From Neoechinorhynchus agilis (lineage: Eukaryota > Animalia > Acanthocephala), in contig JBMGUZ010000015.1 of the NCBI GenBank assembly GCA_051530055.1, forward strand, positions 1 through 49,290: DNA of 49,290 nucleotides. The letters are read 5' to 3'. Shown here piece by piece: positions 1-49,290 of this stretch. The notes under the pieces are model-generated. The model ran no database searches. It saw only the letters and a program-made list of their open reading frames with translations, and was not told the DNA's origin. The position numbers were made by a program, and so were the translations under genes. Positions within the stretch are counted from its first letter, which is position 1. Every line of letters starts with the position of its first letter.

Positions 1-3000
1 CTCAATGTTTAACTACTTAGCAAGTAAGTAAGGTAATGAAAATGGACGTTTGCATTATTTCTAAGAGTATAGAGTTGTAGTCCGTAAGCTGTTGATTAAA
101 ATAGAAAGCCAAGTTGTGCATTCGCATTCTGCATAAACTTTATAAGATAATCTCCCGTGCAGTATAGGAAGTGCAAATTGATGCATTTCGGGTCACAAAA
201 AGCACAATTATTGTTGCCAATAGGCCTCAATGTTTAACTACTTAGCAAGTAAGTTAGGTACTAAACTCGTCGTTTCCTATAGATCAATAAAAATGGACGT
301 TTGCGTTATTTCTAAGAATATCGAGTTGTAGTCCGTAAGCTGTTGATTAAAATAGAAATCCAAGTGGCACTTTAGCATTCTGCATAAACTTTATGAGATA
401 ATCTCCCGTGCAGTATAGGAAGTGCAAATTGATGCATTTCGGGTCCCAAAAAGCACTATTGTTGTTGCCTATAGGCCTCAATGTTTAACTACTTAGCAAG
501 TAAGTAAGGTACTAAACTCGTCGTTTCCAACAGATCAAATAAAATGGACGTTTGCATTATTTCTAAGAGTATAGAGTTGTAGTCCGTAAGCTGTTGATTA
601 AAATAGAAAGCCAAGTTGTGCATTCGCATTCTGCATAAACTTTATAAGATAATCTCCCGTGCAGTATAGGAAGTGCATATTGATTCATTTCAGGTCCCAA
701 AAAGCACTATTTTTGTATCCTTTAGGCCTCAATGTTTAACTACTTGGCAAGTAAGTAAGGTACTAAACTCGTCGTTTCCTATAGATCAATGAAAATGGAC
801 GTTTGCATTATTTCTAAGAGTATAGAGTTGTAGTCCGTAAGCTGTTGATTAAAATAGAAAGCCAAGTGGCGCATTCGCATTCTCCATAAACCTTATAGGA
901 TAATCTCCCGTGCAGTATTGGAAGTGCAAATTGATGCATTTCGGGTCACAAAAAGCACAATTATTGTTGCCAATAGGCCTCAATGTTTAACTACTTAGCA
1001 AGTAACTAAGGTACTAAACTCGTCGTTTCCTATAGATCAATGAAAATGGACGTTTGCATTATTTCTAAGAATATCAAGTTGTAGTCCGTAAGCTGTTGAT
1101 TAAAATAGAAATCCAAGTGGCACTTTAGCATTCTGCATAAACTTTATGAGATAATCTCCCGTGCAGTATAGGAAGTGCAAATTGATGCATTTCGGGTCCC
1201 AAAAAGCACTATTGTTGTTGCCTATAGGCCTCAATGTTTAACTACTTAGCAAGTAAGTTAGGTACTAAACTCGTCGTTTCCTATAGATCAATAAAAATGG
1301 ACGTTTGCGTTATTTCTAAGAATATCGAGTTGTAGTCCGTAAGCTGTTTATTAAAATAGAAAGCCAAGTGACACTTTAGCATTCTCCATAAACCCTATAA
1401 GATAATCTCCCGTGCAGTATAGGAAGTGCAAATTGATGCATTTCGGGTCCCAAAAAGCACTATTTTTGTATCCTTTAGGCCTCAATGTTTAACTACTTGG
1501 CAAGCAAGTAAGGTACTAAACTCGCCGTTTCCTATAGATCAATGAAAATGGACGTTTGCGTTATTTCCAAGAATATCGAGTTGTAGTCCGTAAGCTGTTG
1601 ATTAAAATAGAAATCCAAGTGGCACTTTGGCATTCTGCATAAACTTTATAAGATAATCTCCTGGGCAGTATAGGAAATGAATATTGATGCATTTCGTGTC
1701 CCAAAAAGCACTATTGTTGTTGCCTATAGGCCTCAATGTTTAACTACTTAGCAAGTAAGTAAGGTACTAAACTCGTTTCCTATAGATCAATGAAAATGGA
1801 CGTTTGCATTATTTCTAAGAGTATAGAGTTGTAGTCCGTAAGCTGTTGATTAAAATAGAAAGCCAAGTGGCGCATTCGCATTCTCCATAAACCCTATAAG
1901 ATAATCTCCCGTGCAGTATAGGAAGTGCAAATTGATGCATTTCGGGTCCCAAAAAGCACTATTTTTGTATCCTTTAGGCCTCAATGTTTAACTACTTGGC
2001 AAGCAAGTAAGGTACTAAACTCGCTGTTTCCTATAGATCAATGAAAATGGACGTTTGCGTTATTTCTAAGAATATCGAGTTGTAGTCCGTAAGCTGTTGA
2101 TTAAAATTGAAACCCAAGTGGCACTTTAGCAATCTGCATAAACTTTATAAGATAATCTCATGTGGAGTATAGGAAGTGCATATCGATACATTTCGTGTCC
2201 AAAAAAGCACTATTGTTGTTGCCTATAGGCCTCAATGTTTCACTACTTTGCAAGTAAGTAAGGTACTAAACTCGCCGTTTCCTATAGATCAATGAAAATG
2301 GACGTTTGCATTATTTCTAAGAATATCGAGTTGTAGTCCGTAAGCTGTTGATTAAAATAGAAAGCCAAGTGGCACTTTAGCATTCTGCATAAAATTTATA
2401 AGATAATCTCCCGTGCAATATAGGAAGTTCATATTGATGCATTTCGTATCCACAAAAACCTTTATTGTTGTTGCCTATAAGCCTCAATGTTTAACTACTT
2501 AGCAAGAAAGTTACTAAACTCGTCGTTTCCTATAGATCAATGAAAATGGACCTTTGCGTTATTTCCAAGAATATCGAGTTGTAGTCCGTAAGCTGTTGAT
2601 TAAAATAGAAATCCAAGTGGCACTTTGGCATTCTCCATAAACCCTATAAGATAATCTCCCGTGCAGTATAGGAAGTGCATATTGATGCATTTCGTGCCCC
2701 AAAAAGCACTATTGTTGTTGCCAATAGGCCTCAATGTTTAACTACTTAGCAAGTAAGTTAGGTACTAAACTCGCCGTTTCCTATAGATCAATGAAAATGG
2801 ACGTTTGCATTATTTCTAAGAGTATAGAGTTGTAGTCCGTAAGCTGTTGATTAAAATAGAAAGCCAAGTGGCGCATTCGCATTCTCCATAAACCCTATAA
2901 GATAATCTCCCTTGCAGTATAGGAAGTGCAAATTGATGCATTTCGGGTCCCAAAAAGCACTATTTTTGTATCCTTTAGGCCTCAATGTTTAACTACTTGG

Positions 3001-3026
3001 CAAGCAAGTAAGGTACTAAACTCGTC
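1..3026 (+). repeat. SatA tandem array, 251-bp monomer, ~12 copies (continues beyond window start)
   Basis: The motif ctcaatgtttaactactt recurs at 226, 477, 728, 979 and 1230 (period 251). The array joins the module at aaactcgtc|acggttgg. Confidence 0.97.
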
Positions 3027-3570
3027 ACGGTTGGAGATTCTATTGAATTTCTTTGGAATTGTCGTGGTTAGGGAATTTTCTATGATTAAGGTTAGGGAGG
3101 ACGTTGCCAAGGAAGGGTCATTTGTTTTGTCAGAGTGGGACGTGTGATTCATAGAATCGAACAATTTTATAAAATTTTGGATGTGATGATCACGTTTATT
3201 CCAGACGGTTAAACGGGGAGATTTTAAACGCTGAGGTGGGGTTGAGGGAGTGATAAGAGCAAAAGAATCAGATCAGCGTTCGCGTGTGGGGGAGGGAGTT
3301 TAAGGGCGGAATAGTGGGCGTTGATATTTGTGAACACTTTGTCGAGGTGAGCGTCAAGACGAGTTGGGAAATTAATAAGTTGACGCAACTCGGAGAATGG
3401 TAGAGGAAGAAATAGATCATTGAAGTCCCCTGCAATTTAGAAATGGTGTAAATTTGCAGAGTTTATGAGTTCCATCATGGAAACCAGTTTATGTAAAGAG
3501 GACTCAGGACGAGAGGCAGGAGGGCGATAGATACCAGCAATGGTGAATTCTCTAATGCCATTTACGTTGC
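3027..3570 (-). pseudogene. Decayed AP endonuclease fragment of a CR1/L2-type non-LTR element (module copy 1)
   Basis: Reverse complement of 33641-34180; motifs IAGIYRPP, IAGDFN, PTR, LDKVFTN, SDH; in-frame TAA before IAGDFN. Confidence 0.75.
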
Positions 3571-3588
3571 ACCGTAGGTATAAGCCCG

Positions 3589-4460
3589 TCAAATAGAATT
3601 AGACTCCGCAAGGGATCTAAAATACACAACAGCAGTCCTGTTATGCGGGCAATTCGCGTCTCTTAAAATCAGGTCATCGTATGCACGACAGTTCCCTTTG
3701 CCTTTACGATACAATGTCGTTGGCTTCCAGAAAAGGAACTCTTGCACGACCTGTGGGCAAGATGCCTCGGACCGAATTATATTGGCCTTGAACTGCAGTC
3801 GTCTGTGGCGCAAATATTTACTGGGCGGTTGGACTCCGGCTCCCTTATACAGTGCTTTGTTGGTCACTTTACTGACCATCTGAGCTTGAACGCCGCACGT
3901 AAGAGAGATGAATGATTTTGGTCCAACTTCATCGTCGCCGTTGGTGACAGTGTCCAGGTCTCTGCATTGTAGTAGAGAATGCTCTCAATTAGAGTCCTGA
4001 ACAGTTTCGAACGGAGTTCGTCTGGCAAAGACTCACTGTCAAACAGTGGCTTAAGTTGCCCCATTGCTCTCCAAGCTATAGCTCTCCATCGGCTGACATC
4101 CGCACTCACCTCAGGAACGACAGCTCCCAGATAGACATACCGCTCGATCTGTTTTAATTGCTCAACGCCATTCGGCCCTTCGCCAGGGACTGTATGCGCG
4201 ACATGCGGAATCGTCTTTTTCGAGTTGATGGTCATACTAATCATATTCGCCCTCTCGCACAGTCTATTTAGTATGCGTTGAGCTCCTTCGACTGTTGAGG
4301 ACATCAACATGATGTCGTCGGCATATGCCATGTAGGAGGCGTGTATCTCAGGATACCTGCGACCTCTTTTCCTCAACCGAAGAAATCCATCGTCATCATT
4401 CGATAGTGCCCATCTCATTACCCAATCAATCACCAAGATGAAGAGGAAAGGAGCCAGGAG
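3589..4460 (-). pseudogene. 5'-truncated non-LTR reverse transcriptase 3' part, RTE-like (module copy 1)
   Basis: LAPFLFILVIDWVMR...YADD...INSKKT...YVYLG...ILYYNAETWTL; frameshift between ORFs 3864-4436 and 3589-3879. Confidence 0.85.
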
Positions 4461-5467
4461 CTGAAAAGTGGATTGCGATGAATTCTCGATCGGGGTTTCG
4501 CCGATGTGAAAGATTGCCGTTCGTAGATTGAGACCATCTTCCTGGGCGGACCTCGCGCTATGTATGGAAGGAAGAGTAACCGGGAATAAAACGGCTGAAT
4601 CGCTAGATTAAGTAATCAAACGTATTTCAGCATGTCATGACCTGTAAGTTTAGCATCTTTTATGAGCTCTCAGAAACAGGGAAGAGTTAAAATTCATAAG
4701 AAGATTTAGTAAAGTCTCATTCTAGCTTTGGAGATACAATCGCTAAATGTGTTAAAAAAACACGGTATTGTGGAGTATGTTTAGAAATTAAATAATGAAT
4801 CATTCAAGAAGATTCCGATTACCTGTAATGTTAATTGAATTTTTGAAACGAATTTTATATCAATCAGCGTTCCAATGATCATCTTCGTCAATTTTAGGAT
4901 TAGCCGTACACTTTCTCGAACAGGACTCAAAGAGAGTCGGTTAGTCGTACAATGGAAGGTGGAAGGGGATAATGATATAAAATTGGAAAACTTGGAGAGA
5001 CATTTACAATTTGATGGAGCAAAATAGGAAACTACGCGTGACGGTGGACAACTAAAAAGTAGATATTGGAGCCTGATTTATTCATATGATAGAAAAATTT
5101 AAGGGCATTTCGCCAATAGAAAAGAGTTGATTCTTAAGCCGGTTGTTGGGGCAGATAGGGGATAACGTTGGGGAAGGGATTGTTTCTCGTAAGCGAATTT
5201 GCAGTAAAGTTGAAAGAGTCACCTAAACCCTCAAGAGATGAAAGTGGTTAAGTGAAACTTTCTTACCTTTAATGTTTCCACAACAAAACATCCTATCAAA
5301 TAATATTAAGACAAAAATAAGCGAATGCGACCTGCAGCCTGTGTATTTCACTCAAATCCAGGAACAGCGGGCGCAATGCCATATTCTTTGAGAGAAAGAT
5401 AGATTGCGGGGGGAATGCAATGTACAGCGAGAAAATTATTAACGATTTTAATCAAGACTTTATGAGT

Positions 5468-5854
5468 CTAAAAGGGGCGCTCTAGGTTTCCCTGCTGGAT
5501 TTCAACTACATTAAATGCTGGGTAGCCAACTCGATGCTGTACACTCCACGTTATTTTTAAAACCATCGGTAACGAAAATTCCAGTTGAACATAGATCGTA
5601 CTTTTATAAATAAAGTTGTTATTGATGTTCGAATAATCGGTTTCGAAACCGGTTGAACCATCGGAAGTGAAATCAGAAATGTCCGTCTTAGCTTCGTTTT
5701 TATCCTCGTTAGATCTGATATTTGTCTTTCCTTCAAATTTCCCCATGAATTCTGCTCTCGTTTTCTGCTGCTCCGTTGTTTCCGTCGCCAACATTTTTCC
5801 TTCAGATTTATTTCTCAGGACCACTATTCGTTTTCGAGATTTAAATTTTTTCAT
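5468..5854 (-). CDS. Module ORF128, charged low-complexity; possibly an exon
   Basis: Open in both full module copies (also 31359-31745); no recognisable domain. Confidence 0.35.
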   Translation of the reverse strand: MKKFKSRKRIVVLRNKSEGKMLATETTEQQKTRAEFMGKFEGKTNIRSNEDKNEAKTDISDFTSDGSTGFETDYSNINNNFIYKSTIYVQLEFSLPMVLKITWSVQHRVGYPAFNVVEIQQGNLERPF

Positions 5855-5935
5855 TCATATCAGCCGCCATTTATTTTCTTCAACAATTTTTCAATCAGTC
5901 TTTTGTGCCGAATATTTAAAGGATTCACACGAACT

Positions 5936-6814
5936 TTAGTTAGGATGCAAATTGTAGTTCCGAATTTCACTCAACGCTATTTCACGTTTAATCATCGCGC
6001 TGAGTATCCGCTTTGGCATCGCGTGGTTCCGCACAGTGAACTTCTCGTCCAAGATGCTTTTTAAACGATCACAGAGTTCCTTGGTACTCAAGTTCATATC
6101 AACTGAAGGCTTTGATGATTTTCTTTTTGAAGTGGATTCATTCGGTGATTTGTCTTTCAATCGTGATCCTGATTTATTTTCCGTCGTAGTATTGGACATT
6201 TCTGTAGGTTGCCGATTAAAGATTCCCACGATCCTTTTTCCGATTTCATCGATAATGTCGATTAGCGGTTCGTTTTCCTCGTTGCTGCCCATGTTATGGA
6301 GAATGGCTATGAGATCGGAATCTTTGATTTCATCCGCGGTCATCGCTAATTCCGAAATCTCGGAAAGTACATCGTCCACCAGTTCGAAGATTTTCGTTGC
6401 GTATTGAGAATCCAACAAAGACTTTAATAATTTAATCTCCTTAGTTAAAAGAGAAGGCGGCATCAATTGTTTGGATTCTGAAATCTGTTGACTGTGAACG
6501 TTTTCGACGTTACGAAGTCCCATTTCTCCTTTTTTATCGCTATTGATACTCTTCGGCGATTCTGTTTCTTTGTCCGAAATTGCATTAGAATTCCTATCAC
6601 TAGAACCAGTACCTGATATTTCGGGTTCTAATTCTTTTGTTTTATTTAATTTGGGTTTCGTCGCTCGTCGTTCTTTAAATCGTTTTTGATCAAAAGCCTC
6701 CTTGATCTTCATACCAACTTGGTTTAAGAGTTTGTTGAGTGGAGCATTATCTTTGTTGTCGAACATCTCTCCAAGAACATCTATCAATCCGAATTGAAGA
6801 ATTTCGAATTTCAT
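5936..6814 (-). CDS. Module ORF292, two copies of a helical repeat; probable exon spliced to ORF102
   Basis: Open in both copies; internal repeat LGEMFDNKDNAPLNKLLNQVGMKIKEAF / LHNMGSNEENEPLIDIIDEIGKRIVGIF. Confidence 0.65.
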   Translation of the reverse strand: MKFEILQFGLIDVLGEMFDNKDNAPLNKLLNQVGMKIKEAFDQKRFKERRATKPKLNKTKELEPEISGTGSSDRNSNAISDKETESPKSINSDKKGEMGLRNVENVHSQQISESKQLMPPSLLTKEIKLLKSLLDSQYATKIFELVDDVLSEISELAMTADEIKDSDLIAILHNMGSNEENEPLIDIIDEIGKRIVGIFNRQPTEMSNTTTENKSGSRLKDKSPNESTSKRKSSKPSVDMNLSTKELCDRLKSILDEKFTVRNHAMPKRILSAMIKREIALSEIRNYNLHPN

Positions 6815-6908
6815 TAAGGATGCTCCTTACTAAATCAAAATTCATAACTTTGTGCTCACAGTACATAGTGATCAAGAGTCTCTGACGGAGAGGTGTTGAA
6901 TCCGTTCG

Positions 6909-7217
6909 CTAAATTTTTGTTTTCTCCTTACCTCGAATGGAAGATGACAGCCTCTTTCTTGAAATTTCTTTACAGCTCCCGTCTTCAAAACTAAGTTTAG
7001 ATTTCGTTTTTATCGAACTTTTTGACTGCTCTTCAATCTCAACATCAAACTTAGAGTGAACACCGGACTTTGTATGAGATTTATCATCGGTATTTTTACC
7101 TTTTTTCATGCCAGGCGTTACTTTAATTTTGGCTGCTACGTCCTTAATAAGATTGTCAAGTTCCCCGTTTTCTTTGTTTTGTTTCTGAACAATAGCTGAC
7201 AAAAATAATATCAGCAA
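6909..7217 (-). CDS. Module ORF102, K/S/E-rich probable exon
   Basis: Starts directly after an AG acceptor and contains a cgag|gtaagg donor that can join ORF292 in frame (worked out on the plus copy). Confidence 0.5.
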   Translation of the reverse strand: MLILFLSAIVQKQNKENGELDNLIKDVAAKIKVTPGMKKGKNTDDKSHTKSGVHSKFDVEIEEQSKSSIKTKSKLSFEDGSCKEISRKRLSSSIRGKEKTKI

Positions 7218-8205
7218 CTTAAAATTAGTTTGCTTCTATTCGTCTTATGATGCTTTAAAAATATTTATTATTGTGTTTTCTATAGAACTCATATTAATTT
7301 TTTCAGGATTTTAATGCTGGACAACAATAATACCAGGAATTGACCAAAATCATAAGACAAATGTCCACTTCGCCATTCAGCAATTACTGAAAGTACTTTA
7401 AAAATAATCCCGTTCAATGTCTTATTTGTTGCACCAAGGTAAAAGGTTTTTGTCTTTACTCTTTTTAATTTGAAGACATTTTTTCATTTGGAATATCTTG
7501 AAAACATTCTTTGTCATGGAATGATTTGTTACTCTGTAATTTGATTTCAGGTTCACAAAAAGTTGCTGGTGGATAACTATGAATCCTGACAGTTTTGATA
7601 GTCAAAAAATAACTGACCAGAAGCTTCAAAAAATATACATCCCCGATGTGAAGAAAATGTGACTTGTTCTCTCTTTAAATTCCATTTAACATAATTATGT
7701 TTTGAAAAAAATTTGGAAATGAAAGGCTTTCCGAAACACAAATTCGTTAATCCTTTGATTTATGCGGTGATCACAATTGCTTATGAAATAACACTCGAGA
7801 TGTTTTAAATTTGAAGCTATGTATTTTTAACCTTTTTTAGTCTTCCCAATATCTGTAAGTAAATATTTATTTGAATTCATTTTATTCAATAAATATTCCT
7901 ATTTTTTCGCTAAATCCTAAACAAAACAAACTTGTATAAATTTTTAACGCTCCAGAATAATAAATCATTTTTTAAATCTTAAGTGCCCACAAATACCCCT
8001 AAAATTATTTGTTTAATAGGCGACAAGTGAAAATCAATGCCCATTTGAAACACTTGATTTTTATTTTTTATTTAAGCACATCAAAAAACAGTGACAGTTT
8101 GTTCGATCACTCTTCATTTTTTATAAACTTTTCATTTTCGCAAATTTCGATATTCCCATTTTGAGCATCCTGGTTTATTTTCCTGCCGAGTTAATCGTTT
8201 CTTCT

Positions 8206-9828
8206 TTAGTTCTGTTCATCTGAATTATTTTCACTGTCTTTATCTTCTTTATCATTTACAATGGTGACAGCTTCAATATGCACTTTACTATTGGCCAATG
8301 ACTTCATAATAAAGGCCATGTCTTTGTTATTAGTGTTCAGTGTATCGGCATTCAATTTTAAGATCTCCATATCATCATCGCCCATTAGAAACTCTTCCAT
8401 AAAGGTTTCATCGCCGATATCCTGCCATTGTTCGTCGTTGTGGCAGGTAAACCATTCAGGAATTTTCTGTTCCTTTTCGGGCTTTTGGATAACAATAGTA
8501 AATTTTTCCGGAATCGGCGGCATCTCTTCCTCACGTTCCAACGCAAAGACAACGTCTTCGATATCTTCTATATCGCCGGGCTCTCCTTCAACTTTGTTGT
8601 TTTTTATGTAATCCCTTTGAGCGGGACGCAGATAAGTCCATAAATAACTGGGAATATTTGAATTATCTCGATGTCGTGGCCGCAAAGAAGAATTCTTAAT
8701 TCCGCCCTTTGTATATTTTCGAAGTTCACTGTTTGTTTGGTCGTCGGCGCGGATGCTCAATTCCACAATGACTGGGACCTTTTCCTCATGGTCGCCGTTT
8801 TTCCGGTTGATATATAGTTTAGTCGAGAGAAGATGATCTTTTTTCGGCTGGGTTTTTAAAGCTTCTCCCTCATCAATTGGTTTATCCGCCTCAAAGGTGT
8901 GATTGGGTGCATTAAATGTATTTGGGATCCTTTGTAGTTGATGTGGCAGCAGAAATCCCGAAGGAAATTGATTAACACCGGTTGCGCCGCACCCTAATCC
9001 ATAAGCCGCATTGGGTTGATTTAATGGATAAATTTGTCCAACTTGATTCCCCAAAGATAATGCCTGCATATTGGCCATAAGTTGAGGCATTGGCTGTATT
9101 GTTTGTCCAAAAGGTAATTGGGTGAATCGTTGGGCCGGGAAGCCACCAATCACGTTAACATTTTGTATGCCGCCGAAATTGATCGATTGGCCGATAGCAG
9201 TATTGGTTGTTGTTTGTGGTTGTTGTAGCGTGGGATTTTGGTGATTCTGGACGAATTGAGCCCTATGGCTCCCTGAGTCGTTGAAGTGTCCCGCTGTGTT
9301 TATAGCACTATTAAGTGTCGCAGTTTGAAATCTTGAAGTGGACTCTTCTTCGTGCCCATTTCCGCGAGGCGAATTTAATTGGAGAGCTCTCTGTACGCTT
9401 CTGGCACGATTTTGATAATTTGCACCTTCTACATTTGTGCCACTATTTCCAGAATTTTTGTTTTGGTGTCCGGACCGAAATACCGAGTATGTTGCACTGT
9501 TGCTCCTCGAAAGTTCATTTTTGCTTCGATCGGGTTGATAGCGAGCGAGAGGGGCCGATCCACGAGAATTTCTATTTGCATAGTTAATTTGATTCGGTCT
9601 TGGAACACTCCTGGTTCGGTTTGATCTTTGCTGCGATTCATGATTTAAATTTTCATTTATAGTGGCATTTGAGCTTATAGTATTATTTGAGCGCTGTTGC
9701 TCATTGTTAATTCTGGCCGGTCGGAAGACGATCCTTTCTGTCCAAGTTCCATCGCTTCGTAGGTAACTAGGAATGTAGTATTCCCCAGTTCTTGGATCGA
9801 TTCTCAATTGGGGTCTTTTGTCCGACAT
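8206..9828 (-). CDS. Module ORF540 copy 1: PYM/Mago-binding-like N-terminus, N/Q/S-rich middle, acidic C-terminus
   Basis: Intact 540-aa ATG ORF conserved in three copies; N-terminal TGEYYIPSYLRSDGTW. Confidence 0.8.
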   Translation of the reverse strand: MSDKRPQLRIDPRTGEYYIPSYLRSDGTWTERIVFRPARINNEQQRSNNTISSNATINENLNHESQQRSNRTRSVPRPNQINYANRNSRGSAPLARYQPDRSKNELSRSNSATYSVFRSGHQNKNSGNSGTNVEGANYQNRARSVQRALQLNSPRGNGHEEESTSRFQTATLNSAINTAGHFNDSGSHRAQFVQNHQNPTLQQPQTTTNTAIGQSINFGGIQNVNVIGGFPAQRFTQLPFGQTIQPMPQLMANMQALSLGNQVGQIYPLNQPNAAYGLGCGATGVNQFPSGFLLPHQLQRIPNTFNAPNHTFEADKPIDEGEALKTQPKKDHLLSTKLYINRKNGDHEEKVPVIVELSIRADDQTNSELRKYTKGGIKNSSLRPRHRDNSNIPSYLWTYLRPAQRDYIKNNKVEGEPGDIEDIEDVVFALEREEEMPPIPEKFTIVIQKPEKEQKIPEWFTCHNDEQWQDIGDETFMEEFLMGDDDMEILKLNADTLNTNNKDMAFIMKSLANSKVHIEAVTIVNDKEDKDSENNSDEQN

Positions 9829-10319
9829 TTGTGCAAGTTAAAATGATTTGCAAAGGTGATCGCGTTTGTTGCCGTTGAATAGATGTTCGTTTAAGGAAGC
9901 GATCAGATCGTTAAATATTAGTAGATTATAGTAATGACCCGATGTAGAAAGTTGAGTTTAAGAACGTAGCTGTTTAGGTCGTTAGCACGATATGCCAAGA
10001 TATTAGCGATGTATACAATTCGGGTTCAATGGTATGATAAATAGGCTCCCACAGTGCGTTGCGCAACCAATCAGCGCGATTCACTACACTCAATAAATTT
10101 GTGCAACCAATCATATCGCGAGATCAAGAAGCCGACATTGATGTAATGCAGATAGGCATCACTAATCAAACAGATTAATTATAATTAAAGTACTTAAAAA
10201 TCCTTGATTTTCAAAGGCTTTAATGAACTAAACAAAGAACCCATTGCTTTTAATTACTTTACATTACGCGTTAACGCCCATGCTTTTGTTGTTACTTCCG
10301 AAACCAATTTCCTGACGGA

Positions 10320-10810
10320 TGCATTTCGGGTCCCAAAAAGCACTATTGTTGTTGACTTTAGGCCTCAATGTTTAACTACTTAGAAAGTAAGGTACTAAAC
10401 TCGTCGTTTCCAACAGATCAATGAAAATGGACGTTTGCATTATTTCTAAGAATATCAAGTTGTAGTCCGTAATCTGTTGATTAAAATAGAAAGCCAAGTG
10501 GTACTTTAGCATTCTGCATAAACTTTATAAGATAATCTCCCGTGCAGTATAGGAAGTGCAAATTGATGCATTTCGGGTCCCAAAAAGCACTATTGTTGTT
10601 GCCAATAGGCCTCAATGTTTAACTACTTAGCAAGTAAGTAAGCTACTAAATTCATCGTTTCCCATAGATCTATGAAAATGGATGTTTGCATTATTTCTAA
10701 GAATATCGAGTTGTAGTCCGTAAGCCGTGATTAAAATAGAAATCCAAGTGGTACTTTAGCGTCCTGCATAAACTTTATAAGATGATTTCCCGTGCAGTAT
10801 AGGAAGTGCA
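10320..10810 (+). repeat. SatA, two monomers heading module copy 1
   Basis: Runs from tgcatttcggg to ggaagtgca; shares diagnostic variants with 34790-35266. Confidence 0.95.
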
Positions 10811-10954
10811 CCACGTGTTATTATTTAAAAAATCTCCGTGTATGACTGTAGTATTTTTTTTCGAATCGTATGATCGAAGATGATAGGGTGTCTATCGCCT
10901 TCAAACGATCCCGGACATTTTTCGCTATCTGGAACAACGGAGGTCGCGGTTTTG

Positions 10955-11120
10955 TTGAGTGCTGAGATGCGATCTTTGCGCGTGGACTCCATCGCGGATC
11001 AACCCGGCATTGCACTACAACAAAAACTGGTATAGTTAAAAAGTAAAGAGAAAAACTTGATTGAGTGCTGAGATGCGGTGCTCGCATTGAGGCCGTCGCG
11101 GATCAACGCTGCATCGTTGA
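10955..11120 (-). repeat. Degenerate inverted relic of SatB subunits
   Basis: ggactccatcgcggatcaacccggc (10984-11008) is the reverse complement of SatB gccgggttaatccgcgatggagtcc with 1 mismatch; ttgagtgctgagatgcg repeats at 10955 and 11061 (period 106). Confidence 0.6.
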
Positions 11121-11571
11121 AGTCTCAGAGTTTCAATCTCGTTTTTGACGGTGGGATTAATGCGCCTTTCTTTGCGAAATCGCTGTGTGCATTATGTCAG
11201 CGTATTTTAGTGAAATAAGATAATTTGTTGATAAGTTCGTTTACGTAGGATTCTCGATGGTACATCGAATTGATCACCGGTGCACTTTAATTGACCTGGT
11301 TTAGTTCATGAAGTTCTCAAAATGAAAATCTAATCATCAACCTGCAGCAAAATTACCGTTTTTCGCGCATGTAATTAAAGAGAAAACTGTCAATGAGGAA
11401 AATGATGCGAAGACCACCTACGACCTTTGTGAAATGTCGATTTAACTTCTAAATTCCGTAGTTGACCGTTTCAACGTGAATGAAAAAGCCGTTTCGTTTT
11501 TTCCGATTAAATGCACGACAGAATTTTAGGTTAAAAATTATTTTTTGTACAATTTTCTCCATTTATAGACG

Positions 11572-14344
11572 ATGGCTGGGCGCTCCTTGGTTGAATGCAT
11601 TAATGCATTGGAGATTGACAATGAAGCTTTAATCACTAACAATTCAGACGATGTAAGTATCTTTTTTAGAAGGATAAATCCTTTTGCGCTGTGAGTAGAG
11701 TGCATTTATAAACGCAAATCGAACCGGGATTGTGTTTGCAATCGATGGTGTTCAATCGAGTTCAAATCATATTGCTCTTTCATTTGACGCCTGTTCAACT
11801 TGTGTCCAAAGCATTATCCACGATGACGATCTCGTCGCTGTGTTGATCTTCGGAACAATCGATGAGCGGTTGAAGCGGATTGCTAGGTTGTGGCACCAAG
11901 CAGATGATATCGGAGACATTTTAATGAGTAACGACTTGGTCGATGGTGTACGGATCGTCTGTGATCTGCAGCAACCCAGTGCAGATATTGTACTGAAACT
12001 TGAACGATGTGCCAAACTTGTTGAGGTTGAGAATTTCGATCAAGCGATAGCTAAGTGCCCATTGAATGAGGTGTTATGGGAATCCACGAGGTCTATGTGG
12101 ATTAATTTATCTTTTAATCTTTTGGTATTGACTGGTTCATTCTTTGCCAATATAAATAACTAGGATAAATTAAAAAAATTGATGTTTCGCCGCTCTATAA
12201 CAACAAATTTTAAAATGATTTTGCATTTACTATACCAATCAAAAAATTTAAATGGAGTTATTGTTTAGGTCTAAAGCCGGTAAATGATTATTTATTAAAG
12301 ACGTTTCGAACCTCGTCGAGAACAAACTGATGATGAACCCTACGAGGTTCGAAACGTTTTTAATCGAAATAATCATTTCCCGCAAGTGTAGACTTCTAAA
12401 CAATAATTCCACTAATCAATATACCCCGGTACCTCCTCGCACATATCGACAAAAATTTAAATACTTTCAACGTTTTAATTATGATTTCGGCACTTTGATT
12501 TTTTGCGAGATTATCCTAGATATTTAATTCTCTCTTTAAACCACCGTTGATTCTTGCTTAAATGTGTATTGTCAACACGTAGATAATGCCCTTTTACGCA
12601 AATGATGGATAGATATAAAATCCTGAAAATAATCCTTGGAATTACTCAGGTTATATGTTTTCTTGGTGAGATATTTCAAATGTCTTCTTTTTTATCATGT
12701 ATATTAATATTTTGAAAGTATTCTAATGCTTTTCAGTCTTAATGACCTTTTTATTTATTACATCCACAAGGACTTCATACAAGAATATTTTCGCGTAGTC
12801 CAAAGCTGGCTCGAGTTAACACTTCTCGGCGGCGCATCATTATATTTACCGATAATCCCGACCCTTATAATAACGACCTCGATGGGCGGCGACAAGTCTT
12901 ACAGCGAGCGAAGGATCTATTTGACTCACATATTTGTATTGATGTAATCCCAACATCAAGTGGATACTTTGACTACAAACAGTTCCATCAACACCTCATG
13001 ATGTTGAATGATGAACAGATCGATGCAATTCAGACGAATAACTCGCCAAATCAAGTTTGCTGTGACCGGGTGAAAGCCTTTAAGCGACGTGTTCAGCGTC
13101 CCTTCTGTCGAGTTATTTTTCGAATCCTTGCAGGAACTAAGAAGCCATGCGAAATTCCACTTGTGGCTTATTCTTTAAAACAAGGAGTTTCTGTATTAAT
13201 TTGGGTATTAATCCGGAACTTCTTGGATATCGCGACGACAAGCGGCACCTTTGAAAATGAATGTGCATAGGCGGACAAATATTCCGGTGGAGTCTTGTTC
13301 AGAAATCCATCAAAAGGGTCGCAATGAAGAAGACGATTTTGTCGTTTTACCTTCGGAAATCGCTTATTGTATTAACCTAGCAGGAAAAAAGGCGGTGTTT
13401 GTTCCTGAGGAATTAGCTTCCATTCAATGCCAGATTGTGAAACGAGTGTCTTACATTTTTTAATTGTCCTAAAATCTTGTTCTCGCTCTGCTTTAGTTTC
13501 TCAACATCAATGCACGAGTGCTTTTATAGTCGAAATATGGTATTGCCGGAAGTAAAACTAATAAAAACAAGATATCCGAACAAAAAATTATTTAATTTGC
13601 TAATTATAGTCAGAATGATCATAGTCGTGGTACATTCAGCCAATTACTGTTTAAACCTATTTTTCTTATCTGTAATTGTTCCTCGTGTGGGATCAACATA
13701 ATAGTGCTACTATCAAAAGACACTGGTTTTTTAATGAAACACTTGACAAACCTAGTCAAGCTTCGTTGACCCTTATTGGATTTAAACCGCGGTCAAAACT
13801 AGATTATAGTCTGTACTTAAAACCTGGATACTTTATAACTGGTTGTAGGGAAAGTCGTACATTCTTAACGGCTCTTCAGCGAAGATGCATTGAACGATCA
13901 ATATTCGCTGTCGCAAGAATGAAGCTTCGTATTAATTCCCCCTGTTACTTTGTGGCCCTTGTTCCATCCAGAAATGAACCAGGATTCATCGTGCAAATAT
14001 TGCCATTCGCAGACGATTTCAGAGATCTGACCGATGTTTTGAAAGACGTTGCGATTGATGTACCCAATGATGATGTATTAGATTTGATGGGTTCGGTTAT
14101 ACGTAAATTAAGTTTCACTTTTGACCCAAAGCAGTTTCCGAATCCCCACATTGAATGTGTTCAGCGAGCCATAAGATTGATTGCACTCGACAAAGAAGAT
14201 AATGACAGTTTTGAAGATCGGTCAATGCCGAAAATCGATGAGAAGGTGGCTGGCCCGATTCTTGATAAATTGAAGACCCTAAGTGCGCCTTCTAGGAAAC
14301 GAAAAGAAGATAGTGAACAATCAAGAGCAAAGAAGAAGAAATAA
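11572..14344 (+). CDS. XRCC6: Ku70 (XRCC6), 5 exons: 11572-11652, 11699-12090, 12799-13184, 13243-13447, 13756-14344 (last two junctions less certain)
   Basis: vWA-domain matches: IVFAID, LVAVLIFGT, PLNEVLWES, RRRIIIFTDNPDP, RAKDL. Core-domain matches: LTLIGFKP, PCYFVALVP, PGFIVQILPFADD, FPNPHI. Introns 1 and 2 are phase-compatible GT-AG. Confidence 0.9.
12327..12358 (+). ncRNA. Minimal type-I hammerhead ribozyme motif (Penelope-type) in Ku70 intron 2
   Basis: CTGATGA-T, stem II GAACC/GGTTC, GAAACGTT with palindromic ACGT stem III, 3-bp stem I AAA/TTT; embedded in an inverted repeat at 12282-12378. Confidence 0.7.
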
Positions 14345-14435
14345 AATTGTGTAGTAATTCGTCTGGCGAAATCTCGACTAAATATATACTGTTGTTATCT
14401 TGGATTATTATCTTCGGGGGTCAAGTTCAATAATT

Positions 14436-14753
14436 TATTTCCGATATTTCACGTCGGATAATTCCGACATTATCAAGGTTTGTCACCTAAAAAACGAACA
14501 TGGTTATCATCGGACAACATGTTCATCAGACCCCGCCCTCGTTCCTTGGCTCGTTGTCCATTAGAACCTCTGAGCTAGAGCACCACTATGTTTTCAATGG
14601 TAATTTCAAACTGATACGATGATTTTATTACCTTCCATGAGTTGAACTAAGCAGCCTATTTCTATGGCTTCCATTATCAACCGATTCCGTAAATGTGGCT
14701 TTACGCTAGTCACATTAGCATGTCGGAATTATCCGGCGAAATATCGGAAATTA
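14436..14753. mobile_element. MITE-like element, ~320 bp, ~33-bp terminal inverted repeats
   Basis: atttccgatatttcacgtcggataattccgacat ... atgtcggaattatccggcgaaatatcggaaat; interior is non-coding. Confidence 0.55.
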
Positions 14754-15059
14754 GTGAACTTGTATCCCGGATGGCAAAACTAACAACAGAAAATATACTG
14801 TTGTTTTTTCAGATTTCAGTTTTTAAAGATATTAACTGCGTTTATGCAGATTCTCTCTCTAAGCCTTACTTAATTAAGGATCTTTATTTGTTCTTGTTGG
14901 AGGTTCATTGATAAATAATACGAATTCTTTGTAAACTTAAGTAACCTTAAAGGATGGCTGGCGCAGCCAGAACTTCATCGTTTGCACTCTATTAGTTAGG
15001 TTGTGTTTCAAGGAGATGAGTCCAAATTATCGGCACTGTGATCCGAAAATATACGCCAC

Positions 15060-15585
15060 TTTACGTACACTTCGGGTCTACCGATTTGTGTCGAATATCG
15101 TTGCCGGTGTGGAATGATCGTGGATCCACTGGGGAGACATGGTCTTGTTTGCAACAAATCAGGGGGGTCGTTTCTCACGGCATTCTGAATTGAACGACGT
15201 AATTTCGCGTGCCCTGAATACGATGAAGGTCCCAAACATTTTAGAGCCAAGAAACCTGTGCAGGCTAGATGGTCGTCGTCCGGATGGCGTCACCGTATTC
15301 CCGTGGCGAGAAGGCAAATGTCTTCTCCAGGAGGTTTGTGGTGCAGTCCCCAGGAGGAGCGGCTACTGCCGTGGAGGACCGAAAGGTGGCGAAATATAAA
15401 GAATTAAGTAGGTATCACGTTTTTGTACCCTTTTGAGTGGAGACTCTTGGTGCGCTCGGTAGCTGGACACTTAGATTTACGAAGGAGTTATCGAGTAGAC
15501 TCCAGGCCAATACAGGAAATACAAGAGCTGGTGCCTTCCTGCGCCAAAACATTGGTCTCGCGATCGGCACGCCTCTTCGCCTTTC
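15060..15585 (+). mobile_element. CRE-like non-LTR retrotransposon 3' fragment (zinc knuckle plus restriction-like endonuclease), decayed
   Basis: GLPIC..CRCG..VDPLGRHGLVC, RHSELNDVISRAL, DGRRPDGVTVFPWREGK, KVAKYKEL, VETLGA, AGAFLRQNIGLAI; frameshifts present. Confidence 0.85.
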
Positions 15586-15589
15586 ACAG

Positions 15590-17360
15590 GCCAGTTCTTC
15601 GCGCTGGTGACAGTTCTGAGGGGTCGTTGGTCAGCTCAATTAAAGATAGGGCCGTCTCCTTCGATCAACTCTTTTCAGCACAATTCGAGCTACCTATCGT
15701 GGGCCTACAGAAAACCCTACACACGGTAATTTTCCGGCTAGGTCCATATGGGAACGTGCCTCTTCGAAAATTGCGGATGGTGATGTCCGGGGAGCTGTTC
15801 GCATCCTTTCCTCCTCAGAAGTTTTTACCCAGGTTAACGAGGAAACTCTCAAAACCCTGAACCAAAAACATCCTCCATCGGAGGCACCAAAACTCCCAAC
15901 TTTTCCAATCGCTGCCTCGAAGTCTCCCTGCTCTGTAAAGGAACTCATTTCAGCGATATCTTCTTTTGCTAGTGGATCCGGTCATGGGCAAGCTGCCAAG
16001 ATCGGGGTTGAGCTCAATACCTCGAAGTATGAGCTGTCTGTGATGAATACAGAAAACGCTGTTAGTCAAATTGAGATCCATAATAGTTTTACGCAGCTAG
16101 CACCTAACATCAAAATAATCTCGCGCGCTCAACTGCCTCTTTTGGGTAGCTGCGTTTTTGATATAAATATACCCGAGGATATCGTCCAAATAGCGCCAAG
16201 AGTCGAATTGCTCTGCGTGTGTACGAAGGAACTTCCATCCCATTAGGCATTATTCTTGATAAAGAATGCCCTGTTCCGTCCGAAGTTGTTGTACAAATTG
16301 CGTACAGCGCATTCTTCAAACATCGACACTCCTTGGGGGAAATCGATGAGAGGTGTCTCGAAGGGATTTTAAATATTTAACTGTCGGATGAGGCATGGAG
16401 ACAAGCTTCCTTGCCTGTATCTTACGGCGGTTTGGGTATCCGTAAAACAGCCGATGTCGCAATTTCGGCCTTTTTAGCTTCCAATGAGGACAGCCGAAAG
16501 TTGGTCGAGAAATTGTTGGAAAAAGAGTTTTTACTTGATGAAAATTTTAAAGAGGCGGTCTTCGAATTTTGCCGCATTACGCAGTGCGATCAGGCTCCCT
16601 TGAGAGGCAGACAGACAGTTTGGGACAAACCTTTAATCACGCGAGTTCACGACTCAATGCTTTCCGACGCGCGTGATGAGATGACTCGAGCTCGATTGTA
16701 GGCGGTCTCTTCGAAGGAATCTGGTGCCTGGCTGAATGTCGTTCCGATTTCTTCTCTCGGAAATTTACTCACAGACGAAACAGTGAGGATCGCAGAGTCC
16801 TTACGACTTGGTCTCCCGATTTGGGTCCCACACTGCTGTCGTTGTGGAGCCCTTGTGGATACTACGGGTAGACACGGTATCGTCTGTCGCCAGTCCGGTG
16901 GCAGGTATGCTCGCCACGCCGAAATTAACTTGGTGATTAGTGACTCGATGGTCGAAGACCGGACTGGGAAACTGTGTTCCCGTGACTAAAAGGGAAATCC
17001 CTTCTCTGGGACGCCACTTGTGTGGACACCCTTGCCCTCTCCAATCTAAGATACTCCTCGCGATGTGAAGGAGGCGCTGCAATTGCCGCGGAGGAACGCA
17101 AGCGGAGGAATTAAGCCGAACTCTTGAAGGCACACCACTTCGTCCTTTTCGGCGTTGAGACGCTCGGAGCCTTCGTTGCTGAGGCCAAGAACTTCACGGC
17201 GGATCTGTCAAGGAAGATGAGGATCGCAACCGGAGATCCAAGAGCAGAAACGTTCTTACTGCAAAACATAGGTCTCGCGATCCAGCGCGGCAACGCTACA
17301 AGTGTTCTTACGACGATTCCGAGTGGGGGAAAGGATGGATCTGGTAAGTTTGTGAAATAG
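15590..17360 (+). mobile_element. CRE-like non-LTR retrotransposon, internally deleted (RT core missing), decayed
   Basis: GDVRGAVRILSS...KHP, SFASGSG, IGVELN, LPVSYGGLGIR, SGAWLNVVP, CRCG..RHG..CRQSGGRYARH, WDATCVDTLA, VETLGAF, LQNIGLAIQRGNA. Confidence 0.85.
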
Positions 17361-18430
17361 ACATGTCTTTCACTCTTTCCTCATTAATTATTGTTGACTA
17401 ATAACTAGTATGCCACACACACCAGTAGTCGATCCACCACTAGTTTTTCTCTCAAATAAATCTATGTATATACTTTATAATACGTATTGGGCTCTTTAAA
17501 AACAAAAATTAGCCACGTTTTTCTTTTGTCACATAAAGAAACCTTACTAAAGGAATTTACGGTAAATAAATTTCAGAAAGAGAGAATTTCCAGCGATCAA
17601 TACTGTTTCTTAAAAATGTAGAACCTTTATTTTGCGTTTATCTGAACTTCTAAGATGTAATCAATAATTTTTCCTGCTCATTAGGGCGCATCGATTTAGC
17701 AAGACTTCTGAGATCTGGTAAGCCATCCAAATTGCAGTTAAAATTGCAAACTTAAAATGTTCTAACACATGGATAACGATTTTAAATTGCAGCAATCTTA
17801 GGCTCGTTGTAGACATTGTACGATTGTTTCTTTTTATAGTGTTTGCTTGGACTTTCCAAGACTTTATTCCGGATCACATCTTGTGCAAAAGTTGCGAAAA
17901 ATGATTGCCCTGCAAAATTAAAGACTAGATTAAGCAAAGACAAAACTACGAGTGTGATACGTAGAAAACTTTGAAGCCTAATTTATTGGTTTTGTAGGTA
18001 TTACCAACAATTGGTTAACACCTAGTTCGTGACGGACATATGTGCATTATGGAGATGTGGTGACCATATCCCCGGTTTTTTATGACATTTTATTAGGACA
18101 TTTCGGGAGGAAGCCTCGCCTTATCAGTCACCTGAAAAGTTCCCGGATTATAATCACCACAAAGAATTTTCTCTTGATGATACAGGCATTATATTGATCG
18201 CTATAAAATGTAGAACGATTGTTCATTTTCACGCCATAAAATAATGTGACTCGTAGCAAGAGTTTATACCAAAGGCAGGATACAAAATTCCCATCGTTCT
18301 TGTAACGCTAACATTGACGTGAGTTCATGAAGGTGGTAGACGAGCTCCCTCGTTCTCGTAGATTCCTTTAATGACGCATATTTCCCATAGCGTCTACACA
18401 TTCTCTTTTTATCATACACTACTTTCATAC

Positions 18431-19816
18431 ATGGCACCAAAGCCATTTCGATCAATCCATATAACTCATAAAAGCTCGGAGCGATCATCACCGGACATTA
18501 GGTTAATGTCTCCGTCAAGTCCACGCCATATCAGTCGAGTCCAGGAAAAAGAAGAGCTTCAAACCCTGAATGATCGCCTTGCCTCGTATATTGAGCGAGT
18601 CAATAGGTTGGAGGCGGACAACGCTAAACTGAAGGCAGAGATCTCAAATTACCAAGAACGGCATTCACAAGATGGTAGTCGAGTGAACACTATTTATGAT
18701 GCTGAAATCCAGGAACTTCGCAAAACATTAGATGAGGTTTCAAAAGACCGAGCTCGATTGGCAATTGAGGCGGGAAAACACTCAAGTGAAGCGGTCAATG
18801 CTGCAAATAAATTGACAAAATGCGAAAAACAACTGAAGCAGCTGGAAGTTAGGTTGAGGAAATTCGAGGGCGAGAACGCTGATTTGAAGGCTAAGCAAGG
18901 TCGAATTTTGCTAGACGTCGGTCGTAAAACAGACGAAGTTGTAAACTTAAAATCTAATCTAAATGATGCTGAACGTCAGCTTTCTAAAATTAGACGCGAA
19001 CTTGAAGATGAAACTATGCTTAGGGTTGATCTCGGAAATCAGGTCAACTCTCTCAAAGAGGATGCACAATTCAAAGCTCAAATACGCAAAAAGCAAATTG
19101 ATGAGCTTTCGCATCAACGAAGGACGGAAGTTAAGCGAGTAGATGAACGAATAAAGCAAGAATACGACGGTAAATTTATTGCGGAACTTAACAAGATTAG
19201 AACGGAAACTGAGGCCAAAATAAGCGAGATGCGCGACGAGGTTGAGCAGGGCTACAATCGAAGACTAGTGGAAGCACAAGAATCGAGCAAACGACAAGCA
19301 GCAAGTATGTTGAATCTAAAAGAAGATCTACAGGCATTAAGGCTAAAAGTCAATACACTCATTGCAGAACGTCACGATTTGCGCGGCAAATGCACTGAAA
19401 TGGAGGAAAAAATCAGAGTTTTGGAAGATGAAATCGGAGATCGACAGCGAAAATTCGACGAACAATTGGGGTTGAGAGATGCAGAAATCAGTGAGTTGAA
19501 GAAGAAATGCAATGAAATGAATGCAGTGTATCAGGATTTATTGAATATGAAAGTGAGTCTTGACCGCGAGATTTCAGAATACGCAAAGCTGATCGAATCA
19601 GGAGAAGAACTATTGCACTTAAAGTCAAGAGCTCGTTTTCAAGAGATATTTATCACGACCTCCGCAAAAAGGAAAAAAATCGATCAACCATTTGCTGACA
19701 AAAGAACTAAATCATTGAACGAGAGCACTGGAGTAAGCGGTTTGGTAAGTACAACAATTGAGATAATTGATGAAGGTAGTGATGCGGGAACGTTTGTAAA
19801 ACATTCCAATAAATGA
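18431..19816 (+). CDS. Lam: Nuclear lamin, intronless; full rod and NLS, but stops at the start of the Ig-like tail domain and has no CaaX (open from 18371; 18431 is the likely start)
   Basis: SPSSPRHISRVQEKEELQTLNDRLASYIERV, RVDLGNQVNSLKED, YQDLLNMKVSLDREISEYAKLIE. EKEE to YAKL spans 345 aa, the long lamin-type rod. NLS KRKKID; ends IEIIDEGSDAGTFVKHSNK*. Confidence 0.9.
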   Translation: MAPKPFRSIHITHKSSERSSPDIRLMSPSSPRHISRVQEKEELQTLNDRLASYIERVNRLEADNAKLKAEISNYQERHSQDGSRVNTIYDAEIQELRKTLDEVSKDRARLAIEAGKHSSEAVNAANKLTKCEKQLKQLEVRLRKFEGENADLKAKQGRILLDVGRKTDEVVNLKSNLNDAERQLSKIRRELEDETMLRVDLGNQVNSLKEDAQFKAQIRKKQIDELSHQRRTEVKRVDERIKQEYDGKFIAELNKIRTETEAKISEMRDEVEQGYNRRLVEAQESSKRQAASMLNLKEDLQALRLKVNTLIAERHDLRGKCTEMEEKIRVLEDEIGDRQRKFDEQLGLRDAEISELKKKCNEMNAVYQDLLNMKVSLDREISEYAKLIESGEELLHLKSRARFQEIFITTSAKRKKIDQPFADKRTKSLNESTGVSGLVSTTIEIIDEGSDAGTFVKHSNK

Positions 19817-19936
19817 CCGAACAGTGCAACCCACATTACAGCAAAAAAATTACAAAGCAATCTAAGCTGATTGTCACTCCGGCGATTTTAAATAAAAACC
19901 TGGCCAAAAGCTTTGATCTCATATCTCGACCAAATC

Positions 19937-20460
19937 TTACCAACATTTACACAACACCTCTGGATCACTCAGTTGCCGTCCTGCTGTAACGGTCGAAAGG
20001 ACGGATGCAGTGTTACCTCGTAACACAGCCCGACTTATGTTTTGTAGGAGGAATGCTCCTGCCCTCGGATCGCCAGTGATTCGTCTGAGTCTCTTAGACA
20101 ATTGCTTGAAGCGGTCCTGCGCCGTGGTACCAAACGATCTGAGTGCCTCGACGACGTCCCGGTATTTTGTCTTTTTGCGGACCGCAGCGGCGCTGGAAAG
20201 TTGTTCGTATACCATTGTTCATGAAGTCATAGGAAGCTCAGGATCCCAACCCACGCATTAATTTAATATCTGGTCGCGTGAGTCTCAGGTCCGACGTAAC
20301 TTGGTCTTTGCTTCCCATTATCCATGGCAAAACGTGGAGTTTAGACAACGGTGGGAAGCATCGGTTGCAGCGGTCGCCGAAGTCCCGGTCTATCGGGGTC
20401 CGCCGTTTTGTAGCCTCCGTGTGGCATAGCCTTCGTCCGCCGATTCAGGATGTATCGCTG
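19937..20460 (-). mobile_element. RLE-clade non-LTR 3' fragment (CRE-like tail; upstream CxxC..H and RPD motifs of NeSL/R2 style)
   Basis: DRCNRC..LHVL, RPDI, TMVYE..AA..KKTKY, TGDPRAGAFLLQNISRAVLRGNTASVL; the tail is an inverted relative of 21484-21640. Confidence 0.7.
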
Positions 20461-20640
20461 TTGAGGACTTTTACCCGAGCCCCTTTAGCCTACTAGTCCT
20501 TGGGGTTTCTAAGAGACCTACATAGCAACTGTGACGGCATAGGAGATTTTACTTCTCCGGCCGCTATAGCTCTGTTAACCCCTAAGGTTAGCGTGTTCCA
20601 GGTGTCACTACGAGGAAACGGGGTCTAATTTCTGACATCC

Positions 20641-21655
20641 CTAAGCTGCGCACAGCACTTTTTTTAGACGAAACGGTGAAAGCCTCTCTCGAAATTTTTT
20701 TAAATATTCAATTGCCGGGCGAGGCCTGGCGTCAAACGTCCTTGCCTGTGTCGTCCGGCGGTTTGGGTATCCGAAAAGCAGCCGATATTTTTCTGCCATC
20801 TTATTTGGGATCGTATGAAGCAAGCCGCAAAATAGTTCAGTCTTTTCTTGACGAGAATTACACTTTGGATGAAGATTTCGTGGAGGTCCTTAATCTATAT
20901 TGTGGAGATTCGTGCAACGAACAGGTAATCGTTAATGGTTACGAGCAATAAGTTTGGGACTCACCCCTGGTAGCGAGAATTCATAATTCTTTAATTTGAG
21001 ATTCTCGTGACCTAGTGAACCGAACCCGATTGACGGCAGTCTACTAGAGAATCAGGTGCTTGGCTCAACGCTCTCCCAATCGCTTCTGTGGGTATCCGTC
21101 TGGTACCGATGTGCACATCCCATCGTTGACGTTGCGGAGCGACCGTGGAACCATCGGGACGCCATGGTCTCGTCTGTCGGCAATCAGGCGGAAAGCACAC
21201 TCACGACACGCCGAAGTGAACGCAATGCTTTTAGCCATGCCCTGAATACTGTGAATGCGCCCAACGACCTAGAGCCGAGCAATTTTTGCCGAATCGATGG
21301 CCGTAGACCAGTGTCGCAGCATTCCCGTGGCGAGGGGAGGCAAATGCCTTCTCTGGGATGCCATTCGCAGCCAGCAACATAAAATTCGCCACCATTAAAC
21401 CAGGAGAGCAGCAACCGCCATTAAGGACCGCAAAAAATCCAAATACAGGGACCTGGGTCGAAATCATTATTTTCCCCTTTGGCATCGAGACGCTCGGGTC
21501 GTTTGGTACCGCGGCGCAAGACCTGGTGAAGCAATTGTCTTAGAGATTGAGACGAATCACTGGCGATCCGAGGGCAGGATCATTCCTCCTACAAAACATA
21601 GGTCTAACTAAACAACGAGAGGGAACGCTGCATCCGTCCTAGAGCCATGGCATGA
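20641..21655 (+). mobile_element. CRE-like non-LTR retrotransposon 3' half, decayed
   Basis: LPVSSGGLGIRKAAD, ESGAWLNALP, RHGLVCRQSGG, LEPSNFCRIDGRRP, IETLGSFG, TGDPRAGSFLLQNIGL; many stops and frameshifts. Confidence 0.85.
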
Positions 21656-21719
21656 ATGTTTGTAAATAGCTTTTTATTGAAAATTAATCTCTTAAGAGAT
21701 TATTGTTACTTTAAGCGAG

Positions 21720-23220
21720 TTATTTATTCCCAATTTTATTATTCTTAGAAGTAACATTTTTGATCCACGAGGAAATATCGTTGACATTACTTTCCAACAT
21801 TGCCAAAGTATCCGATCTAATTTCAATAACTCTGTCTTTAAACTTGTTCGTGCACTCTTCGGTAACTATGCCATATATTTCACATTGAACATTCTCTTGA
21901 ATCTTGTCGTTGGAATATCCGCGAGCCTCCAATCGATCAAATATTACAGCAGTGTCGCATCGAAGTATAAAGCCTCGGTTAATCCATCGTTTAGGCAATA
22001 CTTCCCCGGAGTGATAATCGAATAAAAACACGGGGAACTTGCTTTGATTTCTCATTTTATTCAATTCGCACTTAATTATCGACTTTAATTTCTTTTTCAA
22101 ATTGTGCTCATCTAATATATGGCAACGTCTAACTTCGTCATACTCTTCACATAGATTATTTCGATCAATGACCGATATTCACAAACGAAGGATCAAAATG
22201 CATAGAAAGATTTCATTTAGCTTCCAAAGAAATTGCGTATTTGATCCTTAAGTATTGCCAAGAGGCTATAAATTCTCAACTTAAACACTTTCACGTTAGA
22301 GGATTAGACGCGAAGTCGATGGATTCTCTAAAGATTAGTATTTTCGGAACGAGCAACCTCAAGCGAGACAAATATCTATCCTATTCGGGTCAGAGATTAA
22401 GTGCTATCTCGCGTTCGAAACCGAGTAACAATAAAACGTCAATTAAACTTTGAGTAATGCCCAGGAAATAATGCTAACCTTCTAAATCAATACAAAAGTG
22501 TAAAAATAAGATTGTATTTCAAAAGCAAAGATTTTGGTCGTAACTTTGACCTATAAAGATGCTTGCGAGTCTTTTGTTAAAGAATTGCCGATTCTTCGTC
22601 TTTTAAAAACATCGATAACAAACAAGAATATTGATAATAAAGATGGGATTGAGACTACAAATCCTAAAGGATGCCCAATGAAATTTTAAATTTAACACCA
22701 TTTAGTAATGAATTATATTAAGAATCTTAACTAATTTACTTGAAAAGATTATCTCAAAGCGATGACCGTAAAACTCTAAAGATGGATTATTTCTTTTTAC
22801 GTAGAAAAGAGTTGCAAAAATCGATTCTCACTTCGAATTCGTTGGTTATTAGAACTGGTCGAGGATTTCTGGAAATCAAGCAGAATGTTAGTTAAGAACT
22901 AAAAAAGGGTAAAAACAAAATCGGAATTCCACGATAGGATATTTGACGAAGAATTTTCGAAATTAAAAAGGTTAGTTAATGCAGGACACAAACCGGTCTA
23001 CTCGGAACATTGATCAATTATTCTCCAAAGCGATTTTGCCGATATCAACTACAACTACACCGATGGTATCGTTGATTCTAAGATTCCTTCTGATTCTTTC
23101 ACAAAGAGTTGATTTACCGGCACCGGGTGTTCCTGAAATTAAAATTCCAAGAAATCCGTCACGACCGGACTCGTGGTGTCTACGATCAATAACACAAAGA
23201 TTTGTATCCATTACTCGCAT
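21720..23220 (-). CDS. AK6: Adenylate kinase 6 (hCINAP/Fap7 family), coding segments 23220-23017 and 22154-21720 separated by an insertion; possibly a pseudogene
   Basis: ILISGTPGAGKSTL, VDIGKIALENN|LCEEYDEVRRCHILDEH, FDYHSGEVLPKRW, LRCDTAVIFDRLEARGYSNDKIQENVQCEI. Confidence 0.85.
22161..23016. mobile_element. 856-bp insertion in AK6 flanked by an ATTATT direct repeat and short inverted ends
   Basis: attatt (22155-22160) | tcgatcaatg ... cattgatca | attatt (23017-23022); removing it restores a collinear AK6 frame. Confidence 0.7.
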
Positions 23221-23774
23221 TTAAGAGGAAATCAGGCATAGGATGCTTCCAAATCATTATAGTTCTTGAATTTAGCGCAAATTTAAAATTTAAGAGGTGG
23301 AGACTACGAGAAATTTAAGGCTTTCGGAATCTAAAAAACGGTTGTCCATTGAAGAAATAACGCATCTTAATAACGATCATCTCATAATAGCATTAACTTT
23401 CAAAAAAACTTCACCGCATTGTTAAATACATTCGTTCGAAAAACATAGTGTAGCCGCCATGATGTTCAACCCAAAGGAAAACGTTCGGTTATTCAAACCT
23501 TCTGAATGCGACTGTCAAAGAATCCATTCAAAGTTACGATAATTTTTGTTACCGCAAACACAATGTTGATTCCGCAATAGAAAAGGTAATAATCGATGAA
23601 CAAAAATGAACCCTCAGTCAAAAATCAATAATATACACATTTGCCAAAATCCGTAGACGCGGGTATTAGCAAGGTTAGTGGACGAACGTCAATCAACCAC
23701 TAAAGGATCCTTATATCGACCATACACCTCGGTGTGAATGTGGAACAATCCAAGATGAAAGTACATTCCGGGCC

Positions 23775-26475
23775 CGTTTGAGCCGAGATGGGGTCCATTC
23801 GGGCACCGGATACCCAGCTCTATCGGTGTTTCGATTTTCTACTTCAAAGGTTCAACCCCGGCTCAATTGCTACGCCTGGTAAATCCGCGATGGAGTCCAA
23901 GGAACACCGAATCTCCCGATGGGTCGGTTTTATTTTTCGTCGTTATTTAAAGGATTCAATTCCGGCTGAAGTTCAACGCCGATTCGATCCGTGATGGGGT
24001 CCATTCGGGCATCGGATTCCCAGCTCTAATGGTGTTTCGGTTTTCCACTTCAAATGTCCATCCCCGGCTCAATTACTACGCCGGGTTAATCCGCGATGGA
24101 GTCAATGCGCACACCGAATCTCCCGATGGGTTGGTTTTATTTTTTGTCGTTATTTAAAAGATTTAATCGCGGCTCAAGTTCAACGCCGATTTGATCCGAG
24201 ATGGGGTCCATTCGGGCATCGGATCTCCAGCTCCATCGGTGTTTCGGTTTTCCATTTCAAATGTCCAACCCCGGCTCAATTGCTACGCCTGGTTAATCCG
24301 CGATGGAGTCGATGCGAACACCGAATCTCCCGATCGGTCGGTTTTATTTCTCGTTACTATTTAAAAGGTTTGATACCGGCTGAAGTTAAACGCCGTTTGA
24401 TCCGAGATGGAGTCCATTCGGGCACCGGATTCCCAGCTCTATCGGTGTTTCGGTTTTCCACTTCAAATGTCCAACCCCGGCTCAATTACTGCGCCTGGTT
24501 AATCCGTGATGGAGTCGATGCGAACACCGAATCTCCCGATCGGTCGGTTTTATTTTTCGTCGTTATTTAAAGGATTCAATTCCGGCTGAAGTTCAACGCC
24601 GATTCGATCCGAGATGGGGTCCATTCGGGCATCGGATCCCCAGCTCTAATGGTGTTTCGGTTTTCCACTTCAAATGTCCAACCCCGGCTCAATTACAACG
24701 CCGGGTTAATCCGCGATGGAGTCAATGCGCACACCGAATCTCCCGATGGGTCGGTTTTATTTTTCGTCGTTATTTAAAGGATTCAATTCCGGCTGAAGTT
24801 CAACGCCGATTTGATCCGAGATGGGGTCCATTCGGGCATCGGATCTCCAGCTCTATCGGTGTTTCGGTTTTCCATTTCAAATGTCCAACCCCGGCTCAAT
24901 TACTATGCCTGGTTAATCCGCGATGGAGTCGATGCGAACACCGAATCTCCCGATGGGTCGGTTTTATTTTTCGTCGTTATTTAAAGGATTCAATTCCGGC
25001 TGAAGTTCAACGCCGATTTGATCCGAGATGGGGTCCATTCGGGCATCGGATCTCCAGCTCCATCGGTGTTTCGGTTTTCCATTTCAAATGTCCAACCCCG
25101 GCTCAATTACTATGCCTGGTTAATCCGCGATGGAGTCGATGCGAACACCGAATCTCCCGATGGGTCGGTTTTATTTTTCGTCGTTATTTAAAGGATTCAA
25201 TTCCGGCTGAAGTTCAACGCCGATTTGATCCGAGATGGGGTCCATTCGGGCATCGGATCTACAGCTCTATCGGTGTTTCGGTTTTCCATTTCAAATGTCC
25301 AACCCCGGCTCAATTGCTACGCCTGGTTAATCCGCGATGGAGTCGATGCGAACACCGAATCTCCCGATCGGTCGGTTTTATTTCTCGTTACTATTTAAAA
25401 GGTTTGATACCGGCTGAAGTTAAACGCCGTTTGATCCGAGATGGAGTCCATTCGGGCACCGGATTCCCAGCTCTATCGGTGTTTCGGTTTTCCACTTCAA
25501 ATGTCCAACCCCGGCTCAATTACTACGCCTGGTTAATCCGTGATGGAGTCGATGCGAACACCGAATCTCCCGATCGGTCGGTTTTATTTTTCGTCGTTAT
25601 TTAAAGGATTCAATTCCGGCTGAAGTTCAACGCCGGTTTGATCCGAGATGGGGTCCATTCCGGCATCGGATCCCCAGCTCTAATGGTGTTTCGGTTTTCC
25701 ATTTCAAATGTCCATCCCCGGCTCAATTGCTACGCCTGGTTAATCCGCGATGGAGTCGATGCGAACACCGAATCTCCCGATCGGTCGGTTTTATTTCTCG
25801 TTACTATTTAAAAGGTTTGATACCGGCTGAAGTTAAACGCCGTTTGATCCGAGATGGAGTCCATTCGGGCACCGGATTCCCAGCTCTATCGGTGTTTCGG
25901 TTTTCCACTTCAAATGTCCAACCCCGGCTCAATTACTACGCCTGGTTAATCCGTGATGGAGTCGATGCGAACACCGAATCTCCCGATCGGTCGGTTTTAT
26001 TTTTCGTCGTTATTTAAAGGATTCAATTCCGGCTGAAGTTCAACGCCGGTTTGATCCGAGATGGGGTCCATTCCGGCATCGGATCCCCAGCTCTAATGGT
26101 GTTTCGGTTTTCCATTTCAAATGTCCATCCCCGGCTCAATTACTACGCCTGGTTAATCCGCGATGGAGTCCATGCGAACACCGAATCTCCCGATCCGTCG
26201 GTTTTATTTTTTGTCGTTATTTAAAAGATTCAATTCCGGCTGAAGTTCAACGCCGGTTTGATCCGAGATGGAGTCCATTCGGGCACCGGATCCCAGCTCT
26301 ATCGGTGTTTCGGTTTTCCACTTCAAATGTCCAACCCCGGCTCAATTACTACGCCTGGTTAATCCGCGATGGAGTCCATGCGAACACCGAATCTCCCGAT
26401 CGGTTGGTTTTATTTCTCGTTACTGTTTAAAAGTTCAATCTCGGCTGAAGTTCAACGACAGCTTGATCCGAGATG
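23775..26475 (+). repeat. SatB tandem array, ~206-207 bp monomer (two ~103-bp subunits), ~13 copies, local 413-bp dimers
   Basis: gatggggtccattc at 23787 and 23993; repeat-derived ORFs at 24280, 25314 and 25727 (offsets 1034 and 413). Confidence 0.97.
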
Positions 26476-26610
26476 ATCGTAACTTATAAATATTCCCGTG
26501 TTTTCAGAAGAGTAAAGTATAAAAACGGACGTCCACTAAACTTAAAATTAATGAACTTTTTCAGAATAGACCAGCTTTGGGCTTCTTTGGCCCTCGAAAT
26601 ACCTCAGATG

Positions 26611-26845
26611 TGTACTTCCAATTTTGAGATTATCTTATAAAGTTTTTGCAGAATGCTAAAGTACCACTTGGATTTCTAGTTTAATCAACAACTTACGGAC
26701 TACAACTCGATATTCTTAGAAATAATGCAAACGTCCATTTTCATTGATCTATTGGAAACGATGAGTTTAGTACCTTACTTTCTAAGTAGTTAAACATTGA
26801 GGCCTATGGGCCACAACAAAAGTGCTTTTTGGGACACGAAATGCA
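26611..26845 (-). repeat. SatA, single monomer heading module copy 2
   Basis: Begins tgtacttcc and ends gaaatgca; reverse orientation relative to 1-3026. Confidence 0.9.
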
Positions 26846-27050
26846 TCCGTCAGGAAATTGGTTTCGGAAGTAACAACAAAAGCATGGGCGTTAACGAGTA
26901 ATGTAAAGTAATTAAAAGTAATGGGTTCTTTGTTTAGTTCATTAAAGCCTTTGAAAATCAAGGATTTTTAAGTACTTTAATTATAATTAATCTGTTTGAT
27001 TAGTGATGCCTATCTGCATTACATCAATGTCGGCTTCTTGATCTCGCGAT

Positions 27051-27130
27051 ATGATTGGTTGCACAAATTTATTGAGTGTAGTGAATCGCGCTGATTGGTT
27101 GCGCAACGCACTGTGGGAGCCTATTTATCA
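27051..27130 (+). promoter_or_regulatory. Putative promoter of ORF540: two reverse CCAAT boxes plus a TATA-like tatttat
   Basis: TGATTGGTT at 27052 and 27092 (40 bp apart). Both ATTGG cores persist in the diverged upstream region of the relic copy near 41385-41425. Confidence 0.35.
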
Positions 27131-27336
27131 TACCATTGAACCCGAATTGTATACATCGCTAATATCTTGGCATATCGTACTAACGACCTAAACAGCAACG
27201 TTCTTAAACTCAACTTTCTACATCGGGTCATTACTATAATCTACTGATATTTAACGATCTGATCGCTTCCTTAAACGAACATCTATTCAACGGCAACAAA
27301 CGCGATCACCTTTGCAAATCATTTTAACTTGCACAA

Positions 27337-28959
27337 ATGTCGGACAAAAGACCCCAATTGAGAATCGATCCAAGAACTGGGGAATACTACATTCCTAGTT
27401 ACCTACGAAGCGATGGAACTTGGACAGAAAGGATCGTCTTCCGACCGGCCAGAATTAACAATGAGCAACAGCGCTCAAATAATACTATTAGCTCAAATGC
27501 CACTATAAATGAAAATTTAAATCATGACTCGCAGCAAAGATCAAACCGAACCAGGAGTGTTCCAAGACCGAATCAAATTAACTATGCAAATAGAAATTCT
27601 CGTGGATCGGCACCTCTCGCTCGCTATCAACCTGATCGAAGCAAAAATGAACTTTCGAGGAGCAACAGGGCAACATACTCGGTATTTCGGTCCGGACACC
27701 AAAACAAAAATTCTGGAAATAGTGGCACAAATGTAGAAGGTGCAAATTATCAAAATCGTGCCAGAAGCGTACAGAGAGCTCTTCAATTAAATTCGCCTCG
27801 CGGAAATGGGCACGAAGAAGAGTCCACTTCAAGATTTCAAACTGCGACACTTAATAGTGCTATAAACACAGCGGGACACTTCAACGACTCAGGGAGCCAA
27901 AGGGCTCAATTCGTCCAGAATCACCAAAATCCCACGCTACAACAACCACAAACAACAACCAATACTGCTATCGGCCAATCGATCAATTTCGGCGGCATAC
28001 AAAATGTTAACATGATTGGTGGCTTCCCGGCCCAACGATTCACCCAATTACCTTTTGGACAAACAATACAGCCAATGCCTCAACTTATCGCCAATATGCA
28101 GGCATTATCTTTGGGGAATCAAGTTGGACAAATTTATCCATTAAATCAACCCAATGCGGCTTATGGATTAGGGTGCGGTGCAACCGGTGTTAATCAATTT
28201 CCTTCGGGATTTCTGCTGCCACATCAACTACAAAGGATCCCAAATACATTTAATGCACCCAATCACACCTTTGAGGCGGATAAACCAATTGATGAGGGAG
28301 AAGCTTTAAAAAACCAGCCGAAAAAAGATCATCTTCTCTCGACTAAACTATATATCAACCGGAAAAACGGCGACCATGAGGAAAAGGTCCCAGTCATTGT
28401 GGAATTGAGCATCCGCGCCGACGACCAAACAAACAGTGAACTTCGAAAATATACAAAGGGCGGAATTAAGAATGCTTCTTTGCGGCCACGACATCGAGAT
28501 AATTCAAATATTCCCAGTTATTTATGGACTTATCTGCGTCCCGCTCAAAGGGATTACATAAAAAACAACAAAGTTGAAGGAGAGCCCGGCGATATAGAAG
28601 ATATCGAAGACGTTGTCTTTGCGTTGGAACGTGAGGAAGAGATGCCGCCGATTCCGGAAAAATTTACTATTGTTATCCAAAAGCCCGAAAAGGAGCAGAA
28701 AATTCCTGAATGGTTTACCTGCCACAACGACGAACAATGGCAGGATATCGGCGATGAAACCTTTATGGAAGAGTTTCTAATGGGCGATGATGATATGGAG
28801 ATCTTAAAATTGAATGCCGATACACTGAACACTAATAACAAAGACATGGCCTTTATTATGAAGTCATTGGCCAATAGTAAAGTGCACATTGAAGCTGTCA
28901 CCATTGTAAATGATAAAGAAGATAAAGACAGTGAAAATAATTCAGATGAACAGAACTGA
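27337..28959 (+). CDS. Module ORF540 copy 2
   Basis: 540 aa, 7 amino-acid differences from copy 1. Confidence 0.8.
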   Translation: MSDKRPQLRIDPRTGEYYIPSYLRSDGTWTERIVFRPARINNEQQRSNNTISSNATINENLNHDSQQRSNRTRSVPRPNQINYANRNSRGSAPLARYQPDRSKNELSRSNRATYSVFRSGHQNKNSGNSGTNVEGANYQNRARSVQRALQLNSPRGNGHEEESTSRFQTATLNSAINTAGHFNDSGSQRAQFVQNHQNPTLQQPQTTTNTAIGQSINFGGIQNVNMIGGFPAQRFTQLPFGQTIQPMPQLIANMQALSLGNQVGQIYPLNQPNAAYGLGCGATGVNQFPSGFLLPHQLQRIPNTFNAPNHTFEADKPIDEGEALKNQPKKDHLLSTKLYINRKNGDHEEKVPVIVELSIRADDQTNSELRKYTKGGIKNASLRPRHRDNSNIPSYLWTYLRPAQRDYIKNNKVEGEPGDIEDIEDVVFALEREEEMPPIPEKFTIVIQKPEKEQKIPEWFTCHNDEQWQDIGDETFMEEFLMGDDDMEILKLNADTLNTNNKDMAFIMKSLANSKVHIEAVTIVNDKEDKDSENNSDEQN

Positions 28960-29995
28960 AGAAATACGGAGGCTAAATAAAGAAGAAACGATTAACTCGG
29001 CAAGAAAATAAACCAGGATGCTCAAAATGGGAATATCGAAATTTGCGAAAATGAAAAGTTTATAAAAAATGAAGAGTGATCGAACAAACTGTCACTGTTT
29101 TTTGATGTGCTTAAATAAAAAAATTAAAATCAAGTGTTTCAAATGGGCATTGATTTTCACTTGTCGCCTATTAAGCAAATAATTTTAGGGGTATTTGTGG
29201 GCACTTAAGATTTAAAAAATGATTTATTATTCTGGAGCGTTAAAAATTTATACAAGTTTGTTTTGTTTAGGATTTAGCGAAAAAATAGGAATATTTATTG
29301 AATAAAATGGATTAAAATAAATATTTACTTACAGATATTGGGAAGACTAAAAAAGGTTAAAAATACATAGCTTCAAATTTAAAAACTCTCGAGTGTTATT
29401 TCATAAGCAATTGTGATCACCGCATAAATCAAAGGATGAACGAATTTGTGTTTCGGAAAGCCTTTCATTTCCAATTTTTTTTCAAAACATAATTATGTTA
29501 AATGGAATTTAAAGAGAGAGAACAAGTAACATTTTCTTCACATCGGGGATGTATATTTTTTGAAGCTTCTGGTCAGTTATTTTTTGAAACATATCATTGG
29601 CGAAATAACAGCTATCAAAACTGTCAGGATTCATAGTTATCCACCAGCAACTTTTTGTGAGCCTGAAATCAAATTACAGAGTAACAAATCATTCCATGAC
29701 AAAGAATGTTTTCAACATATTCTAAATGAAAAAATGTCTTCAAATTAAAAAGAGTAAAGACAAAAACCTTTTACCTTGGTGCAACAAATAAGACATTGAA
29801 CGGGATTATTTTTAAAGTACTTTGAGTAATTGCTGAATTGCGAAGTGGACATTTGTCTTATGATTTTGGTCAATTCCTGGTATTATTGTTGTCCAGCATT
29901 AAAATCCTGAAAAAATTAATATGAGTTCTATAGAAAACACAATAATAAATATTTTTAAAGCATCATAAGACGAATAGAAGCAAACTAATTTTAAG

Positions 29996-30304
29996 TTGCT
30001 GATATTATTTTTGTCAGCTATTGTTCAGAAACAAAACAAAGAAAACGGGGAACTTGACAATCTTATTAAGGACGTAGCAGCCAAAATTAAAGTAACGCCT
30101 GGCATGGAAAAAGGTAAAAATACCGATGATAAATCTCATACAAAGTCCGGTGTTCACTCTAAGTTTGATGTTGAGATTGAAGAGCAGTCAAAAAGTTCGA
30201 TAAAAACGAAATCTAAACTTAGTTTTGAAGACGGGAGCTGTAAAGAAATTTCAAGAAAGAGGCTGTCATCTTCCATTCGAGGTAAGGAGAAAACAAAAAT
30301 TTAG
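29996..30304 (+). CDS. Module ORF102 copy 2 (probable exon 29996-30281)
   Basis: aattttaag| acceptor at 29995; phase-1 donor g|gtaagg at 30282. Confidence 0.5.
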   Translation: MLILFLSAIVQKQNKENGELDNLIKDVAAKIKVTPGMEKGKNTDDKSHTKSGVHSKFDVEIEEQSKSSIKTKSKLSFEDGSCKEISRKRLSSSIRGKEKTKI

Positions 30305-30398
30305 CGAACGGATTCAACACCTCTCCGTCAGAGGCTTTTGATCACTATGTACTGTGAGCACAAAGTTATGAATTTTGATTTAGTAAGGAGCATCCTTA

Positions 30399-31277
30399 AT
30401 GAAATTCGAAATTCTTCAATTCGGATTGATAGATGTTCTTGGAGAGATGTTCGACAACAAAGATAATGCTCCACTCAACAAACTCTTAAACCAAGTTGGT
30501 TTGAAGATCAAGGAGGCTTTTGATCAAAAACGATTTAAAGAACGACGAGCGACGAAACCCAAATTAAATAAAACAAAAGAATTAGAACCCGAAATATCAG
30601 GTACTGGTTCTAGTGATAGGAATTCTAATGCAATTTCGGACAAAGAAACAGAATCGCCGAAGAGTATCAATAGCGATAAAAAAGGAGAAATGGGACTTCG
30701 TAACGTCGAAAACGTTCACAGTCAACAGATTTCAGAATCCAAACAATTGATGCCGCCTTCTCTTTTAACTAAGGAGATTAAATTATTAAAGTCTTTGTTG
30801 GATTCTCAATACGCAACGAAAATCTTCGAACTGGTGGACGATGTACTTTCCGAGATTTCGGAATTAGCGATGACCGCGGATCAAATCAAAGATTCCGATC
30901 TCATAGCCATTCTCCATAACATGGCCAGCAACGAGGAAAACGAACCGCTAATCGACATTATCGATGAAATCGGAAAAAAGATCGTGGGAATCTTTAATCG
31001 GCAACCTACAGAAATGTCCAATACTACGACGGAAAATAAATCAGGATCACGATTGAAAGACAAATCACCGAATGAATCCACTTCAAAAAGAAAATCATCA
31101 AAGCCTTCAGTTGATATGAACTTGAGTACCAAGGAACTCTGTGATCGTTTAAAAAGCATCTTGGACGAGAAGTTCACTGTGCGGAACCACGCGATGCCAA
31201 AGCGGATACTCAGCGCGATGATTAAACGTGAAATAGCGTTGAGTGAAATTCGGAACTACAATTTGCATCCTAACTAA
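30399..31277 (+). CDS. Module ORF292 copy 2 (probable exon from 30388)
   Basis: Intron 30282-30387 would join ORF102 in frame (SSIR-G-ASLMKFEIL); duplicated helical repeat. Confidence 0.65.
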   Translation: MKFEILQFGLIDVLGEMFDNKDNAPLNKLLNQVGLKIKEAFDQKRFKERRATKPKLNKTKELEPEISGTGSSDRNSNAISDKETESPKSINSDKKGEMGLRNVENVHSQQISESKQLMPPSLLTKEIKLLKSLLDSQYATKIFELVDDVLSEISELAMTADQIKDSDLIAILHNMASNEENEPLIDIIDEIGKKIVGIFNRQPTEMSNTTTENKSGSRLKDKSPNESTSKRKSSKPSVDMNLSTKELCDRLKSILDEKFTVRNHAMPKRILSAMIKREIALSEIRNYNLHPN

Positions 31278-31358
31278 AGTTCGTGTGAATCCTTTAAATA
31301 TTCGGCACAAAAGACTGATTGAAAAATTGTTGAAGAAAATAAATGGCGGCTGATATGA

Positions 31359-31745
31359 ATGAAAAAATTTAAATCTCGAAAACGAATAGTGGTCCTGAGA
31401 AATAAATCTGAAGGAAAAATGTTGGCGACGGAAACAACGGAGCAGCAGAAAACGAGAGCAGAATTCATGGGGAAATTTGAAGGAAAGACAAATATCAGAT
31501 CTAACGAGGATAAAAACGAAGCTAAGACGGACATTTCTGATTTCACTTCCGAGGGTTCAACCGGTTTCGAAACCGATTATTCGAACATCAATAACAACTT
31601 TATTTATAAAAGTACGATCTATGTTCAACTGGAATTTTCGTTACCGATGGTTTTAAAAATAACGTGGAGTGTACAGCATCGAGTTGGCTACCCAACATTT
31701 AATGTAGTTGAAATCCAGCAGGGAAACCTAGAGCGCCCCTTTTAG
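31359..31745 (+). CDS. Module ORF128 copy 2
   Basis: Open in both copies; no domain recognised. Confidence 0.35.
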   Translation: MKKFKSRKRIVVLRNKSEGKMLATETTEQQKTRAEFMGKFEGKTNIRSNEDKNEAKTDISDFTSEGSTGFETDYSNINNNFIYKSTIYVQLEFSLPMVLKITWSVQHRVGYPTFNVVEIQQGNLERPF

Positions 31746-32750
31746 ACTCATAAAGTCTTGATTAAAATCGTTAATAATTTTCTCGCTGTACATTGCATTC
31801 CCCCCGCAATCTATCTTTCTCTCAAAGAATATGGCATTGCGCCCGCTGTTCCTGGATTTGAGTGAAATACACAGGCTGCAGGTCGAATTCGCTTATTTTT
31901 GTCTTAATATTATTTGATAGGATGTTTTGTTGTGGAAACATTAAAGGTAAGAAAGTTTCACTTAACCACTTTCATCTCTTGAGGGTTTAGGTGACTCTTT
32001 CAACTTTACTGCAAATTCGCTTACGAGAAACAATCCCTTCCCCAACGTTATCCCCTATCTGCCCCAACAACCGGCTTAAGAATCAACTCTTTTCTATTGG
32101 CGAAATGCCCTTAAATTTTTCTATCATATGAATAAATCAGGCTCCAATATCTACTTTTTAGTTGTCCACCGTCACGCGTAGTTTCCTATTTTGCTCCATC
32201 AAATTGTAAATGTCTCTCCAAGTTTTCCAATTTTATATCATTATCCCCTTCCACCTTCCATGGTACGACTAACCGACTCTCTTTGAGTCCTGTTCGAGAA
32301 AGTGTACGGCTAATCCTGAAATTGACGAAGATGATCATTGGAACGCTGATTGATATAAAATTCGTTTCAAAAATTCAATTAACATTACAGGTAATCGGAA
32401 TCTTCTTGAATGATTCATTATTGAATTTCTAAACATACTCCACAATACCGTGTTTTTTTAACACATTTAGCGATTGTATCTCCAAAGCTAGAATGAGACT
32501 ACTAAATCTTCTTATGAATTTTAACTCTTCCCTGTTTCTGAGAGCTCATAAAAGATGCTAAACTTACAGGTCATGACATGCTGAAATACGTTTGATTACT
32601 TAATCTAGCGATTCAGCCGTTTTATTCCCGGTTACTCTTCCTTCCATACATACCGCGAGGTCCGCCCAGGAAGATGGTCTCAATCTACGAACGGCAATCT
32701 TTCACATCGGCGAAACCCCGATCGAGAATTCATCGCAATCCACTTTTCAG

Positions 32751-33622
32751 CTCCTGGCTCCTTTCCTCTTCATCTTGGTGATTGATTGGGTAATGAGATG
32801 GGCACTATCGAATGATGAAGATGGATTTCTTCGGTTGAGGAAAAGAGGTCGCAGGTATCCTGAGATACACGCCTCCTACATGGCATATGCCGACGACATC
32901 ATGTTGATGTCCTCAACAGTCGAAGGAGCTCAACGCATGCTAAATAGACTGTGCGAGAGGGCGAATATGATTGGTATGACCATCAACTCGAAAAAGACGA
33001 TTCCGCATGTCGCGCATACAGTCCCTGGCGAAGGGCCGAATGGCGTTGAGCAATTAAAACAGATAGAGCGGTATGTCTATCTGGGAGCTGTCGTTCCTGA
33101 GGTGAGTGCGGATGTCAGCCGATGGAGAGCTATAGCTTGGAGAGCAATGGGGCAACTTAAGCCACTGTTTGACAGCGAGTCTTTGCCAGACGAACTCCGT
33201 TCCAAGCTGTTCAGGACTCTAATTGAGAGCATTCTCTACTACAATGCAGAGACCTGGACACTGTCACCAACGGCGACGATGAAGTTGGACCAAAATCATT
33301 CATCTCTCTTACGTGCGGCGTTCAAGCTCAGATGGTCAGTAAAGTGACCAACAAAGCACTGTATAAGGGAGCCGGAGTCCAACCGCCCAGTAAATATTTG
33401 CGCCACAGACGACTGCAGTTCACGGGCAATATAATTCGGTCCGAGGCATCTTGCCCACAGGTCGTGCAAGAGTTCCTTTTCTGGAAGCCAACGACATTGT
33501 ATCGTAAAGGCAAAGGGAACTGTCGTGCATACGATGACCTGATTTTAAGAGACGCGAATTGCCCGCATAACAGGACTGCTGTCGTGTATTTTAGATCCCT
33601 TGCGGAGTCTAATTCTATTTGA
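32751..33622 (+). pseudogene. 5'-truncated RTE-like RT 3' part (module copy 2)
   Basis: LAPFLFILVIDW, YADD, YVYLG, YNAETWTL; same frameshift as copy 1. Confidence 0.85.
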
Positions 33623-33640
33623 CGGGCTTATACCTACGGT

Positions 33641-34180
33641 GCAACGTAAATGGCATTAGAGAATTCACCATTGCTGGTATCTATCGCCCTCCTGCCTCTC
33701 GTCCTGAGTCCTCTTTACATAAACTGGTTTCCATGATGGAACTCATAAACTCTGCAAATTTACACCATTTCTAAATTGCAGGGGACTTCAATGATCTATT
33801 TCTTCCTCTACCATTCTCCGAGTTGCGTCAACTTATTAATTTCCCAACTCGTCTTGACGCTCACCTCGACAAAGTGTTCACAAATATCAACGCCCACTAT
33901 TCCGCCCTTAAACTCCCTCCCCCACACGCGAACTCTGATCACTCTTTTGCCTTTATCACTCCCTCAACCCCACCTCAGCGTACTAAATCTCCCCGTTTAC
34001 CCGTCTGGAATAAACGTGAACATCACACCCAAAATTTTATAAAATTGTTTAACTCTAACATCCACACGTCCCACTGATAAAACAAATGACCCTTCCTTGG
34101 CAACGTCCTCCCTAACCTTAATCATAGAAAATTCCCTAACCACGACAATTCCAAAGAAATTCAATAGAATCTCCAACCTT
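33641..34180 (+). pseudogene. CR1/L2-type AP endonuclease fragment (module copy 2)
   Basis: IAGIYRPP...*IAGDFND...QLINFPTRLDAHLDKVFTN...NSDH. Confidence 0.75.
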
Positions 34181-35266
34181 GACGAGTTCAGTACCTAACT
34201 TGCTTGCCAAGTAGTTAAACATTGAGGCCTATAGGCAACAACAATAGTGCTTTTTGGGACACGAAATGCATCAATATTCATTTCCTATACTGCCCAGGAG
34301 ATTATCTTATAAAGTTTATGCAGAATGCCAAAGTGCCACTTGGATTTCTATTTTAATCAACAGCTTACGGACTACAACTCGATATTCTTGGAAATAACGC
34401 AAAGGTCCATTTTCATTGATCTATAGGAAACGACGAGTTTAGTACCTAACTTACTTGATAAGTAGTTAAATATTGAGGCCTATTGGCAACAACAATAGTG
34501 CTTTTTTGGACACGAAATGCATCAATATGCACTTCCTATACTGCACGGGAGATTATCTTATAAAGTTTATGCAGAATGGTAAAGTACCACTTGGATTTCT
34601 ATTTTAATCAACAACTTACGGACTACAACTCTATATTCTTAGAAATAATGCAAAGGTCCATTTTCATTGATCTATGGGAAACGACGAGTTTGTTACCTTA
34701 CTTACTTGCTAAGTAGTTAAACATTGAGGCCTATAGGCAACAACAGTGCTTTTTGGGACACGAAATGCATCAATATTCACTTCCTATACTGCACGGGAAT
34801 TTATCGTATAAAGTTTATGCAGGACGCTAAAGTACCACTTGGATTTCTATTTTAATCACGGCTTACGGACTACAACTCGATATTCTTAGAAATAATGCAA
34901 ACATCCATTTTCATAGATCTATGGGAAACGATGAATTTAGTAGCTTACTTACTTGCTAAGTAGTTAAACATTGAGGCCTATTGGCAACAACAATAGTGCT
35001 TTTTGGGACCCGAAATGCATCAATTTGCACTTCCTATACTGCACGGGAGATTATCTTATAAAGTTTATGCAGAATGCTAAAGTACCACTTGGCTTTCTAT
35101 TTTAATCAACAGATTACGGACTACAACTTGATATTCTTAGAAATAATGCAAACGTCCATTTTCATTGATCTGTTGGAAACGACGAGTTTAGTACCTTACT
35201 TTCTAAGTAGTTAAACATTGAGGCCTAAAGTCAACAACAATAGTGCTTTTTGGGACCCGAAATGCA
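34181..35266 (-). repeat. SatA, partial monomer plus ~4 monomers between module copies 2 and 3
   Basis: Begins mid-monomer at gacgagtt and ends gaaatgca immediately before the module start tccgtcaggaaattgg. Confidence 0.95.
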
Positions 35267-37808
35267 TCCGTCAGGAAATTGGTTTCGGAAGTAACAACAA
35301 AAGCATGGGCGTTAACGCGTAATGTAAAGTAATTAAAAGTAATGGGTTCTTTGTTTAGTTCATTAAAGCCTTTGAAAATCAAGGATTTTTAAGTACTTTA
35401 ATTATAATTAATCTGTTTGATTAGTGATGCCTATCTGCATTACATCAATGTCGGCTTCTTGATCTCGCGATATGATTGGTTGCACAAATTTATTGAGTGT
35501 AGTGAATCGCGCTGATTGGTTGCGCAACGCACTGTGGGAGCCTATTTATCATACCATTGAACCCGAATTGTATACATCGCTAATATCTTGGCATATCGTG
35601 CTAACGACCTAAACAGCTACGTTCTTAAACTCAACTTTCTACATCGGGTCATTACTATAATCTACTAATATTTAACGATCTGATCGCTTCCTTAAACGAA
35701 CATCTATTCAACGGCAACAAACGCGATCACCATTGCAAATCATTTTATCTTGCACAAATGTCGGACAAAAGAACCCAATTGAGAATCGATCCAAGAACTG
35801 GGGAATACTACATTCCTAGTTACCTACGAAGCGATGGAACTTGGACAGAAAGGATCGTCTTCCGACCGGCCAGAATTAACAATGAGCAACAGCGCTCAAA
35901 TAATACTATTAGCTCAAATGCCACTATAAATGAAAATTTAAATCATGACTCGCAGCAAAGATCAAACCGAACCAGGAGTGTTCCAAGACCGAATCAAATT
36001 AACTATGCAAATAGAAATTCTCGTGGATCGGCACCTCTCGCTCGCTATCAACCTGATCGAAGCAAAAATGAACTTTCGAGGAGCAACAGTGCAACATACT
36101 CGGTATTTCGGTCCGGACACCAAAACAAAAATTCTGGAAATAGTGGCACAAATGTAGAAGGTGCAAATTATCAAAATCGTGCCAGAAGCGTACAGAGAGC
36201 TCTTCAAATAAATTCGCCTCGCGGAAATGGGCACGAAGAAGAGTCCACTTCAAGATTTCAAACTGCGACACTTAATAGTGCTATAAACACAGCGGGACAC
36301 TTCAACGACTCAGGGAGCCATAGGGCTCAATTCGTCCAGAATCACCAAAATCCCACGCTACAACAACCACAAACAACAACCAATACTACTATCGGCCAAT
36401 CGATCAATTTCGGCGGCATACAAAATGTTAACATGATTGGTGGCTTCCCGGCCCAACGATTCACCCAATTACCTTTTGGACAAACAATACAGCCAATGCC
36501 TCAACTTATCGCCAATATGCAGGCATTATCTTTGGGGAATCAAGTTGGACTAATTTATCCATTAAATCAACCCAATGCGGCTTATGGATTAGGGTGCGGT
36601 GCAACCGGTGTTAATCAATTTCCTTCGGGATTTCTGCTGCCACATCAACTACAAAGGATCCCAAATACATTTAATGCACCCAATCACACCTCTGAGGCGG
36701 ATAAACCAATTGATGAGGGAGAAGCTTTAAAAATCCAGCCGAAAAAAGATCATCTTCTCTCGACTAAACTATATATCAACCGGAAAAACGGCGACCATGA
36801 GGAAAAGGTCCCAGTCATTGTGGAATTGAGCATCCGCGCCGACGACCAAACAAACAGTGGACTTCGAAAATGCACAAAGGGCGGAATTAAGAATTCTTCT
36901 TTGCGGCCACGACATCGAGATAATTCAAATATTCCCAGTTATTTATGGACTTATCTGCGTCCCGCTCAAAGGGATTACATAAAAAACAACAAAGTTGAAG
37001 GAGAGCCCGGCGATATAGAAGATATCGAAGACGTTGTCTTTGCGTTGGAACGTGAGGAAGAGATGCCGCCGATTCCGGAAAAATTTACTATTGTTATCCA
37101 AAAGCCCGAAAAGGAACAGAAAATTCCTGAATGGTTTGCCTGCCACAACGACGAACAATGGCAGGATATCGGCGATGAAACTTTTATGGAAGAGTTTCTA
37201 ATGGGCGATGATGATATGGAGATCCTAAAATTGAATGCCGATACACTGAACACTAATAACAAAGACATGGCCTTTATTATGAAGTCATTGGCCAATAGTA
37301 AAGTGCACATTGAAGCTGTCACCATTGTAAATGATAAAGAAGATAAAGACAGTGAAAATAATTCAGATGAACAGAACTGAAGAAATACGGAGGCTAAATA
37401 AAGAAGAAACGATTAACTCGGCAGGAAAATAAACCAGGATGCTCAAAATGGGAATATCGAAATTTGCGAAAAAAAATGAAGAGTGATCGAACAAACTTTC
37501 GCTGTTTTTTGATGTGCTTAAATAAAAAAATTAAAATCAAGTGTTTCAAATGGGCATTGATTTTCACTTGTCGCCTATTAAGCAAATAATTTTAGGGGTA
37601 TTTGTAGGCACTTAAGATTTAAAAAATGATTTATTATTCTGGAGCGTTAAAAATTTATACAAGTTTGTTTTGTTTAGTATTTAGCGAAAAAATAGGAATA
37701 TTTATTGAATAAAATGGATTCAAATAAATATTTACTTACAGATATTGGGAAGACTAAAAAAGGTTAAAAATACATAGCTTCAAATTTAAAACACCTCGAG
37801 TGTTATTT
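35267..37808 (+). mobile_element. Module U copy 3, 3'-truncated (tandem to copy 2, period 8421 bp)
   Basis: Matches the first ~2.5 kb of copy 2; homology ends at ctcgagtgttattt (~37808). Confidence 0.85.
35758..37380 (+). CDS. Module ORF540 copy 3
   Basis: Intact 540 aa with several private substitutions. Confidence 0.78.
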   Translation: MSDKRTQLRIDPRTGEYYIPSYLRSDGTWTERIVFRPARINNEQQRSNNTISSNATINENLNHDSQQRSNRTRSVPRPNQINYANRNSRGSAPLARYQPDRSKNELSRSNSATYSVFRSGHQNKNSGNSGTNVEGANYQNRARSVQRALQINSPRGNGHEEESTSRFQTATLNSAINTAGHFNDSGSHRAQFVQNHQNPTLQQPQTTTNTTIGQSINFGGIQNVNMIGGFPAQRFTQLPFGQTIQPMPQLIANMQALSLGNQVGLIYPLNQPNAAYGLGCGATGVNQFPSGFLLPHQLQRIPNTFNAPNHTSEADKPIDEGEALKIQPKKDHLLSTKLYINRKNGDHEEKVPVIVELSIRADDQTNSGLRKCTKGGIKNSSLRPRHRDNSNIPSYLWTYLRPAQRDYIKNNKVEGEPGDIEDIEDVVFALEREEEMPPIPEKFTIVIQKPEKEQKIPEWFACHNDEQWQDIGDETFMEEFLMGDDDMEILKLNADTLNTNNKDMAFIMKSLANSKVHIEAVTIVNDKEDKDSENNSDEQN

Positions 37809-38114
37809 AAAAATCGACTGCGACCCGAAATCTTAATCATTTGTCGCCCACCTGATCAGTAAAAATTGATTTTAGTACTTTTGATACATTTACCTGCATA
37901 AGAAAACCAAAAGAAAAATTCGCGAATTTATTTGGCGATAAATTTTAAATTGATTTTTTATTAGCAAGTAAAATAAGAAACTATATTAATTTGAAAGGCT
38001 ATATTGATAAACGATGTGTAATAAATCGATATTCGTTGTGGTTTAAAAATATCGTAAGATTTCAACGATTCACCCCAAAAATTTGAGGACAAACGGTATA
38101 TAAACATTCCATTT

Positions 38115-38615
38115 GTGAATGGCATTTTGAACGAAAAATTAAATAACCGTATCGTTAATGGATATGGTAACAAAAACATGAAGGCAGTTACTTATACGAC
38201 AAAACAAAAAACTCTCAGTGCCCTCATAGGTTCTGCAAGAGATGACCCACCGCATGGTGTTGTCGACGATATACATTGTGGGGATTGTAGTAAGTCCTAA
38301 ATTGGACAAACTAACAATCTTCCACGCAGAATCTATGAACATAAATATGCACTGAAGCGATGTAATGGAAATTCAGCGATTGTCAATCACGTCAATACTA
38401 CAGGTCATTCCATCAATTTTGACGATGTCAAAATCTTGATGCGTAGTGACGATTGATATTCGCGTGTTATCGTCGAATCGATACACATTCACGATCGCGA
38501 CACGATGGAAGGCAACAGCTGATTACCAGTTGAAATTGCGGACTGGGATTACCTAACTTCTCCTTTTTTAGATATCCTGACGAAGACCCACGAAAGGGTC
38601 GAAAATTCGAATTCA
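38115..38615 (+). mobile_element. Penelope-like element 3' fragment (decayed GIY-YIG endonuclease followed by a hammerhead)
   Basis: GVVDDIHCGDCSKS*IGQTNNLPRRIYEH...SAIVNH...GHSINFDDVKIL...ES. Confidence 0.85.
38577..38614 (+). ncRNA. Type-I hammerhead ribozyme motif of the PLE 3' end
   Basis: CTGACGA-A, stem II GACCC/GGGTC, GAA, 10-bp palindromic stem III AATTCGAATT, cleavage triplet UUC; stem I is weak. Confidence 0.7.
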
Positions 38616-39130
38616 ATTGGCAATTTAATTTAATTTTAATAAATTCACCAATATTTAAAGTTGAAAAAAGAAAACTCGAAAAAAGGTATTGTGCACGAGT
38701 TGAAAGACGGCGCATGGAGAATCCACGCCCAGCACCCTGCTATATTTTTAAGCTTCAGCGATTATAAGTAGGAATCAGCTTTGAATTTTATTAAAAGTCC
38801 CTTTCGAGGAACCTAAGAGTTATTTCTAGCAATCATAACTGATTTGACCCATGTTTAAGAGACGATTGACCAAGGATAAAATATTGTTCATGAAATTTAA
38901 GGAGCTTTTAGTCGTATTAGCAACTATCTATGCATTGTAATGGTGAATAAGAATAAATCATTTAAATAGACCAAAGAATGAACAAATTTGTGTTTCACAA
39001 AACCTTTCATTTCCAAAATTCTTGATGACATCTTTATGGTAAATGGAATTTAAAAATTGAACAAGTCACATTTTCATGAGTAAGATAAAGCGTCTTCACT
39101 CTCTTCCTGTGTCATTGGTATTAATTGTTG

Positions 39131-39276
39131 AATTAATCTCTTAAGGGATTATTGTTACTTTAAGCGAGTTATTTATTCCCAATTTTACTATTCTTAGAAG
39201 TAACATTTTTGATCCACGAGGAAATATCGTTGACATTACTTTCCAACATTGCCGAAGAATCCGATCTAATTTCAAT
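39131..39276 (-). pseudogene. 146-bp duplicate of the AK6 3' end
   Basis: Near-identical to 21682-21827 (last codons, stop and start of 3' UTR). Confidence 0.9.
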
Positions 39277-40330
39277 CGCACATCAAGGATGGATCTACGT
39301 TTACGATTGAGATCAGGAAAATTAACGTTAACCACCACGGAATATTTACGACCGATGCGAACGCTCTGTTCACCAATGTCACGTTGACTAAAACGATCGA
39401 ATTATCGGCTATGTTACTATCGAAGAATTGTAGTGAACTACGTTTGGACCCTGGTACGTGGCAGTCCCTTATTCAATGGTGCACGAGCATGACTGCCTTT
39501 GAACATGAGGAGCTTCATAGTCATGTAAATCGGCGGTGGCGTTATGTGGACGATGTATTCATTTTGACTGATTCAAACAACAACAGAGATTTACTAAATG
39601 CTGAACTTAACAATCAAGATCCACACATACAGTGGACAGCCAAAGAAGAGAACAACAACGGTGATGTCTCTTTCCTGGACGTCCTGGTAAAGCGGTCGGC
39701 ACAAGGCAAAGTTGGCACGTCACTTTATCGTAAGGAGAATCTACTATGCGGACCACCACACTGGTCAACTCAAAAACCGATGAAGTATAAAATCTCGGTT
39801 GTAATGTCCTCCTTCCGAAGAGCTTTTCTTATCTCATCTACTCGATTGGCGTGGAGTAAAGAAAAGGGAGAGGATAGTCCAGGAGCTAAAAATGAGGGGA
39901 TATCCCAAATGGATTATAGACCGTGGAATCAGAGGCAGAAACTATCATCCGCAAAACAACAAAAAATCGTCTGCAGAGCCTGTATGCTTCGAAAGAGTGC
40001 ACTTCATTGATATGACACGAATCAAATGATTTACTCCATTATAAGTTAAGAAGGCTGGAATTCGTCTATACAATACTAAAGGAATCGCTCTCAGAAGCAC
40101 ATTCAAGAAGAAGGGTAGAATTGAGCTGACTCATGGGATCTACCGAATGCACTGTGAACAGTGTGAGAAAGTCTATATCGGACAAACGATGCAAGGCATC
40201 GAGAAGAGGGTCGCTCAACATAAGCAAGTCTGCAGTCGATTTTAGCATTCGTCGGCAATCTCTAATCATCAAGAGACATGTAAGCATCGAGTGGATTTTG
40301 GTGGAACCAACTTACCACAATGGCGTTCTA
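39277..40330 (+). mobile_element. Penelope-like element, RT plus GIY-YIG, internally deleted and frameshifted
   Basis: HIKDG..F, DANALFTNV, RYVDDVF, SFLDVLVKR, TSLYRK; GIYRMHCEQCEKVYIGQT...KRVAQH. Confidence 0.9.
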
Positions 40331-41663
40331 CTTTTAATGTATTTTAAACAATTATTCGACGTTAAATCAAACGTATTTAATCACAACTTTAGATATTTTC
40401 TTGCCCATCGCTTTAAACTCTCCAGGTGCGGCAATTATTTGAAATCTTATGATCTCACAGACAATCAATTATCGGTTTTTATGAATTTCGTTGCATTGAG
40501 CGAAATATAATTGATTCTTAGATACAAAAATAATCATGAACGGTCATTGGACCGACACTTTGTCGTGAGGATCAATCATGCCGCTTCAAGGACGTTGAAA
40601 TAAATTTCGACGGTAATTTGCTCATGCAAATTGACACCAATGGTTACAAGGTCAAGAGAAAGAGACCATGCAAAGATAAACGTGTGAGTTGTTGATAACT
40701 TGAAATAAATTTCGATTTCATGTGATTTTCATTTGATTGCGGCATAAGCGATAGTCCAGAGTTAATAGCTTATAATTTGAAGAGAAACCTCAAAGATAGT
40801 TACTATGCACGCGTCGAGGGACGGTGCATGGGAAATCTCTTGTAGACCCTGTGATCTACAAATTTGTTGTATCTCTCGCGCTTCTCAAATTATTTATAGC
40901 ATCATAACCAGCCATCTCAAAGATGAAACTTGAGTAAAGGAAAATTGCATTTCGCAGGAGACATTCATTGTAAGGTTCAACAAAATTAGCTCTAGCACTG
41001 AATTATATGAAGTCGAATCAATCAAAAAAGAAGCTTTGTGTTGACAGGGGCGATACTTGTTGAGAACTATATCCCAAAATCGTATTACAAGAGTTTTTGT
41101 TTAGAAGGGTTTATTTTTATTTTTTTTTCCAAAAACTCTGCGTATAAAATTCTTATCTACGATCATTTGCAATTTTTTCGTAATTAGTGCGGTATTATTC
41201 TTTAATATCCACCTTTCTCGTTCTTGGAACCATGTAGTCTTATCTCATGTCGAATGCATAACTTATTTAAACTGATCATAAGAGGGTATTTATGCCATCA
41301 AAGGCCATGGACGAATTCCAAAGCGCTTAATTAACACCGGAAGCGAAACATAAGGAACAGCTTCTCTAACTCGTGCTATGATTGGCTACATAAATGAATA
41401 AAGCATAGCATATCGCGCTGATTGGTCGCGCAACGCACTGTGGGAGCCTATTTATCGTACCATTGAACCCGAATTGTATGCATCGCCAATAACTTGGTAT
41501 ATCGTACTAACGACCTAAACAGCAACGTTCTTAAGCTCAACTTTCTACATCGAGCCATTATTATAATCTACTGATATTTAACGATCTGATCGCTTCCTTA
41601 AACGAACATCTATTTAACGGCAACAAACGCGATCACCTTTGCAAATCATTTTATCTTTCACAA

Positions 41664-42600
41664 ATGTCGGAAAAAAGACCCAATTGAGAATCGATCCAAG
41701 AACTGGGGAATACTACATTCCTAGTTACCTACGAAGCGATGGAACTTGGACAGAAAGGATCGTCTTCCGACCGGCCAGAATTAACAATGAGCAACAGCGC
41801 TCAAATAATACTATAAGCTCAAATGCCACTATAAATGAAAATTTAAATCATGACTCGCAGCAAAGATCAAACCGAACCAGGAGTGTTCCAAGACCGAATC
41901 AAATTAACTATGCAAATAGAAATTCTCGTGGATCTTCACGTATCAATCGCCATAAACCAAAGAAGAAACAGTGCTACACTACACAGTTCGGTCAGAAATT
42001 CACCAATGAATAATAGAACTAATAATGGAATGCTTCAAATCGTGCAAGAAATGTACCGAGGGTTCATCAAATGCGCAGCGAAATATAAATATCCAGCTAT
42101 AAGCATGAGCTCAGTTAACTATTTGAAACAGCGCCGCCAAATAAATTTGAAGCCACAGCAGGACACCACAGCGACTCGGCAGATCAAAGGATTCTATTCG
42201 TCCAAAGTCGTGAAAATCCCACGAAACGACAAATACAAACAACCAATAATGCTATCTGCCAGGTTATAAATTTCCGCAGTATGTAAAGTGCTAACCTGAC
42301 CGGTAGCTTTCCAGCACGCGAATGGTTAAACTACCTCTTGGACAAGCAATGCAGCAAATGCCTCAACTAATCGTTAATATGCAGGAAATATCGTTCGAGG
42401 AATCAGGTTGGAAAAATTTATCAAGGAAATCAAATCCATGCTGAAGAGGATTTGGGTGACCGAGAATCTCGGGTAATCAATTTCTTCGCGATTTGAGATG
42501 TAACATAAACCACAAAGGAGCCAAAGCGAATCGAACGCACCGAATATTAACCGTGGATAGGAAAAATAAATTGATAAAAGGTAACTGATAAAAATTATCA
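41664..42600 (+). pseudogene. ORF540 pseudogene (copy 4): young 5' part, old diverged 3' part
   Basis: 1-bp deletion at codon 6 (agacccaattg versus agaccccaattg). Near-identical to copies 1-3 up to ~41935, then a collinear but heavily diverged match with stops. Confidence 0.8.
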
Positions 42601-42604
42601 AGGT

Positions 42605-45600
42605 TGTCCCCGATTTCGCCTCCTGTTCGGTATTCACCCCATCCGAAAGTTCTGCGAATCATTGTTTCGGATTGGCTTGTCTCACAATTTCGTCTCTTGT
42701 TATGTTTTCGACCTTTTTGTTACTTCCATTAAATTCTGAAGATTAAATCGGTTGACTCCGATTTATCCCTTTGTTCGTTTTTAGCACTATCTGTAATTTC
42801 TGGAAAAACTTCCGGGAATTCGGTAGCTTTACCTCCGGTTGTCTAATAATTTTGTCTCTGATTCGGTTTTCGCACTTTTTACAACTTCCTTTAAATTCTC
42901 TAGATTAAATTTCGATTGACCCCGATTTCTCCCACTATCTGTAATTTATCGAAAAACCATATGAATTCTACAGCTTTAGCTAAGGTTGTCGCACAATTTT
43001 GCCTCTCGTTCAGTTTTAGCACTTTTTGTAACTTCCCTTAAATTCTCAGGAATAAACTTCGGTTGACTCCGATTTCTCCCTTTGTTCGGTTTTAGCACTA
43101 TCTGTAATTTCTGGAAAAACCTCGGGGATTCGGTAGCTTTAGCCCCGGTTATCTAATAATTTCGTCTCTGATTCGGTTTTCGCACTTTTTACAACTTCCT
43201 TTAAATTCTGATGATTAAACTTCGATTGACTCCGATTTCTCCTTTGTTCGGTTTTAGCACTATTTGTAATTTCTGGAAAAACCATAGGAATTCTGTAGCT
43301 TTAGCTAAGGTTCTCTAACAATTTCGTCTCTTGTTCAGTTTTAGCACTATTTATAACTACCCCTAAATTCTGATGATTAAACTTCGATTGACTCCGATTT
43401 CTCCCTTGTTCGGTTTTAGCACTATTTGTAATTTCTGGAAAAACCTTAGCAATTCTGTAGCTTTAGCTAAGGTTCTCTAACAATTTCGTCTCTTGTTCAG
43501 TTTTCGCACTATTTATAACGACCCCTAAATTCTGATGATTAAACTTCGATTGACTCCGATTTCTCCCTTTGTTCGGTTTTAGCACTATTTGTAATTTCTG
43601 GAAAAACCTTAGGAATTCTGTAGATTTAGCTAAGGTTCTCTAACAATTTCGTCTCTTGTTCAGTTTTCGCACTATTTATAACGACCCCTAAATTCTGATG
43701 ATTAAACTTCGATTGACTCCGATTTCTCCCTTTGTTCGGTTTTAGCACTATTTGTAATTTCTGGAAAAACCATAGGAATTCTGTAGCTTTAGCTAAGGTT
43801 CTCTAACAATTTCGTCTCTTGTTCAGTTTTAGCACTATTTATAACTACCCCTAAATTCTGATGATTAAACTTCGATTGACTCCGATTTCTCCCTTTGTTC
43901 GGTTTTAGCACTATTTGTAATTTCTGGAAAAACCTTAGGAATTCTGTAGCATTAGCTAAGGTTCTCTAACAAATTCGTCTCTTGTTCAGTTTTCGCACTA
44001 TTTATAACTACCCCTAAATTCTGATGATTAAACTTCGATTGACTCCGATTTCTCCCTTTGTTCGGTTTTAGCACTATTTGTAATTTCTGGAAAAACCTTA
44101 GGAATTCTGTAGATTTAGCAAAGGTTCTCTAACAATTTCGTCTCTTGTTCAGTTTTCGCACTATTTATAACTACCCCTAAATTCTGATGATTAAACTTCG
44201 ATTGACTCCGATTTCTCCCTTGTTCGGTTTTAGCACTATTTGTAATTTCTGGAAAAACCTTAGCAATTCTGTAGCTTTAGCTAAGGTTCTCTAACAATTT
44301 CGTCTCTTGTTCAGTTTTCGCACTATTTATAACTACCCCTAAATTCTGATGATTAAACTTCGATTGATTCCGATTTCTCCCTATGTTCGGTTTTAGCACT
44401 ATTTGTAATTTCTGGAAAAACCTTAGGAATTCTGTAGATTTAGCTAAGGTTCTCTAACAATTTCGTCTCTTATTCAGTTTTCGCACTATTTATAACTACC
44501 CCTAAATTCTGATGATTAAACTTCGATTGACTCCGATTTCTCCCTTTGTTCGGTTTTAGCACTATTTGTAATTTCTGGAAAAACCTTAGGAATTCTGTAG
44601 CTTTAGCCCCGGTTATCTAACAATTTCGTCTCTTATTCAGTTTTCGCGCCTTTTACAACTTCCTTTAAATTCTCAAGATTAAACTTCGATTAACTCCGAT
44701 TTCTCCCTTTGTTCGGTTTTAGCATTATCTGTAATTTCTGGAAAAACTTCTAGGAATTCGGTAGTTTTATCTTCGGTTTTCTAACAATTTCGTCTCTTAT
44801 TCAATTTTCGCGCTATTTACAACTTCCTTTAAATTCTGATGATTAAACTTCGATTGACTCCGATTTCTCCCTTTGTTCGGTTTTAGCATTATCTGTAATT
44901 TCTGGAATAACTTCTAATAATTCTTTAGCTTTAGCTATGGTTTTCTAACAATTTCGTCTCTTATTCAATTTTCGCGCTATTTACAACTTCCTTTAAATTC
45001 TGATGATTAAACTTCGATTGACTCCGATTTCTCCCTTTGTTCGGTTTTAGCATTATCTGTAATTTCTGGAATAACTTCTAATAATTCTTTAGCTTTAGCT
45101 ATGGTTTTCTAACAATTTCGTCTCTTATTCAATTTTCGCGCTATTTACAACTTCCTTTAAATTCTGATGATTAAACTTCGATTGACTCCGATTTCTCCCT
45201 TTGTTCGGTTTTAGCACTATTTGTAATTTCTGGAAAAACCTTAGGAATTCTGTAGATTTAGCAAAGGTTCTCAAACAATTTCGTCTCTTGTTCAGTTTTC
45301 GCACTATTTATAACTACCCCTAAATTCCGATGATTAAACTTCGATTGACTCCGATTTCTCCCTTTGTTCGGTTTTAGCACTATTTTTAATTTCTGGAAAA
45401 ACCTGGAATTCTGTAGATTTAGTTAAGGTTCTCTAACAATTTCGTCTCTTGTTCAGTTTTCGCACTATTTATAACTACCCCTAAATTCTGATGATTAAAC
45501 TTCGATTGACTCCGATTTCTCCCTTTGTTCGGTTTTAGCACTATTTGTAATTTCTGGAAAAACCTTAGGAATTCTGTAGATTTAGCTAAGGTTCTCTAAC

Positions 45601-48600
45601 AATTTCGTCTCTTGTTCAGTTTTCGCACTATTTATAACTACCCCTAAATTCTGATGATTAAACTTCGATTGACTCCGATTTCTCCCTTTGTTCGGTTTTG
45701 GCACTATTTGTAATTTCTGGAAAAACCTTAGGAATTCTGTAGATTTAGCTAAGGTTCTCTAACAATTTCGTCTCTTGTTCAGTTTTCGCACTATTTATAA
45801 CTACCCCTAAATTCTGATGATTAAACTTCGATTGGCTCCGATTTCTAACTTTGTTCGGTTTTAGCACTATTTGTAATTTCTGGAAAAACCTTAGGAATTC
45901 TGTAGATTTAGCTAAGGTTCTCTAACAATTTCGTCTCTTGTTCAGTTTTCGCACTATTTATAACTACCCCTAAATTCTGATGATTAGCTTCGATTGGCTC
46001 CGATTTCTAACTTTGTTCGGTTTTACACTATTTGTAATTTCTGGAAAAACCTTAGGAATTCTGTAGATTTAGCTAAGGTTCTCCTTTATTTCGTCTCTTG
46101 TTCAGTTTTCACTATTTATAACTACCCTAAATTCTGATGATTAAACTTCGATTGACTCCGATTTCTCCCTTTGTTCGGTTTTAGCACTATTTTTAATTTC
46201 TGGAAAAACCTTAGGAATTCTGTAGATTTAGCTAAGGTTCTCTAACAATTTCGTCTCTTGTTCAGTTTTCGCACTATTTATAACTACCCCTAAATTCTGA
46301 TGATTAAACTTCGATTGACTCCGATTTCTCCCTTTGTTCGGTTTTAGCACTATTTATAATTTCTGGAAAAACCTTAGGAATTCTGTAGATTTAGCTAAGG
46401 TTCTCTAACAATTTCGTCTCTTGTTCAGTTTTCGCACTATTTATAACTACCCCTAAATTCTGATGATTAAACTTCGATTGACTCCGATTTCTCCCTTTGT
46501 TCGGTTTTAGCACTATTTGTAATTTCTGGAAAAACCTTAGGAATTCTGTAGCATTAGCTAAGATTCTCCTACAATTTCGTCTCTTGTTCAGTTTTCGCAC
46601 TATTTATAACTACCCCTAAATTCTGATGATTAAACTTCGATTGATTCCGATTTCTCCCTTTGTTCGGTTTTAGCACTATTTGTAATTTCATGAAAAACCT
46701 TAGGAATTCTGTAGATTTAGCTAAGGTTCTCTAACAATTTCGTCTCTTGTTCAGTTTTCGCACTATTTATAACTACCCTAAATTCTGATGATTAAACTTC
46801 GATTGTCCGATTTCTCCCTTTGTTCGGTTTTAGCACTATTTGTAATTTCTGGAAAAACCTTAGGAATTCTGTAGATTTAGCAAAGGTTCTCAAACAATTT
46901 CGTCTCTTGTTCAGTTTTCGCACTATTTATAACTACCCCTAAATTCTGATGATTAAACTTCGATTGGCTCCGATTTCTCCCTTTGTTCGGTTTTAGCACT
47001 ATTTGTAATTTCTGGAAAAACCTTAGGAATTCTGTAGATTTAGCCAAGGTTCTCTAACAATTTCGTCTCTTGTTCAGTTTTCGCACTATTTATAACTACC
47101 CCTAAATTCTGATGATTAAACTTCGATTGGCTCCGATTTCTCCCTTTGTTCGGTTTTAGCACTATTTGTAATTTCTGGAAAAACCTTAGGAATTCTGTAG
47201 ATTTAGCTAAGGTTCTCTATCAATTTCGTCTCTTGTTCAGTTTTCGCACTATTTATAACTACCCCTAAATTCTGATGATTAAACTTCGATTGACTCCGAT
47301 TTCTCCCTTTGTTCGGTTTTAGCACTATTTGTAATTTCTGGAAAAACCTTAGGAATTCTGTAGCTTTAGCTAAGATTCTCTAACAATTTCGTCTCTTGTT
47401 CAGTTTTCGCACTATTTATAACTACCCCTAAATTCTGATGATTAAACTTCGATTGACTCCGATTTCTCCCTTTGTTCGGTTTTAGCACTATTTGTAATTT
47501 CTGGAAAAATCTTAGGAATTCTGTAGATTTAGCTAAGGTTCTCTAACAAATTCGTCTCTTGTTCAGTTTTCGCACTATTTATAACTACCCCTAAATTCTG
47601 ATGATTAAACTTCGATTGGCTCCGATTTCTCCCTTTGTTCGGTTTTAGCACTATTTGTAATTTCTGGAAAAACCTTAGCAATTCTGTAGCTTTAGCTAAG
47701 GTTCTCTAACAATTTCGTCTCTTGTTCAGTTTTCGCACTATTTATAACTACCCCTAAATTCTGATGATTAAACTTCGATTGGCTCCGATTTCTCCCTTTG
47801 TTCGGTTTTAGCACTATTTGTAATTTCTGGAAAAACCTTGAGAATTCTGTAGATTTAGCTAGGTTCTCTAACAATTTCGTCTCTTGTTCAGTTTTCGCAC
47901 TATTTATAACTACCCCTAAATTCTGATGATTAAACTTCGATTGACTCCGATTTCTCCCTTTGTTCGGTTTAGCACTATTTGTAATTTCTGGAAAAACCTT
48001 AGGAATTCTGTTTCTGTAGATTTAGCTAAGGTTCTCTAACAATTTCGTCTCTTGTTCAGTTTTCGCACTATTTATAACTACCCCTAAATTCTGATGATTA
48101 AACTTCGATTGACTCCGATTTCTCCCTTTGTTCGGTTTTAGCACTATTTGTAATTTCTGGAAAAACCTTAGGAATTCTGTAGATTTAGCTAAGGTTCTCT
48201 AACAATTTCGTCTCTTGTTCAGTTTTCGCACTATTTATAACTACCCCTAAATTCTGATGATTAAACTTCGATTGACTCCGATTTCTCCCTTTGTTCGGTT
48301 TTAGCACTATTTGTAATTTCTGGAAAAACCTTAGGAATTCTGTAGATTTAGCTAAGGTTCTCTAACAATTTCGTCTCTTGTTCAGTTTTCGCACTATTTA
48401 TAACTACCCCTAAATTCTGATGATTAAACTTCGATTGACTCCGATTTCTCCCTTTGTTCGGTTTTAGCACTATTTGTAATTTCTGGAAAAACCTTAGGAA
48501 TTCTGTAGATTTAGCTAAGGTTCTCTAACAATTTCGTCTCTTGTTCAGTTTTCGCACTATTTATAACTACCCCTAAATTCTGATGATTAAACTTCGATTG

Positions 48601-49290
48601 ACTCCGATTTCTCCCTTTGTTCGGTTTTAGCACTATTTGTAATTTCTGGAAAAACCTTAGGAATTCTGTAGATTTAGCTAAGGTTCTCTAACAATTTCGT
48701 CTCTTGTTCAGTTTTCGCACTATTTATAACTACCCCTAAATTCTGATGATTAAACTTCGATTGACTCCGATTTCTCCCTTTGTTCGGTTTTAGCACTATT
48801 TGTAATTTCTGGAAAAACCTTAGGAATTCTGTAGATTTAGCTAAGGTTCTCTAACAATTTCGTCTCTTGTTCAGTTTTCGCACTATTTATAACTACCCCT
48901 AAATTCTGATGATTAAACTTCGATTGACTCCGATTTCTCCCTTTGTTCGGTTTTAGCACTATTTGTAATTTCTGGAAAAACCTTAGGAATTCTGTAGATT
49001 TAGCTAAGGTTCTCTAACAATTTCGTCTCTTGTTCAGTTTTCGCACTATTTATAACTACCCCTAAATTCTGATGATTAAACTTCGATTGACTCCGATTTC
49101 TCCCTTTGTTCGGTTTTAGCACTATTTGTAATTTCTGGAAAAACCTTAGGAATTCTGTAGATTTAGCTAAGGTTCTCTAACAATTTCGTCTCTTGTTCAG
49201 TTTTCGCACTATTTATAACTACCCCTAAATTCTGATGATTAAACTTCGATTGACTCCGATTTCTCCCTTTGTTCGGTTTTAGCACTATTT
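42605..49290 (+). repeat. SatC tandem array, 163-bp monomer (87+76 bp related halves), ~40 copies, continues past window end
   Basis: ctgatgattaaacttcg at 48417, 48580 and 48743 (period 163); degenerate left edge, homogeneous right end. Confidence 0.97.

Follow-up and report, generated by a model that had tools for sequence, protein, structure and literature searches.

A gene-carrying 7.33-kb unit beside a young satellite in Neoechinorhynchus agilis is probably a locally amplified segmental duplicon

The genome of Neoechinorhynchus agilis contains a 7.33-kb unit bracketed by a 251-bp tandem repeat, here termed SatA. This module is probably a locally amplified segmental duplicon, in which satellite-mediated unequal exchange and inverted duplications have amplified a lineage-specific gene, ORF540. 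The analysis covered a 49,290-nt contig (C15, JBMGUZ010000015.1; hereafter the window) and the whole 46-Mb assembly of this species. An initial annotation of the window had preferred a non-autonomous LTR-like or otherwise mobile element and named satellite-driven segmental duplication as the alternative. The shared junctions, the variable arrays, and a tail paralog that reads through its junction favor the alternative; most of the defining LTR features were looked for and not found, and the module does not establish a new class of LTR-like or satellite-capped transposon. The locus offers a small, clean example of how local duplication, both tandem and inverted, may use a young satellite beside a gene as its substrate and thereby amplify a species-specific gene. 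Acanthocephala, the host group, is one in which repeats are almost unstudied.

The window holds an inverted full copy (A), a direct full copy (B), and a 2.5-kb partial copy (C) of the unit (Table 1). The starts of B and C lie 8421 bp apart, which confirms the repeat unit of ~8.4 kb described earlier, the unit itself being 7.33 kb. The inverted arm of A, including both of its head monomers, is 99% complementary to positions 34778-37384. Overall, the inverted arms are ~8 kb long, ~99% identical, and enclose a unique spacer of 15.8 kb. The three copies diverge from one another by 1.0-1.3%, and their monomer counts and flanks also differ.

Table 1. Coordinates of the unit copies, SatA arrays, junction features, and spacer genes in the window
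Feature	Positions	Strand	Remarks
SatA array, ~12 monomers	35-3026	-	Reaches contig start; meets unit A tail at monomer position 156
Unit copy A	3029-10317	-	Full, inverted; 98% identical to B
ORF540 in A	8206-9828	-	Intact
SatA at unit A head	10318-10810	-	Two whole monomers (2.0)
Spacer	10811-26610		15.8 kb, between copies A and B
Junction A patch	10811-10957		CC plus a 145-nt block also at C1:4174188-4174368 (95-100% identical)
Ku70 gene part	13676-14344		In spacer
Intermediate-filament/lamin-like ORF	18371-19816		In spacer
AK6-like fragment	21720-22100	-	In spacer
207-bp satellite	23777-26475		In spacer
Degenerate SatA-like edge	26581-26625	+	~70% identical; last 30 nt of a monomer plus aberrant first 15 nt of the next
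SatA at unit B head	26626-26847	+	Single monomer (positions 22-246)
Unit copy B	26848-34180	+	Full, 7333 bp
PBS-like motif TGGTTTCGGAAGT	26859-26871	+	13 nt past the CA; repeated after 35268
ORF540 in B	27337-28959	+	Lineage-specific gene without Pfam domain
Retroelement piece	32755-33648	+	894 bp, RVT_1 match; dispersed
Unit tail	33649-34180	+	Older paralog at C1:1630380-1632943
SatA array, 4.3 monomers	34181-35268	+	Between B and C; starts at monomer position 156, ends at 246
Unit copy C	35269-37808	+	Partial, first 2.5 kb
ORF540 in C	35758-37380	+	Intact
Older copy of ORF540 upstream region and 5' end	41360-42365	+	~80% identical

Elsewhere in the assembly, copies of the unit were found only on C1 between 1.70 and 1.75 Mb and on contig C55, which resembles C1, so that the module occupies one chromosomal neighborhood and two small unplaced contigs. 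On C1, the order is SatA (14.4 monomers), u1, SatA (6.3 monomers), and u2, all inside ~45 kb, and on C15 the tandem pair reads B, SatA (4.3 monomers), C. Inverted copies are also present on C1 (u2 versus u3), and this pair is 99.93% identical, with identity ending at the SatA border. Contig C55 is collinear with C1:1702663-1714038 at 97-99% identity. Partial copies stop at unit positions 2554, 2791, and 2892, and tail fragments start at 6324. Identity of the unit heads is 98.7-99.0% within C15, 99.1-100% within C1 and C55, and 97.2-98.1% between them. Copies thus cluster by locus (~99% identical inside a locus, 97-98% across loci), and gene conversion or recent local copying would maintain this likeness. 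The tree signals are mixed, as the head monomers of A and C are identical, yet the unit tree places A weakly with B. The conflict suggests conversion, which makes the order of events harder to read.

SatA is a young satellite that, apart from partial relics, is found only beside the unit. The assembly (46 Mb) contains eight SatA arrays with ~97 monomers in total on C15, C55, and C1:1.707-1.749 Mb, and none of them lacks the unit. The variation in SatA number noted by the initial annotation was borne out, with 12, 2, ~1, and 4.3 monomers counted on C15 and 1 to 42 between units genome-wide. C55 has 15.2 monomers where C1 has 14.4, and the tail junctions are different too, which hints at polymorphism between these sequences. 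The unit-adjacent monomer at A is 100% identical to its counterpart preceding C, and the head monomer of B is 92-94% identical to other head-adjacent monomers. Elsewhere, SatA survives only as partial relics (78-91% identical). These solo pieces cover monomer positions 21-213, have no TG/CA ends, and include no copies flanked by target-site duplications (TSDs), for which a search had been proposed. Solo pieces adjoin a LINE C-terminal ORF; an origin of SatA as a LINE 3' end was rejected, as other copies of that LINE family stop ~120 nt short of the SatA-like part.

All eight SatA arrays end at monomer position 246 where they join the unit head, and this uniformity indicates that the head junctions are identical by descent. 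At the other end, the position-156 tail junction is common to three copies (A, B, and u1 on C1), and it is shared by tandem units spaced by 4.3, 6.3, and 14.4 monomers. Other downstream arrays start at position 92 (C1:1707433) or 181 (C55), and the array edge toward non-unit DNA at C1:1749241 lies at position 221. A breakpoint shared across SatA/unique junctions had been put forward as a check, and the junctions proved to be scattered over the monomer. The junctions at 10810 and 26611, for which an identical breakpoint with unrelated flanking DNA had been claimed, do contain the reported strings. At B, however, the sequence closely matches other monomers only from 26626 (monomer position 22) onward; the preceding stretch, 26611-26625, is aberrant and has a deletion of 6 nt, and 26581-26610 can still be aligned in phase with the final 30 nt of a monomer. 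The score of this alignment is 9, whereas random genomic 30-mers average -3.3, and 4 in 5000 of them do as well. The B edge is still monomer-like, and with the third edge at 221 the claim of a common breakpoint falls. Of the module heads, said to carry whole monomers (two and one), that of A has two, and that of B has a single monomer covering positions 22-246. A common ancestry of the B and C1:1749241 edges, both at ~221, was considered and rejected, the flanks being unrelated.

At junction A, the stretch from the flank to the unit head comprises exactly two whole monomers, and with the inverted match of seven of eight nucleotides described below this is nominally unusual (~0.5% for a fixed phase). 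Adjoining it is the patch with the 145-nt block that recurs on C1, where the copy runs on as TTCACTTT, a 7/8 match to the SatA monomer start. This arrangement fits ~7-nt microhomology or templated insertion, and the exact two-monomer head is explained only by microhomology. The sequence at C1:4.17 Mb was also considered as a proto-SatA beyond the shared block; similarity ends after 8 nt, and the idea was discarded.

Older relatives of both ends reveal what the unit was before it met the satellite. The tail paralog on C1 (81-84% identical) reads through the junction into non-satellite DNA, and only GA is shared at the tail/SatA break (2-nt microhomology). Because this paralog runs past the break, the tail-to-SatA join is an illegitimate junction. 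No SatA lies upstream of the older ORF540 paralog at 41360-42365. Together, these two relatives mark the unit as ordinary DNA that once continued past the junction. Within the older 5' copy, a conversion patch is suggested by the opening 272 nt of the ORF, which match B at 98.9% identity. The 894-bp retroelement piece has at least 30 genomic copies (93-96% identical), is missing from the older tail paralog, and is probably a truncated non-LTR element. The unit also holds a second ORF cluster and a piece of another repeat.

The earlier description of the module as gene-carrying was upheld: ORF540 is open in six of seven copies, with non-synonymous changes rarer than synonymous ones. The pN/pS ratio is 0.22-0.41 in 13 of 14 informative pairs and 0.81 for B versus C, and ORF540 thus appears to be kept open by purifying selection. 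Pfam searches with ORF540 and its N-terminus returned neither a Mago-binding nor any other domain at E values up to 10. Its sole relative beyond the duplicon is an annotated N. agilis paralog with 56% identity, and ORF540 belongs to a species-specific family. A multi-copy family of this kind will confuse gene counts and expression estimates.

The following course of events would account for these observations. Two one-off joins, one linking the unit head to SatA position 246 and the other linking the unit tail to position 156, may have bracketed a 7.3-kb mosaic of ordinary DNA with the young 251-bp satellite, and all copies would have inherited these joins. Arrays in direct orientation on both sides would then permit unequal crossing-over, which is taken to have produced the tandem units and would explain the changing monomer number between them. 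Inverted copies (A versus B/C on C15; u2 versus u3 on C1) could derive from inverted duplication via break repair or template switching, a process that fits the microhomology and the 145-nt patch from elsewhere at junction A. Positions 92 and 181, seen at some tail-to-SatA junctions, may reflect later deletions. The net outcome would be amplification of a species-specific gene. A wider version, in which satellite arrays are not passive and breaks or stalled forks at young ones recurrently seed inverted and tandem duplications that bracket gene blocks and amplify lineage-specific genes like ORF540, this locus being one case of a genome-wide process, is a speculation that we consider rather improbable.

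The LTR-like reading rested in part on the monomer ends. In the phase set by junction A, the monomer opens with TGCACTTC, and GAAATGCA lies 7 nt ahead of the next monomer start. The inverted match between these motifs is present in many monomers, and monomer variants disrupt it. The monomer so defined spans 244 of the 251 nt in each period, with a TCAATAT linker between its CA and the next TG, and shuffled monomers contain a terminal match of this quality in 1.4 phases on average. Furthermore, the true divergence point at the unit head lies 2 nt beyond the CA. The proposed tRNA-Leu-type primer-binding site was also confirmed only in part: the motif exists, begins with TGG, and is offset from the CA by 13 nt, but a complementary tRNA gene was not found. 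A genome-wide pattern search for a T-loop followed by a 3' end complementary to the motif, with ARAGORN applied to the sites, yielded no match at zero or one mismatch. At up to three mismatches, 185 matches were obtained against 124 in a reversed control, an excess that is partly due to one dispersed repeat. A near-identical sequence of this repeat accounts for 14 of the 31 two-mismatch matches, and ARAGORN recognized no tRNA at the other 17. None of the best 63 RF00005 tRNA genes overlaps the pattern matches listed, and Rfam and ARAGORN searches of the window detected nothing.

That SatA is the LTR of a tRNA-primed non-autonomous element, which carries host genes and also expands as a satellite, is scarcely credible on this evidence. 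The inverted match in the junction A phase, the two whole monomers heading copy A, and the TGG-initiated 13-mer after the last monomer speak for it. Against it, upstream SatA ends at 246 and downstream SatA is never complete, beginning at 156, 92, or 181, so that two direct LTRs of the same extent are lacking, and the number of putative LTRs ranges from 1 to 42. No TSD is shared among the flanks at 10811, 26610, and 37809, that is, at the A, B, or C end, and junction B is unclean. A polypurine tract is absent before downstream SatA, where the sequence reads ...AATTCAATAGAATCTCCAACCTT without a purine run. The unit contains no gag or pol, the sole Pfam match among ORFs of at least 90 aa being the RVT_1 domain in the dispersed retroelement fragment, and no autonomous partner with SatA as its LTR occurs in the assembly. 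Scattered junctions, a lack of TSD-flanked copies and of tRNA complementarity, and copies confined to one neighborhood and two small contigs are largely the observations that the initial annotation had named as refuting its own proposal.

Other explanations concern how the duplicon spread and how its ends were set. Extrachromosomal circles commonly originate from satellites, and a circle of unit plus SatA, excised between SatA arrays and replicating or re-entering by homologous recombination, predicts that unit-SatA junctions are shared, that SatA number varies, and that copies cluster locally. Unequal exchange and circle excision with re-entry would leave the same sequence outcome and cannot be told apart from sequence alone. 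The inverted copies and the junction A patch nevertheless require another process, and no copy sits in an unrelated SatA array, as every array has the unit; we regard circles as unlikely. A partial assembly artefact, in which extra or inverted copies were built from alleles of the pool or from collapsed and expanded repeats, is quite unlikely. Some 50 worms were pooled for this MaSuRCA/Flye hybrid assembly, which was subsequently treated with purge_dups, C15 and C55 are small unplaced contigs, the latter collinear with C1, and the nearly identical inverted pair on C1 stops at a SatA border. In the case of an early bdelloid rotifer assembly, the palindromes described were reportedly later blamed on assembly error. 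Some copies or junctions could therefore be haplotype variants or mis-joins, given the pooled assembly and the unplaced 49-kb contig with satellite ends. However, the differences among A, B, and C, with synonymous exceeding non-synonymous changes in ORF540, are unlike duplicated reads or polishing errors, monomer counts and flanks differ among copies, the spacer has single-copy genes, and the junctions are sharp with microhomology. A break or join hotspot at the monomer linker (GCATC-AATAT-TGCAC), where a nuclease with structure or sequence specificity would cut and so set the module ends, is highly improbable. Four of seven independent junction types do fall in the arc from 221 to 22 (the head at 246, A at 1, C1:1749241 at 221, and B at ~221/22). 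This arc was picked post hoc, and the binomial p of ~0.04 precedes any correction for that choice; once it is allowed for, the hotspot is not significant. The remaining three are found at 92, 156, and 181, and junction A is explained by microhomology. A hairpin or cruciform at the linker was dropped, being weak (-4.3 kcal/mol, z -1.4) and absent from neighboring monomers.

As a segmental duplicon, the module most resembles the satellite-associated segmental duplications generated by NAHR, such as pericentromeric duplicons and macrosatellite-like units. It shares with them a gene segment bracketed by direct tandem repeats, tandem copies, variable repeat counts, junctions by descent, local clusters, and homogenized copies. 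The N. agilis module differs in its very low copy number (three units per locus), in its young satellite (~97 monomers, only beside this unit), and in its host, an acanthocephalan with a compact genome of 46 Mb, from which satellites were not previously described. Inverted duplications of the MMBIR/FoSTeS type with a spacer are comparable in their ~8-kb arms and in one junction with ~7-nt microhomology and a templated patch; here, however, the mechanism is inferred from that one junction, and the other arm edge is degenerate satellite rather than a second clean breakpoint. In Tribolium castaneum, TCAST transposon-like elements lie scattered near many genes, with defined terminal inverted repeats and TSDs of 3 bp (PMC3411249), and the long direct terminal repeats of pDv in Drosophila virilis are described as resembling a satellite (cited in PMC3411249). 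In the N. agilis module, as in these elements, a larger repeated unit with non-satellite DNA carries a satellite monomer at its end. In contrast to TCAST elements, the N. agilis unit has no TSDs, complete second terminal repeat, dispersal, or transposase or gag-pol partner. The likeness to LTR retrotransposons, LARD/TRIM elements, and solo LTRs is superficial (the TG...CA-like phase, the 7/8 match, and the TGG-initiated motif), and most of their defining features are missing from the unit.

The spacer between the inverted copies carries, besides the genes and the satellite listed in Table 1, fragments of transposable elements. Its Ku and intermediate-filament segments are single-copy at the DNA level, which makes C15 more than a mere haplotig of C1. 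The 99%-identical inverted arms flank the only Ku70 copy together with other single-copy genes, and are potential substrates for inversion or mis-assembly.

The Neoechinorhynchus agilis assembly comprises 46.2 Mb in 102 contigs, three of them major, and was built as a MaSuRCA/Flye hybrid from about 50 pooled worms, followed by Hi-C scaffolding; satellites are absent from the text of the genome paper (PMC12690905). Contig C15, whose 49,290 bp make up the whole window, is unplaced, and its module structure, consisting of the 251-bp satellite SatA and copies A, B and C of a 7.33-kb gene-carrying unit, is provisional because the assembly derives from pooled worms. The spacer between A and B also contains TE fragments and a 207-bp satellite. 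Its Ku and intermediate-filament (IF) segments have no second close copy genome-wide, which makes C15 a separate locus rather than a mere haplotig.

Features of contig C15, with strand and basis of assignment
Feature	Position	Strand	Basis
SatA, 251-bp period, ~12 copies, reaching contig start	35-3026	-	
Unit A, full	3029-10317	-	
SatA, 2.0 copies	10318-10810	-	
Spacer, 15.8 kb	10811-26610	.	
Ku70 gene part, in spacer	13676-14344		Pfam
Intermediate-filament/lamin-like ORF, in spacer	18371-19816		Pfam
AK6-like fragment, in spacer	21720-22100		Pfam
SatA, one monomer	26611/26626-26847	+	
Unit B, full	26848-34180	+	
SatA, 4.3 copies	34181-35268	+	
Unit C, first 2.5 kb only	35269-37808	+	
Mosaic	37809-42672	.	
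163-bp satellite	42933-49290	.	

The initial annotation read the SatA monomer as the LTR of a gene-carrying element. Its observations were largely right: the coordinates and quoted junction strings agree with the sequence, B and C are spaced 8.4 kb apart, and the number of SatA monomers does differ between units (12, 2, 1, and 4.3 on C15). The LTR interpretation is wrong. With position 1 of the monomer set at TGCACTTCC, the 3' end of each of the eight SatA arrays lies at position 246, where it meets the unit head (...GAAATGCATC followed by CGTCAGG...), a join that is a single event inherited by all copies. The 5' array edges abut the unit tail at position 156 (A, B, and u1, a unit copy on contig C1), 92 (C1:1707433), or 181 (contig C55), and non-unit DNA at position 1 (A, 10810), approximately 221 in degenerate form (B), or 221 (C1:1749241). 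Instead of the shared breakpoint that had been expected, the junctions are thus scattered over the monomer. The arc from position 221 to 22 holds four of the seven junction types, but it was picked post hoc and is not significant.

Nor do the two junctions on C15 break at the same nucleotide, as had been proposed. At the B edge, BLAST similarity to other monomers begins at 26626 (position 22), and 26611-26625 is an aberrant form of positions 1-21 from which 6 nt are deleted. Just 5' of 26611, 30 nt align, anchored and in register, with the last 30 nt of the monomer at a score of 9, which is reached by 4 of 5000 random 30-mers of this genome (mean -3.3, sd 3.2). The pattern resembles a degenerate array edge, and 26611 is not a clean break. 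The same test found no monomer-end similarity in the flank of A. At junction A, the spacer opens with CC and a 145-nt block (10813-10957), 147 nt in all; the block recurs at C1:4174188-4174368 with 95-100% identity, 37 extra nt in the C1 copy, and different flanking DNA on both C1 sides. It is confined to these two genomic places and on C15 coincides with the breakpoint of inverted copy A. The bases after the C1 block, TTCACTTT, match the SatA start variant TTCACTTC at 7/8 positions, and past these 8 nt the C1:4.17-Mb continuation has no similarity to SatA. A short patch common to another locus combined with about 7 nt of microhomology is characteristic of break repair or template switching and not of an element terminus, and it accounts for the break at the monomer "start".

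Other features that would be expected of an LTR were examined individually. SatA downstream of the unit is 5'-truncated in every case, and neither TSDs at the module flanks nor a polypurine tract before the downstream SatA were found. The TG...CA ends with a 7/8 inverted repeat are real as a match, but only if a 7-nt linker is omitted, and the match is lost in some monomers. Shuffled monomers show such a match at 1.4 phases on average, and the hairpin is weak (z -1.4, +0.6, and -0.7 in three monomers). The motif taken for a tRNA-type primer-binding site lies 13 nt away from CA. A genome-wide pattern search for a tRNA T-loop with the complementary 3' end gave no match at 0-1 mismatches and 31 at two mismatches, of which 14 are one near-identical dispersed-repeat sequence; ARAGORN detected no tRNA at the other 17, and none of the best 63 RF00005 tRNA genes overlaps the pattern matches listed. 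Three solo SatA-like sequences (C35:18526, C1:18416425, and C1:18435863) lie in a locally triplicated segment (C1:18.42/18.44 Mb, C35) adjoining but outside a LINE 3' end. They are 78-90% identical to positions 21-213 with a 24-nt gap, and are partial, without the TG/CA ends. Together with a 53-nt piece on C2, they may be progenitors or relics of the satellite. At C1:18437846-18438324, a long simple repeat rich in C/G reads as poly-Pro/poly-Gly in several frames.

Satellite-driven segmental duplication, the fallback of the initial annotation, is consistent with all tests. It fits the junctions common by descent, the tandem units whose monomer numbers vary, the local clustering of copies, the paralogs that read through, and the microhomology/patch junction at the inverted copy. 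The unit tail has an older copy (C1:1630380-1632943, 81-84% identical), which lacks the retroelement insertion at the unit's insertion position and continues from ...CCAACCGTGA into GAAACCTGG..., where in the unit CCAACC(T/G)TGA is followed by CGAGTT (SatA position 157). The older copy reads past the breakpoint; the unit is thus ordinary DNA in which a break was fused to SatA through 2-nt microhomology. For ORF540, the lineage-specific gene in the unit, an older copy of the 5' region lies at 41360-42365 (~80% identical), and no SatA was found upstream of it. In this copy the first 272 nt of the ORF (41664-41934) match the amplified gene at 98.9% identity, which looks like a gene-conversion patch. 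The tandem units may have arisen by unequal exchange or by circle excision and re-entry, which are inseparable from sequence alone.

Assembly-wide, SatA and the unit are restricted to C15, C55 (18.9 kb), and C1:1.70-1.75 Mb. The C1 order is tail fragment, 14.4 SatA monomers, u1, 6.3 monomers, partial u2, a 13.4-kb spacer, inverted partial u3, and 41.8 monomers. C55 is collinear with C1:1702663-1714038 (97-99% identity), with 15.2 versus 14.4 monomers and the tail-to-SatA junction at position 181 versus 92; a haplotype of the roughly 50-worm pool that was left uncollapsed, or else a very recent or close paralog, is the probable explanation. The sole dispersed part of the unit is an RT-bearing 894-bp retroelement fragment (32755-33648; at least 30 copies, 93-96% identity). 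Over the first 2.5 kb of the unit, identity is 98.7-99.0% among the three C15 copies, 99.1-100% among the C1/C55 copies, and 97.2-98.1% between these groups, which points to local copying or conversion rather than a transposition burst. The head-adjacent monomer is identical in A and C and only 92% alike in B, whereas in the unit tree A clusters, weakly, with B, a discordance that suggests conversion. Copies u2 (C1:1719702-1722491) and u3 (C1:1735968-1738756) form a 2.79-kb inverted pair with 99.93% identity that ends exactly at the SatA border; the adjoining arrays are only ~90% alike.

ORF540 (27337-28959 in B) is a member of a species-specific gene family. Six of its seven copies are intact (u1 carries a frameshift), and pN/pS is 0.22-0.41 in 13 of 14 informative pairs, with 0.81 for B versus C. 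No Pfam domain, including a Mago-binding domain, was found even at permissive thresholds, and a word-index protein search gave no relatives outside N. agilis. The annotated paralog ACOME3_000175 (C1:1105642-1107129) is intact with 496 aa and 56% identity, and a distinct 229-bp tandem array (at least 6.8 copies) comes directly after it. Several pseudogene pieces (including C1:1516389-1518023 and C1:1119081-1119832) and weak N-terminal relatives in open frames of 578-580 aa (C2:2.59-3.90 Mb) were also detected.

Between its 99% inverted arms, satellite-rich C15 holds the apparently sole copy of Ku70, the IF ORF, and the AK6-like fragment. The IF ORF encodes 481 aa and looks intronless; its paralogs on C1 are 71% identical. 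The 207-bp satellite (23777-26475) comprises 13 copies and also shows a dimer periodicity of 413 bp. The 163-bp satellite has 39 copies and extends off the contig end, with relatives of 83-87% identity at C2:12935583-12937266.

Follow-up and report, generated by a model that had tools for sequence, protein, structure and literature searches.

A probable PYM-derived head on an amplified orphan gene of the acanthocephalan Neoechinorhynchus agilis

To our knowledge, PYM occurs in a single architecture, with one small N-terminal Mago-Y14-binding domain and one short protein per genome. A PYM N-domain of 35 residues suffices for Mago-Y14 binding and EJC disassembly when over-expressed in Drosophila (PMC4072592), and binding of PYM and of eIF4A3 is mutually exclusive (PMC7355637). 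The key PYM-contact residue of human Mago is E117 (bioRxiv 10.1101/2025.03.13.643037). Here we describe ORF540, a gene found in a 49,290-nucleotide window of the N. agilis genome (contig JBMGUZ010000015.1), whose product resembles PYM at its N-terminus. ORF540 and PYM/WIBG (PF09282; 1RK8 chain C) have in common the N-terminal position and the core [YF]-I-P-[AS]-x-x-R-x-D-G-T-W. Whereas PYM proteins measure about 150-230 aa, ORF540 is multicopy and 540 aa long, with an N/Q-rich body and an acidic tail, and has neither the small size nor the C-terminal region of PYM.

The window holds three intact 540-aa copies of ORF540, as the sequence-only reading had claimed (Table 1); they are 98-99% identical. 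Altogether six intact 540-aa copies were identified, the young ones being 97-100% identical. In copy 1 the missing 21 bp lie directly after codon 540, where TGA is replaced by TAA and the length stays at 540 aa, again as had been read. The copies are carried in tandem and inverted segments of 8.4-8.7 kb and not as discrete insertions. The two inverted arms are 97.1% identical over 8.66 kb, with sub-blocks at 99%, and the tandem units are spaced about 8.4 kb apart. Monomers of 251 bp sit upstream of ORF540 copies, and decayed relics matching aa 412-524 were also found. Some copies, on the small contigs C15 and C55, may represent alternative haplotypes of the array at 1.71-1.74 Mb on contig C1 (dS 0.03-0.04). 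This arrangement recalls the amplicons of mammalian sex chromosomes, with their palindromes and tandem arrays: ORF540 is likewise young, multicopy and placed in inverted arms of about 8.6 kb and tandem units, and its amplicon, like ampliconic families, is embedded in satellites and retroelement debris. Unlike in sex-chromosome amplicons, there is no evidence at ORF540 of linkage to a sex chromosome, of germline expression or of gene conversion between the arms.

Table 1. Features of the ORF540 locus and related N. agilis genes. Positions without a prefix refer to the window.
Feature	Position	Strand	Remarks
ORF540 copy 2 (the copy first noted)	27337..28959	+	single exon, 540 aa, TGA stop included
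ORF540 copy 3	35758..37380	+	direct repeat of copy 2
ORF540 copy 1	8206..9828	-	inverted; TAA stop after 21-bp deletion
ORF540-like decayed fragment	41672..42472	+	without start Met; 8 stops inside match; motif legible
Amplicon right arm	26626..35268	+	ORF540, ORF292, LINE debris, 251-bp satellite
Amplicon left arm, inverted	1934..10539	-	pairs with 26626-35268
Partial second tandem unit	35047..37808	+	direct repeat of 26626-29401, 97.9% identity
Beta-hairpin head, very probably PYM-derived, aa 1-37	27337..27447	+	pLDDT 63-89; hhalign 97.9% to P0248/P0249 N-termini; dN/dS 0.19 (aa 1-45)
PYM-like motif, aa 14-29, TGEYYIPSYLRSDGTW	27376..27423	+	PF09282 13.2-14.3 bits; 1rk8_C alignment; first strand and R-x-D-G-T-W turn
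N/Q/S/T/G/P-rich region, aa 46-330, probably disordered	27472..28326	+	25% N+Q, 55% NQSTGP; pLDDT 20-30
Acidic C-terminal region, aa 331-540	28327..28956	+	conserved in P0002 and decayed relics
ACOME3_006532 (P0248), 148-aa hypothetical protein	G000:C2:8116871-8117317		PYM-sized, single-copy
Mago, intact single-exon gene	L033:1474-1932
Y14, intact single-exon gene	L063:1249-1812

Compared with its diverged paralogue P0002 (intact, 496 aa), ORF540 shows a dN/dS of 0.28 at dS 0.73; this check, proposed by the sequence-only reading, places the gene under purifying selection. The ratio is 0.19 over aa 1-45 and 0.26 over aa 331-540; most young copies give 0.2-0.4 among themselves. Of 1.84 billion representative proteins searched exhaustively with hmmsearch, four matched, all from N. 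agilis, and a word search with ORF540 returned N. agilis proteins only. Exact-protein look-ups of ORF540, a C1 copy and the protein P0248 discussed below found no record, records of the organism's own genome possibly lying outside their scope. ORF540 is an orphan of N. agilis, and a real protein-coding gene limited to this lineage and amplified by tandem and inverted segmental duplication.

Residues 14-29 had been proposed as a PYM-like Mago-Y14 binding motif, and the letters at this position were as described (Table 1). The motif lies at the extreme N-terminus, as does the matched stretch of Drosophila PYM (residues 7-36). Residues 18-30 of ORF540, YIPSYLRSDGTWT, share 7 of 13 identities with residues 12-24 of Drosophila PYM (1rk8_C), FIPATKRPDGTWR, and 7 of 30 residues are identical over a 30-residue ungapped alignment to 1rk8_C. 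Measured against the strand and turn pattern [YF]-I-P-[AS]-x-x-R-P-D-G-T-W, ORF540 reads Y-I-P-S-Y-L-R-S-D-G-T-W, the sole change being P to S; the heads of P0002 and of ORF574, another N. agilis family, have lost the R of R-x-DGTW. The second half of the PYM domain (R-K-x-R-R-V-K, then G-Y-V-P) is missing, its place being taken by T-E-R-I-V-F-R-P-A-R-I-N with few basic residues. The downstream basic residues, GYVP and the PYM C-terminus are absent, as had been noted, and an N/Q-rich region (aa 46-330) and an acidic tail (aa 411-540) stand instead. Mago-bind (PF09282) is the sole Pfam family that matches the ORF540 N-terminus, over profile positions 1-15 of 27 only. Its scores of 13.2 bits (E 0.09, aa 1-50) and 14.3 bits (E 0.039, aa 11-40) fall short of the gathering cut-off of 20.6 bits; full-length ORF540 gave no Mago-bind match, and Pfam hmmscan of the P0002, ORF574, P0248 and P0249 heads gave none. 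A PDB profile search with the ORF540 and ORF574 heads found 1rk8_C at E 0.49, and a single-sequence PDB search with ORF540 put a hairpin from an unrelated beta-propeller on top (E 0.06), with PYM missing from the results. Taken alone, the likeness between the ORF540 motif and PYM is borderline, at the edge of chance, and it rises above chance only by way of a bridging paralogue.

This paralogue is P0248. In a genome-wide search with a profile of the ORF540 N-terminus (A4) it was found at E 1.5e-5, together with two further genes (C1:5249561/5259410, P0249/P0250) at E 1e-4. BLASTP of ORF540 against P0248 gave 14/27 identities (52%) from Met1 at E 2e-8, and hhalign of A4 with a profile of the P0248 and P0249 (ACOME3_001127) N-termini (A8) aligned columns 1-37 to 1-37 with 97.9% probability (E 3.6e-13). 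ORF540 and P0248 have a common start, M-x-x-[KR]-R-P...EYYIPS, in register from Met1, and the five N. agilis heads all align from Met1 without gaps. Judged by these alignments, the ORF540 head is homologous to the PYM-like paralogues. P0248 retains RPDG and R-V-R-R-D-Y-V-P, with R-R where PYM and ORF540 have T-W; the spacing after this W is one residue shorter in the ORF540, P0249 and ORF574 heads than in PYM and P0248. The sole PDB match of P0248 by phmmer was 1rk8_C (E 0.037, 30 ungapped residues including I-P, RPDG, RV and YVP), which also came first with A8 (E 0.032) and was matched by a five-family profile (A7) at E 0.035 over 26 residues. An ESM Atlas feature search with P0248 returned PF09282 for all nearest clusters (score 0.87, 193 of 256 features shared). 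At the sequence level P0248 is thus PYM-like by two independent methods, although the link, with E near 0.03 and a language-model score below 0.9, has no single step of conventional significance.

P0248 is probably the PYM orthologue of N. agilis and the most PYM-like bearer of the module. Since the two methods agree on it, a separate and more canonical PYM gene, which the sequence-only reading had asked about, appears to exist. A six-frame PF09282 search of the genome for a canonical PYM found only two noise matches with stops. A P-D-G-T-W DNA pattern hit only the ORF574 copies and two unrelated ORFs, one of which we take, by its motif alone, to be USP-like. Because the P0248 and P0249 heads match ORF540 and P0248 is PYM-like, the ORF540 head is very probably PYM-derived. 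The proposed PYM-like N-terminus is therefore supported through transitive homology, while the direct match stays below the Pfam cut-off.

At least four N. agilis gene families start with this module, always at Met1: ORF540, P0248, a 671-aa family (ACOME3_001127/001130, P0249/P0250) and the 574-aa ORF574 family (ACOME3_005225/005236, six copies on contig C2). About 15 module-bearing genes are intact in total, and two of the families have been amplified, each to some six copies. The ORF574 and 671-aa families are, like ORF540, duplicated and lineage-restricted with low-complexity bodies. These bodies are unrelated to that of ORF540: ORF574 carries a C-x-x-C cluster and two R/N/Q/D-rich repeats of about 200 aa, and the 671-aa proteins carry C-x-x-C motifs and tandem acidic repeats of about 28 aa. 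The ORF540 and ORF574 heads have a conserved second-half pattern, T-x-x-[IL]-V-x-x-P-x-x-[IN]-N, unlike PYM. P0002 and the other module-bearing families lie in contexts unrelated to the ORF540 amplicon, and the 300 nt upstream of five module-bearing gene types are no more similar than shuffles.

AlphaFold2 is confident over ORF540 residues 4-38 only. In the full-length model, aa 7-38 superpose on 1rk8_C with 30/33 residues at an rmsd of 2.0 Å (Z 2.4), a match no better than noise for a domain of this size, because a model of the N-terminus only did not return 1rk8_C from VIA wide, Foldseek PDB or Atlas searches but non-specific hairpins. The C-terminal region, of which aa 411-540 contain 28% D+E and carry a net charge of -24, gave no fold match above Z 3 (low-confidence model). 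The ORF540 body had no match in Pfam, PDB or Atlas, and the full-length protein had no usable one in ESM Atlas.

Both proposed partners are encoded in N. agilis; Y14 was located by an RRM scan after a V-D-W-C-F DNA pattern had failed. All N. agilis genes inspected here are single-exon. Mago and Y14 are well conserved except at the Mago surface: the position of E117 is T in N. agilis and Pomphorhynchus laevis, whereas 73 of 76 other Magos have E or D there, and several charged helix residues also differ. The canonical PYM interface is consequently altered in the acanthocephalan lineage. Neither Btz nor UPF3 was detected in the N. agilis genome, which contains only 47% of metazoan BUSCOs at 96% k-mer completeness (PMC12690905); the supplement of that paper contains no EJC or PYM terms. 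Complex prediction with Mago, Y14(70-168) and ORF540(1-50) gave ipSAE values of 0.44, 0.16 and 0.00, which, with a median below the mark and without controls, speak neither for nor against binding.

Could ORF540 be something other than a functional cellular gene? It is very improbable that the frame is non-functional and open merely because its copies are young. Their 97-100% identity would have left little time for decay, but selection extends across dS 0.73 to the intact P0002 and is visible among most young copies, truly decayed relatives carry many stops, and the frame survived the loss of 21 bp at the stop. We give equally little credence to ORF540 being a retrotransposon ORF1 or gag-like gene, which would account for the number of copies, the 251-bp tandem repeats upstream and a nearby reverse-transcriptase fragment. 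An RVT_1 fragment is indeed present at 32775-33347 (27 bits) with an endonuclease-like piece downstream, but the reverse-transcriptase piece is only a short 3' remnant, truncated and in a different frame, lying about 3.8 kb off and without a continuous ORF2. The identity of ORF540 as a non-LTR ORF1 was rejected on finding no intact endonuclease/RT ORF2 in the unit, only the truncated RVT_1 and scattered pieces. Spread in 8.4-8.7 kb segments, the unrelated contexts of P0002 and other module families, and the fact that the head has a PYM-like cellular gene as its homologue likewise argue against a retrotransposon origin.

The head itself allows two further explanations. It might be a generic, lineage-specific mini-domain of two hairpins (a DP-x-TG turn and a DGTW turn) unrelated to PYM, the likeness of P0248 being coincidental. 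Unrelated hairpins score equally or better below threshold (beta-propeller lyase, E 0.06; collagen adhesin, E 0.24), designed Kelch and chignolin-like turns also match the heads, all PYM E values lie between 0.03 and 0.5, Pfam is silent on four of five heads, and fold searches with small domains are non-specific. Such a coincidence is nonetheless improbable: P0248, A8 and A7 as queries each rank 1rk8_C as the top natural single-stretch match among 177,635 sequences, the independent language-model search of P0248 returns PF09282 clusters only, the site is extremely N-terminal as in PYM, and the PYM-sized P0248 matches the whole 30-residue domain including YVP. Alternatively, the head may be PYM-derived but have lost Mago-Y14 binding and been kept for another partner or role, with ORF540 outside the EJC. 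We regard this as a serious minority possibility. It would fit the replacement of the second half of the domain by the family-specific pattern common to ORF540 and ORF574, the E117T and other surface changes of Mago, and the undetected Btz and UPF3, which are in line with a reduced EJC/NMD system. On the other side, the strand and turn held under selection, Y-I-P-S...D-G-T-W, make up the core of the PYM domain that is conserved best, Mago and Y14 are well conserved apart from these changes, and no search suggested an alternative partner.

We hypothesize that ORF540 is a lineage-restricted, amplified gene with a PYM-derived head that docks on Mago-Y14, an explanation whose chances as a whole we judge to be even. 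Residues 1-37 very probably form a beta-hairpin module descended from the domain with which PYM binds Mago-Y14 at its N-terminus; first strand and R-x-D-G-T-W turn have been retained, whereas the basic run and G-Y-V-P have gone. Fused to about 285 N/Q-rich, probably disordered residues and an acidic tail of about 200 residues, it would make ORF540 a chimeric derivative. In the likeliest mechanism, the head would contact the Mago-Y14 heterodimer where PYM does, or close by; in known systems occupation of that site excludes eIF4A3. The disordered and acidic body would in this way be anchored to Mago-Y14, whether free or within an EJC, and ORF540 would serve as an adaptor or compete with PYM. That the head still binds Mago-Y14 falls slightly short of an even chance in our estimate, and any effect of ORF540 on the EJC or NMD, including a role as decoy, is hypothetical. 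We consider it rather unlikely, but conceivable, that the PYM head is a portable N-terminal module on unrelated disordered bodies which, together with Mago E117T and undetectable Btz and UPF3, points to a lineage-specific expansion of adaptors or competitors at Mago-Y14, rewiring what remains of the EJC in an extremely reduced genome.

In N. agilis, a PYM-related head thus very probably sits on four unrelated bodies, two of them amplified, in a 46-Mb parasite genome from which roughly half of the conserved metazoan genes have been lost. Should the heads have kept their binding to Mago-Y14, they would be a natural experiment in which EJC disassembly or adaptor factors are multiplied and diversified, and Mago E117T would offer a case of co-evolution. 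If they have not, a short binding domain would have been exapted as the opening module of new genes. In both cases, P0248 is identified as the probable, Pfam-invisible PYM orthologue of acanthocephalans.

The ORF540 gene of the window, which encodes 540 amino acids, is a real gene as judged by selection. Compared with P0002 (ACOME3_000175), an intact 496-residue diverged paralogue, dN/dS is 0.28 at a dS of 0.73, with values of 0.19 for residues 1-45, 0.31 for the N/Q-rich middle and 0.26 for the acidic C-terminal third, and most pairs of young copies give 0.2-0.4. All genes used in the analysis are single open frames. As the sequence-only reading had stated, the full 540 residues are intact in all three window copies, and the minus-strand copy has lost 21 bp directly after codon 540, ending in TAA instead of TGA. 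Intact copies number six genome-wide (three in the window, C1:1720187, C1:1736652 and C55:2392), accompanied by one frameshifted copy, truncated copies and several decayed relics. The window is a 49,290-bp contig (C15) of a 46.2-Mb assembly with 102 contigs. Since the dS between copies on C15 or C55 and those on C1 is only 0.03-0.04, the arrays on these small contigs may be alternative haplotypes (haplotigs) and not extra loci. Both resemble the array at C1:1.71-1.74 Mb in having tandem units about 8.6 kb apart and one inverted copy. ORF292, which is rich in lysine, serine and glutamate and matches no Pfam family, is a candidate second gene for the amplicon unit. Non-LTR retrotransposon debris also lies inside the amplicon, without linkage to ORF540.

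ORF540 is without known relatives beyond N. agilis. A word-indexed search returned N. agilis proteins only, hmmsearch run exhaustively over 1.84 billion cluster representatives had four hits, each from this species, and the full-length protein matched no Pfam family and no ESM Atlas look-alike. AlphaFold2 modeled residues 4-38 confidently (pLDDT 63-81) and all others below 50; residues 46-330 are 25% N+Q, and residues 411-540 are 28% D+E with a net charge of -24.

The confident segment largely coincides with the head (residues 1-37), for which a resemblance to PYM, the Mago-Y14-binding EJC disassembly factor, had been proposed, and residues 14-29 do read as described. Mago-bind (PF09282) is the sole Pfam family matching the head, and the first half of the domain is matched (profile positions 1-15 of 27), but the score of 13.2-14.3 bits (E 0.09-0.039) lies below the curated cut-off of 20.6 bits. 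The basic/GYVP half is indeed absent, with a family-specific pattern in its place. A single-sequence PDB search with ORF540 did not have PYM among its results, the top match being a beta-propeller hairpin (E 0.06). With a profile built from the heads of ORF540 and ORF574, 1rk8_C (the Drosophila PYM chain of the Mago-Y14 complex structure) was matched at E 0.49. In the full-length model, the confidently predicted part overlays 1rk8_C across 30 of 33 residues (rmsd 2.0 Å, 23% identity, Z 2.4); when the N-terminus was modeled by itself, 1rk8_C was not among the fold search results. By direct comparison, a relation to PYM is thus possible and borderline.

Searching the genome with the ORF540/ORF574 head profile (A4) for open frames opening with the same module showed that it also starts the 574-residue ORF574 family, the P0249/P0250 pair and P0248. 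The five heads, P0002 included, align ungapped from the initiator Met. Within the first 27 residues, ORF540 and P0248 are identical at 14 positions (E 2e-8). When the ORF540/ORF574 heads were compared, profile against profile, with those of P0248/P0249, the probability was 97.9% (E 3.6e-13, columns 1-37). Beyond the shared start, P0248 continues with R-P-D-G and then R-V-R-R-D-Y-V-P, the PYM domain's second half, which is missing from ORF540. Among 177,635 distinct PDB sequences its sole match was 1rk8_C (E 0.037, 30 ungapped residues), which was also the top PDB match of the P0248/P0249 profile (E 0.032). The five-family profile reached 1rk8_C at E 0.035, outranked by designed Kelch repeats that sum many tiny turn matches. 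Independently of the PDB searches, an ESM Atlas feature search with P0248 returned only Mago-bind clusters (0.87, 193 of 256 features). P0248 itself has no Pfam hit, which explains why the six-frame Pfam search of the genome saw no PYM; the T-W of the PYM turn is R-R in this protein. The separate, more canonical PYM gene that the sequence-only reading had suggested looking for therefore has a strong candidate: P0248 is very probably a diverged PYM orthologue or the closest PYM paralogue, and probably the acanthocephalan orthologue. The ORF540 head is very likely homologous to P0248 and hence PYM-derived.

Spacing after the W is one residue shorter in ORF540, ORF574 and P0249 than in PYM and P0248, and the ancestral W, lost from P0248, is retained in these three; this suggests that they derive from one early duplicate. 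ORF574 continues with a C-x-x-C cluster and two ~200-residue R/N/Q/D-rich repeats and is bordered by inverted copies of a 165-residue ORF. In P0249/P0250 the PYM-like head keeps its W and has a basic run and D-Y-P-P; these proteins also carry three C-x-x-C motifs and ~10 tandem acidic repeats of ~28 residues. A pyrimidine-rich run ending in AG, 0-2 nt before the ATG, precedes P0002, ORF574, P0248 and P0249, four of the five gene types with the module (30 nt upstream inspected in L009, L075, L077 and L078), and is missing from ORF540; the run resembles a 3' splice site or trans-splice acceptor. To our knowledge, there is no earlier description of a PYM head that opens, from Met1, four unrelated protein bodies of which two are amplified, and literature searches found nothing of the kind.

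Features of the window (positions without prefix) and related loci (C, contigs; L, extracted stretches with their own coordinates)
Feature	Position	Strand	Remarks
ORF540	27337-28959	+	
ORF540 copy	35758-37380	+	98-99% identity among window copies
ORF540 copy	8206-9828	-	98-99% identity among window copies
Inverted amplicon arms	1934-10539 / 26626-35268		97.1% identity across 8.66 kb; carry ORF540 copies
Partial tandem unit	35047-37808		bordered by 251-bp satellite
ORF292	30399-31277	+	co-amplified with ORF540, both arms, 99% identity
ORF292	5936-6814	-	as above
Intermediate-filament ORF, 481 aa, intronless	18371-19816	+	Pfam Filament 1e-50; spacer between arms
Ku70/80 beta-barrel + C-arm fragment, 222 aa	13676-14344	+	begins mid-domain; spacer between arms
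Non-LTR debris, truncated	32775-33347, 33619-34077	+	3' part of RVT_1 domain; endonuclease-like piece
Non-LTR debris, mirrored	3864-4436	-	
163-bp satellite	42933-49290		39 copies, 95% identity, reaches contig end
207-bp satellite	23777-26475		13 copies
251-bp satellite	35-3026, 10318-10810, 34181-35268		12, 2, 4 copies; borders ORF540 units
P0002	C1:1105642		
P0248 (ACOME3_006532), 148 aa	C2:8116871-8117317 (L077:372-815)		single gene, 'hypothetical protein'; A4 profile E 1.5e-5
P0249/P0250 (ACOME3_001127/001130), 671 aa	C1:5249561, 5259410 (L078:260-2272, minus strand)		two genes
ORF574	C2:2594071, 2621488, 2634490, 2815077, 2859991, 3903891 (L075:3078-4802)		six intact copies
Mago	C1:6905451-6905909 (L033:1474-1932)		

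ORF540 was considered as a PF09282 member and is not classed as PYM, because its curated score, missing second half and different architecture all fail that family. It is a chimeric derivative: of the PYM domain it has the first half and lacks the second. Chance resemblance among generic hairpins, of the kind that the beta-propeller and Kelch matches bring to mind, is improbable. That ORF540 is the ORF1 of a retrotransposon is very hard to credit, given that the reverse transcriptase piece (32775-33347) is a truncated remnant and that the copies spread as segments, not insertions; a non-functional ORF, against which the dN/dS values speak, is equally far-fetched.

Whether the probably PYM-derived head still serves its ancestral partner is a separate matter. 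The N. agilis Mago and Y14 genes match ACOME3_001612 and ACOME3_001445, respectively, at 100% identity. Mutation of human MAGOH E117, the key PYM contact, abolishes PYM1 binding (bioRxiv 10.1101/2025.03.13.643037). This position is T in N. agilis and Pomphorhynchus laevis, the two acanthocephalans aligned; of 76 other Magos, 73 have E or D. Further conserved positions of N. agilis Mago, several of them charged helix residues, are changed as well; the altered residues are V66, S67, K71, G73 and Q125 (human numbering +5). Six-frame whole-genome searches did not detect Btz/CASC3 (PF09405) or UPF3 (PF03467) domains, which points to an EJC/NMD toolkit that is either reduced or extremely diverged; the assembly is 96% k-mer complete, yet holds 47% of metazoan BUSCOs (PMC12690905). 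The Mago changes, the Btz/UPF3 result and the lost basic/GYVP half fit a co-evolved, remodelled interface and a lost interface alike. With these same observations counting against it, present-day binding of the ORF540 head to Mago-Y14 is tentatively given slightly less than an even chance, and exaptation of the head to another partner is a weaker but serious contender.

A 35-residue N-domain of PYM binds Mago-Y14 at the interface of the heterodimer, and its over-expression alone leads to EJC disassembly (PMC4072592); Mago-Y14 binding by PYM and by eIF4A3 is mutually exclusive (PMC7355637). As a proposed mode of action, the ORF540 head would dock on Mago-Y14 and tether the rest of the protein, which is long, disordered and acidic, to the heterodimer; ORF540 may thereby serve as an adaptor or compete with PYM and eIF4A3.
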